A DNA stretch of 64,000 bases from a virus. Shown here piece after piece: positions 1 to 64,000 of this stretch. Under the pieces are notes generated by a model. That model saw only the letters and a list, made by a program, of their open reading frames with translations. It did no database searches and was not told where the DNA came from. How positions within the stretch are numbered: position 1 is the stretch's first letter; the number at the start of each line of letters is the position of its first letter. The translations under genes were made by a program, and so were the position numbers. Location: the IMG/VR virus record IMGVR_UViG_3300008117_007749, one strand, 5' to 3'.

Positions 1-1
1 T

Positions 2-319
2 TCATTCAGTGACCTGATTGAAAAATATAATATTAATAAAATTGACTTCTTAAAAACGGACTGCGAAGGTGGTGAATATGACATCTTTAATTCAAAAAAT
101 ATTGAATGGATTAAAAGTAATGTGAGTAAGATTTCTGGAGAATGGCACTTGGGAAATAATTTAAAGGAAAAATTTAGAAAGTTTAGAGATGAAATATTAG
201 TTCAATTTCCAAACTACGAGGTTTATTCTTTAGATGGATACAATGTAAAATGGGACTTATTCAATGATCACTTTTTAGAATACTTTACAGAAGTAATTAT
301 ACACATAAAAAATTATTAA
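2..319 (+). CDS. FkbM-family SAM-dependent methyltransferase, C-terminal part (5' truncated by window)
   Basis: Frame is open from base 2 and reads ...KYNINKIDFLKTDCEGGEYDIF...KISGEWH, the typical FkbM 'IDxLKxDxEGxE' motif; the ORF-track start at 122 is internal. Confidence 0.8.
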   Translation, partial: SFSDLIEKYNINKIDFLKTDCEGGEYDIFNSKNIEWIKSNVSKISGEWHLGNNLKEKFRKFRDEILVQFPNYEVYSLDGYNVKWDLFNDHFLEYFTEVIIHIKNY

Positions 320-324
320 TAAAA

Positions 325-696
325 ATGGAAATAGAAGTTTCAATTGGTGAAATAGTTGATAAACTATCAATATTAGATATAAAAATGAAAAATATCACAA
401 ATAATGAAAAATTGAAAAATATTGAAAAAGAATTTATTTATCTGAATAATATAGTTTTTAATCAATTAAAAATCGAAGAAATTGACTATCAAAAATTAGT
501 TTCTATAAATAAAAAACTTTGGATAATAGAAGATGATATCAGAGATAAGGAAAGAAATAAAGAATTTGACGAAAATTTTATAGAACTCGCAAGATTAGTT
601 TATTTCACAAATGATCAAAGAGCTGAAATTAAAAAAGAAATTAATATAAAATATGGATCTTTATTTGTAGAAGAGAAGTCTTATCAAAAATATTAA
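325..696 (+). CDS. DUF6165-like small protein, often found in glycosyltransferase clusters
   Basis: VSIGEIVDKLSILDIK...LWIIEDDIR...LARLVYFTNDQRAEIKKEIN...EEKSY pattern. Confidence 0.75.
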   Translation: MEIEVSIGEIVDKLSILDIKMKNITNNEKLKNIEKEFIYLNNIVFNQLKIEEIDYQKLVSINKKLWIIEDDIRDKERNKEFDENFIELARLVYFTNDQRAEIKKEINIKYGSLFVEEKSYQKY

Positions 697-1337
697 CGAG
701 GAGGAGCTGGTACAGTAAAGTTACCTGTGGTCAAATTACTTATCTTTATCCACTCACACCTTAACCTATCATTAGAGTTTTCCACACCCCCAGCAGCAAT
801 AATAAAACCACCGTTAAGAGCTATTTGATTATAGTGTGTCCAATCTATAGATCCGAGAGACTCTTGTGTTCCAATAATTTGATACTGATCATCAACAGTA
901 CCTGAAACTCTGTCTCTAAAAAATAAATCAGTACCTCTACTAAAAGTAGAAGAATTAAAAGTATTGTATGGATCAAAAGATCTCGTAGAATTAGTTAAAC
1001 TAACAATTTGAACTCTTCTAAATATATTACTATATGTAAATGAAGCAGGAGCATAATCACCGTCATAAGTAGGATTTAATGTACCATGGCAAATTAAACG
1101 AGCATTTGTTAGTGTAGCTGATGTATTCCAATATAGTTCAGTGAAATATTTACCACTACTACCCTGTTTTGAAAAACATGCTTCTATTTGCACAATATCT
1201 CCTACACCGAAGTTATTTGGTGGAACTTCAATTGACTTTATCAATGCAGGACCAGAAGCTGTTATGCCAGTAACCGCCGCGCAATTGCTAATTACATTCC
1301 AAGCTTTTCCTAAACTATATGTATTCGTTTCCGCCAT
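693..1337 (-). CDS. Virion fibre-associated beta-rich protein, paralog 3 of a tandem triplet
   Basis: Shares NTY, VPP..F..GD, YWN...LT.A.L and IDW motifs with the two upstream ORFs. Confidence 0.55.
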   Translation of the reverse strand: MAETNTYSLGKAWNVISNCAAVTGITASGPALIKSIEVPPNNFGVGDIVQIEACFSKQGSSGKYFTELYWNTSATLTNARLICHGTLNPTYDGDYAPASFTYSNIFRRVQIVSLTNSTRSFDPYNTFNSSTFSRGTDLFFRDRVSGTVDDQYQIIGTQESLGSIDWTHYNQIALNGGFIIAAGGVENSNDRLRCEWIKISNLTTGNFTVPAPPR

Positions 1338-1344
1338 AATTTTA

Positions 1345-1851
1345 TTATTTTATTATTCCAAAATATCTTTTTGTCATTGTATCCACTCTATCAGTCGCTA
1401 GTATTAAATAACCATCTGTGTTCCAATTTATAGTTGTTATTGTAGTCATATCAATGTTGGTCTCTTCACCACCAGTATCACCCAAATCAGTTGCAGTTGT
1501 TTGACTAGTACTCCAAACTAAAGTTGTGGTGGAATCCACTATTGCCATTGTTCTATATATCGGACAATAGTCATCATTCACACTATTTGTAAGAGATCGA
1601 GCCAATAAAATAGGAGTTGTTAAATCATTAGTTTCATTCCAATATACATAACAAGAATACTGAGAATCACTTGTTGATGCCCTCTGAACCACTCCTTGTA
1701 TATTAATAACATCATTTGATTTCAAAGTACCAGCTGGTATAAAAAATGACTCTATAAGAGCTATTTGTCCATCAGTTGTTGAATCAGTTACAGTAACACC
1801 ATCAACAAATCCAACAGCACCAGCTACCTCAAAAGTATTAATTTTACCCAT
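1345..1851 (-). CDS. Virion fibre-associated beta-rich protein, paralog 2
   Basis: NTF, IPAGT..NDVI, YWN...LT.P.LL, INW..DGYLIL, RYF.I motifs. Confidence 0.55.
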   Translation of the reverse strand: MGKINTFEVAGAVGFVDGVTVTDSTTDGQIALIESFFIPAGTLKSNDVINIQGVVQRASTSDSQYSCYVYWNETNDLTTPILLARSLTNSVNDDYCPIYRTMAIVDSTTTLVWSTSQTTATDLGDTGGEETNIDMTTITTINWNTDGYLILATDRVDTMTKRYFGIIK

Positions 1852-1852
1852 T

Positions 1853-2419
1853 TTAATTATTTATTTTAAAATATCTAACCTGTAAAACATCAGAAGCATT
1901 ATCAACATCTCCACTTACAAGAATCCAAACATCATTTTGCCAATTAACAGATACCAAATCAATACCACCTGGTGATTCACCATTCCTACCATTTAATTCA
2001 CTGCCTCCAAAAGCTAAATCAGTTGTTGCACTTCTAGTGGTATCAAAAGCTATTGTACTGTTAGTTGCTGATCTTATACCCAATCTTCTATGAAGAGGAA
2101 GAGACCGAGAAGTTGAAGTATATAAACACTGAGCTAACTGAGTCGCTCCTGATAAAGAAGCAGTGGTACCATACCAAAATCTAAGAGTGCAAGTATTATT
2201 AGTAGCGGATTTTGTACCTAAAGTTCTAATATCCAATACCTCATTTGCTATATAAGTTCCTGCCGGAACAAGAGTACTATAAAGTAAAACATCAGTCAAT
2301 GAGCTTGTTGTTATTCCAGTAACTGTGCTACTTATAACTTTTCTAACATCTGGATCACCAGCATCAGCCGTAATATCAACTGGGCCTAATGGAAGTGTAT
2401 ATGTATTGTATCTACTCAT
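1853..2419 (-). CDS. Virion fibre-associated beta-rich protein, paralog 1
   Basis: NTY, VPAGT..NEVL, VNW..DVWIL, RYFKI motifs; TATATATA-N4-ATG upstream. Confidence 0.55.
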   Translation of the reverse strand: MSRYNTYTLPLGPVDITADAGDPDVRKVISSTVTGITTSSLTDVLLYSTLVPAGTYIANEVLDIRTLGTKSATNNTCTLRFWYGTTASLSGATQLAQCLYTSTSRSLPLHRRLGIRSATNSTIAFDTTRSATTDLAFGGSELNGRNGESPGGIDLVSVNWQNDVWILVSGDVDNASDVLQVRYFKINN

Positions 2420-2437
2420 ACTCTATATATAAATAAT

Positions 2438-5400
2438 TTATATTTCTATCCAAGTATTATCAGGACAGAAAAATATTACAGTTCTACTAATAGCAAATCC
2501 AACAATTCTAATTACATCATTTGCAGCAGTCGGAGCTGTGTTTGAAAGAGCTCCAGCCGTAGAATTTAGATAGACAGCAGAAGCCGTAGCAAAGGTCCAA
2601 GAGTCGTTTCTAACATATCCTCTTAGTAACATACCAGACGCTACCGTATTACCCAAAGCTATAGCTAACATACCAGTCGAAGTTGCAACTCCGTTAGAAT
2701 CACTTAGAGACCAAGCACTACCAGAAGTAAAATAATAACAACTAAATGTAACACCACCTCCTGAACCAAACGTGACCACGTCTCCGTAACCACCTGAAGT
2801 AGATAATTCAGTAGTTGGATTATGTGTAAAGTCATAAGAACCGATAACATTCAAGTCTCCACTAACATTTAGCAAAGAACCATCAAAAGTTAAATTAGAT
2901 TCAACAGTAGCATTCGATCCACTTCCATCATAAGTTATGACACCATTCGTGGTGGCTCCTGTGAGACTTAAGGTTCCATTTGCCCCAGAAGAACCGGATG
3001 TACCAGATGTTCCTCTGGTCCCAGAAGAACCGGATGTACCAGATGTTCCGTTAGCACCATTTGCACCAGAAGAGCCGGATGTACCAGATGTTCCGTTAGC
3101 ACCATTTGCACCAGAAGAGCCGGATGTACCAGATGTTCCGTTAGCACCATTTGCACCAGAAGATCCGGATGTACCAGATGTTCCGTTAGCACCATTTGCA
3201 CCAGAAGATCCGGATGTACCAGATGTTCCGTTAGCACCATTTGCACCAGAAGAGCCGGATGTACCAGATGTTCCGTTAGCACCGGAAGTTCCACTAGTTC
3301 CTCTTGTACCGGATGTACCACTTGTTCCTGTAGTTCCGCTTGTTCCAGATGTTCCATTAGCACCGGAAGTTCCACTAGTTCCTCTTGTACCGGATGTACC
3401 ACTTGTTCCTGTAGTTCCGCTTGTTCCAGATGTTCCATCACCTTTATCACCAGTTCTATAGAAAGTTATAGAACATTGTTCAGTGTCAGTAGGAGTACTT
3501 CCGGATAAGTAAGTAACTGATAGAATATTCCAACCTAAATTATCAGTAAGAGCAGTAAGTTGGAAATTACAAATAGTGGTATCTGAATTGGAGTTTGATT
3601 TTATTTCAATTACTCCCTTCACATTACTAGTGCTATTATCCCATGAAGTTATATAACTTGCAAAACTTACCGAATTAACATCCAAATCGTCAATGTAAAT
3701 CTCAGTAGTACCACTAGCAGCGGCATTATTAAATTTAAACAAACCTGTTCCTGGATCAGAAGAAGCTGTGCTAATAGCATCAAAGTTATATCTTATACCA
3801 GCTGACTCACCTTGTTGTCCTGATGTACCTGATGTACCTGATGTACCACGAGTTCCTGATGTACCACTTGTTCCAGAAGTCGCGGATGTACCACTTGTTC
3901 CAGAAGTCGCGGATGTACCAGATGTACCGGACGTACCATTAGCCCCGGATGTACCAGAAGTAGCAGACGTACCAGACGTTCCTGATGTGCCGTTTTGACC
4001 AGATGATCCTGATGTTCCAGAAGTAGCGGATGTACCACTTGTTCCAGATGTACCATTGACTCCGGATGTACCAGAAGTAGCAGACGTACCAGATGTACCG
4101 GAAGTACCATTAACTCCGGACGTACCAGAAGTAGCAGAAGTACCGGATGTACCAGATGTACCGTTTTGACCAGACGAACCACTTGTTCCAGATGTCGCGG
4201 ATGTACCACTTGTTCCAGATGTCGCGGATGTACCACTTGTTCCGGAAGTCGCGGATGTACCACTTGTTCCAGATGTCGCGGATGTACCACTTGTTCCAGA
4301 TGTACCCGCTACACTAACAGAAGAAGTCCAGGATGCTAATCCATTAGCATCGGAAACTAAAAGGTAACCGGATGCGGCTCCGTTTGAAATTTGAATCTGA
4401 GAAGTTGTAAGTCCAGAAAGTCTTAGATTAGAATAATTTACTATACCTATATTACCAATAACCGTATGATCATCATTTGTTCCTATTAAAGCAAAGGTAT
4501 CATCTGACTCATCCCAGATAAATGCCTGTGTTAGACCAGTACCTCTAACAAACATAATACCTTCGTCTAAAACCGGTGATCCAGATTGACTATGACCTAA
4601 AGCAATTATTGTATCAGATACCACTAATGAACTAGTGTTTATTGAAGAAAATGAACCAGAAACAGAAAATGTTCCATTTACAAATAGGTTTCCTTGTATA
4701 TTTAATGTAGAACCGTCAAATGTTAAATTTGTTTCAGCTACTGCAGAATTTGAAGAACCATCCGAAGTAAGTATTCTATTATTTGACGGGTTACTAATTG
4801 TAGTAAATCCTGCACCACTTGTTCCTGAAGTACCTGAGGACCCATTCAATCCGGATGTTCCAGATGTAGCAGACGAACCAGATGTACCGGATGTTGCGGA
4901 TGTACCAGATGTACCGGATGTACCACTAGTCCCCGAAACCCCAGTACCACCAGATGTACCACTTGAACCATTATTACCAGAAGTTCCAGAAGTTCCAGAT
5001 GTACCATTCAATCCAGATGTACCACTCGTAGCGGATGTTCCAGAAGTACCACTACTACCAGTATTACCAGAGGTACCACTTGTAGCAGAAGTTCCGGATG
5101 TTCCGGATGTTCCTGATGACCCGTTATTTCCAGATGAACCGGATGTACCAGATGTACCAGATGTACCACTAGATCCATTTTGACCTGATGTACCAGATGT
5201 TGCGGATGTGCCACTAGTTCCAGAAGTAGCAGATGTACCGGAGGTAGCAGATGTACCGGAAGTACCGGATGTACCACTTGTACCAGTATCACCAGATGTT
5301 CCCGAAGTAGCAGATGTTCCAGACGTACCGGAAGTACCGGAAGTACCGGATGTGCCAGTACTTCCAGAAGTACCTGCAGTACCAGAAGTTCCAGCAGTTA

Positions 5401-5722
5401 TAGTATCAACAGAAATTAACCAATTGGAACCATTACTTTGAACAGTGATTGATTGATTCTGTGTTAAATTTTTTGTAGAACTACCATCTATGGTCTGAGA
5501 GGAAGTTGTATCAACAGTTATTGTACCAGAACCACTGTTTTTAACAACATATATTTTTCCGGCCACACCAACAGCTGTTGGTAAAGTAACATTAAAGGTT
5601 CCTGAACAATCTACAAAGTAATCACTATCTAAGATAGTATAAGTTGTATTGTTAGAAACATATGGGAAAGTTACACCTCCCAGTGATATTATTCCTCTAC
5701 GGGTTATAAATTCATTAGCCAT
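2438..5722 (-). CDS. Long tail fibre/virion fibre protein with three Gly-Thr-Ser triplet tracts
   Basis: 1094 aa; N-terminal '[14 protein letters not shown]' fibre module, G-X-X tracts, AETNLTFDG modules, C-terminal cement/decoration-like domain ([15 protein letters not shown]...RIVGFA). Confidence 0.8.
2975..3440 (-). repeat. GTS/GAN coding repeat tract: about 5 near-exact 45-nt units ([15 protein letters not shown]) plus an 81-nt duplication
   Basis: ccggatgtaccagatgttccgttagcaccatttgcaccagaaga recurs every 45 nt over ~3030-3280; the block at 3281 recurs at 3362. Confidence 0.9.
3815..4307 (-). repeat. GTS/ATS coding repeat tract
   Basis: (GTSGTSATS)n in translation; 27-nt periodicity. 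Confidence 0.9.
4815..5395 (-). repeat. GTS/ATS coding repeat tract
   Basis: (GTS)n in translation with degenerate codons. Confidence 0.9.
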
Positions 5723-5801
5723 TTAAATAGTTCTTTTTTCACTTTCCAAAAGAAGTCAAAGTATATATTAAAAACTTTAACTCAAAAATTAAAAAATAAA
5801 T

Positions 5802-6613
5802 TTAAATAGCTCTAATTAATGTTTTAACTCCCCAAGTTGATGTTGAAGATAAAGCTTGCAGAACAGCATAAGTACCAGATATAACAAAAGAAAAAGTAAA
5901 TCCAGTCGTTGTTCCTAAATCCACTGTTGAAACATCAGTGTAAGTTATAGAGTTACCTTGCCAAACAGCCGTCAAACTACCAGCTCTTAAATTTGATCCA
6001 CTACTAACATTATAGTCAATATGTGCACTTGTATAAGAAGCTGTCGCAAACGAATATATCGAAACAGTATTTGAGACAGTAGCTGTTGTAAGTTTAGATG
6101 TATATAAAGCCTGTACTCCTGATTCACCAATTAAAGCTGAATTATTAATTGAAAGTGATAAACCATCAAATGTCATATTTGACTCAACAATAGCATTCGG
6201 AACCGAACCATTAAGTGTAATGATACCATTATTGGTTGTTCCTGTAAGCGAAAGAAGACCAGATGTCCCACTAGTTCCAGAAGTACCGGACGTGCCATCA
6301 GTTCCAGAAGTACCGGACGTGCCATCAGTTCCAGAGGTCCCGGACGTGCCATCAGTTCCAGAGGTTCCGGACGTGCCATCAGTTCCGGAAGTACCAGATG
6401 TGCCGTCAGTTCCAGAAGTACCGGACGTACCATCAGTTCCAGAGGTTCCGGACGTACCATCAGTTCCAGAAGTACCGGACGTGCCATCAGTTCCAGAAGT
6501 ACCGGATGTTCCCGATACCCCATCAAGACCATTTAATAAAATCCAATCATTAAGTGAAGATGGAACATTATTATTATTATTTGCAGTGGATTGATAAGAA
6601 AACAAACCATCAA
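5802..6613 (-). CDS. C-terminal part of a second GTS-repeat fibre protein, out of frame with 6533..9292
   Basis: No convincing start codon or promoter; reads [19 protein letters not shown] then (GTSGTSGTD)n, ESNMTFDG module and a beta-rich C-terminal domain. Confidence 0.6.
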
Positions 6614-6800
6614 TACAGTTCCAGAAGTACCAGAAGTACCGGACGTACCATCAGTTCCAGAAGTACCGGACGTGCCATCAGTTCCAGAAGTACCAGAAGT
6701 ACCGGACGTGCCATCAGTTCCAGAAGTACCAGAAGTACCAGATGTGCCGTCAGTTCCGGAAGTACCAGATGTACCGTCAGTTCCATTATTTCCTGTCGAT
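6255..6800 (-). repeat. (GTSGTSGTD)n coding repeats on both sides of the frameshift
   Basis: 27-nt unit ccatcagttccagaagtaccggacgtg repeated. Confidence 0.9.
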
Positions 6801-9292
6801 CCAGTAGGACCAACAAGAGAACTAACTTCCCATCTACTATTTAAATCATTCCATGCTAAAACTTGACCATTCGAAGGAGTTCCGGATATATAAACATCAT
6901 GTATTTCATTCAATTCATAACCATTTTGAGGTTTTACAAATAATTCTCCGTTTCCATTATTTGCTCTCAAAACAACACCAACAAATACCAAGTGTTGAGG
7001 AGCCTGAGCTTTATATGTTGTGAAAGTTCCTGCAGTTGCGCCCAACCAAACAACATCACCAGTGGAATAAGAACCTAAATTCAAATTAGTTAAAACTCCT
7101 TGTGTAATACAATATCCAATTTGACTTGACAAAATATTCTCAGCCACAATACCTAACGTCTTAGCTGATGTAGCATCACTTAGATTGAAAGCTCTTTTGA
7201 CTTTTATTTTATCACCTTGCGCCCCCGAAATATAAACAACTTCACCTTTTACCAAAGTGTCTACTTCACCGTTAAAAACTTGAGCATATTGAGCTTGACC
7301 AACAGGAACATTTACATTACCTCCTGTAAGACCTACATTAAGAGTTCCATAGTCACTATTCCAACTTATTCTACCCGGTAGTTGCACTACAGCATCTTGT
7401 CTAAAATCAATATAATCAACATATCCACCTGAAAAAGTAGCAAATGTTAGATTAGCGTATGTAAAATTTCCCTGCGATGCAGTAATTCTATTTAATCTTA
7501 AATCAGAATATCCTGATATGTTAACATTACCAGTAACAGTTGAAGGATCATTAGTAGATATAAGAGCAAATTCGTCACTAGACTCATCCCAAATAAAAGA
7601 CTGTGTTTGACTTGAACCTCTGTTTATAAATAAACCAGAATCCAAAGTAGGTGTTCCTGTTTGTGTTCCAGCTAAAAGTATAATAGGGTCCTGAACAAAT
7701 AAGTTTTGAGTATTTATAACAGATGACGTTCCTGATACAGTAAAACTTCCAGTAACAACTAAGTCACCATATACAGATAAAGTATCACCATCAAATGTTA
7801 AATTAGATTCAACAGTCGCATTTGGAGCAGAACCATTTAAAGTAATAACACCATTATCTGTAGAACCAGTCAAAGAAAGTAATCCGGATGTTCCGGAAGT
7901 ACCAGAGGTTCCATCAGTACCGGAAGTACCAGAGGTTCCATCAGTACCGGAAGTACCAGAGGTTCCATCAGTACCGGAAGTACCAGAGGTTCCATCAGTA
8001 CCGGAAGTACCAGAGGTTCCAGTACCGGAAGTACCAGAGGTTCCATCAGTACCAGAGGTTCCAGAAGTACCTGAAACACCACTACCAGATGCGCTAATTA
8101 AAACGTCAATTCTTGAATTTAAACTAGAATCAGTTACCGTTACAGTTGATCCACTTCCTGATATAAAATTTATTACGCTTCTACTACCAACTAAAACACC
8201 ATTTGATTGAACAGAAATACTCGTATTAGCAACCGGAGTACCAATACCACCAACCAAATACACTTCGTCCAACAATGCTTCAACATAGTTAGCTGAAGGA
8301 TTTCCTGAAAATCCTATCAATATATTATTGACATTATTTGAACCACCATTTGACGTTAAAGCATTTACCGCGGAACCAAAATAACTTAAAGGCAAAACAC
8401 ATAGTTGCCAAGTTCCTGTAGTTGTTCTAGAAACACCACCATTAGTGAACGGATAAGCATAGGATCCAACATTTGTATTTCCATTTCTCCATATCACTCT
8501 CATAGTCTTTGTATTAAGAACCGCGGAAGGAAAATAAACTCTAAAGACTAAATAGGAATAATCTTTTAATAAAATAGATGAGTTGTTGGTCCACTTAACA
8601 GATGTTGTTTTATTCAATATCACTCTTGTTGAATAGGTACCTTGAAAAGGTACAATTCCCGTATATTGAAAATCGACAGAACTTGTACCTAAAGAAGTAC
8701 TGAATGTTCCACCAGTCCAATAATCATCGTCTTGATAAATATACTCTGAAGATGTAACACCAGAAACAGGAACTGTTGAATTTTCAGAGATACTAACATA
8801 TTGTACTAATAGTTGTTCATCAGGTATTGAAGGAGTAACTGGATCAGGCGTAGCATCTCCTTGTAAAACACTAATCAATCCTTCCTCATCAACAACAATC
8901 GCGTCAAATCTTGAATAAGTCGGGTCTCCGTCACTAAGAGACACTGAAGTAGGACCAGCTGTTAAAATTGGCCCTGTAAAAGTATACTGTAAAGTACTAA
9001 CTGAAAAAGTTAAACCAACTCCACTCCATATCGCACCTCCTGATAATAACTGTTTCGTAAAGGGAATTTGAGTTTGTTGCCAAGTTGCATTTCCAAAAGA
9101 ATCTGATGTTAAAACATAACCAGGTAATTGATTACCGTCAATAAATTGAAGAGAACCATCTACTATTAGTTTATTAGAACTATGTTCCCAACGTAAATTG
9201 TCAAAGTTTTCACTAACAACACTGTTAGTGCCCAGAAAAAGTATAGAACCTTGAGAAGCTCCTCTTATTTGTTTAGTTTTTATTTGAGCCAT
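6533..9292 (-). CDS. GTS-repeat tail fibre protein, N-terminal part; coherent reading stops at ~6615
   Basis: 919 aa; galactose-binding-like beta-sandwich region, (GTSGTSGTD)n tracts, ESNLTFDG module, cement-like domain; last ~27 aa look like out-of-frame read-through. Confidence 0.75.
7885..8075 (-). repeat. (GTSGTSGTD)n coding repeat with identical 27-nt units
   Basis: ccatcagtaccggaagtaccagaggtt tandem copies. Confidence 0.9.
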
Positions 9293-9368
9293 TAATGACT
9301 AAATTTTTTTTATCTTTCTTATATATTAAATTGAAATTGCCTATTTTGAAAAACCGACTTAAACCAAA

Positions 9369-9401
9369 CAAAAAAAGACCTTAAAGTAAGGTCTTTTTTT
9401 T
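9369..9401. terminator. Intrinsic terminator, symmetric
   Basis: aaaaaagaccttaaagtaaggtctttttt hairpin flanked by A and T runs. Confidence 0.8.
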
Positions 9402-9416
9402 GTTTGAATTTTATAA

Positions 9417-11642
9417 TTAAACCTCATAAACTATTTCAATAATATCGGTGGATGATAAATCAAATCCAGCCACTGTTCCATTCCAATAAAGTTGATCTCC
9501 AGATATCAAATTATTAAGAGCAATCGGTGTTGATGGAGCAGTTCCAAAATAACAGTCTTTTGTTGCAACATTATCTCCTAATCTTTGTTTCTGACCATTA
9601 ACATAGACTTCAATTCTAGAATAATCATTTGGTGTTGAACTTAAAGTAACTCCTGTTACAATTGCATCATCACCAGTAGTTAATACAGCAACAAACTCGT
9701 TATATACAGGCTGTGATGAACCAGAGACTACCGACAATACTCCAGCAGAGAAAGTCAGACCCGTACCAGCAATTGTTGGAGAAACATCTAAAGTAATAAA
9801 TCCTGAGGTACCTCCTCCTGATAATCCATTACCTGCAGTCACACCAGTGATAAAATCAGCGTTTATCACAGCAACCGCATCATCTACATACTTTTTTGTA
9901 ATTAAAGAGTTATTTACAAATGTAGATGAGTAATCAGATGTATAAACCAAACCTTGAAGACTTGATGTTGTAATAGAACCGGTTGCAGTAGATACTGTAA
10001 ATTCATTCGTTGAAATGATATCCACACTTCCGGTAGCAAATAATGTCACATCACCACCATAAAGATCAATAGTTCCTCCGTTACCAGCATCTACTAAGAA
10101 TAATCCATTATCCAATTGAATATCAATAACCGAACCAGTAAGAGTTAATATGTCAAAGTCTTGAATAGTTAAATCATAATTAGATCCACTAATTGTAGTG
10201 TTTTGTGAAAAAGTTCCACCCAATCCAATTACACCTGGACTTAATTCTTGTATTCCGTTATCCGTGCCAACATTGGATGTCACACTATCAACATATTGTT
10301 TTGTAACAAGTGAATTATCCGTAAAACTACCAGTATAATCACCTGCATAAACCGCTCCTTTTCCTAGTGTGTCTGTAATTACTATTCTATTATCGGTAGA
10401 TCCGTCACTAACACTAATAGTTGATGTATTTATTTCAATCTGAAACTGAGAACCAACATTTGGATCAGTAGAAAGAAGTTTAATTTGTCCTTGATTCACA
10501 GCAACGAATGAATACGTACCACCAGCATACGTAGATGATAATTCAACACCGTAACCTGATTGTGCATTAAGATCTAAAGTTGTGGTGTAATCTCCATTAA
10601 AATTATCTAAATGTAAAGTACCAACTCCAGTAACTCCTAAGTTAATATTATTTGCATCTGATAAACTAAAATCATTTCCATTTGCTTCTATTGTAGTATT
10701 CTGTGAGAGTGTTCCTCCCAATTGAACTGTGTCAGAAATAATTTCTAATCCATTACCAATATTAACAGAAAGCGTTCCACCATTTTCTGATAAACCATCA
10801 CCAGCTAGTGATGTTGCAAATCCAGTATCAATACTTATCTGTGTTCCATTTTGTGTAAGTCCTGTTCCTGTAATTGTAACATAATCTAAAGAAACCGTTG
10901 CGCCGTCTTTAACAAGTCCTGTTCCTGTATTCAACAGAATTGACACCTCAGAACCAGAAATACCAGCTGACCACAAATCGGTCGATTCGTTCCAGATTAA
11001 AGAAGCAGATGGCTCACTTCCTCTTATAACATCAATACCAGAATTTAGTATCGGAGAACCGGACCAAGTTGCGTTTAGTGTAATAATATTATCTTCAACT
11101 AGTACAGTTTGAGTTTGTATATATGATACTGTTCCATTTACATAAAAGTCACCATTTACAGTAACTGTATCTTGGAAAGTTCTGTTACCCACAATCGTAT
11201 CTTTTAATCTCAGAACATCACCTACTATCTCTAAAGAGTCAGCATTCACATTCACATCCAAAGTTGAACCATTAGCAGTAAGTCCATTTCCAGCTATAGA
11301 AGAATCTAAAATAATATCATCTCCTGAAAAAGTTAATCCACTATTAACACCTAAATTAACATCTAAAGTGATGTAAGCAGAAGTTCCACCTCCCGATAGA
11401 CCATTTCCAGCGGTAACTCCAGCTATCGAACCGGAACCTAATAATGAAACAGCATCATCTACATATTTTTTATTAGCAACATCCTCATCCGTGTTGATAT
11501 TTACAGATGCTTGAGTGATCGACGATCCAGTTGCAAAACTCATAGTCGCGGAAGCTGTAAATGTCACTAAACCACTATATCCCTTAAGCTTATCTAATGA
11601 GACTGATTGAATTTTTAATTGTTTTCCATCTAATTGAGCCAT
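9417..11642 (-). CDS. Tail fibre/virion structural protein
   Basis: AGNGLSGGG shaft repeats, ANKKYVD/VTKQYVD motifs, EDNIITLN module; C-terminal domain shared with next gene. Confidence 0.75.
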   Translation of the reverse strand: MAQLDGKQLKIQSVSLDKLKGYSGLVTFTASATMSFATGSSITQASVNINTDEDVANKKYVDDAVSLLGSGSIAGVTAGNGLSGGGTSAYITLDVNLGVNSGLTFSGDDIILDSSIAGNGLTANGSTLDVNVNADSLEIVGDVLRLKDTIVGNRTFQDTVTVNGDFYVNGTVSYIQTQTVLVEDNIITLNATWSGSPILNSGIDVIRGSEPSASLIWNESTDLWSAGISGSEVSILLNTGTGLVKDGATVSLDYVTITGTGLTQNGTQISIDTGFATSLAGDGLSENGGTLSVNIGNGLEIISDTVQLGGTLSQNTTIEANGNDFSLSDANNINLGVTGVGTLHLDNFNGDYTTTLDLNAQSGYGVELSSTYAGGTYSFVAVNQGQIKLLSTDPNVGSQFQIEINTSTISVSDGSTDNRIVITDTLGKGAVYAGDYTGSFTDNSLVTKQYVDSVTSNVGTDNGIQELSPGVIGLGGTFSQNTTISGSNYDLTIQDFDILTLTGSVIDIQLDNGLFLVDAGNGGTIDLYGGDVTLFATGSVDIISTNEFTVSTATGSITTSSLQGLVYTSDYSSTFVNNSLITKKYVDDAVAVINADFITGVTAGNGLSGGGTSGFITLDVSPTIAGTGLTFSAGVLSVVSGSSQPVYNEFVAVLTTGDDAIVTGVTLSSTPNDYSRIEVYVNGQKQRLGDNVATKDCYFGTAPSTPIALNNLISGDQLYWNGTVAGFDLSSTDIIEIVYEV

Positions 11643-11686
11643 ATTTTAGTTTCTTTTTTTTATTTTATTATATATTAATTTTAAAT

Positions 11687-13288
11687 TTAAATTCTTTCAT
11701 AAATCATATCGATTGAGTCTAATGATATTAGATCGAATCCAGAGTTGAATCCATTCCAATAGAGCTCATCACCTAAATCAACAGAGAATATTGTTTTTGC
11801 GGTTAATCCCCCATCATTCGAAAAATAACAATCAACATTAGAAGCTGTGGAATTTTGACCATCACCTAAATTTTGTAATTGACCATTAACATAAATGGAT
11901 AATCTTGAATAATCATTTGGACTATAGTTTATTGTCAAACCAGTAGGTTGAAAATTCTGACCAATCAATGTACCTAATGGAGATAAATTAATTTGAGAAT
12001 ACTCAGGTTGTGCTAATGCTGAGCTTGGTACCCATTGAAAATAACCCATTGAATCCACTGATAAAAAATAACCAGCGGTCGCTCCCCCATTACTACCTGA
12101 ATCCAATTTAAACGTGTTAATTGATGAGTTCTTAACTTCAGCTGAAACCGAAGGACCAAAGATTGTATTAGATTGTGAAAAGGAAATAGTATTAGTGTCA
12201 TTAAATGATGTGGTCATTCCACTACCTGAAAAATTAATTAAAGATAATTGTCCATAATTTGAAAATGTACCACCACTCAAAATCATTGATCCATTTGCTA
12301 TAACAACTTGACCATAATTAACAAGTGTTCCTTGTATAGTTAAGTCAGAATAAACCCAATATTGATAGTATGGCGGTACTACGATATAATCGTTTGGTTC
12401 CACTAAATACTTTACACTAAAAATATCATCATTTGTGTAAGGTCTTGATAATTGAAAATAAGTACCATCAAAACAAACATTATAAATTAATGTTGTATCA
12501 ATTTCATTAGGATTAAAATTGGATAGTCCGCTAGCAGATGGCCTTTTTACCAGTACCTCACCCAATCCGTTTATATTTAGCGAAACAGTCAATCCAATAT
12601 TCGAGGTAGCAAACTGTGTCAAAAATAACACATCAGGATAATACTGATCTATAGAAGGTGTCATAGTAACAGAATAGGATAAACCATTCGCAGTTGTAGC
12701 TACTATTGATCTAATTTGATTTAATTTTTCTTTAACCCAAGCACCTGTTGGGAAAACACCTTCATATCTATAAATTGAATTATCTTCATCATCGACTCTT
12801 ACCGACATCCCATCCGTAGGAGTTGTCTGAATCCATTGATTAGTGACTGAATTCCATTCAACAACTTTATCAGGTTGAAAAGAAGACCAATTAATTCCAG
12901 AAGGAGCATTTCCTAATAAGTATCTATCCCCTGAAGAAGGAGTAGGTTCTATATTTGAAATAGAAAGTACAGAGTCAATCCATTCATTTCCACCACCTCC
13001 AGAAACACCTCCAGAAAATTCTTTCCAATTTGAATCATCTAAAATGTTAGTAGAAACATAATTATATGTTAATTGATAAGTTTTATTATTAGACGGAGTT
13101 GGATCACTATAAACAGTAACCATCATACCCCATTCTCTTCTTTCAAATATAATAGAATTTCTCTCTGCGATTGTAGCATAAGAATGAAGACCCCCTTTAA
13201 TCTCTGAAGCATAAGCAGTAGCAATAGTATCCAGACTATCTACTGGTCTTATTGCTGCTGAAATTAATGTTCCTGTATTTAATGCCAT
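11687..13288 (-). CDS. Virion structural protein with DUF2793-like module
   Basis: RREWGMMVTV N-terminal module, GDRYLLG..PSG.NW module, C-terminal YVNGQ..LGD..DCYF..LYWNG domain. Confidence 0.7.
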   Translation of the reverse strand: MALNTGTLISAAIRPVDSLDTIATAYASEIKGGLHSYATIAERNSIIFERREWGMMVTVYSDPTPSNNKTYQLTYNYVSTNILDDSNWKEFSGGVSGGGGNEWIDSVLSISNIEPTPSSGDRYLLGNAPSGINWSSFQPDKVVEWNSVTNQWIQTTPTDGMSVRVDDEDNSIYRYEGVFPTGAWVKEKLNQIRSIVATTANGLSYSVTMTPSIDQYYPDVLFLTQFATSNIGLTVSLNINGLGEVLVKRPSASGLSNFNPNEIDTTLIYNVCFDGTYFQLSRPYTNDDIFSVKYLVEPNDYIVVPPYYQYWVYSDLTIQGTLVNYGQVVIANGSMILSGGTFSNYGQLSLINFSGSGMTTSFNDTNTISFSQSNTIFGPSVSAEVKNSSINTFKLDSGSNGGATAGYFLSVDSMGYFQWVPSSALAQPEYSQINLSPLGTLIGQNFQPTGLTINYSPNDYSRLSIYVNGQLQNLGDGQNSTASNVDCYFSNDGGLTAKTIFSVDLGDELYWNGFNSGFDLISLDSIDMIYERI

Positions 13289-13307
13289 CTAATTTTTATT
13301 TATATTT

Positions 13308-14318
13308 TTATGTTATTACTATATTTACTGGTGAATTATATCTAGTATTACTAACCCAAACCTCATAGTTAGTTATAAACCCAAAAGTGTTAGCTAACGG
13401 AGATGCGGTCCTTACATTAGTAAATGCTGTATTAATCATACCATTTACTGTAAAAACCGGGGTAGTTGATTGTGATACAGTACTAGGCCAAGCAAATACT
13501 AAGTAATTACCACCACCATTAATATTATTATATGTTCTACTTTTATTTGTACTTAATATATTTCCAAAGGCTTGTCCATTTGCACCAGCACCGGTTAAAT
13601 TTCTAATAGTAGAATCAATACAAACTGCGGTTACTAATGAAGAGGAACCTGGATTTGTGGTTAAATTGGGCTGCGAAGGAACTACAATATCTCCCCAATA
13701 AATTCGATTCATAAATGTCAATGACTGAGTAGAACTAGCACTTGATATTGCATCCGAGGCGGTCATAGAAAAATACTTTACCTCAGAAGGACCTACAGGT
13801 GACATACTATGAGTAGTAAAAATACCTGTAGCGACTCCAGATTGACTTAAACCAGTTGGAACAACCGGAGAACCATTAATTAGTATAGAAGTAATGTTGT
13901 TAGATCCACGCACCACATTCCAATTCAAAGAAACATTCATCGAAGACCCAAACTCCCTATCATTTAAAAGACCTATACCCGTAGAAGGTGAAACATAAGG
14001 ATACAACATAGTATCAATAACATCCTGAACTGAACCAGAGAAAGTAGCTCCCGGTAAAATACCCCCAATTGGAGAAGTTATAGTGGAGGGCGTTAATCCA
14101 ATATAAGCAGAAGAAACAGTAAGACCACTGACAGACGAAGAAAACCCATCTAATCTAGCCCACAATGAATAAATCGCATCACGGACATCACCCGCTCCAA
14201 TTTCACCACCAGTATTATTCGGAATTTGAAGTAGCAATTCATCAACAGTAGAATATTGATAACTAAGAGTTATCGAAGCACTAGGACCCGGAACAGAATA
14301 AGTACCAACAAAAGCCAT
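13308..14318 (-). CDS. Virion structural protein (Ig-like/beta-rich)
   Basis: First gene of the fibre operon, S/T/G-rich; IDTMLYPY..P and YLVFAWP motifs; AATATATA upstream. Confidence 0.6.
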   Translation of the reverse strand: MAFVGTYSVPGPSASITLSYQYSTVDELLLQIPNNTGGEIGAGDVRDAIYSLWARLDGFSSSVSGLTVSSAYIGLTPSTITSPIGGILPGATFSGSVQDVIDTMLYPYVSPSTGIGLLNDREFGSSMNVSLNWNVVRGSNNITSILINGSPVVPTGLSQSGVATGIFTTHSMSPVGPSEVKYFSMTASDAISSASSTQSLTFMNRIYWGDIVVPSQPNLTTNPGSSSLVTAVCIDSTIRNLTGAGANGQAFGNILSTNKSRTYNNINGGGNYLVFAWPSTVSQSTTPVFTVNGMINTAFTNVRTASPLANTFGFITNYEVWVSNTRYNSPVNIVIT

Positions 14319-14420
14319 TTACAAAATATAGTTTTCTTTATATATTAAAAAAGAAAAATCTAATTATTCAAAAGCATTAAAAATAAAATTTATAGTAAGA
14401 GTATCATGATGTTTCATGAT

Positions 14421-15131
14421 TTAAGATAACCAGATGTAGTGACCTCTATTGAATCCATCATGTTGCCACTCATCCCCTAAACAAACACTTATTAAATCAC
14501 ATAACTTATCTTTATTTAAAATTTCTGACAATTTTTCCTCTAATAAATCCTTTTTTACCAAATCATTAAATTTTATTTTGAGGTCATCAATTATGTCTAT
14601 CTCTCTTTCAGACATTTCATCAACAATATGTTCTATTATATTATGTTTAATAACTTCAAATTCTTCTTCTGAGTAAATAATTATATTCCAATCGTCATTC
14701 TTCCAATCTTCAATCTTAAATTTGTGTTTATCCGAATCTATAACATCAATTGCGCTTAAATTAGTATCAAAATAATCAGCTAAAATTTTCTCCATTTCTA
14801 TTCCAGCTTTATCTATACCCTTATAGAGACACTGCTTTAAATCTGATATTTTCCATTCGGTAGATTCTAATAAATTAAATGATTCAAATGTAATTACACC
14901 ATCTGATTCCATATGTTTTCTATCTTCTATAATATCTTTAAGAATTCTATCAGAACCAGAAATATCTTTTAATTTATTTCTTTCTAAAAATTTATTAAAT
15001 CTTTGACCACCTGGCTTAAGATAAGCACTTAATCTAGAAGGTCTAATTTTATGATTATCAATATAATCATCCACCAAACCATTAATTAATTGATAGTATT
15101 TATTTGCGTCTTCTCTATTATTAATTGACAT
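14421..15131 (-). CDS. Hypothetical protein with internal TFESF..LES motif
   Basis: 236 aa ORF overlapping the upstream gene. Confidence 0.6.
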   Translation of the reverse strand: MSINNREDANKYYQLINGLVDDYIDNHKIRPSRLSAYLKPGGQRFNKFLERNKLKDISGSDRILKDIIEDRKHMESDGVITFESFNLLESTEWKISDLKQCLYKGIDKAGIEMEKILADYFDTNLSAIDVIDSDKHKFKIEDWKNDDWNIIIYSEEEFEVIKHNIIEHIVDEMSEREIDIIDDLKIKFNDLVKKDLLEEKLSEILNKDKLCDLISVCLGDEWQHDGFNRGHYIWLS

Positions 15132-15429
15132 TTCCTTTATTTAATTTATATAAATCTATAAAGTCATCTTCATCTTTAGCTCTCTCGGATTCTAAATCCT
15201 GAAAATCATCTTCTTCTAGTCTATCACCAACAGTTTCATACCACTCGTCTTTACTTAACTCCTCAATTTCGTTAGATTGGCAAAATTTACAATCATTGGA
15301 TTCTTGATTAAGTTGTTTCCAAAGAGCATTACACTCATCACAATGATAATAAAGTGTTAAGTCAGCCTTTGATGCGACTGGTAGCGTTTGACTAAAATCA
15401 AAAGTTTCAAATTTCCTGATATACTTCAT
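15121..15429 (-). CDS. Zinc-ribbon protein with N-terminal CTS-like peptide
   Basis: MKYIRKFETF; CDEC...CKFC. Confidence 0.7.
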   Translation of the reverse strand: MKYIRKFETFDFSQTLPVASKADLTLYYHCDECNALWKQLNQESNDCKFCQSNEIEELSKDEWYETVGDRLEEDDFQDLESERAKDEDDFIDLYKLNKGNVN

Positions 15430-15505
15430 ACTATCTATATATAAATTTTATTTTTATTATTTTTTCATATTGAATTTAGAGAATGATATATTAATATATA
15501 ATTAC

Positions 15506-16408
15506 ATGAACTTAAAGCAATTAAAAGACTTTTATAATAAAAAACCTGTAGAATTTGTAATTAAAGAACATTATGATTTGATAGAGAATCAAGAGTTTAT
15601 TCCAAGATTTTCCTTAAAGAATGTAAAGGATATCAATAATATTCCAATTAATAAACCTATTAAATATTCAGATGATTTAATGTCAAAGGCGATAAAGTAT
15701 GGAATGATCTTTTTAATTAACTATAAGGGAGAAGAAGACAAACATTTTGCAGGTCACGAAAGAGTAATTTATCCAATGGTTTTAGGACGCTCATCAAAAG
15801 GCAAAACGTTACTAAGAGGATGGCATTTAAATGGATGGTCAGTATCTCAAAGAAGACATATAAATAAAATTTGGAGACTTTTTAGAACAGATAGAATACT
15901 TTCTATGACCTTTACAGGTTCTTTTTATAGATTACCTCCTTCTGGATATAATATGAATGATAAGGGAATGCGTGGTGGAATCATAACACGAGCTGACTTT
16001 AATGAGATTAGAAGAAACCAACAAAACTTAGTGAATCAAAATAAAATTCAAAATAGAGAAGAAGTGGAAATGGGAGCAGAGGAAAGAAAATTTGCTTCAA
16101 TTGTTGTTAAAGAAACCGGAACTCAATTAGATTTGAAAAATGCCTTAGAAAACTCCTATATTAATAACTTAAAAGATACAGAAGGACTGAGATTATCTTT
16201 TCTTAAAAGTGTATATGGAACTAAATATGTAGCGATTTTAGGAGCTCTCGGCCAACCAGGAAACACCGTAAAAGTTACTACAGATAAGAATCAAAATCTA
16301 GGAGTATTCAAAGTATTAGACTCAATAACAGGAAAAGTACTGAAAAGTATTAAAAATGTGAAGGGTAATTCAGTATATGATCTTTACCTTTTTGATAAGA
16401 AAGTATAA
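15506..16408 (+). CDS. WYL-domain protein
   Basis: INYKG...ERVIYP..LG...LLRGW...WRLFRTDRI is WYL-like; start moved to ATG 15506 after AATATATA. Confidence 0.65.
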   Translation: MNLKQLKDFYNKKPVEFVIKEHYDLIENQEFIPRFSLKNVKDINNIPINKPIKYSDDLMSKAIKYGMIFLINYKGEEDKHFAGHERVIYPMVLGRSSKGKTLLRGWHLNGWSVSQRRHINKIWRLFRTDRILSMTFTGSFYRLPPSGYNMNDKGMRGGIITRADFNEIRRNQQNLVNQNKIQNREEVEMGAEERKFASIVVKETGTQLDLKNALENSYINNLKDTEGLRLSFLKSVYGTKYVAILGALGQPGNTVKVTTDKNQNLGVFKVLDSITGKVLKSIKNVKGNSVYDLYLFDKKV

Positions 16409-16424
16409 ATTCATTTATAATTTT

Positions 16425-16432
16425 AATATATA
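16425..16432 (+). promoter_or_regulatory. Late-type promoter AATATATA, representative of more than 25 copies
   Basis: AATATATA-AATC-ATG; also at 15493, 17598, 35527, 40615, 44995, 50370, 51784, 56338, 57709, 60012, 61432, 63512 and upstream of most minus-strand transcription units. Confidence 0.75.
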
Positions 16433-16436
16433 AATC

Positions 16437-17591
16437 ATGTTAAAAAGATTTTCAAACTTTATAAGAGAAGAATTATGGATTGAAGACATGGATAAACCTT
16501 CAGTAGATACTCTAAAAAGAAATTTACTTTTTAGATTAAATGAGTATCGAACATTTATTCTATCAAACATCAATTATAATTTAACAACGAATAAAGTAGA
16601 GTATAAAGAATTCGAAACAATCGATATTAAAGTAATGATAAGAGAACTAACTAATGAATTTACAGAAGAAGTTGTTCAAGAATTAAACTTAGAAGCATTT
16701 TTAAGAAAATTAAATCAAATATTAGAACTTAAAAAAAGAAATACTAAAAGAAAAGTTAGAGAATCCTTTGATGACTACTACAAGTCAATAGAAGTAAGAA
16801 TTGACCAATTACATCAGACAGGAAAAACTGAAGATCATTTTGACCAATTTGAAGGAGAAGGTTCAATTTTAGGAAGAAGACAATATGAATCTGAAAAATA
16901 TCAATTACAGGTTGAACTATTAAAACTTCAAGAATGGGTTAAGGCAAACGGAAAAAAAGTAGCAATTGTATTTGAAGGTAGAGATGCCGCAGGTAAAGGA
17001 TCAACTATTAAAAGATTTGTTGAATATTTGGATCCAAAAGGATTTAAAGTTGTAGCACTAGGTGTTCCAACTGATGAGGAAAAAAACAATTGGTTCCAAA
17101 GATATGAGACACACTTGCCTAATTCAGGAGAAATAGTTTTCTTTGATAGAAGTTGGTACAATAGAGCAGTTGTTGAACCAGCTATGGGATATTGCACAGA
17201 AGAACAATATCAAGACTTTATGGATAAAGTTATAGATTGGGAAGAAAAACAAATCAGAAATGGTTTGATACTTATAAAATTCTGGTTCTCAATTACGCAA
17301 GATAAACAAATTAAAAGATTTGAATTAAGACAAAAATCACCACTTAAATATTGGAAGTTCTCTCCAAACGACGCAAAAGTATTAGACAAATGGGAAGTTA
17401 TTGGAAACTTTAAAAGACAGATGTTTCAACAAACTTCATCTAGATTGTCTCCTTGGGTTATTATTAACTCAAATGATAAAAAGATTGGTAGGTTAAACGC
17501 TATGAGATATGTTATATCTAAAGTAGACTATTCTGATAAAAATCCAGAAATGAGTAAATACTACCCTGAAGTAGTTAATATTCTGATTTAA
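16437..17591 (+). CDS. ppk2: Polyphosphate kinase 2 with ~150-aa N-terminal extension
   Basis: FEGRDAAGKG Walker A, FDRSWYNRA, KFWFSI, PLKYWKFSP, SPWVII. Confidence 0.95.
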   Translation: MLKRFSNFIREELWIEDMDKPSVDTLKRNLLFRLNEYRTFILSNINYNLTTNKVEYKEFETIDIKVMIRELTNEFTEEVVQELNLEAFLRKLNQILELKKRNTKRKVRESFDDYYKSIEVRIDQLHQTGKTEDHFDQFEGEGSILGRRQYESEKYQLQVELLKLQEWVKANGKKVAIVFEGRDAAGKGSTIKRFVEYLDPKGFKVVALGVPTDEEKNNWFQRYETHLPNSGEIVFFDRSWYNRAVVEPAMGYCTEEQYQDFMDKVIDWEEKQIRNGLILIKFWFSITQDKQIKRFELRQKSPLKYWKFSPNDAKVLDKWEVIGNFKRQMFQQTSSRLSPWVIINSNDKKIGRLNAMRYVISKVDYSDKNPEMSKYYPEVVNILI

Positions 17592-17624
17592 TAATATAAT
17601 ATATACAAAAAACAAAACAAAATT

Positions 17625-18356
17625 ATGAAAGTTATTCAAAAATTTGAAAGTTATATGTCTAGAGAAGAAATGTGTAGTGCTCTTTGCAGATGTGGATATA
17701 CTATGAGCGAACTCGAAGAATGTTCAAATCAAGAACTTGAAGAAATGTGTAGAGCAACAGAGGAAGAAAACTATATAAATAATAACACTATGACTCAGGA
17801 GAAGAAAGGAGAAAAATGGATTAAAGACGCTATCAAAAATCCAGGATCTTTAAGAAAATCTATGGACAAAAAAGAAGGAGAAAAAATTTCAAAGAAAGAA
17901 ATTGACTCCGAACTAGAGGCTCTAAAAGGAAAAGACAAAGATCCTAAGAAAAAAGGAGTACAAGGTCTTTCTAAAAATGATTTAGCAAAATACAGAAAAT
18001 TAAATTTAGCAAAAACACTTAAAGGACTAAAAGAACACCAGAATACACAAAATTATATGTTTTTTGGAAATTTAAAAACAATTAAAAGATTAGTTGATGA
18101 GATGTTAGAAATGGATGAATCTGAAGTTGATGCTAAATTATCAAATGGTCACAACTGGGCATTAGATCATATTGCAACATCTAAAGATGATATCGAGGAA
18201 GTATTCAATTTCTTAGCTGGTCACGATGTACCATCTGAAGACCAAGGACATCATCATTATGATGAACCATCACACGAAGAGACCGAGAGTCATTTGGCTA
18301 ATAAAGATTTAGAAGATGAAATGAAAAATATAAAAAGTTTTGGAAACTTTAAATAA
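17625..18356 (+). CDS. Putative internal head protein
   Basis: MKVIQKFESY N-terminus; WIKDAIKNPGSL module; NYMFF.NL...GHNWALDHI module; C-terminal IKSFGNF. Confidence 0.6.
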   Translation: MKVIQKFESYMSREEMCSALCRCGYTMSELEECSNQELEEMCRATEEENYINNNTMTQEKKGEKWIKDAIKNPGSLRKSMDKKEGEKISKKEIDSELEALKGKDKDPKKKGVQGLSKNDLAKYRKLNLAKTLKGLKEHQNTQNYMFFGNLKTIKRLVDEMLEMDESEVDAKLSNGHNWALDHIATSKDDIEEVFNFLAGHDVPSEDQGHHHYDEPSHEETESHLANKDLEDEMKNIKSFGNFK

Positions 18357-18388
18357 AAAAAACCCAGTCAAAATGACTGGGTTTTTTA
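18356..18388. terminator. Bidirectional intrinsic terminator
   Basis: aaaaaaacccagtca-aaa-tgactgggtttttt between convergent genes. Confidence 0.9.
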
Positions 18389-18390
18389 TT

Positions 18391-19125
18391 TTAGAATAAA
18401 TCTTTTTCATCTAAAAGAGTATAAGTAAATTTGTTTTTTGTTACAGTTTTAAACTTCTCACAAACATTCATAACTTCTTCTTTATGAAGCCAATGTGAAA
18501 ATACCTGACAACCAGCAGACCACTTACCGATTTTTGCAGATGAACCAGCTTTATTAGATCCGTGAATATTAATACCAAATAATCCAGTCTCAACTTTTGA
18601 TTCATTCAACTGATAATTGTTATCCTTATTTGAATCTCTATAAACCGTAACTTTTCCGGTTTGAACCAAAGCTCTGTGGTCTGTTTTTTGTTGGTGAAAT
18701 CCTAAAGACCAACAATCAACCCATTGATTTGGCTTAAGAATAGCTGTTCCTAATTTACTCATAGGGTTATTTAGCCAATAAACACCCGGATTAGTTGTGT
18801 TGGGAAATATTTTAATAACTTCTTGACCAGCGACTTTACTATACTCAGCTAAAGCGAAATCGGTATTTTTACCAGCTACTCCATCCTCAGCTAACGTTTT
18901 CCCATTAGCACCTTTGAATCCATAAGAGTTAAGAAATTGTTGTTTACCTTTTAGGTCTAAATTATCAGCCATTTTGGGTATTTGATAAGCAAGACAAAAA
19001 AAGTCGTTAAATGAATCCGGAACATCTAATGTTGCTCTTACTCCGATTAAATTTGGTCTGTCGGTATACCATTTGTAGCCCTTTTTTGATAGGACTGATT
19101 TTAATAAATCAATTGTTATGTTCAT
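18391..19125 (-). CDS. Cell-wall enzyme, candidate endolysin: YkuD/L,D-transpeptidase-like catalytic motif plus inserted peptidoglycan-binding segment
   Basis: GINIHG...WSAGCQV (His...S-x-G-C); QQFLN..GF...LAEDGVAGKNT resembles PG_binding_1. Confidence 0.65.
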   Translation of the reverse strand: MNITIDLLKSVLSKKGYKWYTDRPNLIGVRATLDVPDSFNDFFCLAYQIPKMADNLDLKGKQQFLNSYGFKGANGKTLAEDGVAGKNTDFALAEYSKVAGQEVIKIFPNTTNPGVYWLNNPMSKLGTAILKPNQWVDCWSLGFHQQKTDHRALVQTGKVTVYRDSNKDNNYQLNESKVETGLFGINIHGSNKAGSSAKIGKWSAGCQVFSHWLHKEEVMNVCEKFKTVTKNKFTYTLLDEKDLF

Positions 19126-19228
19126 AATAGTTATTCTTTTTTAGTATATATCAAAACAATTTTCTAAATTTTTACTAAAATCATTATGAGATTTTTTCAG
19201 TCTCAATAAATATAATACTTTAGACAGT

Positions 19229-19645
19229 ATGGATAAGTTAGATAAATTTTTACATTTTTTTTTAGACAACATTGATGACAAAAGAATCTCAGTATCAAAA
19301 AAAATGAAATATGGATTTAGATTCTACTACATAACTTTTGTAGTCGATGAAGATCCAATAAAAAAATCAACTCAGTTATATCAATATAGAGAAAATATGG
19401 AAGTTATATTTGATAATAGAAACGGATGTATAGAAATATTTGGAGGATACGAAAACCACCCTCTTATTGTTGAAGACAAAATACTTTTAGAAAAATGGTC
19501 TAAAATATTAGAAAGCGTTGTAAATGAAAATTTAGAAGAAAGAGTGGTTGATGTTTTTGAAAAAACACTTAATGAGTGTTATAATAAAAATTTATATAGA
19601 GAATTACAAATGAAAAAAATATTTAAAGAAGATGAATCCGTATAA
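19229..19645 (+). CDS. Hypothetical protein
   Basis: 138 aa; ends with RELQMKKIF, a variant of the RDxKI tag. Confidence 0.6.
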   Translation: MDKLDKFLHFFLDNIDDKRISVSKKMKYGFRFYYITFVVDEDPIKKSTQLYQYRENMEVIFDNRNGCIEIFGGYENHPLIVEDKILLEKWSKILESVVNENLEERVVDVFEKTLNECYNKNLYRELQMKKIFKEDESV

Positions 19646-20126
19646 CCAAGATGAATTCGATAGGATTGGTAAAGTTAAAGAAACTAACGATAAATTAGAA
19701 GAGTTCTTTAATGACAAAAGATCCGAGTGGAACAAAAATGTAGAACCACTCTTTAAAATAATAAGAGTTGATTTAACCAATCCTTCCTCCGCGAAGGACA
19801 TAATGGAAGCTCAATCATCGGCTCTGTCTTATAGACAAGCAATCAGCGAACAAATTAATTTCTTCTTAAATAAACGCAGTAAAGAAACAACTAAGATTAA
19901 GAGACTTAGACAAGATAAATTTATATTTTATGCAACAGGATTTGGTGTTAAAACAAACCTAGGAGAAAAAGGAATCTTAATTGATGGCCATTTAGCTGAA
20001 AATGATAGAAGTCTTGAACTTATTGAATCTTATATCGAATTCTTAAGAGACACCACAAAGAATCTAGAAAGTTTAAGTTATTCAATTAAGAATATGATTG
20101 AATTGATGAATTATTTAGGTCGTTAA
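19632..20126 (+). CDS. uvsY: UvsY-like recombination mediator
   Basis: Helical; ...RQDKFIFYATG...E....I....IEFL.....L....YSIKNMIE matches the T4 UvsY pattern (LDYYSG...LDFC...GFAIKH). Confidence 0.65.
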   Translation: MNPYNQDEFDRIGKVKETNDKLEEFFNDKRSEWNKNVEPLFKIIRVDLTNPSSAKDIMEAQSSALSYRQAISEQINFFLNKRSKETTKIKRLRQDKFIFYATGFGVKTNLGEKGILIDGHLAENDRSLELIESYIEFLRDTTKNLESLSYSIKNMIELMNYLGR

Positions 20127-21241
20127 TCGACTTTTTTATTCCATTTAGTTTCGATACGCAGATCTTTTAGAGCTTGGTGACCTGATGAACATTCAGAACA
20201 TAACACTTTATCACCGTCCCAGTTTGTTGTGATAACATCACCTTCACAATCTTCACATCTTTCTCTTTCACCATAAACACTATGTAAGTAATAACAATTT
20301 TTGTCAGATAAATTAGACAAACTATCTTTATCTTTACTTAAAAAACACATAGTATCAACATAAGGATACATATTAAAGTCGCCTTTTAACTTTAATTTAA
20401 CTTCACCGGATACTTCTTCGCCTTTATAAATGAAACGAACGCTATCACTATCATGTGATGAAATAACTTTCTTATAAAACCAACCTTCTGTATCCGCAAA
20501 TTGTTTAAATCTATTAACATCCGAATCTCGGTTAGCATAAACTCTATCCATAAAGTATTTAGAATCACAAGGTGATTTTTTAACCTTCCAGACAAGAGCT
20601 CTTCCATGAATTTTATCATCAGAATCAACATAAATAAGAAGTTTTACTTTATCTGGATTTTCAGTATAAATCTTAAAAGTTCTTTTACCTTCATCTCTCA
20701 TACAAGAACTTCCTAAAGTTCCTTTTCGACTGTAATATTTATTTTCATCATAATATTTTGCAATATCTTCACCAGATACTAATTTGAATTGAATCGTTGA
20801 TACTTCCGTAGAAGCTTTCCAAGAATTTACAAAAGACTCTCTATCAGAATCACTCACGTTAATTCCTCTTAAAGAACAAATATAATTTACAATTTTACCA
20901 ATTTTTACCTCACCTCTGCCGGGCATTGTATAAGGAAAATTAGGATTATCATAAATTTCATCTTTTTTAGAATTTACCTTTGATTGATTTATAAACCCAA
21001 CCATATCTTCAGAATCAACTAAATCAAAATAGTTTTGTTTAATTTTATCATCTGGGAAATACTGCTCACTCTCTATTATATCTAATATTTGATCGGCAAT
21101 TTCACCTACTTTACCTGGTTGTTTTACTAATGATTTTAATTTAAATAAAAAATCAGTCGTGCTATAAACTCGACCTTCTAAAAGAGAAAAGATTTCAAAC
21201 TTTAGTTTTTCTAATATAAAACCATCGTATTTTGTTATCAT
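20123..21241 (-). CDS. Conserved phage protein (SCM..GRALxW..MDRxY..PYxDT family) with CTS-like N-terminus and C-terminal Zn finger
   Basis: GSSCMR, GRALVW, FMDRVY, PYVDT, CEDC..CSEC; MITKYDGFILE. Confidence 0.65.
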   Translation of the reverse strand: MITKYDGFILEKLKFEIFSLLEGRVYSTTDFLFKLKSLVKQPGKVGEIADQILDIIESEQYFPDDKIKQNYFDLVDSEDMVGFINQSKVNSKKDEIYDNPNFPYTMPGRGEVKIGKIVNYICSLRGINVSDSDRESFVNSWKASTEVSTIQFKLVSGEDIAKYYDENKYYSRKGTLGSSCMRDEGKRTFKIYTENPDKVKLLIYVDSDDKIHGRALVWKVKKSPCDSKYFMDRVYANRDSDVNRFKQFADTEGWFYKKVISSHDSDSVRFIYKGEEVSGEVKLKLKGDFNMYPYVDTMCFLSKDKDSLSNLSDKNCYYLHSVYGERERCEDCEGDVITTNWDGDKVLCSECSSGHQALKDLRIETKWNKKVD

Positions 21242-21267
21242 ATAATCGTATATATTATTTTCTATAC

Positions 21268-21630
21268 ATGGAATATCCTAAATTTAAATTAAACAAAGAT
21301 TGGAACATTGAATCAGAGTTTGCTGGAGTCAAAAACAAGGTTCTTATATTTTCATCGGGTCACATTTTTGAATCAAATGAAGATGGTGAGTATGTAATTG
21401 AATGGATTGGCGGTAGAATGTCGTTTGACGAGGATCAAATGAGATTAAATAAAGACCTATTTACTCCGATAGAAATTAGAAATGATATTGAAATACATAT
21501 TGAGGAGATTCCAGAAGATGATGACATCTTAGTTAGAAATTGGAGAATTCAACTAGATGTAAAAACAACTCGTAAAAAACTAAAAGAAGTTCAGAAGATT
21601 ATAGAAGAATATGTAAAACCTATTTTATAG
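21268..21630 (+). CDS. Hypothetical protein
   Basis: ORF; probable start MEYPKF at 21268. Confidence 0.6.
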   Translation: MEYPKFKLNKDWNIESEFAGVKNKVLIFSSGHIFESNEDGEYVIEWIGGRMSFDEDQMRLNKDLFTPIEIRNDIEIHIEEIPEDDDILVRNWRIQLDVKTTRKKLKEVQKIIEEYVKPIL

Positions 21631-21631
21631 A

Positions 21632-22330
21632 TTACTTCTTTCTTTTCTTCTTTCTTGCTTTAGCAGCTTTTGCTTTTGTCCATAAATCAGCGTCTGCTTT
21701 TCTTGCTCCACCAGCGCCAGTAATGAATGAATTAACTCTACCCATTCCCCATTGATGTTGAGCAACCCCTGGTCTATGACCAGCATTCCAAGCTTGCATT
21801 CCTTTAGAAAAAACTTTTCTTAAAATACCAACAGGAATTCCAGAAGCTTTTGATTTCTTTTTAAGAGAAGCGGTTACTCCAGACTTTTTAGATTCATCCA
21901 ATCCTTCTAATTCATCAGAAACACTACCATGTTTATTTATAGTATCGATAATTTGTTTAACAACATAAACTTCCAAATCCAACTCAATTGCAATTTGATC
22001 TTCAGTAAGACCCATTTCTAAAAGTTCTCTAACATCTTCCATATCAGCATGTGTAAAATCCTCAAATGTATAAGACTCGTAATAATCACCTTCTTCTTCC
22101 TCTCTTGGGTTGTAAGGTCCTCCTATCCAATTTTCATCACTAGTAGATTCTCTGTCTAATTCAGATATCCAATCTTCGGTTTCTAAGGAATGGAATAACT
22201 CCTCTAATTCATCATCAGTCATTGCCTCAAGTTCTTCTCTTTCGAATGTAGATGTTGAAGAAAGAGTCTCAATCATTTCTTCTCTATTTAATGGTTCTCT
22301 AAAACTCTCAAATGTTTTTAAGTATCTCAT
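21632..22330 (-). CDS. DUF5824-like protein with CTS-like N-terminus and a possible HTH
   Basis: True start MRYLKTFESF (22330); ILRKVFSKGMQAWNAGHRPGVAQHQWGMGRVNSF. Confidence 0.7.
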   Translation of the reverse strand: MRYLKTFESFREPLNREEMIETLSSTSTFEREELEAMTDDELEELFHSLETEDWISELDRESTSDENWIGGPYNPREEEEGDYYESYTFEDFTHADMEDVRELLEMGLTEDQIAIELDLEVYVVKQIIDTINKHGSVSDELEGLDESKKSGVTASLKKKSKASGIPVGILRKVFSKGMQAWNAGHRPGVAQHQWGMGRVNSFITGAGGARKADADLWTKAKAAKARKKKRKK

Positions 22331-22343
22331 ATATTTAATTTTT

Positions 22344-22889
22344 TTATTTATTTCCAAACATTTTTTGGTATGCTTTAGTTGCTGCTGATTTTTTAGTTTT
22401 AACTCTTTTACCCTCACCTCCTTTACCAGACGAGTAATCAGCATCCCAGTCTTTTTTATACTCTTTTTTTCCTCTAAATGTGTCAATTTCTTTCTTCATT
22501 TTACCAGGATTTTTAGTTAAATATTTTCCTGGAATTTTACGGCCTTTATACTTTTGTGCTTTAACTCTTTCGGATATTCCCAAAATTCCTTGAATGTCTT
22601 TTTCAATAATATCTAGCCCTTCATCAATAGAATCCACATAAGTTTGAAAATCAGTAGTATCACCAACAAACTTTGCTACATACATTTGATCTATATCAAA
22701 TTCATACCTTATAGATAAATCATCTTTTGTAAAATTTACAACCACCTCGTGATCAGACTTATTTTCCCACTCATAAATGATACTATTATCAGAAAGACCA
22801 TCGATAAGGTCTTTTAATTCTTGCATCTTAGCATCAATAACATTGTCGCTATTTTCAATGAACTCTCTGAATAATTTTATTTTTTTCAT
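22344..22889 (-). CDS. Putative internal head protein with basic C-terminus
   Basis: MKKIKLFREFIE; KTKKSAATKAYQKMFG tail. Confidence 0.6.
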   Translation of the reverse strand: MKKIKLFREFIENSDNVIDAKMQELKDLIDGLSDNSIIYEWENKSDHEVVVNFTKDDLSIRYEFDIDQMYVAKFVGDTTDFQTYVDSIDEGLDIIEKDIQGILGISERVKAQKYKGRKIPGKYLTKNPGKMKKEIDTFRGKKEYKKDWDADYSSGKGGEGKRVKTKKSAATKAYQKMFGNK

Positions 22890-22906
22890 ATCGATATATA
22901 TTAAAT

Positions 22907-22932
22907 AAACAAATTCATTTCTTTATAATATC
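22907..22932 (+). promoter_or_regulatory. Putative middle-type promoter AAAC-N15-TAATAT
   Basis: Same spacing upstream of polymerase, primase, FKBP and deformylase. Confidence 0.4.
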
Positions 22933-22940
22933 ATGTTTAT

Positions 22941-23714
22941 ATGGCTAATAAGATTAAATTCGTATTTAAATCAGATAAAATTTCTGAATTCATTGAGAGA
23001 TTAGAAGATCTTACTAAAATCGAAGATACTATAAAACTCAAAATAGATTCAGATAATATTCTTATGTACTCTATTCTTGGAGGAAATGTTATGTTGGCTT
23101 TTAAAAATTTTTTGTTAAAAACTGATGACTTCTTCAATTTTGATGAATTCGATTTTACTTTAGATATTATTATAGTAAATGCTAAAAAATTTGTTAAAAA
23201 CTTAAATTTTTTGACTTCATCTGACAAAGTTACAATCGAATATACTTACAAAGAATCAAACGATGATGATAATATAATGAATGCTCGTTCAATGCAAGTT
23301 GTGGGTGGAAAATTAAAAGTAAATTGGTTAGCAGGAGAACATTATGAATTAAGGGATATTAATAAAACTACACTAAGAAACAATCTTGATATCAAAAAAA
23401 GAATATGGTCTTTTAAAATTTCACAATGTGATTTCTCTGATGTAAAAAAACTATCAAATATAAATTCTGATAGAATTATCAATATAAATATTGATAACGG
23501 TCGAGTAATTTTTTCCGAAAAGGCGGCATGGGAATTAGAAATAGACTCAATTGATGATGATAGAAATTCTAATTTAATGCTAAATAAAAGATTTTTATCA
23601 TGTATAACTGATTCAAAAGATATAGAATTTAGCATTTTTGATAATTTTATGTTAATCCAAGAAGAAAATTCTAATTTGATGCTATCCTTTGAACAAGATT
23701 TTTCCGACGATTAA
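22941..23714 (+). CDS. Putative DNA sliding clamp (gp45/PCNA-like)
   Basis: 257 aa, two-domain helix/strand pattern (FIERLEDLTKI..IKLKI; FSDVKKLSNI..ININI), ends LMLSFEQD; replication context. Confidence 0.5.
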   Translation: MANKIKFVFKSDKISEFIERLEDLTKIEDTIKLKIDSDNILMYSILGGNVMLAFKNFLLKTDDFFNFDEFDFTLDIIIVNAKKFVKNLNFLTSSDKVTIEYTYKESNDDDNIMNARSMQVVGGKLKVNWLAGEHYELRDINKTTLRNNLDIKKRIWSFKISQCDFSDVKKLSNINSDRIININIDNGRVIFSEKAAWELEIDSIDDDRNSNLMLNKRFLSCITDSKDIEFSIFDNFMLIQEENSNLMLSFEQDFSDD

Positions 23715-23746
23715 TATTTTTTATTATATTAGCTAAAAATATAACT

Positions 23747-24088
23747 ATGCTACCAAAAGACCGACAAATCTGGAAATTAAAAAGAAAAATATCAATACTC
23801 ATAATAACATCGCTTGCTTTAGTATATTGGATAAGACTCAATTATTCAGAAATAGAATCTCACCGATATGAAGTTGAATCTTTGAATATGGATGTTCTTG
23901 AAAAAGAAACTATAATCAGAGATTTAAAAGAAAAATTAGACTCTATTAATAAAGTAAAAATTCAAACAATTCAGAAGCCAAAAAATTTAATAAATAATAA
24001 AAAAATAATTCTGGAAAAAAAGGATACAGTGATTCCGCAAAAAATAGATAGTGTTCCACAAATAATAATTGACACAACCTCTAATTGA
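23747..24088 (+). CDS. Single-TM coiled-coil protein, possible i-spanin
   Basis: Basic N-terminus, TM ISILIITSLALVYWI, heptad region. Confidence 0.5.
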   Translation: MLPKDRQIWKLKRKISILIITSLALVYWIRLNYSEIESHRYEVESLNMDVLEKETIIRDLKEKLDSINKVKIQTIQKPKNLINNKKIILEKKDTVIPQKIDSVPQIIIDTTSN

Positions 24089-24102
24089 AATAAAAGTAAT
24101 AA

Positions 24103-24642
24103 ATGAGAAACAACAATTTTAGAAAAAGACCCGAAATAAAAAGAAAACACAAAATAAATTCAGAACTTAATTTTCCTGAAGTAAGATTGGTTGGTCGGGG
24201 AGAGCCTTTTGTTATCTCTACATCTGAAGCACAAAAAATTGCAAACTCAGAGGAAAAAGATTTAATCCTAATTAACGAATCTCAAAATCCACCAATTGTT
24301 AGAATAGAAGACTATAATAAATTCTTATATGTATTAGAAAAGACAGAAAAAGAAAAAAAGAAGATTGCCAATAAATCTCAACTCAAAGAAATTCAACTAT
24401 CTGTAAATATTTCAGATCACGATCTTGAAACAAAGGCAAAAAAAGGCAGAGAGTTTTTAAAAGACGGTGATAAAGTAAAAGTTGTTATTTCACTTAAAGG
24501 TCGTCAAAAAGCAAATCCTGAAAGAGGTGAATTAGTAATGCTTAAATTCACACAACTAGTTGAAGAGTTTGGAATTCCTGAAAGTATGCCTAAATTAGAA
24601 GGAGGTAAATGGTTGATGATGATGAAAACAAAAAAGAAGTAA
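24103..24642 (+). CDS. infC: Translation initiation factor IF-3
   Basis: INSEL..PEVRLV, PPIVRIEDYNKF.Y, LKEIQLS..I..HDL.TK, GDKVKV...KGR. Confidence 0.95.
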   Translation: MRNNNFRKRPEIKRKHKINSELNFPEVRLVGRGEPFVISTSEAQKIANSEEKDLILINESQNPPIVRIEDYNKFLYVLEKTEKEKKKIANKSQLKEIQLSVNISDHDLETKAKKGREFLKDGDKVKVVISLKGRQKANPERGELVMLKFTQLVEEFGIPESMPKLEGGKWLMMMKTKKK

Positions 24643-24643
24643 T

Positions 24644-24799
24644 TTAAAATACCTCTTCGTCACTACTTTCAAGTTCATAAATATACCCATTATAAACTAT
24701 CCAAGTATTTGAACTTAAATTAAAAGTTCTTACATAGACTTCTACTACTCCATTTTTTTTGATTGTGATTTTGTTTTCTGAAATTTTTACTGTACCCAT
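24644..24799 (-). CDS. Small hypothetical protein (51 aa, not in ORF track)
   Basis: MGTVKISENKITIKKNGVVEVYVRTFNLSSNTWIVYNGYIYELESSDEEVF; AATATATA upstream; fills the intergenic gap exactly. Confidence 0.5.
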   Translation of the reverse strand: MGTVKISENKITIKKNGVVEVYVRTFNLSSNTWIVYNGYIYELESSDEEVF

Positions 24800-24854
24800 T
24801 AAACACCGTTATTTTTTCATATATATTGACTTTAAAATCGATTTTTTTTCAAAA

Positions 24855-24879
24855 AAACTTTTTTGGTTATTGTAATATA
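24855..24879 (+). promoter_or_regulatory. Putative middle-type promoter AAAC-N14-TAATATA
   Basis: aaac-ttttttggttattg-taatata, 6 nt before the polymerase ATG. Confidence 0.4.
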
Positions 24880-24885
24880 AAATTT

Positions 24886-26319
24886 ATGACTAAAGAAGAG
24901 AAAATCAAAAAAATTGAATTACTCAAAAAAAAGGCTTCGGACTTAAAAAAAGAAGTTGATTATTATAACGCATTACAACTAGCTCTTAAACTTGTATTAA
25001 ATGGATCATACGGTGCTTTTGCAACTTCTTATTTTATTCTTTATAACAACCATGTCGCTGGTACAATCACAGCACAAGGTCGAGATTTAACTAGAACGAT
25101 GGATAAAGTAAATGAAGACTATTGGTACAAACAATGGCATTCAGACCACGAACTACACTACAAGTTAGGAATAAAAAATGTAACACCAATAGATAAAGAT
25201 AAACCAGTTTCTATATATGCTGACACCGATTCACTATTTGTTACATTTAAACCAGCAATTGACCACTCAGAGTGGCAAAATTTAATTTTTAATGAAGATT
25301 ATCTTACTAATTTTGAAAAAAAATTTTTACTACTCACCACTAACGAAGATTTTAAAACAAATTCTATAAATTGTTTAGGAATTTTCAATAAAGTTGCAGA
25401 TTTAGAAAAAAATCTAAATTTACCCTATGATATTTTATTAATAGATGGTAATCTAGTAAAGGATAGAAAACTAAACTCACTAATAGACAATGGAGTTTTG
25501 ACATCAGAAATCAGATGGAACTGGTCAAATGAAACCGATTATATTCAAGGAATAGACCAGTTTAGATATGCTGGTTATTTTAAAAAGTGTCTCGAAGACT
25601 ACGCCTCTTCATTTGGTGTCGAAAATAAAGAAGACTTTGAACTTGAAAGAATTTCTGAATCAATTATTAACATTGCTAAAAAGAAATACATCCAACATAT
25701 TCTTTTTGAAGATGGCATACCATATGATAGACTAACTTATCTTTATCCAAAAGGCGTTGAACTAGTTCGTTCTTCTACTCCAGCTTTTGCTAGAGACAAG
25801 ATTGTAGGAATCGTTAAGTATCTTTTTTCACACCCAGACACTTTTAACATTAAAGAGTTATTAAAATTAGTAAAAAATCTGAGAAAAGAATTTGAACTAG
25901 CAGATATTGATGATATTGCAATGCAGTCGTCTTGTTCAAATTATGATGTTAAGGTTTTAAATGATAAGACACTACCATTGCAATTTGTTTCAGGAGCTCA
26001 CTTCGCTGTTAAATCTGCCGCTCATTACAATTACTTACTATCTAAAGACAAAGAAATGCAACAAAAGTATGAGTTTATTAAATCCGGAACTAAAATTAAG
26101 TACTATGTTTGTAAAGATAAATCAATAACTGATATGTTTGCTTATATTAGGGGTTCTTTTCCTATGGAATTTGCTCCACAAATAGACTTTGATGAACAAT
26201 TTGAGAAGTCTATTCTTTCTCCGGTAAATTCAATTATAGAACCATTAGGAATGCCAGAAATAACCAAAAGATTATCAGTTGTTATGGATATTTTTAGCGG
26301 ATTTGGAAAAGGTTTTTAA
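24886..26319 (+). CDS. Family B DNA polymerase, C-terminal subunit of a split gene (gp43B-like)
   Basis: QLALKLVLNGSYG (motif B), YADTDS (motif C), AKKKY, KGVELVRSSTP; no exonuclease or motif A upstream. Confidence 0.9.
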   Translation: MTKEEKIKKIELLKKKASDLKKEVDYYNALQLALKLVLNGSYGAFATSYFILYNNHVAGTITAQGRDLTRTMDKVNEDYWYKQWHSDHELHYKLGIKNVTPIDKDKPVSIYADTDSLFVTFKPAIDHSEWQNLIFNEDYLTNFEKKFLLLTTNEDFKTNSINCLGIFNKVADLEKNLNLPYDILLIDGNLVKDRKLNSLIDNGVLTSEIRWNWSNETDYIQGIDQFRYAGYFKKCLEDYASSFGVENKEDFELERISESIINIAKKKYIQHILFEDGIPYDRLTYLYPKGVELVRSSTPAFARDKIVGIVKYLFSHPDTFNIKELLKLVKNLRKEFELADIDDIAMQSSCSNYDVKVLNDKTLPLQFVSGAHFAVKSAAHYNYLLSKDKEMQQKYEFIKSGTKIKYYVCKDKSITDMFAYIRGSFPMEFAPQIDFDEQFEKSILSPVNSIIEPLGMPEITKRLSVVMDIFSGFGKGF

Positions 26320-27014
26320 AAAACTTTATGATAAAGTAAATTAGATTTAGGAAAACTAAAGTATTCAGATGTAAATTGATGGTTATAGGTTTTATAAATA
26401 TAACACTCAAAATCATTGATAGCAACTAAATAGTTAGTAACAAGTTTTTTCAAATGACCTTTACATCGAATAAAGTCTCTAGTCTTACCCGTTGAGAAAT
26501 TATCTAAAGTTTTAATTTGAGCGGATTCAATACCTTGGTTTATTTTCCAAAATAAATCATAACCTTGTTCGTCTCTTTCTCTTTTTGGTTTAAAGGGATT
26601 AATTACAACACCAGTGGAGTCAAAATATTCAATTAAAACATCTTTAGCTTTTTCTTCTAAACTTCTACCACGATTATAAGAATTGGTCAATATTTTAATT
26701 ACTTTATCGAAATATTGACCATTTGGATGATATAGTTCGTTTTGATTTTTTGAAATCCACTCAACTAAATCAAAAATTGTATTTGAAGGCGAGATACTAT
26801 TAACATAATCAATTAGAAGTCTATTATTTTTTGATAATCTCAAAATTTCACCCCTAATTTTTAATCCATGATTACTTACAAAATAAGTATTTATATAACC
26901 CCACACGCTTCTACAAGCGAATATTAATGCTGTTCCAATTTCATCTTTTTCAATCTCTGTTAAAGGAGTTTGTAAAGACTCATAAAAACTAGACCATTTC
27001 TTTATTCGATTCAT
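26316..27014 (-). CDS. PD-(D/E)XK-like endonuclease with CTS-like N-terminus
   Basis: GRSLEE...DEQGYDLF...SAQIKT; MNRIKKWSSFYES. Confidence 0.55.
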   Translation of the reverse strand: MNRIKKWSSFYESLQTPLTEIEKDEIGTALIFACRSVWGYINTYFVSNHGLKIRGEILRLSKNNRLLIDYVNSISPSNTIFDLVEWISKNQNELYHPNGQYFDKVIKILTNSYNRGRSLEEKAKDVLIEYFDSTGVVINPFKPKRERDEQGYDLFWKINQGIESAQIKTLDNFSTGKTRDFIRCKGHLKKLVTNYLVAINDFECYIYKTYNHQFTSEYFSFPKSNLLYHKVF

Positions 27015-27046
27015 AGGGGTATATATTAAGTATTGATATATAATTT

Positions 27047-27277
27047 ATGAAAAATGAAGAATTATATAAAGAATATGTAACTTATTTAGATTGGAGATTA
27101 AATGAATCACAAATAAGTAGGGGTAAATGGTCTCTTTTAAAAATAAGTAAAACATCTTTTGATGATTTTAAAGTTAGAATAGAAAATGATGAAACTTTCA
27201 ATGATATGATAATAGAACTTATGAAAACAGAAATAAGAGATAAAAAAATAGATGATATTTTCGATGACTTTAATTGA
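27047..27277 (+). CDS. Small protein with C-terminal RDKKIDDIF tag
   Basis: 76 aa; GATATATA-N4-ATG. Confidence 0.65.
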   Translation: MKNEELYKEYVTYLDWRLNESQISRGKWSLLKISKTSFDDFKVRIENDETFNDMIIELMKTEIRDKKIDDIFDDFN

Positions 27278-27656
27278 GACTATAAAAGTTGATGATAAAA
27301 TGGTTTCGTTTTTTAATGGAATCGATTTAGATGTTATTATGAATCATCCTAAAGATGGATCCAGCGGATTCATCTTTTGTTTTATAGATAGTTGGGTAAA
27401 AGAAGTTAAATCCTGGGAAAGACAATCAAAGATTAACTCGGTTCTAAATGATGAAGTAGTAAAAAAATTTAAAAATCAAGATATTGAAAATAGTTACATC
27501 GCAATATATCAATTAGATGGCACGGAACCAGGAGTTTTATTTCAAATTATAAAAGAAAAAGTTATAAACAAAAACTTTCCTGAGCATCCATATATTCCGA
27601 TATCAGGAGTTGATAAAGGAGCCTGGAAGATAGGAAAAACAAGGGTTTCAAACTAA
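27264..27656 (+). CDS. Hypothetical protein with internal RQSKINSVL tag
   Basis: Overlaps the upstream gene. Confidence 0.6.
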   Translation: MTLIETIKVDDKMVSFFNGIDLDVIMNHPKDGSSGFIFCFIDSWVKEVKSWERQSKINSVLNDEVVKKFKNQDIENSYIAIYQLDGTEPGVLFQIIKEKVINKNFPEHPYIPISGVDKGAWKIGKTRVSN

Positions 27657-27668
27657 ATATATACCTTA

Positions 27669-28184
27669 ATGAGAAGTGATAAACATACTATGAAGCACTT
27701 AATGAGATATGAAGGATATACATCCAAAGAAAGAACGGATGACATCTTAGATAAAATTTCTAAGTATGGAATAAAATCGCTTACTCCATTAGAAAAAGAA
27801 TTTTTAGACTCACATAAAATAGGCAAAGAAGAAGAATTACATGATAAATTGGCAAAATCAGAAACTGAAAATACATTTGAAGACGATAATGGTTTTTTTA
27901 AATTTGAGTTTGATTATTGCGAAGACTATGGTGATGAATTACACTATATAGGAACACTTTATGTTCCAGATTTAGTTTGGCCAAATGGTAAAAGAATTGA
28001 AGGAAGATTGGAAGGAAGAATAGTTGTCTTTGAGAATGGACAGATATCTCCAGATTTCTATTCAATACAAAAAGATTCAAAATCTCAAGATAATTATGAC
28101 GTATTTGAGTTTTGTAATGGACTGGAGTATGAATTAGACTCTTTTTTAGATTATGTTGTTTCTGAATTAGAACAAAAAGATTAA
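27669..28184 (+). CDS. DUF6576-like motif protein with CTS-like peptide
   Basis: MKHLMRYEGY followed by DDILDKISKYGIKSLTPLEKEFL. Confidence 0.65.
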   Translation: MRSDKHTMKHLMRYEGYTSKERTDDILDKISKYGIKSLTPLEKEFLDSHKIGKEEELHDKLAKSETENTFEDDNGFFKFEFDYCEDYGDELHYIGTLYVPDLVWPNGKRIEGRLEGRIVVFENGQISPDFYSIQKDSKSQDNYDVFEFCNGLEYELDSFLDYVVSELEQKD

Positions 28185-28222
28185 TTTCAAAATTTTATAT
28201 ATACAAAAAAATAAAAATTAAA

Positions 28223-28717
28223 ATGATTAAAAGATATAATCAATTTGTAAAAGGTAAATTAAACGAAGATTTAGGAATGGAACCTGAATTAGAAGCTCCT
28301 GTAAGAGATCTACCGTCTTTAGGTGGAAGACCACCTATCAATCGACCATCCGAAATGGAAGCAGAGTTTGAAGGTGAAGAAGAAGAAGTAGCTACTGATA
28401 AATATGAAATAGCACTTCAAACTTTAGCAGATGCTGCTGGAGTTGATTTCACACCTGGTCAAAAATCAGTTGTAATTGATGGAAAAGAGGTAACATTTCC
28501 AGCAGAAACAGAAAAATATCATATCAAAGGTGTAAAAAAATATTTTACCACACCGGAAGATGTTTTAGCTAACTTAGGAAGTCAATCAACAGCTTCTGGA
28601 CAAAAACAAGAAGTCAAAGATGAAATGACATCTTTAAAAGATGAAGAAATTATCGACTCTGGCGAGCAATTTGAATCAAAAAGTTACAAAAGTACTAGAA
28701 GAAAAAACAAAAGATGA
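28223..28717 (+). CDS. Putative internal head protein
   Basis: MIKRYNQFVKGKLNE; acidic body, basic tail. Confidence 0.6.
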   Translation: MIKRYNQFVKGKLNEDLGMEPELEAPVRDLPSLGGRPPINRPSEMEAEFEGEEEEVATDKYEIALQTLADAAGVDFTPGQKSVVIDGKEVTFPAETEKYHIKGVKKYFTTPEDVLANLGSQSTASGQKQEVKDEMTSLKDEEIIDSGEQFESKSYKSTRRKNKR

Positions 28718-28833
28718 AAAAAATAATATTAATCGCAATCTTAAGCACAATTACAATATCTTGTAAAACTTCTAAACATACTAAATGCGACGCATATACA
28801 AAATTAGAAATAAAAAAAGACCATCAAATTTGA
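28714..28833 (+). CDS. Small lipoprotein (39 aa, not in ORF track)
   Basis: MKKIILIAILSTITISC-KTSKHTKCDAY...: signal peptide with lipobox; ATGA overlap with upstream stop. Confidence 0.7.
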   Translation: MKKIILIAILSTITISCKTSKHTKCDAYTKLEIKKDHQI

Positions 28834-28845
28834 TGGTCTTTTTTT
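28812..28845. terminator. Bidirectional intrinsic terminator
   Basis: aaaaaaagaccatcaaatttgatggtcttttttt perfect inverted repeat. Confidence 0.85.
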
Positions 28846-28858
28846 TGTGAATAATTTT

Positions 28859-29167
28859 TTATTGTTCAACCTGTTTTTCTTTCTGAATCTTGTTAATGAT
28901 ATAACCAGAGACTGCAAATTCAGCCGCCGCCCAAAGTAAGAATTCACCCATAGTTAATGTTGAATGTTTTTCTAAAAGAAAAAATATCATACCCCATTGA
29001 GCGATAAGAAAAGCCGCTCCAGACTCAATTCTTTTCTTTGAAAAATAAGAGTCTTTCGCTGAATAGATCTTTATTAATTCTTTAATTCCCCATTTGATAT
29101 TTCCCCATCCAAAAAACAATTTTTTTCCAGTTTCTGTAGATGGTTCTACTTCTTTTTTGTTTGCCAT
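28859..29167 (-). CDS. Two-TM membrane protein, holin-like
   Basis: FSKKRIE followed by two hydrophobic helices and a basic tail; start MANKKE after AATATATA. Confidence 0.5.
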   Translation of the reverse strand: MANKKEVEPSTETGKKLFFGWGNIKWGIKELIKIYSAKDSYFSKKRIESGAAFLIAQWGMIFFLLEKHSTLTMGEFLLWAAAEFAVSGYIINKIQKEKQVEQ

Positions 29168-29230
29168 AGTGATTATTTTTTCTTTTATATATTCCTTAGG
29201 GAAAGTCAATTTTGTCAATATATAACTCTG

Positions 29231-29695
29231 ATGAGACTAATAAAAGTTTTAAAGTTTTTATCGACATCAAAAGATTCACATTTTTTATCAGTTGATAAGA
29301 AAACTTACAAAAGGTGGAAATACCTTATTATAGCAGCTGTTAAAATAAACAAAAACTACAAATCCGTTGAGATTTTTAGAAGAAAATTCAAAGTTTTAGA
29401 AGATTTTGTAGTTGTTGGATTGAAGTATAATGGGAAAAATGTAAGAAGAAGAACTTCAGGTTTTGCAAAAGAATTTGTTGAGCAAAACGAAGACGCTAAG
29501 TGCCTTTACTGTGATACTAAACTAACAATGGATAATGCGACAGCTGACCATATTATTCCTATTTCTGAAGGAGGTAACAATGCTCAAGTTAATTTAGTTG
29601 TCTGTTGTAAAGACTGTAACAATGAAAGAGGAAATTTAGATTTTAAATACTATTTATCAATAAAAAACGAATATAAATTAAAACACTTCATTTAA
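29231..29695 (+). CDS. HNH endonuclease
   Basis: CLYC...TADHIIPISEGG.N...NLVVCCKDCNNER. Confidence 0.9.
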   Translation: MRLIKVLKFLSTSKDSHFLSVDKKTYKRWKYLIIAAVKINKNYKSVEIFRRKFKVLEDFVVVGLKYNGKNVRRRTSGFAKEFVEQNEDAKCLYCDTKLTMDNATADHIIPISEGGNNAQVNLVVCCKDCNNERGNLDFKYYLSIKNEYKLKHFI

Positions 29696-30885
29696 AGATA
29701 TTTTAGACCGTCAAATTTTTTATTATAATCAATCTCTTCTATTTTATTTTTTTTCCTTTTAAATTTCGGAATCCATTTTAAATCTAAAACATCTTTAGAA
29801 AAGAAATTATTCAATTCTAATTTTTTATGTGGATTATCAACTAATGTAGATAATTTATTAATATCTTTAACTTTAGAAATTCTATGAAGTAAAGCATAAG
29901 GATCATCTACTTTTTTCTTTTCTACTATATCTTCAAAAAGTTTTTTCCATAAAAAAACAGGATATCCCTCTTTAATTTTTTCTTCAGACTTTTTGTAACC
30001 AGCTTCATCATTATCAAAAAAATATTGAATATCTAAATCATTATTTTCTAAAAATCTATAGTCGGTATTTACACCAACTAGTCCAATAGAATTAGGAAAA
30101 AACAATGAGTCCAAATAACCCTCAAATACCGTTATTGTATCACCAAAATTAATATTTAAAATATTAAAATAATAGGATAGTTTATTATAGACAACTAATT
30201 GATTTATATCCAATTCACTATCTGTATCTTTTCCTAAATTAATCCATTCAATAAGGTTTTCATAGTTATAAATTTTAAACATTCTGCGTTTTCCTTCTTT
30301 TAAGTTTCTTATTTGAAGACCCAATACTTTATCATCTCTGCGATTTAACATAACAATTATCCATTCATGTTCATCTTCATTTTTCCAAAACTTTGCTTGA
30401 TAGATATTTTTATGAAACTCGGCTGGTATTCCTCTACCTATTAGATATTTATAAACTCCGCCATTTACTTGAATTGGCTTAAAATCAGAAATAGGTGTTA
30501 AATCTTGAGAAAAAACTCTTTCTAATTCAGATAAGTCTATAAGGTCATCGAATTTAGCATCAACAAAGTCACCTTCATAATCAGAATAAGTCATAACACT
30601 GTTTAAGTGTTCTATCATTTCCAACTTTTTATCAGGATCAATTTGCTCGTTAAAATCTTTACAAAACTTATCTAAAGTTGTTTTTTTATCACAATTAAAA
30701 CAAATATAAATAAGACGATTAAGATATAGATTTCCTCTTTTTTTAAATTCTGATTTACCGTCACCACAATATGGACAGCAAACGTTTAATCTATCAGTAT
30801 ATTCAATTAACTTTCTTCTTCCTTTGGAAGAAAATTCTTTATTTAACACTGATTGAATTATATTTTTTATATAAATCTTATCCAT
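29692..30885 (-). CDS. DNA primase, T4 gp61-like
   Basis: Zn ribbon CPYCGD...CFNC; TOPRIM VFEGYLDS...FFDND; probable start MDKIY. Confidence 0.9.
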   Translation of the reverse strand: MDKIYIKNIIQSVLNKEFSSKGRRKLIEYTDRLNVCCPYCGDGKSEFKKRGNLYLNRLIYICFNCDKKTTLDKFCKDFNEQIDPDKKLEMIEHLNSVMTYSDYEGDFVDAKFDDLIDLSELERVFSQDLTPISDFKPIQVNGGVYKYLIGRGIPAEFHKNIYQAKFWKNEDEHEWIIVMLNRRDDKVLGLQIRNLKEGKRRMFKIYNYENLIEWINLGKDTDSELDINQLVVYNKLSYYFNILNINFGDTITVFEGYLDSLFFPNSIGLVGVNTDYRFLENNDLDIQYFFDNDEAGYKKSEEKIKEGYPVFLWKKLFEDIVEKKKVDDPYALLHRISKVKDINKLSTLVDNPHKKLELNNFFSKDVLDLKWIPKFKRKKNKIEEIDYNKKFDGLKYL

Positions 30886-30932
30886 CACATGATATATTAT
30901 GAAAACTATTAGGAGTTTTAATATAAAATAAG

Positions 30933-30940
30933 TATATTTG
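30933..30940 (+). promoter_or_regulatory. Bacteroidota -7 box TATATTTG (weak -33)
   Basis: Matches TAnnTTTG, 6 nt before ATG 30947. Confidence 0.45.
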
Positions 30941-30946
30941 TTTATT

Positions 30947-31183
30947 ATGACACTAAAAGAATTATACGAAGCCAATGTTGATGTGAGAGAGTCTCAAATA
31001 CCAATAGAGTGGAGAGAAAGTTTTAACCAATTTATGTTTGGAAGCACTTGTCAGGCAGAAACAAACGAAGACGGGTCGGTAAAAGAATTCATTTATTATG
31101 CTTGTGATTTTAGAGCTTGGTATTTCCAAAATGAACAAGCAATTGAGAGAGATTTAAAGATAAATAAAATAACTGATAAATAA
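30947..31183 (+). CDS. Small protein with C-terminal RDLKINKI tag
   Basis: 78 aa. Confidence 0.65.
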   Translation: MTLKELYEANVDVRESQIPIEWRESFNQFMFGSTCQAETNEDGSVKEFIYYACDFRAWYFQNEQAIERDLKINKITDK

Positions 31184-31218
31184 AAAAGTCCTCTTATTTA
31201 GAGGACTTTCTTTTTTTA
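31182..31218. terminator. Bidirectional intrinsic terminator
   Basis: aaagtcctct-tattt-agaggacttt hairpin. Confidence 0.75.
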
Positions 31219-32264
31219 TTTTTTAATATTTCTTTTGATGTTTTTGACAAATATTTGACTTGATTTTGAAATTGGTTAAAAAAGTCGTCTTGTCTATTTA
31301 AAGGACCACTTGGATTTAATCTACTTGTCATATTTCCAAATTGAGTAGCTGTTAAAACCGAATTTTCAAGTCCAGGAGTTTGATTTGAGGTTTCGGTAAC
31401 ACCACCCATCATTGTTACTTTCTTTGTAATATTTTCTGGATCTTTTGTACCTTTAACTACAAACTTAATTATGTTAGGAAACTCCTCATGATTTAACTTA
31501 TCAGCTAAATCTTCGATGTGAGATACGTTTCCTAAATCATCGTCAGAAAACCCAATCATCGCTTTCATACCTAATTGACCCGCAAATCTATCTATCTTTG
31601 ACTTAAATTGTAACAAAGTTTCTTCTTTAGCTTTTTCGGGATTATCTGGAGTTCCGCCTCTCGACGGGGCAGAAACACCCACAAAATCACAATTATCTAA
31701 GTATAACTTAAATAATTCATTTTGTGAAGGAACTCCTCTTAGTATTCTATCTGACCCTGTAGATATATCATAAAAATAGGAGAACTTTAATAGATTATTG
31801 TACATATTATATAGTTGTTCTTCGGTCAATACATTATCAATAATCCACTCAACACCTCTTCTCATTGTTTCGGATTCATGACCACGAGCCGTTATAATAG
31901 CAAAAAGTGATCCATTGGAAAGACACTCTAAAAAATCTTCCCAAGCCGGAGCGAATCTTCCTGAAGAAACAGCAATTTTGACATCTTCTAAAAAAACTTC
32001 ACCTCCCTTAGGACCAGTATCTCTAAAGTTAGCAAAAGCCTCATCACCGCTCTGATTTAAAAATCTCCAGTTTTGTTTATCATTTCTTACTTCTGCAAAT
32101 TCTGCAGTTGATACATCAGTTGGAATCCATTGTTCTCCAACCTTTTGTTCCAATCGAATCATAGTTGGCATTCTTAGAATATTATCATCCCAGTCAAAAG
32201 CATAGTATAATAAAACACCGTCTTGTGAAGATTCTTTAATAAACTGATTAAACTTTTTAATCAT
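31194..32264 (-). CDS. HAD-superfamily phosphatase with CTS-like N-terminus
   Basis: FDWDDN (motif I), ITARG (II), K (III), FSDDD (IV); MIKKFNQFIKE. Confidence 0.8.
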   Translation of the reverse strand: MIKKFNQFIKESSQDGVLLYYAFDWDDNILRMPTMIRLEQKVGEQWIPTDVSTAEFAEVRNDKQNWRFLNQSGDEAFANFRDTGPKGGEVFLEDVKIAVSSGRFAPAWEDFLECLSNGSLFAIITARGHESETMRRGVEWIIDNVLTEEQLYNMYNNLLKFSYFYDISTGSDRILRGVPSQNELFKLYLDNCDFVGVSAPSRGGTPDNPEKAKEETLLQFKSKIDRFAGQLGMKAMIGFSDDDLGNVSHIEDLADKLNHEEFPNIIKFVVKGTKDPENITKKVTMMGGVTETSNQTPGLENSVLTATQFGNMTSRLNPSGPLNRQDDFFNQFQNQVKYLSKTSKEILKNKKRKSSK

Positions 32265-32267
32265 TGA

Positions 32268-32681
32268 TTATTTTCTTTTTTTGTTGATAAAAGATTGAAA
32301 AGATTCTAATGCTGGCTTTTCACTCTCTTCTTCATCGTCATCCTCATCTTCTTCTTGACCACCTTCAAATTCACCTTCTTCATCATCTGAATCTTCATCA
32401 TCTGAATCTTCATCTTCTTGTTGTCCGAATTCCTCTTCATCAGAATCAAATTCATCAGAATCAAAGTCTCCTTCTTCTTCATAATCACCAAAAGGTTTCA
32501 CTTCTTCTTCACCTTGACCCATTTCCGAATCAGAATCAAAATCACCTTGACCTTCAGACTCCTCAACTTCGATTGTAAATTCCTCAACAACCTCATCTTC
32601 TTTAACAGCATTTACAGATATTACACCATCAGCTTCTTCAATTGATATAGTATATCCACTTATTTCAACACTAGTTTTCAT
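32268..32681 (-). CDS. Highly acidic protein, possible prohead scaffold/core protein
   Basis: D/E-rich tract; ends ALESFQSFINKKRK. Confidence 0.6.
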   Translation of the reverse strand: MKTSVEISGYTISIEEADGVISVNAVKEDEVVEEFTIEVEESEGQGDFDSDSEMGQGEEEVKPFGDYEEEGDFDSDEFDSDEEEFGQQEDEDSDDEDSDDEEGEFEGGQEEDEDDDEEESEKPALESFQSFINKKRK

Positions 32682-32778
32682 ATTTTATAATTTTTTCTTG
32701 TATATATTAAAAATTAAAACCGCTTTTGTATCTAAAACTTTTACCTTAAAAATTAGTAAAAAAACAAAAAGTTTATTT

Positions 32779-33441
32779 ATGCAAAAAGATTTAAACAAAT
32801 TTCTACTTAGTCAATCAATATCAAGTTCTTTTCAACAAGACTATTTCAGAAAAATTCAAAAGAAAAATACTACATCTCATTTACTAGAATCAAATGGCCT
32901 TCCGGTTGATATTTTTTCTAAATTATTGGATGAAAGAATAATTTTCCTGTCTGATGAAATTGATTCAGAAGTTTGTAATATAATAAAAGCACAACTACTT
33001 TACTTAGATAGTGAAAATGATGAAGATATCTCAATTTATATTGACTCACCAGGTGGATCAGTTTATTCAGGAATGGGTCTTTTAGATGTTATGGATTTTA
33101 TTAACTGCGATATATCAACGGTTAATACAGGATTAGCAGCATCAATGGCAGCGGTGATTCTTTGCTCTGGTGATAAAGGTAAAAGAAAAGCTTTAAAAAG
33201 AAGTAGAACAATGATTCATCAACCTTTGACTTACGGTGGTTGGATGCAACAAGCTTCGGATGTTGAAATCGAAGCAAAAGAAATGAATGCACTTAAAAAA
33301 GAACTTTATGAGATAATATCAGATAAAACAGGACAGAATTATGATAGGGTTTATAAAGACGGAGACCGTGATTATTGGATGTCTGCTTCAGATGCTAAAA
33401 AATACGGAATGATTGACGAAATCATAACTAAGCGAAAATAA
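32779..33441 (+). CDS. clpP: ATP-dependent Clp protease proteolytic subunit
   Basis: DIFSKLLDERIIFL, YIDSPGGSV, GLAASM (Ser), MIHQP (His), DRDYWM (Asp). Confidence 0.97.
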   Translation: MQKDLNKFLLSQSISSSFQQDYFRKIQKKNTTSHLLESNGLPVDIFSKLLDERIIFLSDEIDSEVCNIIKAQLLYLDSENDEDISIYIDSPGGSVYSGMGLLDVMDFINCDISTVNTGLAASMAAVILCSGDKGKRKALKRSRTMIHQPLTYGGWMQQASDVEIEAKEMNALKKELYEIISDKTGQNYDRVYKDGDRDYWMSASDAKKYGMIDEIITKRK

Positions 33442-33468
33442 AAAAAACCCACTCGATTGAGTGGGTTA
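33439..33468. terminator. Intrinsic terminator
   Basis: aacccactc-gatt-gagtgggtt. Confidence 0.8.
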
Positions 33469-33484
33469 ATTTTTGGTAATAAAA

Positions 33485-33781
33485 TTACTGTTTAGATTTT
33501 GGCTTACGAGGCTTAGAAGCTTTCTTCTCTTCAGATTTAGGAGCTTCTTTTTTCACCTTAGCTTTAATTTCTTTAGCTGTAACCTTTTCTACCGGTTTAG
33601 CATCAGATTTAGCTGGTTTAGCTTTAGGAGCTTTAGGTTTTTTAGGAGTTTCAACTTTAGGAGTTTCAACTTTTACCTCAGCAACTTTCGCTACTTTTGG
33701 TTCAGTTTCACCAACAAATACTGGAGTAACTACCTCTTCTTTTTTACCAAAACCAAATAATTTCTTAATTGATTCCCACAT
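33485..33781 (-). CDS. Lys/Ala/Pro-rich basic protein (histone H1-like) with amphipathic N-terminus
   Basis: MWESIKKLFGFGKK; PKKPKAPKAKPAK. Confidence 0.65.
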   Translation of the reverse strand: MWESIKKLFGFGKKEEVVTPVFVGETEPKVAKVAEVKVETPKVETPKKPKAPKAKPAKSDAKPVEKVTAKEIKAKVKKEAPKSEEKKASKPRKPKSKQ

Positions 33782-33892
33782 AACTTAAGTTTATTTTTTT
33801 ATTATATATCAAATTTTGTTTTTTCCCTTATAAAAAACCTCAAAATTTTATGGAATTTAAACACAGTCTATGATTTTATATATAAATATGAG

Positions 33893-35509
33893 ATGAAATT
33901 TAGATATGACACATCGACAGAAGAAATTGTTGTCACGTCAGCTACAAGAATTGAATACCATCAATTAAATCTTTGGCTAACCAGACATGTGAAAGGTTAT
34001 AGATATATGCCTGCATTCAAAATGGGTGTTTGGAATGGACAACAAACATATTTTAGAAACGGAAGAGTAAGTTTAGGACTCTGGAAAGAAGCTATGAAGG
34101 GATGCAAAGAAATAGATATGCCTTTCATATTAGAAAACAAAGATGAATTCCCTCTTAATAGAGAAGTGACATTAGAGAGTGTTCAAGAGTTTTGTAAAGA
34201 GTTTTTTAAATTTCATAAAGTTAGAACAAAGTCAGGAGAATGGATTAACTTCACTCCTTACGATCATCAAATTGAGTCAGCTTACAAGATACTTAAAAAT
34301 AGATATTGTATGGCCGAAGTTGCCACATCCGGTGGTAAATCATTAATAATATCTATTGTAATGTTTTATACTTTAAAACATATTGATCCAACTGCCAAAT
34401 TTCTAATCATAGTTCCTTCAATAACACTTGTGACACAGTTTTATGATAACATTATGGAATATAATTGGGGAATAAACAATTTAGCGGAGATGAGAGAAAA
34501 AAAAATAGAATCTATTTTAAATACAGACGCTAAATATTCACCATGTGATCTAAGAGTTGAAGAAGTTATGTCAGAAAGACCGAGAAAACATTCCGGAACA
34601 CAAGACGCAAACATTTATATAGGAACTTATCAATCACTTGAAAAATGGCCCAAAGAATTTTTTCAACAATTTCACACAGTTATAACAGATGAAGCACACG
34701 GTGCAAAAGCAAAAACAATCACAACTATATTACAAAAAACGTTTAAATATGCATATTCAAGATTTGGAGTTTCTGGAACTTTTCCAGAAGATGACACTTG
34801 TGAAATTTTAACAATTCAAGCAGTATTGGGTCCAAAAATAACAGAGGTGTCTGCAAATGAGTTAAAGGAAAAAGGTATCATTACACCAATGGAAATTAGA
34901 GCAGTGATAATGAATCACAATGATAAAGAGTTTGATGATAGAATTCAACTTATCAAAAAAGGTGGAAACGGAAAAGACGCATTTGAATTAGAAAAAGCCT
35001 ACATACATGTTTCTGAAAAAAGACTAGATTTTATTAAAAAAATAGTAGAAAAGTGTGACTCAAACACACTCTTATTATTTCACACAATTGATTACGGTCA
35101 GCAAATTCTTAAAAAGTTAGAAAAGGATCTTCCAGGCAGAGATTACTATTATATTGATGGTGAGATATCTGGTAAGAAAAGAGAAGAGATAAAGAAACAA
35201 ATGGAATTCACAGACGGTAACATTAAAGTTTTAGTTGCTTCTTATGGGACACTATCAACTGGGGTTTCTATCAACGCAATATTTAATGTCATATTTGCTG
35301 ACTCATTTAAATCTGAGCAAATTATTATTCAATCTATAGGTAGAGCTCTTAGATTACACTCAGAAAAAAAGAAAGCAAATATTTTTGATTTAGTTGATGT
35401 ATTTGACTCTAATAATATGTCAAATATACTATTTAGACACTTTAAAGAAAGAGAAAAGTTTTATCAAAAAAGACAATATCCATATAAAGTTATCAAAGTA
35501 AATCTTTGA
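33893..35509 (+). CDS. uvsW: UvsW-like SF2 DNA helicase
   Basis: GYRYMPAFKMGVWNG, PYDHQ, ATSGGKSLI, DEAH, GVSGT, STGVSI, QSIGRALR. Confidence 0.93.
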   Translation: MKFRYDTSTEEIVVTSATRIEYHQLNLWLTRHVKGYRYMPAFKMGVWNGQQTYFRNGRVSLGLWKEAMKGCKEIDMPFILENKDEFPLNREVTLESVQEFCKEFFKFHKVRTKSGEWINFTPYDHQIESAYKILKNRYCMAEVATSGGKSLIISIVMFYTLKHIDPTAKFLIIVPSITLVTQFYDNIMEYNWGINNLAEMREKKIESILNTDAKYSPCDLRVEEVMSERPRKHSGTQDANIYIGTYQSLEKWPKEFFQQFHTVITDEAHGAKAKTITTILQKTFKYAYSRFGVSGTFPEDDTCEILTIQAVLGPKITEVSANELKEKGIITPMEIRAVIMNHNDKEFDDRIQLIKKGGNGKDAFELEKAYIHVSEKRLDFIKKIVEKCDSNTLLLFHTIDYGQQILKKLEKDLPGRDYYYIDGEISGKKREEIKKQMEFTDGNIKVLVASYGTLSTGVSINAIFNVIFADSFKSEQIIIQSIGRALRLHSEKKKANIFDLVDVFDSNNMSNILFRHFKEREKFYQKRQYPYKVIKVNL

Positions 35510-35539
35510 TGAAAGTCATGTCCATTAATATATAAATTA

Positions 35540-38500
35540 ATGGCTAAAGAAGTAGTTTCAGGAACACATAAAACAGGTAAAGGCAACTGGGATGGAATGC
35601 ATAAGTTTGGTTCGGGAGATGGTACTTGGGCTAATCTTCATGGATGGATCCAATTTGGAAGTATTGGTAAAGGTAAAATTCCAACAGCTTTACAATCATT
35701 TTATAAAAAATACAACCTAAATCCTTGTATAACATCGGTAAAATTCACGGTTGATCCTGTAAATTATAAAGTTGATTGGGAATTCACGATTGAAGAATCT
35801 CCAGATGGAAATGCTTATGTTGGGTTTTCATCTTGGGGTGGTGCATCTGGAGGATATCCAAAAAAATCTCCACCGGCTTCACATGCTTATCCGAATTATA
35901 AAAAGGAATACAACGCTGCGGTAGGTATTAAAGGTGCTAAAGTAGCAGATGTTATAGATCTTTATTTTCCAGGTGGTTTTAGACAAATATTTTTTCAACA
36001 TACATGGCCTCAAAAATATCCAAATTTACCAAAATCAGCGGGTCTAAAAGAAGGCACTGTTGGTGTGAAAATTGGCCCATCTGGTTCTCCTAAAAATTTA
36101 CCAGAGTACAGTGGTGTTTTAGTTCAAACTACATCTGTTGATTCATCAGCTGATCAAGGAACATCCGGTGATCAACCACCAACTACGGATCAAAATGTCG
36201 AAAAAACCGAAAATGCAGCAAATAACAATAATAAAGCGGCCGCTGATCCGGGTCCTACAAAAATATCAAAAATAAAATTAGTTAAGAAAAGCGGCCCAGG
36301 TGAATTAATGGGTGAGGTAGAAAAAGAAACAATTTTTGGAGAAGCGGTATTCGAAGGTCTTCAATTTGACGAACCAGGAGAATACGTCATCTCAGTTACA
36401 ACAGAAGCTGAAGATATCGAACCAACTGAATTTACTATAAAAGTTGAAGGTGATCCTTCTCCTAAACAACAGGAGCCAAAAGGAGAAGAAGAAAAAAAGA
36501 CAGATGGTAATAGACCAATAATTGCACAAATCGACAAAACTACATATAAACTTCGACCAATAAAGTTAGATGCTGGAAGTAAAGATTTACAGACACAGGA
36601 TTATCTACAAAGTTTAGGAAACACCCCTCTTTTCTGGTATAATACCTATCAAATTGAATCAAGAGATATACTTCAAATGTCTCTTTTCCACGATGGTATA
36701 GTTCCTTGTTGTAATGTTGTTTTTTCAGACTCAAACGGTCTTATGAAAAGAGACGGAATGCCATTAGATGATACTACATTTGAAATATTTCTAAATTCGG
36801 GTAGTCCAAATTTGAAGTCTATACACATGAAGTTCAAATTAACTAATTTTCAACAAAATAAAAGCGGAAATTACACAGTAACAGGAAGCATTGATCTTAA
36901 AGATTTCTATAAAATAAACTATAAAGCATATAAAGGAACTTCCTTTAAAGTAATGAGAGACATAGCTAAAGAGCTTGAGCTCGGATATAATTCTAATATC
37001 AACGACACACAAGATGAAATGAAATGGGTTAATACTGGAAAAACATGGAGAGAATTTATAGGTCAAATTGTTGAACATTCCTATATTTCGGATAACTCAT
37101 TTGTTATGGGATATATCGATTTTTATTATTGTTTCAATTATGTTGATATAGAAAAAGAATGGTCAAGAAATAACAATACAGATGTTGGATTAGACTCAAA
37201 AGGTCTTTCTCAAGTAGATAGAAAATCCGAAGAGTCGGATAAGATAGTGCCTATGATACTTATCAAAGATGACTCTCAAAGAAGTTCAAGTTTCTTTTTC
37301 CACAAAGAGATAGTTAAAAATAACTCAACTCAAAAATCTGTAACAAAAGGACAATTTACTATAACAAAATTTTACGATTCGGCTTCTAAATCATTTTTAA
37401 TATTTGATGTAAATTCATTAACATCTACTGGTAATGATAAACTTATATTAAAAGGAAAACCAGCAGATGGAAAAGATTTAGTAGAAAATTTTAGAACTAA
37501 GTTTGGAGGAAGAATTGATATGTCAAACTCACACAAAAATTACCTTTACTCACCAACTCAAAACAAAGTAAATTTTGACAATTTAACAAGAATATCATGC
37601 GAAATGGAGTTACCAAACGGTAATTTTAATTTATATAAATTTCAAAAAATTAAGATTTATTTTGTTAATTCAGCTCCGACCGTTACCGAACCAGATAAAT
37701 CACAAGTTAGACTTAACGGAGACTGGATGGTTGTAGATATAAGTTATAATTGGTCAAGAGGTAAGCTTACACAAAATATTGTGGTAGCTAGAAAAGAACT
37801 TTCAAAGCTTCCAGAAGAGGTAGAAGAACAGAAAGACGAAACAAAGCCAGAAACAAAAGAAGGAAATAGCAACGAAGAAAAACCACTTGATCCACCAAAC
37901 AGTGCTTATGCTATTAACGAAGTTTATTATGTTGAAGGAGAAGATGGTAAAAAGTTTCAAATTGTAATTACTAGATTAGAAGAAAATGGAAATGAAGTGA
38001 CTGGTTCTGTGTTAGAACAAAGACCACAATCTCAACCATCGCCCGGATCCTCTGGTACATCAGGAACTAGTGGAACCTCTGCCACAAGTGGAACTTCAGG
38101 AACATCAGGTACGTCAGCTGATTCAGTGGTCACTAATAAATTATTATCAGCAACTTATGTTGATAACGCAGATGGTACGGTAACAGCAAAAGCAACTTTT
38201 GAAATAAGTGGTAAAGAAGTTGATGGAACAGGAACTGCAGGACCAGATCCAGCTGGAAAAGGAAAACAAAAAGAAAACGCTACAAAATTAGCTGAACAAG
38301 ATGCGGTAAATAAGTCTAAACAACCGGCTCAAACCGTAACTAACTCACCAGAGAATAAAGTAAGTAATGGAGAAAGAGAATATATCTTAGGAATTCCTAC
38401 TCCGGAAACAGAAGGTAATAAAAAGATTACTGGAAAAATTACATTTCAGGCCATAGGTCCTAAAAGAAATGCTGTTGGTGTTTTAAGTGGATTTCCTGAT

Positions 38501-38668
38501 GGTGGAACAATTGGTCCGATAAAAGGACCTCAAGTTCCAGCAGTTCTTGGAAAATCAGATGAAACTTATCAGGAATTAGCTGATGGAATGGTTGGTATAT
38601 TGAAACAAGAAATTATTAATAAATATAATATTGATGCTAAATTAACTATAATTGAAAAAAAGAATTAA
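35540..38668 (+). CDS. Baseplate hub-like tail protein (gp27/VgrG-like core) with accessory domains
   Basis: 1042 aa; central beta-rich region ending RLNGDWMVVDISYNW...QNIVVARKE; Ig-like FEGLQFDEPGEY; short GTS tract; lies upstream of gp5-like gene. Confidence 0.55.
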   Translation: MAKEVVSGTHKTGKGNWDGMHKFGSGDGTWANLHGWIQFGSIGKGKIPTALQSFYKKYNLNPCITSVKFTVDPVNYKVDWEFTIEESPDGNAYVGFSSWGGASGGYPKKSPPASHAYPNYKKEYNAAVGIKGAKVADVIDLYFPGGFRQIFFQHTWPQKYPNLPKSAGLKEGTVGVKIGPSGSPKNLPEYSGVLVQTTSVDSSADQGTSGDQPPTTDQNVEKTENAANNNNKAAADPGPTKISKIKLVKKSGPGELMGEVEKETIFGEAVFEGLQFDEPGEYVISVTTEAEDIEPTEFTIKVEGDPSPKQQEPKGEEEKKTDGNRPIIAQIDKTTYKLRPIKLDAGSKDLQTQDYLQSLGNTPLFWYNTYQIESRDILQMSLFHDGIVPCCNVVFSDSNGLMKRDGMPLDDTTFEIFLNSGSPNLKSIHMKFKLTNFQQNKSGNYTVTGSIDLKDFYKINYKAYKGTSFKVMRDIAKELELGYNSNINDTQDEMKWVNTGKTWREFIGQIVEHSYISDNSFVMGYIDFYYCFNYVDIEKEWSRNNNTDVGLDSKGLSQVDRKSEESDKIVPMILIKDDSQRSSSFFFHKEIVKNNSTQKSVTKGQFTITKFYDSASKSFLIFDVNSLTSTGNDKLILKGKPADGKDLVENFRTKFGGRIDMSNSHKNYLYSPTQNKVNFDNLTRISCEMELPNGNFNLYKFQKIKIYFVNSAPTVTEPDKSQVRLNGDWMVVDISYNWSRGKLTQNIVVARKELSKLPEEVEEQKDETKPETKEGNSNEEKPLDPPNSAYAINEVYYVEGEDGKKFQIVITRLEENGNEVTGSVLEQRPQSQPSPGSSGTSGTSGTSATSGTSGTSGTSADSVVTNKLLSATYVDNADGTVTAKATFEISGKEVDGTGTAGPDPAGKGKQKENATKLAEQDAVNKSKQPAQTVTNSPENKVSNGEREYILGIPTPETEGNKKITGKITFQAIGPKRNAVGVLSGFPDGGTIGPIKGPQVPAVLGKSDETYQELADGMVGILKQEIINKYNIDAKLTIIEKKN

Positions 38669-38673
38669 TATAA

Positions 38674-40599
38674 ATGGCTCAGGAATATAATCTAAAAGTA
38701 AAAAAACCAAAAGATGATAATGAAAAGAAAATTTCAGGTGATCTAACTTTAGATGTACAAAAAAAGGGAGAAAAGGAATACACTTTCACTGTAAATGGCA
38801 GTACTCAGTCATCTATTTTGATTGAATATAGTTCAGTAGGAAAAGCAACTTTAACTGGTCTTCCAACACCATGGACCAACCCACAATCAAAAACGGTAGT
38901 TGATAAATCTACTATTGGTCCAGTTGAGTCTAATAGGACTTTTGAGTTATCAAAAAATGACGATGGATTTGAATATGAGCTTGAAGTGATTGATTCTCAA
39001 GAAAATTTGATAAGATTACTTAAAAAAGAATTTGAAACAGTATATGGAATTACTGCAAGTTTTGAATTGGCCTGTGAGGCTAAAAAAACTCAAACAGCTC
39101 CTGCTGAGAATAAAGGAAAACCAACAGTTGTAGCAAAATGGATATCAACAATTACACCTACCAATGCTAAACCAGGCGATAGACCTCTGGAAATAGGATT
39201 CGAAGTATTTAAAGATGGTGAGTCAATAATCAAAAGAGAAAAAACTGTCGGATTTACTTGGGATGAGACTACAAAGAAGATATCAGTAAAATCCGCTGAA
39301 TTATTTTATGATGGTACTGGTAAATGGGTTGAAGGCTTTGGAAAAGAACCTTTTATTGAAAAGGATGTAATATTATTTATGGATAATTTTCCAGGATCAT
39401 CAACATCTACAGATGTTACAACATCAGGAACTTCTGGATCGAGTGGAACATCTGCTAAATTAATAGAAGGCGAATATAAATTTGATGTCACAACAACAGG
39501 ATATTTAGTAAATGCTGAGTTAGGAAAACTCAAAATTATATCTAAAGAGGAAGTTGAAATAGTTGATGAATTTGATCCAGGTCCAGAAGAAGTTACATTT
39601 GAAGTATCAGAAGAATATAAGGAATCAGAATTTACAGGACCAGAGGAAAGTTTTGAGAGTGTTGTGGTTGAAGAATTTAACTCCAATACAGCAGCAGCTG
39701 TGGATCTTACAGAACCTAATCCAGAACAGCTAGATTTCACACCACCATCATCTAATGAAGATCCACCAGCGGAAGTTCCTTCAGATAGCCTTAAACCAAC
39801 CAAAAAAGGATTTTTACAAGGAAAATCTTTTCAAAAAACACAAGGTTCTGGAAACTCGTGGGATGTGAAAGTAAGTGAAACATATAAACTGACTAAATTT
39901 AAATATGGTAATCCTAAAATTACAGAAGCTTCATTTATTAAAAGAGTTAAAAAGGCAGAAGGAGGAGTTGCAAATGGAACTAGTGATAGTGCGTACCGAA
40001 GTTATAAAGATAAAACAGTATGCCCTATCAGTAAAAAAGACCATCCAAATGCTAAAAAGTATGATTCACTCTGTACTAGTAGCACAAAAGGAAGAATTTA
40101 CAATATACATACAAACAAAGGAATACTTTGGTTAGTATTTAAAACGGCATTTGGGGTTAAAAATTCATCTGAACATGGATCGGAATCACTTCAGAAGAGA
40201 TTTTTAGAAATGAGTGATGAAGACTGGTGGAAAGTAATGAACGATACCTTTGTTAAACCAAACAGGGGATTAGAGATGAAAAGCAAAGTCGCCGGTTACT
40301 TTTACACGTACCTTGCTTGGGGTAGTGGTTCAGGCGGTGCTATTAAAAACTTAAATACTGCACTTAATCTATTGAAAGGTAGTAAAGAATTCACATCTGG
40401 TAAAATAAAAGACGCTCATATAAATTATGTAAATCAACTCTACGACCAAGGTAAAGAATCGGAATTGATATCAGCTTTATATGATTGTAGAGCACAGTTT
40501 CTTCTAAATATTTCACAACCCGGTAATAAAAATTCAGTTTATAGAAATGGTTGGATAAACGGAGTAAATGCATGGATACAAGATTTTCATGAATCATAG
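38674..40599 (+). CDS. Tail-associated protein with C-terminal GH108-like lysozyme and PG-binding helix
   Basis: AEGGV...HTNKGI...AWGSG...R.QFL..I...VYRNGWIN. Confidence 0.65.
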   Translation: MAQEYNLKVKKPKDDNEKKISGDLTLDVQKKGEKEYTFTVNGSTQSSILIEYSSVGKATLTGLPTPWTNPQSKTVVDKSTIGPVESNRTFELSKNDDGFEYELEVIDSQENLIRLLKKEFETVYGITASFELACEAKKTQTAPAENKGKPTVVAKWISTITPTNAKPGDRPLEIGFEVFKDGESIIKREKTVGFTWDETTKKISVKSAELFYDGTGKWVEGFGKEPFIEKDVILFMDNFPGSSTSTDVTTSGTSGSSGTSAKLIEGEYKFDVTTTGYLVNAELGKLKIISKEEVEIVDEFDPGPEEVTFEVSEEYKESEFTGPEESFESVVVEEFNSNTAAAVDLTEPNPEQLDFTPPSSNEDPPAEVPSDSLKPTKKGFLQGKSFQKTQGSGNSWDVKVSETYKLTKFKYGNPKITEASFIKRVKKAEGGVANGTSDSAYRSYKDKTVCPISKKDHPNAKKYDSLCTSSTKGRIYNIHTNKGILWLVFKTAFGVKNSSEHGSESLQKRFLEMSDEDWWKVMNDTFVKPNRGLEMKSKVAGYFYTYLAWGSGSGGAIKNLNTALNLLKGSKEFTSGKIKDAHINYVNQLYDQGKESELISALYDCRAQFLLNISQPGNKNSVYRNGWINGVNAWIQDFHES

Positions 40600-40626
40600 A
40601 AAAGACATAAACTTAATATATAGTCT

Positions 40627-42693
40627 ATGAGTATTTTTGATAATCCTAATCACCAAGGAGCACTTACTTATTTGATAGATGCAGCAACAGGTAATCCACA
40701 ATTAGACTGGAGTTATCTTACCTACACATCACCGATAGACAAACAAAGTGCAGTTGATGGGGCTTCTTATGATTTCTACACAAATTTAGCAAAAAACGGA
40801 GGATTTCCTAACTATGGACCAAACGGAATACTTATTAAGGATCCGGTTGAGAGTCCTTATCCACATGGTATTTTTAGTGCAGAAGCCGGAAAAAGGGGAT
40901 TTTTACCACCAGAATCAATTTATCCAACAAGTGAAACTTTACCAAATGATATAGTCACTAAAGCATCAGCCGGTGGTTATATATTTCAAGACTGGAGAGG
41001 ACATATTCTTAAAGCTGATTATTTAAGAAGAACAGAAGGAGACACTGGTGTTCCAAAAACCACTCCAATGTCAAAATGGGACAAGACAAAAAACTTTGAA
41101 AGAAGTGAAAAAGATGTTCAAGATAAACCCTACACATTTAGAGATATTCCTCTAATTTTTGGAGATCTACGAGGAGATTATTTTAGAAATGGACTTCAAG
41201 TAATAGACGAACAAGCATTCTTAGAACTTCCTACCGATTCAGGAAGCACTGCTAGATTAGATAACTTTAAAGGAACACCTTGGGAATTGAATGATCCTGT
41301 CTTTTTTGGATTTGATATAATCTTTGAGGCGGGTAGTTCTCCACTTTTAAACGGATCGGTTTTAGATTTTTTAAGACAATATTCAAACGTAAATGAATTT
41401 ACAGAAAGAATTGCGGTCTATGAAGAATTTAAAAATCAGTTTAAAAAACTTTTTAGAGTTGACCAAGAAGTAGCTTTTCAAAATTCAATAGATGATACGA
41501 AAATTGCTTTTACAAAAGCAAAACCAAATTCAGCAATGTTACCTTCTAACTCGAATATTCATGAACCGGGTAGATTAGCATATATGGGATATTATCTGAA
41601 AAAAGTCACTGGATTAGATCTTTTAATAGAACAAAATAAAGGCAACACTTTAAAATATTTTGCTGATTATAGAAATGACTTTATAAGTTTAGATTTTTAT
41701 GAAGATGTATCACTTAGTGTTGGTGCGTTAGCACATTTATATAAATTGCTTTATTGGTCAAAACCTCAAGGTAAAATGATTGTTCCTGATAACTTACTAA
41801 GATTTAATTGTAAAATTATTATTTCCGAATTTAGAAACTTTATGAGAGTAAATAAATCAGGACCAACTGTTAGAGAAGTTAAAGATAACCTAAGTAGATA
41901 TGTTTATTCACTAAAAGAATGTCAATTTTACTTTGACAAAATGCCACATCCAAATGAGGTATCAGTTGGTGGAGAAGGACCAGCTGCTCAAGAAAATTAT
42001 TCTATAAACTTTGACTTTAAATACTCAACATTAAAAATGGAGAGATTTGTACCACAATCAAACTATGAATGGGGAACATATGTAGGATACGATGCTGGAG
42101 CAATCTGGAAAATAGGAAACGCAGGAGCTAGAGATGCTAGAAAAACAGGATCGGGCGGTTCTTCTACACCAAGATTTTTTACATCAAATACTAATACCGA
42201 TAAACAAGTAGGAGTTGAAAAACCTAAAGTTCTATTAATATACGGAGAACCACAATCTAGAGTCGCTACAGAGGCATTTGATGTTTTTAAACTTCAATCT
42301 GAAAAGAATGCACAAAAAGCTGAAAAACAAAATAGTTTGACGTCGGAAGCTTTCTCTAAAGGACCAAGTCCAGCATTTAAAAAAGCAGTCAATTTCGTTG
42401 TAGATGTTACCGGAATCGGAACAAAAGTAACACAAGCAAAAGGAAAAGCAAGTACTTTTTTTAACACAATGTCACAAGAAACCGGATTAAAAGGAGCGTC
42501 AATCAGACAAACCTTACTTAATCAAACTCTAGATAAAGCATTTTCTAATAAAGTAGGAGGATCTGTTCAAAAGAACTTACTTTCTAATATACCACCTTCT
42601 GGTAACTTTTTTGACACTATGGGAACGCTAAAAAATGATGTTGCGAATTTTGCAGGAGGATCTATGGCAAATAAATTATTCGGAGGTCAATGA
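40627..42693 (+). CDS. Baseplate/tail-tube initiator-like structural protein
   Basis: DPVFFGF, YYLKKVTGL, VPDNLLRFNC.I.ISE.RN; tail-tube-like strand pattern; context. Confidence 0.45.
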   Translation: MSIFDNPNHQGALTYLIDAATGNPQLDWSYLTYTSPIDKQSAVDGASYDFYTNLAKNGGFPNYGPNGILIKDPVESPYPHGIFSAEAGKRGFLPPESIYPTSETLPNDIVTKASAGGYIFQDWRGHILKADYLRRTEGDTGVPKTTPMSKWDKTKNFERSEKDVQDKPYTFRDIPLIFGDLRGDYFRNGLQVIDEQAFLELPTDSGSTARLDNFKGTPWELNDPVFFGFDIIFEAGSSPLLNGSVLDFLRQYSNVNEFTERIAVYEEFKNQFKKLFRVDQEVAFQNSIDDTKIAFTKAKPNSAMLPSNSNIHEPGRLAYMGYYLKKVTGLDLLIEQNKGNTLKYFADYRNDFISLDFYEDVSLSVGALAHLYKLLYWSKPQGKMIVPDNLLRFNCKIIISEFRNFMRVNKSGPTVREVKDNLSRYVYSLKECQFYFDKMPHPNEVSVGGEGPAAQENYSINFDFKYSTLKMERFVPQSNYEWGTYVGYDAGAIWKIGNAGARDARKTGSGGSSTPRFFTSNTNTDKQVGVEKPKVLLIYGEPQSRVATEAFDVFKLQSEKNAQKAEKQNSLTSEAFSKGPSPAFKKAVNFVVDVTGIGTKVTQAKGKASTFFNTMSQETGLKGASIRQTLLNQTLDKAFSNKVGGSVQKNLLSNIPPSGNFFDTMGTLKNDVANFAGGSMANKLFGGQ

Positions 42694-44975
42694 AAAAAAG
42701 AGCTGAAATAGGTAAAACCTATATAGGTGTAGTAGAGGAAAATGTAGACCCAGATAAACACGGTAGGTTAAAGGTTAGAGTTTTAGACTTCTTTGAAAAA
42801 ATGGAAGTTGAAGATATTCCTTGGGCTTCTCCTTGGAAAGATCTTAACGGTAATCAATTTTCAGTACCAGATAAAGGCAAGGTTGTGATTGTTGTATTTG
42901 ACCAAGGTGATATAAATAAACCGGAATTTATATTTTCAGAGCACTATAATGTTAATTTAGAAAATAAAATCAAATCACTTTCAAATGAAGACTATCTTTC
43001 TATGAAATCTTTACTTTATGATCATAGAACTCAAATATATGTAAATGAATCCGAGGGTCTTAAAATTGATCACAAATATAACAACATTAACATAACGGAA
43101 AACTCCATTAATTTAAACCTTAAAGACAATAAAAGAATTATAAATATTGGAGATAAAACAGCTAATCAACAAGCAGTATTGGGAAACAACTGGATGACTT
43201 GGTTTGATGAGTTTGTCGATCATCTTATGGGTCAATTTGGCGGAGCTTTACTATCACCCACACCTTGTATGCCATCTCCACCTTTTTTAGCAGTTCTTTT
43301 AAAATATAAAGCTTTAAGAGATACTAAATTTTTATCACATCACGTAAATATAGTTGATAATGATAAAACCTCAACAGTAAAAGGCGAAACTGAAAAAAGA
43401 CAAGATGAATCACAACAAGGAGATAAATGGGTATCAACTAAAGAAGAGAATAAAGTTACAACAAAAACAGAAGAGGATTTCAAGCCAGTTGAAGGTCCTA
43501 AACCAAAATATGATGAAAATTTTAAAGCCGAGCCAACAGAAACCAAAACAGATCCTAAAGAAGAGGTAAAAACAGAAACTCCTAAACCATCTGAAGTTAA
43601 TCCAGCGACCGGAATTGAAACAAAAAAACCAGATGATCCGACTAAACCAGAAGAGAAACCAATTAAAAAAGAAGAGCCTCTATCGTCACCGACTTCAAAT
43701 ACTAAAATTGACAGTCTGATAAAGTTTATGGAATCAAAAGACTATAGAGTTTTTAAAGACCAATATCTACTTAATATAGTTGGTATTAGGAACAAAACTA
43801 AAAAGATTACCAATGTATTTGATGATCAACTAAATGTATTCTATATAGATGATAAAGGTAACTGGACATTAAAAGAATATGATATTACAACAGTTCCTGG
43901 ATTAGTACCAGGTGAAGAAAAACTACCCGAAAATGTGGCAATGTTAGCACTCGGTCAATATTTAAATGTTATAAAAATGTCAAATTTTCAAGAAGATACA
44001 AAACATCCTTGTTTGAAATTTGATTATTGTGCTGTTCATAGAAATAACAAAAGAAATAAATATGATTTCACTTCACCAATAGAACAAGGAAGTATTCCAA
44101 TGTATATTCACAGATCATCGGATACATCCACCGCTCAGTATGTTTTTAACTATTCAGAAGGATCTCAAGTTTTTAAAAACATAAATCACTATGATGAGTT
44201 TATGGAATTATGTAAAAAACAATTAAGTGAGGGTAAAAAAGAGTTATTTACCTATACACTTACGGATAAAGTAGATTATGAGAAATCAACCGAAAGTACA
44301 GAAGAAGAAACTAAATTGAACAAATACGAAAAATACGCTAAAGGTAAAATTAAACAAGCTAAAGATAAATATAAAGATATTAAAGATAAAGTTGATAAAA
44401 AAATCGACAATATTCAACAAAATATATCAGAAACAAAAGAAATAATTGAAGAAAAATTAGGTTCTAAACAAGTTATCGCAGCTCTTATAATAGAAGGATA
44501 TTTTAAAGACGAAAATGAACCAAATCAAAGAGAATTATTTGATCAAAAGGTGGATAGTGGTATGATTGCTAAAAGAACTACATTGACAGCGGGTGGAATT
44601 GGAAAACCAGAATTCGAAGGAGATACTTACTATGGACTTAAACAAGAATATAAAGATAAATATGAGTCAAATATACTATCATCTTTACCAGAAGGAACAG
44701 ATTCTTCACAAGTATTTTTATTAATAAGACAAAAGAAAACTCTTAATAAATCTAAAGAAAAGGCTGCTAAAGAAAGTGAAACAAAAGGTACAACAGAGGT
44801 AGATCCACTAGGATTCGTGGGAACAGTTGTAGTATTCACACCACCTAAACAACCAACTGATAAAAAGAAAGATAAAGAGAAAAAAGATAAAGAAGAGGAA
44901 AAACAAAATACTTCTGGTCAAAATACAGACCAATCTGGAGGAAGTTCAAATAGCCAAACCGGAACAACTCCATAA
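42690..44975 (+). CDS. gp5-like baseplate spike/hub protein: OB-fold plus YkuD-like domain
   Basis: YIGVVEENVDPDKHGRLKVRV...IPWA.P...FSVPDKG..V.V.F = gp5/VgrG OB-fold; LNIVGIRN..FDD..TTVPG..IH..SEGSQVF paralogous to 18391..19125. Confidence 0.8.
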   Translation: MKKRAEIGKTYIGVVEENVDPDKHGRLKVRVLDFFEKMEVEDIPWASPWKDLNGNQFSVPDKGKVVIVVFDQGDINKPEFIFSEHYNVNLENKIKSLSNEDYLSMKSLLYDHRTQIYVNESEGLKIDHKYNNINITENSINLNLKDNKRIINIGDKTANQQAVLGNNWMTWFDEFVDHLMGQFGGALLSPTPCMPSPPFLAVLLKYKALRDTKFLSHHVNIVDNDKTSTVKGETEKRQDESQQGDKWVSTKEENKVTTKTEEDFKPVEGPKPKYDENFKAEPTETKTDPKEEVKTETPKPSEVNPATGIETKKPDDPTKPEEKPIKKEEPLSSPTSNTKIDSLIKFMESKDYRVFKDQYLLNIVGIRNKTKKITNVFDDQLNVFYIDDKGNWTLKEYDITTVPGLVPGEEKLPENVAMLALGQYLNVIKMSNFQEDTKHPCLKFDYCAVHRNNKRNKYDFTSPIEQGSIPMYIHRSSDTSTAQYVFNYSEGSQVFKNINHYDEFMELCKKQLSEGKKELFTYTLTDKVDYEKSTESTEEETKLNKYEKYAKGKIKQAKDKYKDIKDKVDKKIDNIQQNISETKEIIEEKLGSKQVIAALIIEGYFKDENEPNQRELFDQKVDSGMIAKRTTLTAGGIGKPEFEGDTYYGLKQEYKDKYESNILSSLPEGTDSSQVFLLIRQKKTLNKSKEKAAKESETKGTTEVDPLGFVGTVVVFTPPKQPTDKKKDKEKKDKEEEKQNTSGQNTDQSGGSSNSQTGTTP

Positions 44976-45026
44976 AAAATTAGTTTTTTAATTTAATATA
45001 TAGATTATAAAAACTAATTTTTTATT

Positions 45027-45284
45027 ATGACTGATCCTAAATATTTTGTTAATATTTCTTATGTACCATCACAAGTTAATGGCACTCAACTTCAATTTTT
45101 ATCAGGAGCTACTGTTTCTTTACCTACTTACTCAGCTGATTATTTTAGAGCATCTATGCCAGAAGTTAATATAACAGCTACCGGTTCAAGTTATACCGAA
45201 GCATTAGATAATTTATTATTAATTGCAACTTCTTCAACGCCTGATAATGGACAAAATCCATTAGCTAACAAAAGATATTACTAA
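45027..45284 (+). CDS. Small hypothetical protein, probably structural
   Basis: 85 aa; AATATATA upstream. Confidence 0.6.
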   Translation: MTDPKYFVNISYVPSQVNGTQLQFLSGATVSLPTYSADYFRASMPEVNITATGSSYTEALDNLLLIATSSTPDNGQNPLANKRYY

Positions 45285-47408
45285 TTAAGTATAATTAGGT
45301 GACTGTAGATTATTTACACCTAAATCACTATAGAAATTAGATTCTCCTTTCTTAAATGCAGACCCACCACCTTTTCCGATTTTGTAATATGGACCACCTT
45401 TTATTGCAGCTTCGCCGTAATATTCCCAATGCCACTCTTCACTTTTAACAGCTCTTACAAATCCAAACTTCCAGGAATTTTTTACTAACCATTTATAAAC
45501 ATCATTTCTCAATTTACCAAATTGAACAACGTTATTTGGATCTCTTGTACCGGTGTTTAAATCGACAGCAATTCCATTTCCATGTCTCGAACTTCCGGGC
45601 TTGGCGGTTTCAGTTTTTCCACAAACCCCACCTGGACAATTTTTAGCGTAAAGAACTTCTTGTGATTCAGCACTAACTGATAGACCACTTTCGGTTTTTG
45701 CACTTAAATTTGGACCAAAAGCCGGTCTGAAACCTGATGATATAACTATACTGTGACCAGCTTCTTTAGCAGCGGTAAGCATATCAATAAGAGCGGGTGC
45801 TATAACAACATTTATTGGTTTTACATTGCTCTTACCGGAATACCATTCAAGTGGCACTGCGCAACATTTTATTTTTGATTTCCCGTTTGCTACCAATTCT
45901 CCAGGTATCAAATCTAATTTATGTTTTCCAGGCACATAGTTAGTATATGATTCTTTCATTTTTTCATCATTTAACTGACCGTTTGCACCCACCGAATTTG
46001 AACTAGCATCATTAAATTTTGCTGCTTGTTCCTCGGTTTGTTTTTGATCGGATTCACTTTCATAAAATTGACACTCCGAAACCTGAAAATCTTCCTCGGA
46101 ACCAACAAAAGGTTCTTCAACATATTCTTCATCAATAACAAATGGACTATCTGGTCCGAAATCAAACCCATCAACAGATTCTTCAGACTGAGGTTCTCCT
46201 ATCCAAATACTAAACTTAGGAACATCTTCTCTAGCCATAACTTTAAAATCTTCCGGGAAAACTATTGTTAATTTTTGTTTTGAAACTGTTAATCCAGAAG
46301 GACTTGCTCCAGATGGACTTCCACCAGTTGGTTCTACTGAAGGACCAGGTAACGGCTGAATTGGTGATATATACTCTATTAATTCACATTTTTGATTGGA
46401 AGGATTACAGAGTTTTAAATCATAATTTGGAACTATTCTTTTCCAATCATCTATGAATCGATTGACAATATCAATGTCGGGAATACCAGAAGGTACTTCT
46501 CTAGATGCAGATCCACCATATTTGACAATTGTGTTATCAATAGATAACATTAACATTTCTCCAGACTTTTGATTTATCGTTTCGACTTTTTTTATAATTT
46601 GAGACTTTGGATTACTTGGAGTTCCTCCTTTTAACTCGATAAGATAATCTGAACTAGTTATATCCCTCTCATTACCTTTTTTATCTGACCACTCTGTTCC
46701 ACCTGTAACTATTACAGGAGAGCCGGAACTATATTTATACTGAACTTCTTCAAGATCTACATAAACAGTTATACCATCCTCTAAGAATGTTTCAGACCAA
46801 AATTGACCAAAAGAATTCCACTCGACTATTGGCATCGTATTTCCATATTTAGACCAATTTGGACCAGTTGGATTTTTTCCAACAAGATATCTATCTCCAC
46901 TGTTGGCAGAGACAGTTCCACCTGAAATAGGTTCAGATCTTTTTATATCAATAACATTCGGAATACTACCAGTTTTACCAGATTCATAGGTACCAGAAAC
47001 CTCTGTCCAGCTTGGATCATCAAATTTAAACCACTTAACATAAAGTTCTGTTCCATTATTTAAATAATATGGATCAAAACCGAAATTTCTTAAAATTGGA
47101 GGTTCAGGTGACCAAGGATCTTGTATAATAGCATACTCAATTGAGTTTAACTTTGATTGAGTTCTTATATAATCAGTTATAACCTCATCATCTGTTAAAT
47201 CTTTATATCGACTACCGGAGTATTCAACTTCGGGCCAAATCTTATTTAATTTATCTGGTTCTTCTTTTTTATTAGGATCGACGCCTAATACACTTCTTTT
47301 AGAAAAAGCTCTATCATAAATTGCAACTCTAATATCTAACTCGGTTTTTGTATCAAACCCGTTTGCAAAATTTCTCCTTATTCTAACTGACTTAATATAC
47401 TTTGCCAT
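45285..47408 (-). CDS. Tail-associated protein with C-terminal M15 (VanY-like) Zn peptidase
   Basis: SSGFR...AKPGSSRHGNGIAVDL...WLVKNSWKFGF...EEWHWEY; DUF2793-like GDRYLVG module. Confidence 0.85.
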   Translation of the reverse strand: MAKYIKSVRIRRNFANGFDTKTELDIRVAIYDRAFSKRSVLGVDPNKKEEPDKLNKIWPEVEYSGSRYKDLTDDEVITDYIRTQSKLNSIEYAIIQDPWSPEPPILRNFGFDPYYLNNGTELYVKWFKFDDPSWTEVSGTYESGKTGSIPNVIDIKRSEPISGGTVSANSGDRYLVGKNPTGPNWSKYGNTMPIVEWNSFGQFWSETFLEDGITVYVDLEEVQYKYSSGSPVIVTGGTEWSDKKGNERDITSSDYLIELKGGTPSNPKSQIIKKVETINQKSGEMLMLSIDNTIVKYGGSASREVPSGIPDIDIVNRFIDDWKRIVPNYDLKLCNPSNQKCELIEYISPIQPLPGPSVEPTGGSPSGASPSGLTVSKQKLTIVFPEDFKVMAREDVPKFSIWIGEPQSEESVDGFDFGPDSPFVIDEEYVEEPFVGSEEDFQVSECQFYESESDQKQTEEQAAKFNDASSNSVGANGQLNDEKMKESYTNYVPGKHKLDLIPGELVANGKSKIKCCAVPLEWYSGKSNVKPINVVIAPALIDMLTAAKEAGHSIVISSGFRPAFGPNLSAKTESGLSVSAESQEVLYAKNCPGGVCGKTETAKPGSSRHGNGIAVDLNTGTRDPNNVVQFGKLRNDVYKWLVKNSWKFGFVRAVKSEEWHWEYYGEAAIKGGPYYKIGKGGGSAFKKGESNFYSDLGVNNLQSPNYT

Positions 47409-47410
47409 AA

Positions 47411-47944
47411 TTATAATCCACCTACACTAATAGCACCTCCATCACCAAGTCTTATAGGCGGAACAGGACTTGGATTAACAGTAGGAGGTAATGAATAATT
47501 ATTTTCTACGTAATCTTTTCTTGATTTGTCTTGTTTTGTCTTTTTATCAGGATAACCAAGTTTTTGACTAATCGATTTTTTATTTACTAAAGAATCTGTT
47601 TCAATAATTCTCAGACCTTCATACTCACCAATTGGTACATACTTTAGTATTGTTCCTTTTTTTATATTCAATGGATTTGAAATGTTGTTTATAGATAATA
47701 GAGCATCAACTTCTTTATAATAATATCGAACTTGGTCTGATTCTAACTCATAGATATTCTGGAAAATTAAATCTATTCTCATTTCATCATCTCCGGTAAC
47801 TTCATATGTCGGATAATTTCTTAAGTCCGCACTTTTTATCGTTGGTTGAAAAAGATCATAAAATATAACTGGTTTTTGTTCTAGTTTTACTCCAACCGAT
47901 ATAAAACCTGGTTTTAGTTGTTTGTAAAGTGATGTTATATCCAT
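47411..47944 (-). CDS. Baseplate wedge gp53/LysM-like protein
   Basis: EMRIDLI...Y...LLSINNISNPLNIKKGTIL..P. Confidence 0.65.
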   Translation of the reverse strand: MDITSLYKQLKPGFISVGVKLEQKPVIFYDLFQPTIKSADLRNYPTYEVTGDDEMRIDLIFQNIYELESDQVRYYYKEVDALLSINNISNPLNIKKGTILKYVPIGEYEGLRIIETDSLVNKKSISQKLGYPDKKTKQDKSRKDYVENNYSLPPTVNPSPVPPIRLGDGGAISVGGL

Positions 47945-47955
47945 ATTTATTTTTA

Positions 47956-49812
47956 TTATTTTGTAACAGAACCCGAATTTGAATTAGCATCCTTATTTAT
48001 TTTATCTTGGGATTGATTTTCTTTTGTAGTGGTTTTTGATGGATCACCTGCGTTTTTGTCTTCATTGTTTGACACGCCAGATCCACCACCTTGATTTTGA
48101 GTTTGCGAATCCTTACCTTCTTCTCTTTTTTCATAAGTATAGAGATTCTCATTTAATACATCAGATGGACTTGATGCTGCAAAATCTTTCACAACATTAA
48201 CAATTCTTAAGTGACCTGTATTAAACTTAGCCATAATATCTGTTAATCCCCAAGATTTTGCGGGGGTTAATGTGAAGTCAATTTTTATACTTGCTGGTAA
48301 ATCGTTAAATGCAAGTGTCGGACCTAATGTAATTTGAACAGCTGTTGTGTACATATCCCCAGCACAAAACATTGGTCTTAGAGGATTTCCAATTGTAACA
48401 TGCCAAGGTGTAGAGGCTGCTCCGGAAAGAGCATTCGCAATACCTTTAATTTGCTCTCTATACTTACTTATTACAGAAGAAAATATCTCTGATGTTAAAT
48501 TAGCTACAGTATTAACAAATTTATCTATAAATCCCTTTTCTTTAGCTTCAGCCTTTTTAAGTTCAGCTTCTTGTTTTTTGTAATCCTTTTCTATATCGGC
48601 TCCTGGATCTTCTTCACCACCTTCAGTTTCGTCCGCTGCTTCTTGTTCAGCTAAAGCTTCTTTTTTCTCGTTCTTTAACGCATCTTTAGCTTCTTTGTAT
48701 GTTTTAGATATCAAATCTTTTAATTGAGTTTTTGCAAAGTCTATTGCGTTTTTTACCGCACTAACAAAATCAGTAATCAATGATTGTGGATTAGTTGCCC
48801 ATTGTTTAATTTTACTAGCAAATTTTCCGGATAAGCCATAATCGACAGCGGGTGAGGTTCCAAATCTAAGAGCATTTGATAATATGTCTAAATAAACTAT
48901 TGTAGGGTCTATTCCAGAAATAAATTTTTGCTCATACTCACAAGTCATCTTTACACTCAAAATACAAGATAAACCCGATCCAGCTTCACCAGCCGGTACG
49001 GTCTTTCTTCTTTTTGCCTCTTTCACTAAATTTGGCTCACCCGCCGGTAAAGTTTGATTTTTGTCATACTGCTCAAAGACTCCAAGCTCTTCTCCTATTT
49101 TTCTAGTCAATATCTCTGTAAAACCTGGCATTGGAACCGCACCAAAAGCAGCACCAGCAACTGTTCCTAAATTACCCATATTAAGTAAGTCTTTTCCAAT
49201 ATTATTCAAAATCTCGGTAAAATCAGCATCAGCATCGGTCCATTCCTCTCCGAATGTTATATCCAAGAAATCTTCCTCAGGCTTTCTCCAACTTATTAGT
49301 GTGGAAATTGGACCTCCACCATTTGTGAAAATATTATCACCAACAGGACCCGAGAATCTTCTTGCAATTATTAACCGGTTATTTGGATAAACTCCTAGAT
49401 TTTTTAAATAAGCAAAATCAGATGGTCTTAATCTAGCTCGAGTACCTGATGTTTTTTCTACAATATTTAATACCGATGTATCATACACATCGTTATTATG
49501 TAAAGTCGCTCTTGAAGTTCCTGTGTAATCATCTTCTAAACCTATCTCTTCCTTTTCTTTATTTGCTGTTCCTTTTTTAGATTGATTTGCCCATGCCTTT
49601 ATTAAGGTACCTCCAGTAAAAAGAGAGTACATACCACCATTTTTTCCAACTTTAGCTTTTTGTAATTTTGATTTATCGGTTTCTTTACCAGCGTTATATA
49701 AATTTACATTAATGTTTCGAGAACGACCACCATTAAAAGTAGACATACCATCACGCGTTGGTCTTGATTCAACACCAATTAATCCTAAAGGGGATCCACC
49801 TAAATTTGGCAT
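47956..49812 (-). CDS. Baseplate/tail structural protein
   Basis: PNNRLIIARRF, WHVTIGNPLRP..C.GD, GPTLAFNDLP..I...FTL; operon with gp53-like gene. Confidence 0.5.
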   Translation of the reverse strand: MPNLGGSPLGLIGVESRPTRDGMSTFNGGRSRNINVNLYNAGKETDKSKLQKAKVGKNGGMYSLFTGGTLIKAWANQSKKGTANKEKEEIGLEDDYTGTSRATLHNNDVYDTSVLNIVEKTSGTRARLRPSDFAYLKNLGVYPNNRLIIARRFSGPVGDNIFTNGGGPISTLISWRKPEEDFLDITFGEEWTDADADFTEILNNIGKDLLNMGNLGTVAGAAFGAVPMPGFTEILTRKIGEELGVFEQYDKNQTLPAGEPNLVKEAKRRKTVPAGEAGSGLSCILSVKMTCEYEQKFISGIDPTIVYLDILSNALRFGTSPAVDYGLSGKFASKIKQWATNPQSLITDFVSAVKNAIDFAKTQLKDLISKTYKEAKDALKNEKKEALAEQEAADETEGGEEDPGADIEKDYKKQEAELKKAEAKEKGFIDKFVNTVANLTSEIFSSVISKYREQIKGIANALSGAASTPWHVTIGNPLRPMFCAGDMYTTAVQITLGPTLAFNDLPASIKIDFTLTPAKSWGLTDIMAKFNTGHLRIVNVVKDFAASSPSDVLNENLYTYEKREEGKDSQTQNQGGGSGVSNNEDKNAGDPSKTTTKENQSQDKINKDANSNSGSVTK

Positions 49813-49848
49813 AGTTTTGTATTAATTTTTTATACTTTATATATTAAA

Positions 49849-50238
49849 TTAATAGTCTCTTATGATTTGTGAATTGGAGAATTTTGATAAATTTCCTAAA
49901 ACATCATCTATAATTTCGGGAAATTTTCTGAACTCGTTGTAGAATATTAAAACATTGAAGTTATTTTCACCGAGTATTTTTTTAAGATTTAGTAGTTTTT
50001 CAATTGAAAATTCATTTTCAAAGTCAGGAATGTAGTAAATGTCTTTCTTTTTATCTATTGCTTGTTGGATCTTATTAAAGATTAAAATTTTTAAATAAGT
50101 TTTATCACTTTGAAAATCTACCTCTTCTTCTTCAATTATTTTCCTTATATCAATGATATATTTGTTTTTAATCCGATTAATTTTAACAAACTTATCAAAC
50201 TTCTTTCTAGTTTTACAATAAACACAAAAAAATTCCAT
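49849..50238 (-). CDS. Hypothetical protein
   Basis: 129 aa ORF with alpha/beta pattern. Confidence 0.55.
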   Translation of the reverse strand: MEFFCVYCKTRKKFDKFVKINRIKNKYIIDIRKIIEEEEVDFQSDKTYLKILIFNKIQQAIDKKKDIYYIPDFENEFSIEKLLNLKKILGENNFNVLIFYNEFRKFPEIIDDVLGNLSKFSNSQIIRDY

Positions 50239-50382
50239 TTTATCGATTCTGTTTTTGGGACCATTTATCCCATAAAAGACAATTTATATTATTTTTAATC
50301 ACTGTCATGTTGAGAATATATATAATTTAAAAAGTTTTCCCTTAAACTTTAAATTAAAATTTCATTTTTAATATATAGAACT

Positions 50383-51768
50383 ATGAGAAAATATTCTGAT
50401 AAGTTTTTAAATCAGTCAAATAAACTAAAAGACGCTAGAGTTGGATTCGAGTTTGAGTTCTATATGAAAGATCTTTCATATTATAAAACACTAGAATTGT
50501 TAAATGAAGAACTGGGTCCTGTAAAGGTCTGGGGATTTAGACAATATCACTCTGACTTTACACCAGATGAGAAAAACTTTAAAATAGAGCCTGACCTTTC
50601 CGGTGGATCTAACATGGTGGAATTGGTTACTGGTCCTCTCAATTACTATGACGCTAAATATTATTTGATAAAAATAATTAAATTCATTCAAAACTATGGA
50701 TACACCAACGAAAAGTCTTCTATACACTTTAATGTCTCATTTACAGATAAAGATTTAAATGACCTTAATAGTTTAAAATTAATACTAAACTTAGATGAAG
50801 ATGAGATATACAGAGCTTATCCATCAAGAAAAGACAACGTTTATGCAAAATCAATTAAAAAAATAATACCTTATAAAGAATATGACTTTTTTAATATACC
50901 TATATCGGTTGTTAAAAATAATATGAGACTACCTTCTGATAAGTATTTTGGTGTTAATTTTTTACACGTTAATAACAGTAGGGAAAGCCAAAGATTAGAA
51001 TTTAGATATATCGGAGGTAAAGATTATGAAAAGAATCTTGGTCAGTTAGTTTATTTTCTAGAAAGATTTATAATATCTGTTTTTGATTCAATTGATGTAG
51101 ATTTTAGTCCAGACGATGTTGATATATTGGAAGACTATTTACAAAATAACATTTCTCATTACAAAAATCTATCAAAATATGACAACTTTATAGTAGATTT
51201 TCCAAATGTTCAAATACAAATTGATCAGAACTCAAATTACGATATTGTATCAGCTTATTATTCTAAAATATACAATAAAATATTTGCAGTAATGGACGCA
51301 ATTCAAGATGTAAAAGAGTGTATGTTTAATTATGTCACAACATCTCAATCATTTGAAATTGTTGATGCTAAAATCAAAACATCGTCTATATTAAGGTCAG
51401 TTGATCTTGTTAATTGTGAAGCAGAAGGAATATTTGAGGATTGTTTTTTCTTAGGATGTGAAGTAAAAAACTCACAATGCACAAAATCAAAATTTGAACA
51501 AACCGATGCCTTTGATTCAAAAATCCTTAATTGCAGAGTTGAACAATCGGACTTAACTAATTGTTATTTTATGGATGGATACTTAAATAGTAATATGTTC
51601 GGAGGTGTTTATCGTTCAGGAAAACTTGGACCTTATGCAACTATGGACTCTGAGGTTAAAATTGTTACAGATGATAATAACTTCTTTGATACTAAATATG
51701 ACGAAGAATCAAAAGGTGATAAAAAGGGAATGATTGATGGATATGGCAAGTCGTTTGATAAAAAATAA
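50383..51768 (+). CDS. Putative amidoligase (COOH-NH2 ligase) with C-terminal beta-helix repeats
   Basis: VGFEFEF, IEPDLS, ELVTG, SIHFNVS, KYFGVN, RLEFR; Cys-rich pentapeptide-like tail. Confidence 0.75.
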   Translation: MRKYSDKFLNQSNKLKDARVGFEFEFYMKDLSYYKTLELLNEELGPVKVWGFRQYHSDFTPDEKNFKIEPDLSGGSNMVELVTGPLNYYDAKYYLIKIIKFIQNYGYTNEKSSIHFNVSFTDKDLNDLNSLKLILNLDEDEIYRAYPSRKDNVYAKSIKKIIPYKEYDFFNIPISVVKNNMRLPSDKYFGVNFLHVNNSRESQRLEFRYIGGKDYEKNLGQLVYFLERFIISVFDSIDVDFSPDDVDILEDYLQNNISHYKNLSKYDNFIVDFPNVQIQIDQNSNYDIVSAYYSKIYNKIFAVMDAIQDVKECMFNYVTTSQSFEIVDAKIKTSSILRSVDLVNCEAEGIFEDCFFLGCEVKNSQCTKSKFEQTDAFDSKILNCRVEQSDLTNCYFMDGYLNSNMFGGVYRSGKLGPYATMDSEVKIVTDDNNFFDTKYDEESKGDKKGMIDGYGKSFDKK

Positions 51769-51795
51769 TGAATAATCAATATTAATATATAAATT

Positions 51796-54018
51796 ATGAA
51801 TATAAAAGACTATAGATTGTTTTTAGGATTAGAATCCGATGAACCAATTAACGAAGAAGTTGGACTTAGAAATCTTAAAAAGATTGCAAAAAGCTTAGAT
51901 AAAATAGACCAAGCACTTGTTGGTACTACAAGAATGGAAAAAAATCCATCATCAGCTGCAAATAAATCAGATTTATCAGATGTTGTTGGATCTACAAGAA
52001 AGTGTGAAATTTATTTTCACAAAGACTTAGATGGAGTTACATCAGCTCTTGCAATGAAACAAGTTCTAAAAGGTCAATACAACATTGATACAGTTGATTG
52101 TCATACAATTCAATATGGTGGATTAGAGTTTGCGGTTCAACCACCAAAACCCGGAAATTTAGCCGTACTTGTTGATTTTGCACACTCTAAACCAATGTTC
52201 ACAATAGCAACAGACCATCACCAAGAACAAGTCGGGGCCGAAGATACTAAATCAACTTACTACAAACATTCAAGGTCAAATGTTGAAACCATCTCGGGTG
52301 AAATTGCAAAACAAGAAATATTCCCACAAGGAGACATCAATTTTATTCAAACTATAGACTCTGCTAACTTTCTTAAATATGGAATTCAACCAGAAGATGT
52401 TCAACAATCAATAATTCAATTAGACAAATCACAACCGATAGATAAATTAAAATTTACTATGGGATTCGTTGTTAATAGACTTCTTTTAGCTTATAAAAAT
52501 AAAAGAATAACAGTTAAATCAAAAGATGGAAGTAGAGATCACATTAATAGAAACTTCTTAGAATGTTTATTGTTGGATTCAAATCCAAATCTTTATTCAA
52601 TGTTTAATAATATTAAACACTATATTGCAAATGCTAAAACAAGTGATCGTTTAGGAAGACTGGCTACTCCACAAGAAGTTGCTAAAAATTTATCTGATTA
52701 TATTCAGAGAATGAAAACATATAAAGATAAAACATTTGATGATAATTATAAAATTATACAACAATATGGTGGAGGTGATATGATGAAACCAGGATCATAT
52801 GATAGATATGTAGTATTCAAAAATACACCAGATGCAGAGTTTGTTTGTATTATTTGGCCTATGGGTCTTATTCAAGTTTCATGTAATCCTTTTAGAGAAA
52901 AGAAGTTAGAAAAAATTAATTTAGGTGAGATAGCTAAAGAAGTCTTATCAAAATATGAATCAATTTTTAAAAGATATTTTATTTCATTAGAAGCAATAAA
53001 ACAAGTTTATGAAACTTCCCAAGATTGGAATCAAATGCAAAAAGCAATTGGAGATAGCTATGTTGGTATAGGATTTAAATTTTCGGATTTAGAAGCATTT
53101 TATATTGATTGCATTTATAATAAACAGGACAAAGTTGCTAATATTTTAAATAAATCTCTTGAGATTGATTTTAGAGCAAATTCTGAAAAATATGAAGATA
53201 TCGATGTAATTATTGACTTTAATGGTAAAAAATTTCAATTTAAAATAACTGAAATTGATTCTATAAAAGAATTTGTTAAAATTTGTGGAAAATTAGGATT
53301 AAATGCTGAAAATAAACTAACACCTTTTGTAAAAACTAATCAATTTGTAGAATCTACACCGTTTATAAGTGACATTTCAAAAAAACAAATCGAAGGTGCA
53401 AAAAATAACATCACAAACCTACTTAAATCAAACGAATTAATAGGCGGAGGTATTGTATCAAAAAGAGATAAAATAACAGTGTTTGAAGCTCTTCCTGATA
53501 AGAGATTAAAAGTCGCAATGGATACTAATTACAACGACTTAACTTTAGAACAGAAAAACTATCTTAGTAGTTTAAAAATACCAGTTTGGGAATTAATTAT
53601 AAGAAATTCAGGAGGCCATCCTTCGATTACAAATATATCAGGTCTGAACTTTTTAGCATACAATAAGAAAGTTATGAAAATTGCTTATAATACTGAGAAT
53701 TACACAGATATTTTAAAAATGATAGCAAAAGATATTATAGATAATCTTAAACAAAAGATAGATATTGTTAATTCTGGGGAATCAGTTACATATGACACTA
53801 AAGGAGTTGAACTTTATGGACAAGACACAAACGAAAGTTTTGACTACCAATTAGTTGATAAAAACACAGGGGTGCCAAAATCCGTAACAAGAGAAGAATT
53901 TATTAAAGCAGGAGCTGAAAAAGCTATGAGACCTGATAGAAAGAGTTTAATGACAATTGATACAGAAAATAAAAGAGTAATTGCTAAATTTGAATCTTTT
54001 AATAATTCAAAATTGTAA
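51796..54018 (+). CDS. DHH-family phosphoesterase with insertions and CTS-like N-terminus
   Basis: HKDLDG, LVDF, TDHH, IDSA, SGGHP; MNIKDYRLFL..EPINEE; ends IAKFESF. Confidence 0.8.
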   Translation: MNIKDYRLFLGLESDEPINEEVGLRNLKKIAKSLDKIDQALVGTTRMEKNPSSAANKSDLSDVVGSTRKCEIYFHKDLDGVTSALAMKQVLKGQYNIDTVDCHTIQYGGLEFAVQPPKPGNLAVLVDFAHSKPMFTIATDHHQEQVGAEDTKSTYYKHSRSNVETISGEIAKQEIFPQGDINFIQTIDSANFLKYGIQPEDVQQSIIQLDKSQPIDKLKFTMGFVVNRLLLAYKNKRITVKSKDGSRDHINRNFLECLLLDSNPNLYSMFNNIKHYIANAKTSDRLGRLATPQEVAKNLSDYIQRMKTYKDKTFDDNYKIIQQYGGGDMMKPGSYDRYVVFKNTPDAEFVCIIWPMGLIQVSCNPFREKKLEKINLGEIAKEVLSKYESIFKRYFISLEAIKQVYETSQDWNQMQKAIGDSYVGIGFKFSDLEAFYIDCIYNKQDKVANILNKSLEIDFRANSEKYEDIDVIIDFNGKKFQFKITEIDSIKEFVKICGKLGLNAENKLTPFVKTNQFVESTPFISDISKKQIEGAKNNITNLLKSNELIGGGIVSKRDKITVFEALPDKRLKVAMDTNYNDLTLEQKNYLSSLKIPVWELIIRNSGGHPSITNISGLNFLAYNKKVMKIAYNTENYTDILKMIAKDIIDNLKQKIDIVNSGESVTYDTKGVELYGQDTNESFDYQLVDKNTGVPKSVTREEFIKAGAEKAMRPDRKSLMTIDTENKRVIAKFESFNNSKL

Positions 54019-54391
54019 TTTCAATTTCTTCTTTTAGTTTATCATCATTTAATATAGCATCTATTTTGTTATCTCTCATCACACTTTTATCATATTTTAG
54101 GATGATTGTATCTGATGGTGAAAAAAGATCTAAATAAATTTCAATTCCATTTATCGAACCCATATGTCTAAGAGGGTCTTCATTCATTAGTGAATCTAAT
54201 TTTGCAAATTTAAAAGAACTGTTCGCTTCCAATATATTATAAATAGACATCGGAACTATCATAAAATTTTGACCAGTTTTATTTCTTTGCATAACTATCT
54301 CCTTGATCAATCTATTTGATTTTAATTGAGCCAATTCAAAACTTGTCTCTGCCCAACTTAAAGCATCACCTTTACTTAAATCAATTATCAT
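53999..54391 (-). CDS. Stand-alone fragment resembling the T4 gp23-type major capsid A-domain, with RDNKIDAIL tag
   Basis: EIVMQRNKTGQNFMIVPMSIYNILE...GSINGIEIYLDLFSPSDTIILKY compared with gp23 EIARQTGRGEGNFIIASRNVVNVL...GVLGGKYRVYIDQYAKQDYFTVGY (recalled). Confidence 0.55.
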   Translation of the reverse strand: MIIDLSKGDALSWAETSFELAQLKSNRLIKEIVMQRNKTGQNFMIVPMSIYNILEANSSFKFAKLDSLMNEDPLRHMGSINGIEIYLDLFSPSDTIILKYDKSVMRDNKIDAILNDDKLKEEIEITILNY

Positions 54392-55043
54392 TTAATATTA
54401 AATTTATTTTATCTTCTCTTAACTTCTGAGTATTAACAACTCTAATTTTATAAACTTTATAATCACAATTGTATATTGGGATTTTTATTGAATGTTCATT
54501 GGATGAAAATCCTTTGTTAATTACGTAATTCATATTTTGTAAAGACCATACCATACTTTGAATTGGTCTATCTGTTAAATAAAAACAACAATCATCGATA
54601 TCATCCTCAATTTTAGGGGAATAGTAAGCTGAGACTTCAACCCCGTGAGACATAAGTTTAAATCTACGTGTAAAATAACTAGGTAGAAAACCTTTATCAT
54701 CATCAGATTCTAAAACATGACTTCCTAAATTTAAATTAAGATTTGAATTAATTGAATAAAAAATAATTTTTGGATTAATAGGTATTTTATTAATTAATTC
54801 ATAAATGTCACTAAAATTATTTCTATGTATAATAGTTTCCTTTGACTTTTGTAACATTTGTTCAAAAGAAAAATTATAGATATCAATCATCATATCTTTT
54901 ATTAATCCAGCTGAAAAAGAAGAGTGTTTTATTTTTTGATAATAACTTTTATCTACGGAACTTATCACATCACCGGAATAGATGAAATCAATTTTTTGTA
55001 AAAAATCTTCTAATGTCTTTTTATAATTATCCAAACCAGTCAT
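54381..55043 (-). CDS. Hypothetical protein with C-terminal REDKINLIL tag
   Basis: 220 aa; overlaps downstream gene. Confidence 0.6.
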   Translation of the reverse strand: MTGLDNYKKTLEDFLQKIDFIYSGDVISSVDKSYYQKIKHSSFSAGLIKDMMIDIYNFSFEQMLQKSKETIIHRNNFSDIYELINKIPINPKIIFYSINSNLNLNLGSHVLESDDDKGFLPSYFTRRFKLMSHGVEVSAYYSPKIEDDIDDCCFYLTDRPIQSMVWSLQNMNYVINKGFSSNEHSIKIPIYNCDYKVYKIRVVNTQKLREDKINLILNDN

Positions 55044-55086
55044 TCCTAATTCTATCTTTTTATTTGTTAAAGTTTATATATAGTTT

Positions 55087-55668
55087 ATGATATTTATCAA
55101 ACTATTTGAAGAATTTAATCAAGAATTAGGAAATTTAATAGACATTCTTAAAAAGTATGATGTACCAGTTGATTTATGGGGAACAGGTAAATCTAAAACA
55201 ATACAACATCTACTTAAAGAGTTACAAGGAAATGAGTGTAGCATACAAGAAGAAGGAGAATCAATTACAAGATATATTGAATTTGTTGGAATAAAAATAT
55301 ACTACACTGATAAAGATGATCAAAGATGGTTTCTTAAGGAAGAAAAACAAGAATTTAATGACGGTAGAGTAAGAAGGAGAAATATTCCAAGTTCAGTTTC
55401 TGAAAAAATGAAATTTGGAGAGAATCCATCTTTAGCAGCTATTAGGGGAATTGAGGAAGAATTAGGTGTGAAAATAAATCAATCTCAACTATCAAAACAT
55501 TCCGACTTAAACTATGACGGTGGATCTGTTTCTTATCCAGGACTTGACACAAAATACAAAGGACATAGATTTATATGCAATTTTAATGATACTCAATTTG
55601 ATCCAAACGGATATATTGAAGTTCAAGAAGATAAGAAAACATTTTTTGTCTGGACTAAGCTCAATTAA
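55087..55668 (+). CDS. Nudix-like hydrolase with CTS-like N-terminus
   Basis: EKMKFGENPSLAAIRGIEEELG (degenerate Nudix box); MIFIKLFEEFNQE. Confidence 0.7.
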   Translation: MIFIKLFEEFNQELGNLIDILKKYDVPVDLWGTGKSKTIQHLLKELQGNECSIQEEGESITRYIEFVGIKIYYTDKDDQRWFLKEEKQEFNDGRVRRRNIPSSVSEKMKFGENPSLAAIRGIEEELGVKINQSQLSKHSDLNYDGGSVSYPGLDTKYKGHRFICNFNDTQFDPNGYIEVQEDKKTFFVWTKLN

Positions 55669-55711
55669 ACATTTCCCAAAAAAAATAATATAATAAGAAA
55701 AAAATTATATT

Positions 55712-56128
55712 ATGATTGAAAATGGCACAATAGTCAACGTAAATTATGTCGGTAAGTTCCCGGATGGTACAGTATTTGACTCATCTGAAGGTAGAGGTCT
55801 TTTGCGTTTTGAAATCGGTTCAGGTCAAATTATTCCAGGATTTGAACAATCTCTAATGGGTAAAAACGTTGGTGATAAAATAGTGACTGAGATTTCACCA
55901 GAAATGGGATATGGATTACCAAAAGAAGAATTGATAGTGAAAATTCCACGAGATAGAGTTCCTGAAAATGTTGAAGTAGGTCAAGAACTTCAAGCAAATT
56001 CGGAAGAAGGTCAAGTTGCTACAGTTTATGTAAAAGAAGTATCAAACGATCACATCATTATTGATGCTAATCATCCTTTAGCAGGAAAAGATCTTGTTTT
56101 TGAAATTGAAGTAGTTAGTTTAGGTTAA
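55712..56128 (+). CDS. FKBP-type peptidyl-prolyl isomerase (SlyD/FkpB-like, with IF chaperone insert)
   Basis: DGTVFDSS, GQIIPGFE, GYG, DANHPLAGKDLVFEIEV. Confidence 0.95.
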   Translation: MIENGTIVNVNYVGKFPDGTVFDSSEGRGLLRFEIGSGQIIPGFEQSLMGKNVGDKIVTEISPEMGYGLPKEELIVKIPRDRVPENVEVGQELQANSEEGQVATVYVKEVSNDHIIIDANHPLAGKDLVFEIEVVSLG

Positions 56129-56275
56129 TTATCTACCCTGACCTCTATAAGCTTTTCTATAATTTGTAGATTTTTTGCTTCTAGAGTTTTTCTTTTTGGA
56201 ATGAACTCCTGGTCTCTTTTTGTGAGGTCTAGCAATGTGATTTCTTACAGTTGAAGTAGTGGTTTTTTTAGCCAT
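56129..56275 (-). CDS. Small basic protein ending YRGQGR (48 aa, not in ORF track)
   Basis: MAKKTTTSTVRNHIARPHKKRPGVHSKKKNSRSKKSTNYRKAYRGQGR; ATATATA upstream. Confidence 0.75.
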   Translation of the reverse strand: MAKKTTTSTVRNHIARPHKKRPGVHSKKKNSRSKKSTNYRKAYRGQGR

Positions 56276-56349
56276 GTTTTTAATTTTTCTTTTATATATA
56301 AATTAAAAATATGAAAAAACCACTACTTTTTTGTTTTAATATATAAACA

Positions 56350-57048
56350 ATGAGATTACTTATTTTCTTATTAATTTCATTTAATTTATTATCACAAACT
56401 GAAATTAAATTAGATAACAATTTTACCGGAATTTTATCCACTAATAAAACAACAACGTTTGGTTTTAATTATGTAGGCAATAACTCTATAGATTTTAAAA
56501 AAATATCTTATGATTTTTCAACAAACTATTCCACAAGATTCTCTCCAAATCTTAAAGAAAACGAATTTAACCAAAGGCAAAATATTGGATATGAAAAAGA
56601 AAAATGGGATTTATTTATTACACATCAATATAACTATTCACTAATTAGACAAATTAACTCTGATAATTGGCTTGGTGTAGGTGGTGGATTAAAATTTAAA
56701 TATAATTGGGGTAAAATATCTTTATCATATGCGACAATTTATCAAAGTTCAAATTATTTTGTAAATGAATCTGAATATTTATTTAGACATTCATTAAGAA
56801 CAAAAATTAAATATGAAAAAAAGAACATATCTTTTTACTCCGAATACTTCTTTCAACCTAATGTATCAAATTTTGATGATATCATTATATATGGAAATAG
56901 TAAGATAAGTCTTCTTCTTAATAAATCTTTAAGTTTCATAATTCAAGATGTTGTCAATTGGAGAAGCACATCAGATGTTAAATTAATTCACAATTTAAGT
57001 TTAGGAATCGGTTATAAATTTAATAAAGTAATTAAAAAGAAAGATTAA
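56350..57048 (+). CDS. Outer-membrane beta-barrel-like protein (DUF481-like)
   Basis: Signal peptide, alternating aromatic beta strands, EYFFQPN, C-terminal LSLGIGYKF. Confidence 0.65.
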   Translation: MRLLIFLLISFNLLSQTEIKLDNNFTGILSTNKTTTFGFNYVGNNSIDFKKISYDFSTNYSTRFSPNLKENEFNQRQNIGYEKEKWDLFITHQYNYSLIRQINSDNWLGVGGGLKFKYNWGKISLSYATIYQSSNYFVNESEYLFRHSLRTKIKYEKKNISFYSEYFFQPNVSNFDDIIIYGNSKISLLLNKSLSFIIQDVVNWRSTSDVKLIHNLSLGIGYKFNKVIKKKD

Positions 57049-57662
57049 GCAAATTTATCCGTAAACCAACTCGAGAAGTTCTTTAACCATTGAGGTTTCC
57101 AAGAATCTTTCTTAGATTGATTCTTTGAATAGATATCATTTTGAACACTGCTCATCAAAAAAGCCAACTGCCATCCCGAACCATCACTAGCAACAAGAGC
57201 TGATTGACTCATTCCATCTAAGAGTGACCAAGTTGATTCTTGTTTTACTCTACTTTTAGCATCTTCTAATGAGATACTTTCCAAATTTAACTTTTCAATA
57301 ATATCATAAGGAACTTTGGCTTCTAATTTCCATTCATGTCCGTCAAAGTGACCCTTAGATCTTTTAACTAAAGAATCATCAGGTGTCCAAAATTCATAAA
57401 CATATTTAATAACTTTATCACCTGGTTTATAAGAACACCAAAAGTCTTGAGCATTTACCTCCTGATCTTTAAGTTTTTTACCACCTTCAACAGAGTTTTT
57501 AACTGTTTCTAAAAAAAAATTTAGAATCAAAGACTTTTCCTCATTCTCAGTAGAAAACCAAAATGTCTCTTCATCTTTTTCAGAATCACTAGTAGCCGCT
57601 GGTAGTTTATATTCTTTTCCTTCATTGATAGAAAATTTATCAAAATTTTTAATATTTTTCAT
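57045..57662 (-). CDS. Putative internal head protein
   Basis: MKNIKNFDKFSINE. Confidence 0.6.
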   Translation of the reverse strand: MKNIKNFDKFSINEGKEYKLPAATSDSEKDEETFWFSTENEEKSLILNFFLETVKNSVEGGKKLKDQEVNAQDFWCSYKPGDKVIKYVYEFWTPDDSLVKRSKGHFDGHEWKLEAKVPYDIIEKLNLESISLEDAKSRVKQESTWSLLDGMSQSALVASDGSGWQLAFLMSSVQNDIYSKNQSKKDSWKPQWLKNFSSWFTDKFA

Positions 57663-57736
57663 ACTTTATATATTAATTTAAAAAATAAAAAAATGGTTTT
57701 AAAAACTAAATATATACAGAAAAATTAATTAGAATT

Positions 57737-58303
57737 ATGAAATACATTAGAACATTTGAAAGTTTCTCTATCAATGAAAACGCATCATATGAAGGTGTTT
57801 ACGATATAGTAAGATCAGAGGTAAGTAAAATGACAGAAGATCAGAAAAAAGGTCTTTTAGACGAAGCTCAAAGAATAGCTGACAAATTAGGTGTTCCATT
57901 AGAAAAAATGGCTGATCCGGAATTTGCAACTAAAGCGATGATTGAAGAATCTGAAAAAGCTGGTATTCCTGTAGAGGAAGGAGCTTTTGGTGATGCTTGG
58001 GAATGGTTAAAAACAAGATCTGCAGGATTCTACAGAACTTTAAGTAGAGTTTTAGGAGTTGGTGGATTTTTAGCAAGTGCTGCTACGGCTATTACTGGTA
58101 TTGTTTGTGGTACTCCTGAAAGAGAAGCATTTACTCTTTGGGTAAGAGATTTAACTGGTATCGGTGAATTAGATAGAGGAACACAAGCAATTTTATGTAT
58201 GTCTGGTCTTATTGGTATAATTCTTTCATTTGTAGTTGGCGGTACTTTATCACACAAAGCAGACGAAGTTGAAAGAGAACAAAAATACGGAACTAAATTC
58301 TAA
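57737..58303 (+). CDS. CTS-bearing two-TM protein
   Basis: MKYIRTFESFSINE; two Gly-rich hydrophobic helices. Confidence 0.65.
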   Translation: MKYIRTFESFSINENASYEGVYDIVRSEVSKMTEDQKKGLLDEAQRIADKLGVPLEKMADPEFATKAMIEESEKAGIPVEEGAFGDAWEWLKTRSAGFYRTLSRVLGVGGFLASAATAITGIVCGTPEREAFTLWVRDLTGIGELDRGTQAILCMSGLIGIILSFVVGGTLSHKADEVEREQKYGTKF

Positions 58304-58319
58304 TAATATTTTTTTAAAT

Positions 58320-58348
58320 AAAAAACCCACCATTTGGTGGGTTTTTTT
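58320..58348. terminator. Bidirectional intrinsic terminator
   Basis: aaaaacccacca-tt-tggtgggttttt. Confidence 0.9.
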
Positions 58349-58688
58349 ATTTTGAAAATTTTTCTTGTTTGATTTCTCTCAAAGCCTTAATCACCATGTC
58401 ACACTCATTTAATGTCGGTAACAAATTCTTAGTATGTTGACCTTTAACATAGAAGGTGTAAAATAACAAATGAATAACTAAATAAAAAATAGAGACAGAT
58501 GGTGAGAATCCATAAAAAGAAGTGATGATTCCAAATCCAATCAAAAATGGAATTGTCGACACAGCAAATAAGAATAATTCTGTAAATAAAAATCGAACAA
58601 TTGAAAAGAAAATAATACTTTTCTTAATATCAGACAAAGAGTAGTTCTTTGATTCAAACTCTGATTTAATCTCATTAAATGTTTTCAT
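58347..58688 (-). CDS. Two-TM membrane protein, paralog of 61001..61330
   Basis: Hydrophobic hairpin, HL..Y/W..F..KG, ALREIK. Confidence 0.65.
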   Translation of the reverse strand: MKTFNEIKSEFESKNYSLSDIKKSIIFFSIVRFLFTELFLFAVSTIPFLIGFGIITSFYGFSPSVSIFYLVIHLLFYTFYVKGQHTKNLLPTLNECDMVIKALREIKQEKFSK

Positions 58689-58712
58689 ACTGTAGTGATT
58701 TATTTATAAATA

Positions 58713-58743
58713 CAAATATAATACACTTTTTTTAATTGGCAAA
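58713..58743 (-). promoter_or_regulatory. Bacteroidota primary-sigma (early) promoter
   Basis: TTTG-N19-TATATTTG on the minus strand. Confidence 0.8.
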
Positions 58744-58772
58744 AAAAAATCTCACAAAAAGTGAGATTTTTA
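58741..58772 (-). terminator. Intrinsic terminator
   Basis: aaaaatctcac-aaaaa-gtgagattttt. Confidence 0.8.
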
Positions 58773-58774
58773 TT

Positions 58775-59122
58775 TTAATAACTATTATCTGTTGAATGAA
58801 TTACTTCAAATCCACCTGTTTTAGTCCAACTTTCATCAATCTTTCCAGACTCGTGCCAACTATCTTCTCCCTTCCAAGCCGAATTTGAATACTCAGTCAT
58901 TTCCGGTTCAAGTAAGTATCCTAATTGATTTTGAGTTTCCTCATCAAATTCATCCCAAATGTCCTCAAACTCCCAAGTATTTTGGCTAATATAGTTAAGA
59001 AAATCCTCTTCACTTTCACCTTCATATGGTATTGATAAATTCCTGAACTCATCAGGGTCTAAGTTAGCAACTTCAGAGCAATAATTAATTGTCACTCTTT
59101 CACACTTTCTAATTTGATACAT
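58775..59122 (-). CDS. Small acidic protein
   Basis: 115 aa, D/E-rich with aromatic residues. Confidence 0.65.
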   Translation of the reverse strand: MYQIRKCERVTINYCSEVANLDPDEFRNLSIPYEGESEEDFLNYISQNTWEFEDIWDEFDEETQNQLGYLLEPEMTEYSNSAWKGEDSWHESGKIDESWTKTGGFEVIHSTDNSY

Positions 59123-59140
59123 AATATACTATTTAATTGA

Positions 59141-59344
59141 TTAATCTTCTTCTTCAATTTCGAAATCATACTCATCTTCATTGGTGATTTTATCCCATTC
59201 AAGATCTTGATTTCCTCGGAAGTCCACTTCTTCGTAAAATCTATCCTCATCTTCTTCAAATAAAGCCGCCTCTTCATCAGTTAATTCTGCTGAATACTTA
59301 CAAATTGTAGTGTAAGACTCAAACCATACTAGTTTTTTTCCCAT
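59141..59344 (-). CDS. Small very acidic protein
   Basis: 67 aa, roughly one third D/E. Confidence 0.65.
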   Translation of the reverse strand: MGKKLVWFESYTTICKYSAELTDEEAALFEEDEDRFYEEVDFRGNQDLEWDKITNEDEYDFEIEEED

Positions 59345-59396
59345 AATAATAAATTTAAAAGTTATAAATGATATATTTAAATAAATAAAAAAGTTT

Positions 59397-59960
59397 TTAA
59401 GATTTAGGAAATTTCATTGGATATTTATGAAAAACTTTACCCTTACTTATTTTATCTAATTTTGATTTAAGTAAATTCTTTCTTAAAGGAGATGCTTTAT
59501 CAATCCACATAACACCCTCTAAGTGGTCATATTCATGTTGAATGATTCTAGCCTTAACACCGGAAAATTCTTTCTCTAATAAATTCCAATCTTTATCATA
59601 ATAACTTAAGATAATTTTAGAAGGTCTTGTAATCTCTTCTGAAATTCTCGGAAGAGACAGACATGCTTCCCTGAATGTAAAATCATCACCAAATTCTTCT
59701 TCAATTATTGGATTTATTAATACTTCATTAAAAGTGTCTAAACCTTCATCTGGAAAATCTTCAGACATCGATTTAGAATCAATTACAATTAATCTTATAT
59801 TGTTTCCAATTTGAGGAGCCGCTAATCCTATTCCTTCAGCAGCATACATTGTTTCAAACATATCATCAATAAGTTTGTTTAATTCAGGATAATCCTTTTC
59901 GATTTCTTCAGACTCTCTTCTAAGAACCGATGAACCATAAGAGTAAATTGGTAAAATCAT
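59397..59960 (-). CDS. def: Peptide deformylase
   Basis: GIGLAAPQIG, EACLS (variant of EGCLS), QHEYDHLEG. Confidence 0.97.
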   Translation of the reverse strand: MILPIYSYGSSVLRRESEEIEKDYPELNKLIDDMFETMYAAEGIGLAAPQIGNNIRLIVIDSKSMSEDFPDEGLDTFNEVLINPIIEEEFGDDFTFREACLSLPRISEEITRPSKIILSYYDKDWNLLEKEFSGVKARIIQHEYDHLEGVMWIDKASPLRKNLLKSKLDKISKGKVFHKYPMKFPKS

Positions 59961-60042
59961 ACATCTTATATTATAAATTAGAAAAAAGTTAAAAAATGAT
60001 TTTTCTAATTAAATATATAAATTATAAAAAAAAAAGAGAATT

Positions 60043-60471
60043 ATGAAATATCTAAAAACATTTGAAAGTTTTTCACCAATTAATGAGGAGGAAGAAGGAT
60101 TTTTTGGGGATATGGGAAAAAAATTGAGTAAATTTTTTTTAGGTGATGTGGTTGAAAATCACTTAAAAGCAATCATGTATATATCCAAAAAAGATGAAAA
60201 TGAGGTAAGAAAAGTAATTGAGCAGATTAAATCAGAAAAAGAATTATCTAAAAGAGAAGAACTCCTTAAAAGTTTGATTGGAGATTATGATGATTCGAAA
60301 GTCATGGAAGATCTGATTAGAATCTTTTCTATATACAAAGAAGACGGTGTACGTCTTTCGCAAAGTGCATTACGATATGAGTTGGATTGCATGACACCGG
60401 AAGAGAAAGAGGATTATGAATCTATAAAAGGTGGAAATACTGGATGGGAAGGTTCCAGAGGATTTCATTAA
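60043..60471 (+). CDS. Putative internal head protein
   Basis: MKYLKTFESFSPINEE. Confidence 0.65.
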   Translation: MKYLKTFESFSPINEEEEGFFGDMGKKLSKFFLGDVVENHLKAIMYISKKDENEVRKVIEQIKSEKELSKREELLKSLIGDYDDSKVMEDLIRIFSIYKEDGVRLSQSALRYELDCMTPEEKEDYESIKGGNTGWEGSRGFH

Positions 60472-60489
60472 ATAATATTACTTAAAAAA

Positions 60490-60519
60490 TAAAAAAACCC
60501 ACATTAGTGGGTTTTTTTA
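60490..60519. terminator. Bidirectional intrinsic terminator
   Basis: aaaaaaacccac-atta-gtgggttttttt. Confidence 0.9.
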
Positions 60520-60948
60520 TTTTAAAATGTTTTTATCAAAATCAGTTAATGAATCAACTCCCTTTTCTAATATTTTATCCAAAACATCATCTTGTGTGGT
60601 GTGATTTTTTTTGTATTTTAAAAACAAATCTTTAACTTTTTCTGAAATATCTTCACCATCATCATCTGTGTAATCAGACTCAACAGGGTTATCAAAGAAA
60701 ATATCTTTTGAGATATCTTTATAATTATAATTAATTGAGTTTTTTTGTAAAAAGTATTCAATTCTTTCTCGATAAGAATCAGCCATAATAGCAAAGAAAC
60801 CGGATTTTTCCTGAGTGTATGTAAAATCTAAATAATCAAAATATTTACTCATATTAAAAATAACATCCAACTCAATAAGTGGAATAGTTTCAAACTTAGA
60901 AATAAGTTCTAAACGAGTCAATTCGGTTTTTACTTCAATTAATTTCAT
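60517..60948 (-). CDS. Early protein with C-terminal DUF6576-like motif
   Basis: DDVLDKILEKGVDSLTDFDKNIL. Confidence 0.65.
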   Translation of the reverse strand: MKLIEVKTELTRLELISKFETIPLIELDVIFNMSKYFDYLDFTYTQEKSGFFAIMADSYRERIEYFLQKNSINYNYKDISKDIFFDNPVESDYTDDDGEDISEKVKDLFLKYKKNHTTQDDVLDKILEKGVDSLTDFDKNILK

Positions 60949-60968
60949 AGTGGATTTTTTTATTAATA

Positions 60969-60999
60969 CAAATATAATATAAATATTTTAAAATACAAA
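60969..60999 (-). promoter_or_regulatory. Bacteroidota primary-sigma (early) promoter
   Basis: TTTG-N19-TATATTTG. Confidence 0.8.
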
Positions 61000-61000
61000 A

Positions 61001-61330
61001 TTATTTCCTTTCGGATTTAATTTCTTTCAAAGCTTCAATTGTCAAAATAACTTCATTTTTATCATCAGTCGCGTGTTTTTTAATATAACCTTTAAGGTGA
61101 AATTCCCAACTGATAAGATGAAATACAACAGTTATTAAGTATCCTATAGGATTATTTAATAGAAAAAAAGGAACTAATAAAAGAGCACCCATACTAAAAG
61201 TCCAACAGAAAAAATTAGAGTAAAAAAACAAAATTACTCTATGAGCATTAATATACATTAGCAACTGTTTAGTAGAGAAGTCCTTTGTATTTTCAGACTC
61301 TTTTTCTTTAATTTGATTGTAATTTGACAT
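61001..61330 (-). CDS. Two-TM membrane protein, paralog of 58347..58688
   Basis: Hydrophobic hairpin, HLISWEFHLKG, ALKEIK. Confidence 0.65.
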   Translation of the reverse strand: MSNYNQIKEKESENTKDFSTKQLLMYINAHRVILFFYSNFFCWTFSMGALLLVPFFLLNNPIGYLITVVFHLISWEFHLKGYIKKHATDDKNEVILTIEALKEIKSERK

Positions 61331-61357
61331 TTTGTAGTGGATTTAATTATTATTTAA

Positions 61358-61389
61358 CAAATATAACCATTTTTTATAAAAAACACAAA
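61358..61389 (-). promoter_or_regulatory. Bacteroidota primary-sigma (early) promoter
   Basis: TTTG-N20-TATATTTG. Confidence 0.8.
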
Positions 61390-61464
61390 TAATTTAATAT
61401 AGAATTATTAAAAAAAAGAGTTTTTTCTTTTAATATATACTATTAAGTAAAAAAATAAAATACT

Positions 61465-62058
61465 ATGAGATATCTAAAAGCATACGAAAATTTTAACTAC
61501 GAACCAACAAATGAAGAATTCTTTGGTGGTTTGTTTAGTGCTCAAACTAGAAATCAATATATCAAAGAAGGATATGATAAGATTTCTAAGTTACTACAAA
61601 CTGATACAGCATTACAATCTAAACTTGAAGAAATTTATAATGAAGCTGAACAATCAGGAAATTTACCATCTCAACAAGATGTACAAAAACTACAAGATGT
61701 AGTTGGGGGTAGAGCAGAAGAAAAAGTTGAAGAGTTAGAAGACGCTGTAAAAGATGAGACTGTTCAAGAAAATATGTTTTCAAACATTATTGAAAAGATT
61801 AAAAAAGTACTTTCTTGGGTATTTAACTTTGGAAAACAAACACTTTGGTTAGTTGGTAGTTTAGCATCTATGTTTTTTGCTGGAACAGAAGCAATGGGAG
61901 CTAGAGTAATTCTTAGCGGTGAAGCACAGGGTAACTTATCATACTCTTGGTACGGACTTTTAATGTTAATTGGTGGATTTATTTCTCTTATATTATGGAT
62001 AGTAGATAAACATATGAAGGGTTCAGGACAAGGACCTTTATTTGGTAGAAAAGAATAA
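61465..62058 (+). CDS. CTS-bearing two-TM protein
   Basis: MRYLKAYENFNYEPTNEE; two C-terminal hydrophobic helices. Confidence 0.65.
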   Translation: MRYLKAYENFNYEPTNEEFFGGLFSAQTRNQYIKEGYDKISKLLQTDTALQSKLEEIYNEAEQSGNLPSQQDVQKLQDVVGGRAEEKVEELEDAVKDETVQENMFSNIIEKIKKVLSWVFNFGKQTLWLVGSLASMFFAGTEAMGARVILSGEAQGNLSYSWYGLLMLIGGFISLILWIVDKHMKGSGQGPLFGRKE

Positions 62059-62063
62059 TAATT

Positions 62064-62092
62064 AAAACCTCATAGAAATATGAGGTTTTTTT
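62064..62092 (+). terminator. Intrinsic terminator
   Basis: aaacctcata-gaaa-tatgaggttttttt. Confidence 0.9.
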
Positions 62093-62191
62093 ATGCAAAA
62101 TAATAAAGGGGTAAATAAATATCCCATATATAGTAACAGTGTAAAAATATTTTTGAACAGATTCACTTCTGTATCAAAAAAAAAATTTCTT

Positions 62192-63028
62192 ATGAGAAAC
62201 ACAAAAACTTACAACGAGCTCGTACAAAAGATGCGAGCATTTTTTTTGCAAAAAGGATTTATTGAAGTCCCGACACAATCAAGATTATCAATCTTAGCAG
62301 CGTGTGAAAATCCACATTCAATTACAACTTTTAATTACAGTGGTGAGATATGGCCTCTTCCACAAACAGGACAAATGTGGCTTGAGCACGAATTATTACA
62401 AAATCCAGAATGGCCAGGATGCTTCTGTATATCAACATCCTACAGACAAGAGAAAAATCCTATTCCCGGAAGACATGAATTAATCTTTCCAATGTTCGAG
62501 TTTGAATCAAAAGGAGGAATGAAAGAATTACTTAAATTAGAATCAGAACTTTTATCACATTTAGGATTTGACCAACCAGTTGAAGTAAATTATAATGACG
62601 TATGTGAAGAATACGGAGGAGTTGAAATATTAGAGGATGAGCACGAACAAAGAATGTGGAATGAAAAAAGTTCGATTGTATCACTTCAAAATTTTCCAAG
62701 AAGAACAAATCCATTCTGGAATATGCAACACAATAATGGTGAAATCTTTAACAAAGTAGATGTTATTCTTTATGGCCAAGAAACAATTGGATCCGCTGAA
62801 AGAAGCTGCGATGTCGAAAAGATGAAAGAGATGTTCTACACAATTGAAGACGGCAAATACTCCGCTAAATTATTTGAATTATTTGGCAAAGAAAGAGTTG
62901 AAAAGGAACTTGAAACATTCTTAAAATATGATTTCTTTCCAAGATTTGGAGGAGGAATCGGAATGACAAGACTTGCAAGAGCATATGAGATGATGTTACA
63001 AGAAAAAGAGGTTGAAGAACTAGTATAA
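62192..63028 (+). CDS. Class IIb aminoacyl-tRNA synthetase catalytic-core paralog without anticodon-binding domain (AsnRS2/archaeal-type asparagine synthetase-like)
   Basis: GFIEVPT (motif 1), SYRQE...GRH...FPMFEFE (motif 2), GQETIGSAER, FGGGIGMTRL (motif 3); probable start MRNTKTY. Confidence 0.85.
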   Translation: MRNTKTYNELVQKMRAFFLQKGFIEVPTQSRLSILAACENPHSITTFNYSGEIWPLPQTGQMWLEHELLQNPEWPGCFCISTSYRQEKNPIPGRHELIFPMFEFESKGGMKELLKLESELLSHLGFDQPVEVNYNDVCEEYGGVEILEDEHEQRMWNEKSSIVSLQNFPRRTNPFWNMQHNNGEIFNKVDVILYGQETIGSAERSCDVEKMKEMFYTIEDGKYSAKLFELFGKERVEKELETFLKYDFFPRFGGGIGMTRLARAYEMMLQEKEVEELV

Positions 63029-63060
63029 AAAAGAGGGAAGTGAAAACTTCCCTTTTATTT
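63026..63060 (+). terminator. Intrinsic terminator
   Basis: agggaagt-gaaa-acttccct followed by ttt. Confidence 0.8.
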
Positions 63061-63087
63061 TTTATATAAAGGTCTAAATTTATTATT

Positions 63088-63495
63088 ATGAAAAAGATTA
63101 TCTTACCACTATTATTAACAATACCTACACTTATATTCTCTCAAAATTATAAAGAATTGGATAGCGTGAGTGCTGGAAATATTTACTTCTCTACAAACAA
63201 AAAAATTTATATAACCGAGTATTTAACAGAACCTGAAAGTCGTTTCGTTTTTTTTGTAAAAGATATTACCGATTATAACTATTTTTATTTTCAATCAAAA
63301 AATGAAATTGTAGGACTTATTTCTATGGTTATACGTTCTATTGAAAAACAAAAAGATGTTATCTACAATGGAAGTAAAGAATTCACCATTATATCAATCA
63401 CTAAAAATATTTCTAAAATTAAAGTTGGTGATTTTATATTTTCCATGGATAGAAGAACAGCTGAAGATATAATTAAACAGTTTCAGCAAATTTAA
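63088..63495 (+). CDS. Secreted/periplasmic hypothetical protein
   Basis: MKKIILPLLLTIPTLIFSQ signal peptide, cleavage before Gln as is common in Bacteroidota. Confidence 0.65.
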   Translation: MKKIILPLLLTIPTLIFSQNYKELDSVSAGNIYFSTNKKIYITEYLTEPESRFVFFVKDITDYNYFYFQSKNEIVGLISMVIRSIEKQKDVIYNGSKEFTIISITKNISKIKVGDFIFSMDRRTAEDIIKQFQQI

Positions 63496-63523
63496 ATAGT
63501 TTATAGAGTTTAATATATACTCT

Positions 63524-64000
63524 ATGAAACATCTTAAAAAATTTTTTGAGTCATTAGATATTTCTAAAGAAGAAATTTTAGAAAACTTTCTTTACATAAC
63601 CGATAAATTTGGTGATCCAGACGTTTACAATTCACCATACGGTAAATCAAAAAAATGGACAATTTCTTGGAATATTAAATTAGACCTTTCTGTTATGCAA
63701 GAAGCTGAACAACTAATAAGTAAATTAAAAGACTTAACAGAAGATATTGATGATGTATTAGCAGCTGGTGACAGATTGGAAGACTTTACTATAAATATGA
63801 GTTTATCAAATACCCTCCGTTTAGAATTAATTCCAAAAGATACTGGAGACGATACTTACAAATTCATATCTCATTATGAATGGCGACAACTTTATGTTAG
63901 AATAAATGAAGTTGAAAGATTTTTCAATGCAAGAGGAATAAGAATTGAAAAAATTGATAATGAAAGTATGTATAGAGAAGGTGATGATGAAAATGAATTG
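63524..64000 (+). CDS. CTS-bearing hypothetical protein, 3' truncated by window
   Basis: AATATATA-CTCT-ATG; MKHLKKFFESLDISKEEILENF..., frame appears open to window end. Confidence 0.7.
   Translation, partial: MKHLKKFFESLDISKEEILENFLYITDKFGDPDVYNSPYGKSKKWTISWNIKLDLSVMQEAEQLISKLKDLTEDIDDVLAAGDRLEDFTINMSLSNTLRLELIPKDTGDDTYKFISHYEWRQLYVRINEVERFFNARGIRIEKIDNESMYREGDDENEL

What the first reader, a model, noticed from the sequence alone, without database searches (positions are those of the whole stretch)
15121..64000. Large family of unrelated proteins carrying a T4-CTS-like N-terminal peptide: a candidate packaged and injected cargo system
Seen in the sequence: about 18 otherwise unrelated ORFs start with the same peptide. 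They are MKYIRKFETF (15429-), MNLKQLKDFY (15506+), MLKRFSNFIREE (ppk2), MKVIQKFESY (17625), MITKYDGFILE (21241-), MRYLKTFESFREPLN (22330-), MKKIKLFREFIE (22889-), MNRIKKWSSFYES (27014-), MKHLMRYEGY (27690), MIKRYNQFVKGKLNE (28223), MIKKFNQFIKE (32264-), MNIKDYRLFL..INEE (51796), MIFIKLFEEFNQE (55087), MKNIKNFDKFSINE (57662-), MKYIRTFESFSINE (57737), MKYLKTFESFSPINEE (60043), MRYLKAYENF..TNEE (61465) and MKHLKKFFES (63524). Replication, tail and early genes largely lack it. Established: T4 internal proteins are packaged through a ~10-aa capsid targeting sequence (IPIII MKTYQEFIAE) that the gp21 prohead protease removes after (I/L)xE. Inference: this phage uses the tag modularly to load a PPK2, a HAD phosphatase, a DHH phosphoesterase, a Nudix, a WYL protein, a PD-(D/E)XK nuclease, DNA-binding proteins and membrane proteins into the head for delivery at infection. 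That is far beyond T4's few internal proteins.
Basis: partly seen in the sequence, partly recalled or inferred. Interest (0 to 1): 0.9.

Follow-up and report, generated by a model that had tools for sequence, protein, structure and literature searches.

The report
Shared head-loading leader on megaphage proteins
Many unrelated proteins of this uncultured giant phage of Bacteroidota begin with the same 10-14-residue peptide, which most likely acts like phage T4's capsid-targeting sequence (load into the head, then trim) but on roughly one gene in eight; virion packaging has not been tested.

Summary
Of the 18 claimed ORFs, 11 carry the canonical leader M-K-[YH]-[IL]-[KR]-x-[FY]-E-S-F. Five carry a shorter or shifted form, and two are weak. 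Their bodies are unrelated to each other.

In a 642-kb relative (LR756502.1), 133 of 997 ORFs start with the leader, against 4 of 3,536 internal Met positions. Synonymous codons vary freely, so selection acts on the peptide. The leader is rare in cellular genomes.

The capsid-targeting reading is supported only indirectly:
- Every complete genome with the leader has a T4-type capsid protein, and the two relatives examined also have a T4-type head protease fused to a scaffold.
- The leader often ends in [LIV]-N-E. The same I-N-E is invariant in the capsid-protein propeptide (78/78).
- The scaffold repeats share the core [FY]xx[FY][LI]xE with T4's YQEFIAE.
- Tagged genes share the TATATA promoter box with fibre genes. 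They encode soluble proteins, none with a replication or tail domain.
- Cultured relative phage PAU has its own version (MKTLTKLYEAKLNEA) on 18 ORFs, 12 in its head module. Two of those are annotated "internal capsid protein" and one "scaffolding".

No proteomics exist for this clade, and injection into the host is inference. This scan has noted similar leaders on other huge-phage DNA and elsewhere in this genome.

The parts
15121..15429 (-). 102-aa Cys-rich small protein, canonical leader MKYIRKFETF
   Evidence: Matrix score 14.5, p 0.0009. TATATA box ends 8 nt before the ATG. LR756502.1 orthologue starts MQYIKKFEDL.
15506..16408 (+). 300-aa protein with a doubtful, one-residue-shifted leader MNLKQLKDFY
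   Evidence: Scores only with a register shift (p 0.0015). The orthologue has no leader at its called start. No Pfam hit.
16437..17591 (+). PPK2 polyphosphate kinase with about 120 extra N-terminal residues, starting with the short leader MLKRFSNFIREE
   Evidence: Pfam PPK2 9e-79, residues 147-369. Residues 146-373 match residues 25-253 of solved PPK2 chains. Orthologue starts MINNFIKFINEE. Box ends 4 nt before the ATG.
17625..18356 (+). 243-aa protein, canonical leader MKVIQKFESY
   Evidence: Score 7.4, p 0.0009. Box 19 nt upstream.
18324..18356 (+). Leader-like MKNIKSFGNFK at the C-terminus of the preceding ORF; read as the remnant of a lost gene's start
   Evidence: Six-frame scan. It resembles the N-terminus MENIKSFDSFNEKK of the LR756502.1 orthologue of ORF 17625-18356 itself, which aligns only from residue 64 of the window protein.
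20123..21241 (-). 372-aa protein with a weak short-form leader MITKYDGFILE
   Evidence: Matrix p 0.2, but it fits [FY]xxF[ILV]xE. Box 7 nt upstream.
21632..22330 (-). 232-aa DUF5824 protein, canonical leader MRYLKTFESFREPLNREE
   Evidence: Score 21.5, p below 0.0003. Pfam DUF5824 2.8e-13.
22344..22889 (-). 181-aa protein, leader MKKIKLFREFIEN
   Evidence: Score 12.8, p 0.0009. Box 5 nt upstream.
26316..27014 (-). 232-aa protein with a marginal leader MNRIKKWSSFYES
   Evidence: Score 0.8, p 0.003. Box 5 nt upstream.
27690..28184 (+). 164-aa DUF6576 protein, canonical leader MKHLMRYEGY (start taken at the second in-frame ATG)
   Evidence: Score 18.0. The orthologue's first 10 residues are identical. 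Pfam DUF6576.
28223..28717 (+). 164-aa acidic protein, short leader MIKRYNQFVKGKLNED
   Evidence: L-N-E at residues 13-15. Orthologue starts MAIIKKYNQYIKKINED.
31194..32264 (-). 356-aa protein, short leader MIKKFNQFIKES, then ..YYAFDWDDN
   Evidence: Fits [FY]xxF[ILV]xE. Orthologue starts MDILRFDQFIRES. No Pfam or PDB sequence hit.
51796..54018 (+). 740-aa DHH-like phosphoesterase, expanded leader MNIKDYRLFLGLESDEPINEEVGL
   Evidence: Pfam DHH 6e-5, below cut-off. The orthologue starts MLRKYGQFINEEVGF, so the INEE boundary is conserved. Box 4 nt upstream.
53974..54018 (+). Leader-like KRVIAKFESFNNSKL at the C-terminus of the DHH ORF; probable gene-start remnant
   Evidence: Score 15.7 in the six-frame scan. 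Absent from the orthologue's C-terminus.
55087..55668 (+). 193-aa Nudix-like protein, degenerate leader MIFIKLFEEFNQE
   Evidence: Score 12.5. The orthologue has the canonical MKHLKLYEYFSSNE. Nudix E 0.005, below cut-off.
57045..57662 (-). 205-aa protein, leader MKNIKNFDKFSINEG
   Evidence: Score 9.0, p 0.0009. I-N-E at residues 12-14. Box 4 nt upstream.
57737..58303 (+). 188-aa protein, leader MKYIRTFESFSINENAS, with two hydrophobic segments near the C-terminus
   Evidence: Score 20.6. SINENA is the same hexapeptide as in the clade's capsid propeptide ..HSINENAY... TM-like segments at residues 105 and 148.
60043..60471 (+). 142-aa helical protein, leader MKYLKTFESFSPINEEEE
   Evidence: Score 23.0. 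The first 18 residues are invariant or nearly so in 27 homologues that are 27-90% identical overall. AlphaFold2: residues 1-32 pLDDT below 50, body block means about 70-92.
61465..62058 (+). 197-aa protein, leader MRYLKAYENFNYEPTNEE, with one C-terminal hydrophobic segment
   Evidence: Score 16.3. TM-like segment at residue 161.
63524..64000 (+). ORF running off the window end, leader MKHLKKFFES
   Evidence: Score 16.9. Box 4 nt upstream.

Best explanation
The peptide is a lineage-specific version of the T4-type capsid (prohead-core) targeting leader. It is a short N-terminal linear motif: M-K-x-[LI]-x-x-[FY], often extended to ..F-[LIV]-N-E.

Proposed mechanism:
1. The leader docks a late-made soluble protein onto the scaffold core of the assembling head.
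2. Where the leader ends in [LIV]-x-E, the T4-type (S77) head protease cuts it off.
3. The body stays inside the capsid and leaves with the DNA at infection.

Shown here: the motif, its strictly N-terminal position, peptide-level selection, its modular attachment to unrelated bodies, its promoter class, the T4-type head machinery in related genomes, and the match between the leader's end and the capsid-protein propeptide.

Inferred only: docking to the scaffold, cleavage, presence in virions, and injection.
For: 1. Statistics. In LR756502.1, 133/997 ORF starts carry the leader against 4/3,536 internal Met positions. A nucleotide pattern gave 84 hits in that genome and 69 in LR745206.1, against 0-2 in reversed controls. 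The same kind of pattern found more than 118 viral contigs but only 27, mostly spurious, hits in 596 Gb of cellular genomes.

2. Peptide-level selection. Synonymous codon use inside the leader matches genome usage. Ser AGY/TCN is 31/69 against 28/72, and both Leu codon families are used.

3. Linear-motif behaviour. The first 18 residues are invariant or nearly so in 27 homologues that are 27-90% identical overall, yet AlphaFold2 leaves residues 1-32 unstructured (pLDDT below 50) beside a mostly confident body.

4. T4-type head machinery. The gp23-family capsid protein is present in 18/29 large contigs with the leader, and in 5/5 of those at least 90% complete. The S77/phrog_207 head protease is fused to a scaffold. 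A gp55-like late sigma factor lies beside the head genes.

5. Shared cleavage-type motif. H-[SQA]-I-N-E-N is invariant in 78/78 capsid propeptides, and its Glu is the last one before the conserved core. [ILV]NE[NEGASK] is 4.6-fold enriched in the first 24 residues of LR756502.1 ORFs and about 47-fold in positions 11-30 of viral-contig leaders. Window ORF 57737 carries SINENA, as the capsid propeptide does.

6. Shared core with the scaffold. The scaffold domain has 12 tandem 14-residue repeats, NIxYSEYIAENLDK. Their core [YH]xxY[LI]xE has the same pattern as T4's YQEFIAE and the leader's FESF[LIV]NE. In T4, targeting maps to residues 4 and 7 and processing to residues 8 and 10 (PMC9026906).

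7. Expression class. In LR756502.1 the WWTATATA box lies upstream of 73/133 tagged against 195/864 untagged genes (p 1e-13), and the host-type TAnnTTTG box upstream of 3/133 against 86/864. In the window the figures are 16/18 against 21/55, and the fibre genes share the box.

8. Cargo character. Hydrophobic segments occur in 3/133 tagged against 132/864 untagged proteins. No replication or tail domain was found among 126 tagged ORFs scanned against Pfam.

9. Gene position. In smaller T4-like relatives with only two leaders per contig, one tagged small acidic ORF sits between portal and protease. That is where T4 has its core proteins gp67 and gp68.

10. Cultured relatives in the same capsid-protein clade.
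- Phage PAU has MK[TS][LI][ST]xL[YF]E[SA]KLNE[AS] on 18 ORFs, with 0 in the control.
- Twelve of the 18 lie in its head module, p 6e-9.
- They include gp142 and gp154, annotated 'internal capsid protein', and gp152, annotated 'scaffolding'.
- PAU's capsid protein carries ..WGAKLNES.
- Phage MA9V-1 has MKTFTCFINEA on the ORF between portal and protease, MKNFFSFINEA on a second ORF, and ..WSEFINEA in its capsid propeptide.
Against: - No virion proteomics, N-terminal sequencing or expression data exist for this clade. PAU's 'internal capsid protein' labels are record annotations whose basis I could not read.
- Thirteen per cent of all ORFs is far more than any known capsid cargo set defined by a short tag.
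- Only 27% of independent leaders have [LIVM]-N-E at positions 11-13. In some families, such as an NT5C nucleotidase, the leader abuts the first strand of the fold with no Glu.
- Generic [ILVM]xE is only 1.2-1.3-fold enriched at N-termini.
- Tagged genes are not enriched near the head genes in megaphages: 22/596 ORFs within 10 kb of the capsid gene.
- Tagged proteins are acidic (median pI 5.1), unlike what I recall of T4's internal proteins (basic; from memory).
- A few have hydrophobic or signal-like segments.
- The window's own head module lies outside the window and could not be fetched.
- Similar 'bold readings' elsewhere in this scan were later priced low.
Confidence: 0.6

Rival explanations
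1. The leader is a docking or address motif for something other than the capsid. Candidates are a phage-made compartment or assembly factory, a chaperone, a modifying enzyme that recognises the leader, or an oligomerisation partner. On this view its likeness to T4's sequence reflects only the general look of short amphipathic helices.
For: - The motif behaves as a linear partner-binding peptide: invariant but unstructured.
- It sits on 13% of ORFs.
- It is not clustered near head genes in megaphages.
- Many leaders lack a cleavage site.
- Elsewhere in this scan a supposed capsid tag turned out to track a radical-SAM enzyme (finding e1-127136).
Against: - No candidate receptor or enzyme was identified.
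- The leader's end matches the capsid propeptide in three lineages: megaphages, PAU and MA9V-1.
- In PAU, 12/18 leader genes lie in the head module, including annotated internal capsid proteins and the scaffold.
Confidence: 0.2
2. The leader is an N-terminal degradation signal. It would mark a large set of phage proteins for timed turnover by ClpP, which the phage encodes, working with a host or phage unfoldase.
For: - The window encodes a bona fide ClpP at 32779-33441 (1e-66).
- ClpP is encoded in 21/32 leader-bearing genomes, with three copies in LR756502.1.
- From memory, one class of ClpX N-terminal signals begins Met-basic-hydrophobic.
Against: - Two complete genomes with 18-29 leaders each (G026, G027) encode no ClpP, whereas the T4-type capsid protein is present in 5/5 complete genomes.
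- The idea does not explain the [LIV]-N-E ending shared with the capsid propeptide.
- It does not explain the head-module location in PAU and in the smaller T4-like relatives.
Confidence: 0.07
3. The leader is part of an expression cassette: a late promoter a few bases before the ATG, plus a start region favourable for translating leaderless mRNA. It would spread by duplication and recombination, and the peptide itself would have no targeting role.
For: - In 65 of the 73 tagged genes that have the box, it ends 4-8 nt before the ATG, a leaderless-like spacing.
- About 40 of the 133 tagged ORFs are one paralogous family in tandem arrays.
- Two gene-start remnants are fused to upstream ORFs in the window.
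- The phage encodes IF3 and a peptide deformylase.
Against: - Synonymous sites in the leader are as free as in the rest of the genome, including use of both Ser and both Leu codon families.
- Conservation reaches residues 10-14 and holds at amino-acid level across contigs.
- Many untagged genes have the same leaderless-like spacing.
- Tagged proteins are strongly depleted in membrane proteins, which an expression signal would not predict.
Confidence: 0.1
4. The pattern is a chance or compositional artefact of AT-rich N-termini.
For: Lys, Ile, Phe, Tyr, Asn and Glu codons are all AT-rich, and the genome is about 30% G+C.
Against: - 133/997 N-termini against 4/3,536 internal Met positions.
- Reversed-pattern controls gave 0-2 hits against 15-84.
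- AT-rich relatives such as PTm1, Lak-B5 and T4 have 0-1 hits.
Confidence: 0.01

Closest known systems
Capsid targeting sequence (CTS) of phage T4 internal proteins IPII and IPIII (MKTYQEFIAE; IPI has a related propeptide), removed by the gp21 prohead protease
   Same: - An N-terminal peptide of 10-14 residues starting M-K.
- Hydrophobic or aromatic residues at positions 4 and 7, which are the T4 targeting determinants.
- It is followed by an (L/I)-x-E site.
- It is attached to unrelated bodies.
- Relatives of the window phage, and all complete leader-bearing genomes checked, have a gp23-type capsid protein; the two examined in detail also have an S77 protease and a scaffold.
- The short window form, [KR]-[FY]-x-x-F-I-x-E, matches T4's Y-Q-E-F-I-A-E at every mapped position.
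   Different: - The sequence is not alignably homologous to T4's.
- The canonical form is three residues longer and prefers x-N-E.
- It is present on about 13% of ORFs, whereas I confirmed two exact copies of the T4 sequence in the T4 genome.
- The bodies are mostly acidic.
- Many leaders lack a cleavage site.
- Packaging and cleavage are untested.
Leader-bearing head-module proteins of Sphingomonas (Sphingobacterium) phage PAU, including gp142 and gp154 ('internal capsid protein') and gp152 ('scaffolding')
   Same: - Same capsid-protein clade (26% identity to the megaphage capsid protein).
- Same 14-residue architecture, M-K-x-[LI]-x-x-[LF]-...-[LI]-N-E.
- The leader's end recurs in the capsid propeptide.
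   Different: - The consensus differs: MKTLTKLYEAKLNEA.
- It is on only 18 ORFs, mostly inside the head module.
- I found no paper in the searched library that describes it.
- I could not read the basis of the record's annotations.
Propeptides of head and ejection proteins of giant phages phiKZ, 201phi2-1 and SPN3US, cut by gp21-like proteases at S/A-x-E
   Same: Tens of head-internal proteins per virion, including paralogous families. They are processed after Glu by a T4-related protease (PMC9026906).
   Different: As far as the review cited here (PMC9026906) describes them, those propeptides have no short shared N-terminal address. The head lineage and cleavage motif also differ.
Mobile promoter cassettes of T4-type phages (promoter-early stem-loops; recalled from memory, not checked here)
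   Same: A promoter-proximal element recurs in front of many unrelated small genes in variable regions.
   Different: Those are conserved as DNA and lie outside the coding sequence. Here conservation is at the amino-acid level, with free synonymous sites.

Membership tests
T4-type capsid targeting sequence / gp21-processed N-terminal propeptide | Located at the extreme N-terminus, about 10 residues, on otherwise unrelated proteins | tested here: met
   The top matrix hits all lie directly after the initiator Met. The bodies are unrelated.
T4-type capsid targeting sequence / gp21-processed N-terminal propeptide | Targeting determinants: hydrophobic or aromatic residues at positions 4 and 7 (PMC9026906) | tested here: met
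   Position 4 is L/I/F in all 89 independent leaders. Position 7 was fixed as F by the search pattern in that set; in LR756502.1, where it was free, it is mostly F or Y.
T4-type capsid targeting sequence / gp21-processed N-terminal propeptide | An (L/I)-x-E protease site at the end of the tag | tested here: inconclusive
   [LIVM]-N-E at positions 11-13 in 24/89 leaders, and [LIVM]xE within positions 11-20 in 48/89. x-N-E is 4.6- to 47-fold enriched, but generic [ILVM]xE only 1.2- to 1.3-fold. Some families have no Glu after the leader.
T4-type capsid targeting sequence / gp21-processed N-terminal propeptide | The same genome encodes a gp23-type capsid protein, a gp21 (S77) prohead protease and a scaffold core | tested here: inconclusive
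   Met in the relatives: LR756502.1 and G015, and for gp23 in 5/5 complete leader-bearing genomes.
T4-type capsid targeting sequence / gp21-processed N-terminal propeptide | The tagged protein is found inside proheads or virions, and the tag is removed there | not testable with these tools
   No proteomics exist for this clade. The only link is the PAU record's 'internal capsid protein' labels.
T4-type capsid targeting sequence / gp21-processed N-terminal propeptide | The tag alone suffices to package a foreign protein | not testable with these tools
   This needs an experiment.
Sec, Tat or lipoprotein signal peptide | A hydrophobic core region of 7 or more residues after a short basic N-region | tested here: not met
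   The leader is amphipathic and charged (MKHLKTFESFLNE). Only 3/133 tagged proteins have any hydrophobic 19-mer, against 132/864 untagged.
ClpXP N-terminal degradation signal | Co-occurrence with the (phage) ClpP that would act on it | tested here: not met
   The complete genomes G026 and G027 carry 18-29 leaders but no ClpP. Use of the host's ClpP cannot be excluded.
RNA-level start-region element (translational operator or enhancer) | Conservation of nucleotides, including synonymous positions | tested here: not met
   Synonymous codon use inside the leader equals genome usage, and both Ser and both Leu codon families are used.

The most novel reading that the evidence does not exclude
Bacteroidota megaphages would use one short, portable address peptide to load more than a hundred different proteins, about one gene in eight, into the capsid and deliver them with the DNA. 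The cargo would include enzymes such as PPK2, phosphoesterases, lysozyme, and SET and GNAT transferases. The injected proteome of uncultured giant phages could then be read directly from sequence, and the scaffold's 14-residue repeats would be the docking sites that the leader mimics.
Probability: 0.3. Interest if true: 0.9.

Novelty: new variant of a known kind. Interest (0 to 1): 0.72.

Why it matters
If the leader is a head-loading address, it gives three things.
1. A sequence-only way to list the proteins that uncultured giant phages carry into the cell, which are prime candidates for host take-over and counter-defence.
2. Evidence that the T4 capsid-targeting principle is old, lineage-specific in sequence, and can expand from a few genes (two exact copies of the T4 sequence; 18 leader ORFs in PAU) to more than 100 per genome.
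3. A testable model for how cargo binds the core, in which the leader imitates one scaffold repeat and shares the capsid propeptide's cleavage site.

PAU grows in culture, so it makes the question experimentally accessible.

Even if the capsid reading is wrong, a 10-14-residue peptide under strong selection on 13% of a phage's proteins is an unexplained sorting or recognition system. String searches of the paper library used here did not find it.

Tried and rejected
- **Chance or composition.** Rejected by the internal-Met null and the reversed-pattern controls.
- **RNA-level motif.** Rejected by synonymous-site analysis.
- **All tagged proteins are paralogues.** Rejected for the window. It is partly true in LR756502.1, where one family with a DILLDLxDDG motif accounts for about 40 of 133.
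- **That paralogue family derives from the small head-module protein of the smaller T4-like relatives.** An HMM without the leader did not find those proteins (E above 10), so I dropped the idea.
- **Functional C-terminal tags.** The two C-terminal copies look like remnants of gene starts.
- **ClpP degradation signal.** Weakened by two complete ClpP-less genomes that carry the leader.
- **Enrichment of tagged genes around the head module in megaphages.** Not found, 3.7%.
- **Searching for the window's own contig or head module.**
  - An exact 36-mer was not found in viral contigs.
  - No whole genome is held for this window.
  - The metagenome scan with the capsid protein returned 80 relatives, but none could be identified as the window's own contig.
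- **Cultured phage carrying the megaphage-type leader.** None found. PTm1, pT24, MA9V-1, MaF61, PAU, Lak-B5, T4, Pelagibacter Mosig, Melnitz and MED4-213 all gave 0-1 hits. Tagged families from viral contigs hit only the LR75xxxx megaphages or nothing.
- **Literature.** String searches for the motif, and for megaphage together with capsid targeting, found no description.
- **Word-based homologue search with the leader region.** It retrieved only one orthologous family.
- **Not run.** A profile search of the 1.84-billion-protein library: a 13-residue motif would not reach significance there.

Full report
**What the window is.** The window has 28-40% G+C and about 73 ORFs. They include collagen-like tail fibres, a baseplate and hub block, a UvsW helicase and a PolB fragment. 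They also include IF3, ClpP, FKBP, a peptide deformylase and a PPK2.
- The UvsW protein is 81% identical to those of two uncultured 635-642-kb phages, LR745206.1 and LR756502.1.
- Genomes above 634 kb in that study were assigned to the Mahaphage clade and predicted to infect Bacteroidetes (PMC7162821).
- No whole genome is held for the window, so I used LR756502.1 as a whole-genome proxy.

**Checking the observation.** A loose regex over all six frames gave 19 hits, 12 of them directly at ORF starts.
- I built a position matrix iteratively on LR756502.1 only. It marks 133 of 997 ORF starts, against 4 of 3,536 internal Met positions at the same threshold.
- Applied to the window, 11 of the 18 claimed ORFs are canonical at p of about 0.001 or better.
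- Four are a shorter form, M-[IL]-[KR]-[KR]-[FY]-x-x-F-[IV]-x-E. For three of them (PPK2, 28223, 32264-) the LR756502.1 orthologue keeps the same short form.
- Two are one-residue-shifted, and one is marginal.
- After trimming the leader, the 18 proteins are unrelated to each other.
- Fibre, baseplate, replication and translation-factor genes lack the leader.
- Only PPK2 is a firm functional call. DHH and Nudix are sub-threshold, and the HAD, WYL and nuclease labels got no support.

**How widespread it is.**
- A degenerate DNA pattern for the first ten residues hit more than 118 viral contigs of 4-676 kb.
- The same pattern hit only 27 places in 596 Gb of prokaryote genomes. Most of those are spurious; four look like phage contigs binned with Bacteroidota.
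- Counts per genome with a looser pattern are 84 and 69 in the two closest megaphages, 34 and 15 in two others, and 0-1 in T4, PTm1, pT24, MA9V-1, MaF61, PAU and Lak-B5. Reversed-pattern controls gave 0-2.
- In 89 independent leaders, the positions the pattern did not fix extend the consensus to MKH[IL]K[TL]FESF[LIV]NE[AKS]. [LIVM]-N-E occupies positions 11-13 in 27%.

**Peptide or RNA.** Synonymous codon use inside the leader matches the genome. Both serine codon families (31/69 against 28/72) and both leucine families are used, so selection acts on the peptide.
- In one family of 27 homologues that are 27-90% identical overall, the first 18 residues are invariant or nearly so.
- AlphaFold2 nevertheless leaves residues 1-32 below pLDDT 50, beside a helical body whose ten-residue block means run from about 70 to 92.
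- This is how a short linear motif read by a partner behaves.

**Evidence on the capsid-targeting reading.**
1. Head machinery.
   - LR756502.1 has a gp23-family capsid protein.
   - Upstream of it lies a 699-residue head-maturation protease fused to a scaffold (phrog_207, weak S77 match).
   - A gp55-like late sigma factor lies nearby.
   - Among large leader-bearing contigs, 18/29 have the gp23 family, including 5/5 that are at least 90% complete.
2. Capsid propeptide. In 78 of 78 capsid proteins of this clade the propeptide contains H-[SQA]-I-N-E-N. Its Glu is the last one before the conserved core. T4-type proteases cut after Glu at L/I-x-E (PMC9026906). Window ORF 57737 carries the same hexapeptide, SINENA.
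3. Scaffold repeats. The scaffold domain holds 12 tandem 14-residue repeats, NIxYSEYIAENLDK. Their core has the pattern of T4's YQEFIAE and of the leader's FESF[LIV]NE. No other protein in that genome has more than three such cores. T4's own scaffold protein gp22 starts MLKEQLIAE.
4. Promoters. The box WWTATATA is the most enriched upstream 8-mer. It precedes 55% of tagged against 23% of untagged genes, while the host-type TAnnTTTG box is depleted. In the window 16/18 tagged genes have the box, and so do the fibre genes.
5. Cargo character. Tagged proteins are soluble: 3/133 have hydrophobic segments against 132/864 untagged. Pfam hits among 126 of them are lysozyme, SET, GNAT, HNH, PQ-loop, a carbohydrate-binding module and DUFs, with no replication or tail domains.
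6. Gene position. In smaller T4-like relatives with only two leaders per contig, one tagged small acidic ORF lies between portal and protease. That is where T4 has its core proteins gp67 and gp68.

**The bridge to cultured phages.** The capsid-protein clade includes PAU, MA9V-1, PTm1, pT24, MaF61 and the Lak phages.
- PAU's host is in fact a Sphingobacterium (reference list of PMC10537231).
- PAU has its own 14-residue leader, MK[TS][LI][ST]xL[YF]E[SA]KLNE[AS], on 18 ORFs, with 0 in the control.
- Twelve of the 18 lie in the 100-121-kb head region, p 6e-9.
- They include gp142 and gp154, annotated 'internal capsid protein', and gp152, annotated 'scaffolding'.
- PAU's capsid protein begins ..KKWGAKLNES, the same AKLNE as the leaders.
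- MA9V-1 repeats the pattern with FINEA: on the ORF between portal and protease, on a second ORF, and in the capsid propeptide.
- So in three lineages the end of the leader co-varies with a motif in the capsid propeptide. I regard this as the strongest argument that both are read by the head protease.

**What argues against it.**
- There is no direct evidence of packaging or cleavage, and I could not read the basis of the PAU labels.
- One ORF in eight is a very large cargo set.
- Half or more of the leaders lack a clear site, and in an NT5C family the leader abuts the fold.
- Tagged genes are not enriched near head genes in megaphages (3.7%), although the NFACT-R gene just after the capsid gene is often tagged.
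- The proteins are acidic.
- About 40 of the 133 in LR756502.1 are one tandem paralogue family with a second shared motif.
- Similar leaders noted elsewhere in this scan had their bold readings priced low, and one turned out to track a radical-SAM enzyme.

**Rivals.**
- A non-capsid docking motif remains possible.
- A ClpP degradation signal is weakened because two complete leader-bearing genomes lack ClpP.
- An expression cassette is suggested by the box lying 4-8 nt before the ATG in 65 of 73 tagged genes that have it. It does not explain amino-acid-level conservation out to residue 14, nor the depletion of membrane proteins.
- Chance is excluded.

**Verdict.** The leader is real, widespread in uncultured Bacteroidota huge phages with T4-type heads, and was not found in the papers searched. 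The most likely function is prohead targeting with optional trimming (about 0.6). Delivery into the host is a further inference.

Noticed in passing
window 24103-24642, 32779-33441, 55712-56128, 59397-59960 (-), 62093-63028: The phage encodes a full IF3 (both domains), a bona fide ClpP (1e-66), an FKBP prolyl isomerase, a peptide deformylase (3e-47) and a class II aminoacyl-tRNA-synthetase-like protein. All lack the leader. IF3 is notable because many genes here look leaderless.
   Followed up: partly
window-wide; LR756502.1: There are two promoter-like classes. WWTATATA is 14-fold enriched upstream of genes and often ends only 4-8 nt before the ATG, which suggests leaderless mRNAs. The Bacteroidota host-type TAnnTTTG box precedes a different, mostly untagged gene set.
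   Followed up: partly
L005 10273-12372 (LR756502.1 225,272-227,371): The head protease is fused to a scaffold domain made of 12 exact-period 14-residue repeats, NIxYSEYIAENLDK. The number of [YH]xAE-type repeat cores counted varies from 5 to 12 among relatives, which suggests a possible ruler for capsid size.
   Followed up: partly
L178-L187 and L217-L296 (head modules of relatives): In the megaphage clade the gap between portal and protease is filled by 2-5 opposite-strand ORFs. One conserved family starts MILTREI.VKI.ESNY.YYE.LGY and may be an inserted mobile or endonuclease-like gene set.
   Followed up: no
LR756502.1 10-82 kb and 418-426 kb: There are long tandem arrays of small tagged paralogues (leader forms MKHLKKYNES and MKHLKTYKIFES). 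Many carry a second shared motif, xDILLDLxDDGF, at residues 20-45. That motif is found in 14 tagged ORFs but only 1 of 864 untagged.
   Followed up: partly
window 60043-60471 and homologues P0001-P0023: This family also ends in a conserved C-terminal motif, GGSTGWEGSRGFH, which AlphaFold2 leaves unstructured (pLDDT below 50).
   Followed up: no
L005 14254-14943; L226-L292, ORF just after the capsid gene: An NFACT-R (PF05670) RNA-binding-domain protein is encoded immediately downstream of the capsid gene. It carries the leader in several relatives. In LR756502.1 the leader-like stretch is internal, behind an extra N-terminal domain.
   Followed up: partly
L196-L216 (Methanobrevibacter MAG contigs): A 48-57-residue Methanobrevibacter ORF family starts MKYIKYFETFEEYESW behind a strong Shine-Dalgarno sequence. 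It looks like the leader by coincidence and is probably unrelated.
   Followed up: no
L188/L189 (T4 65,689-66,415): The two T4 copies of MKTYQEFIAE (presumably ipII and ipIII) are identical at all 30 nucleotides. The megaphage leaders, by contrast, differ freely at synonymous sites.
   Followed up: no
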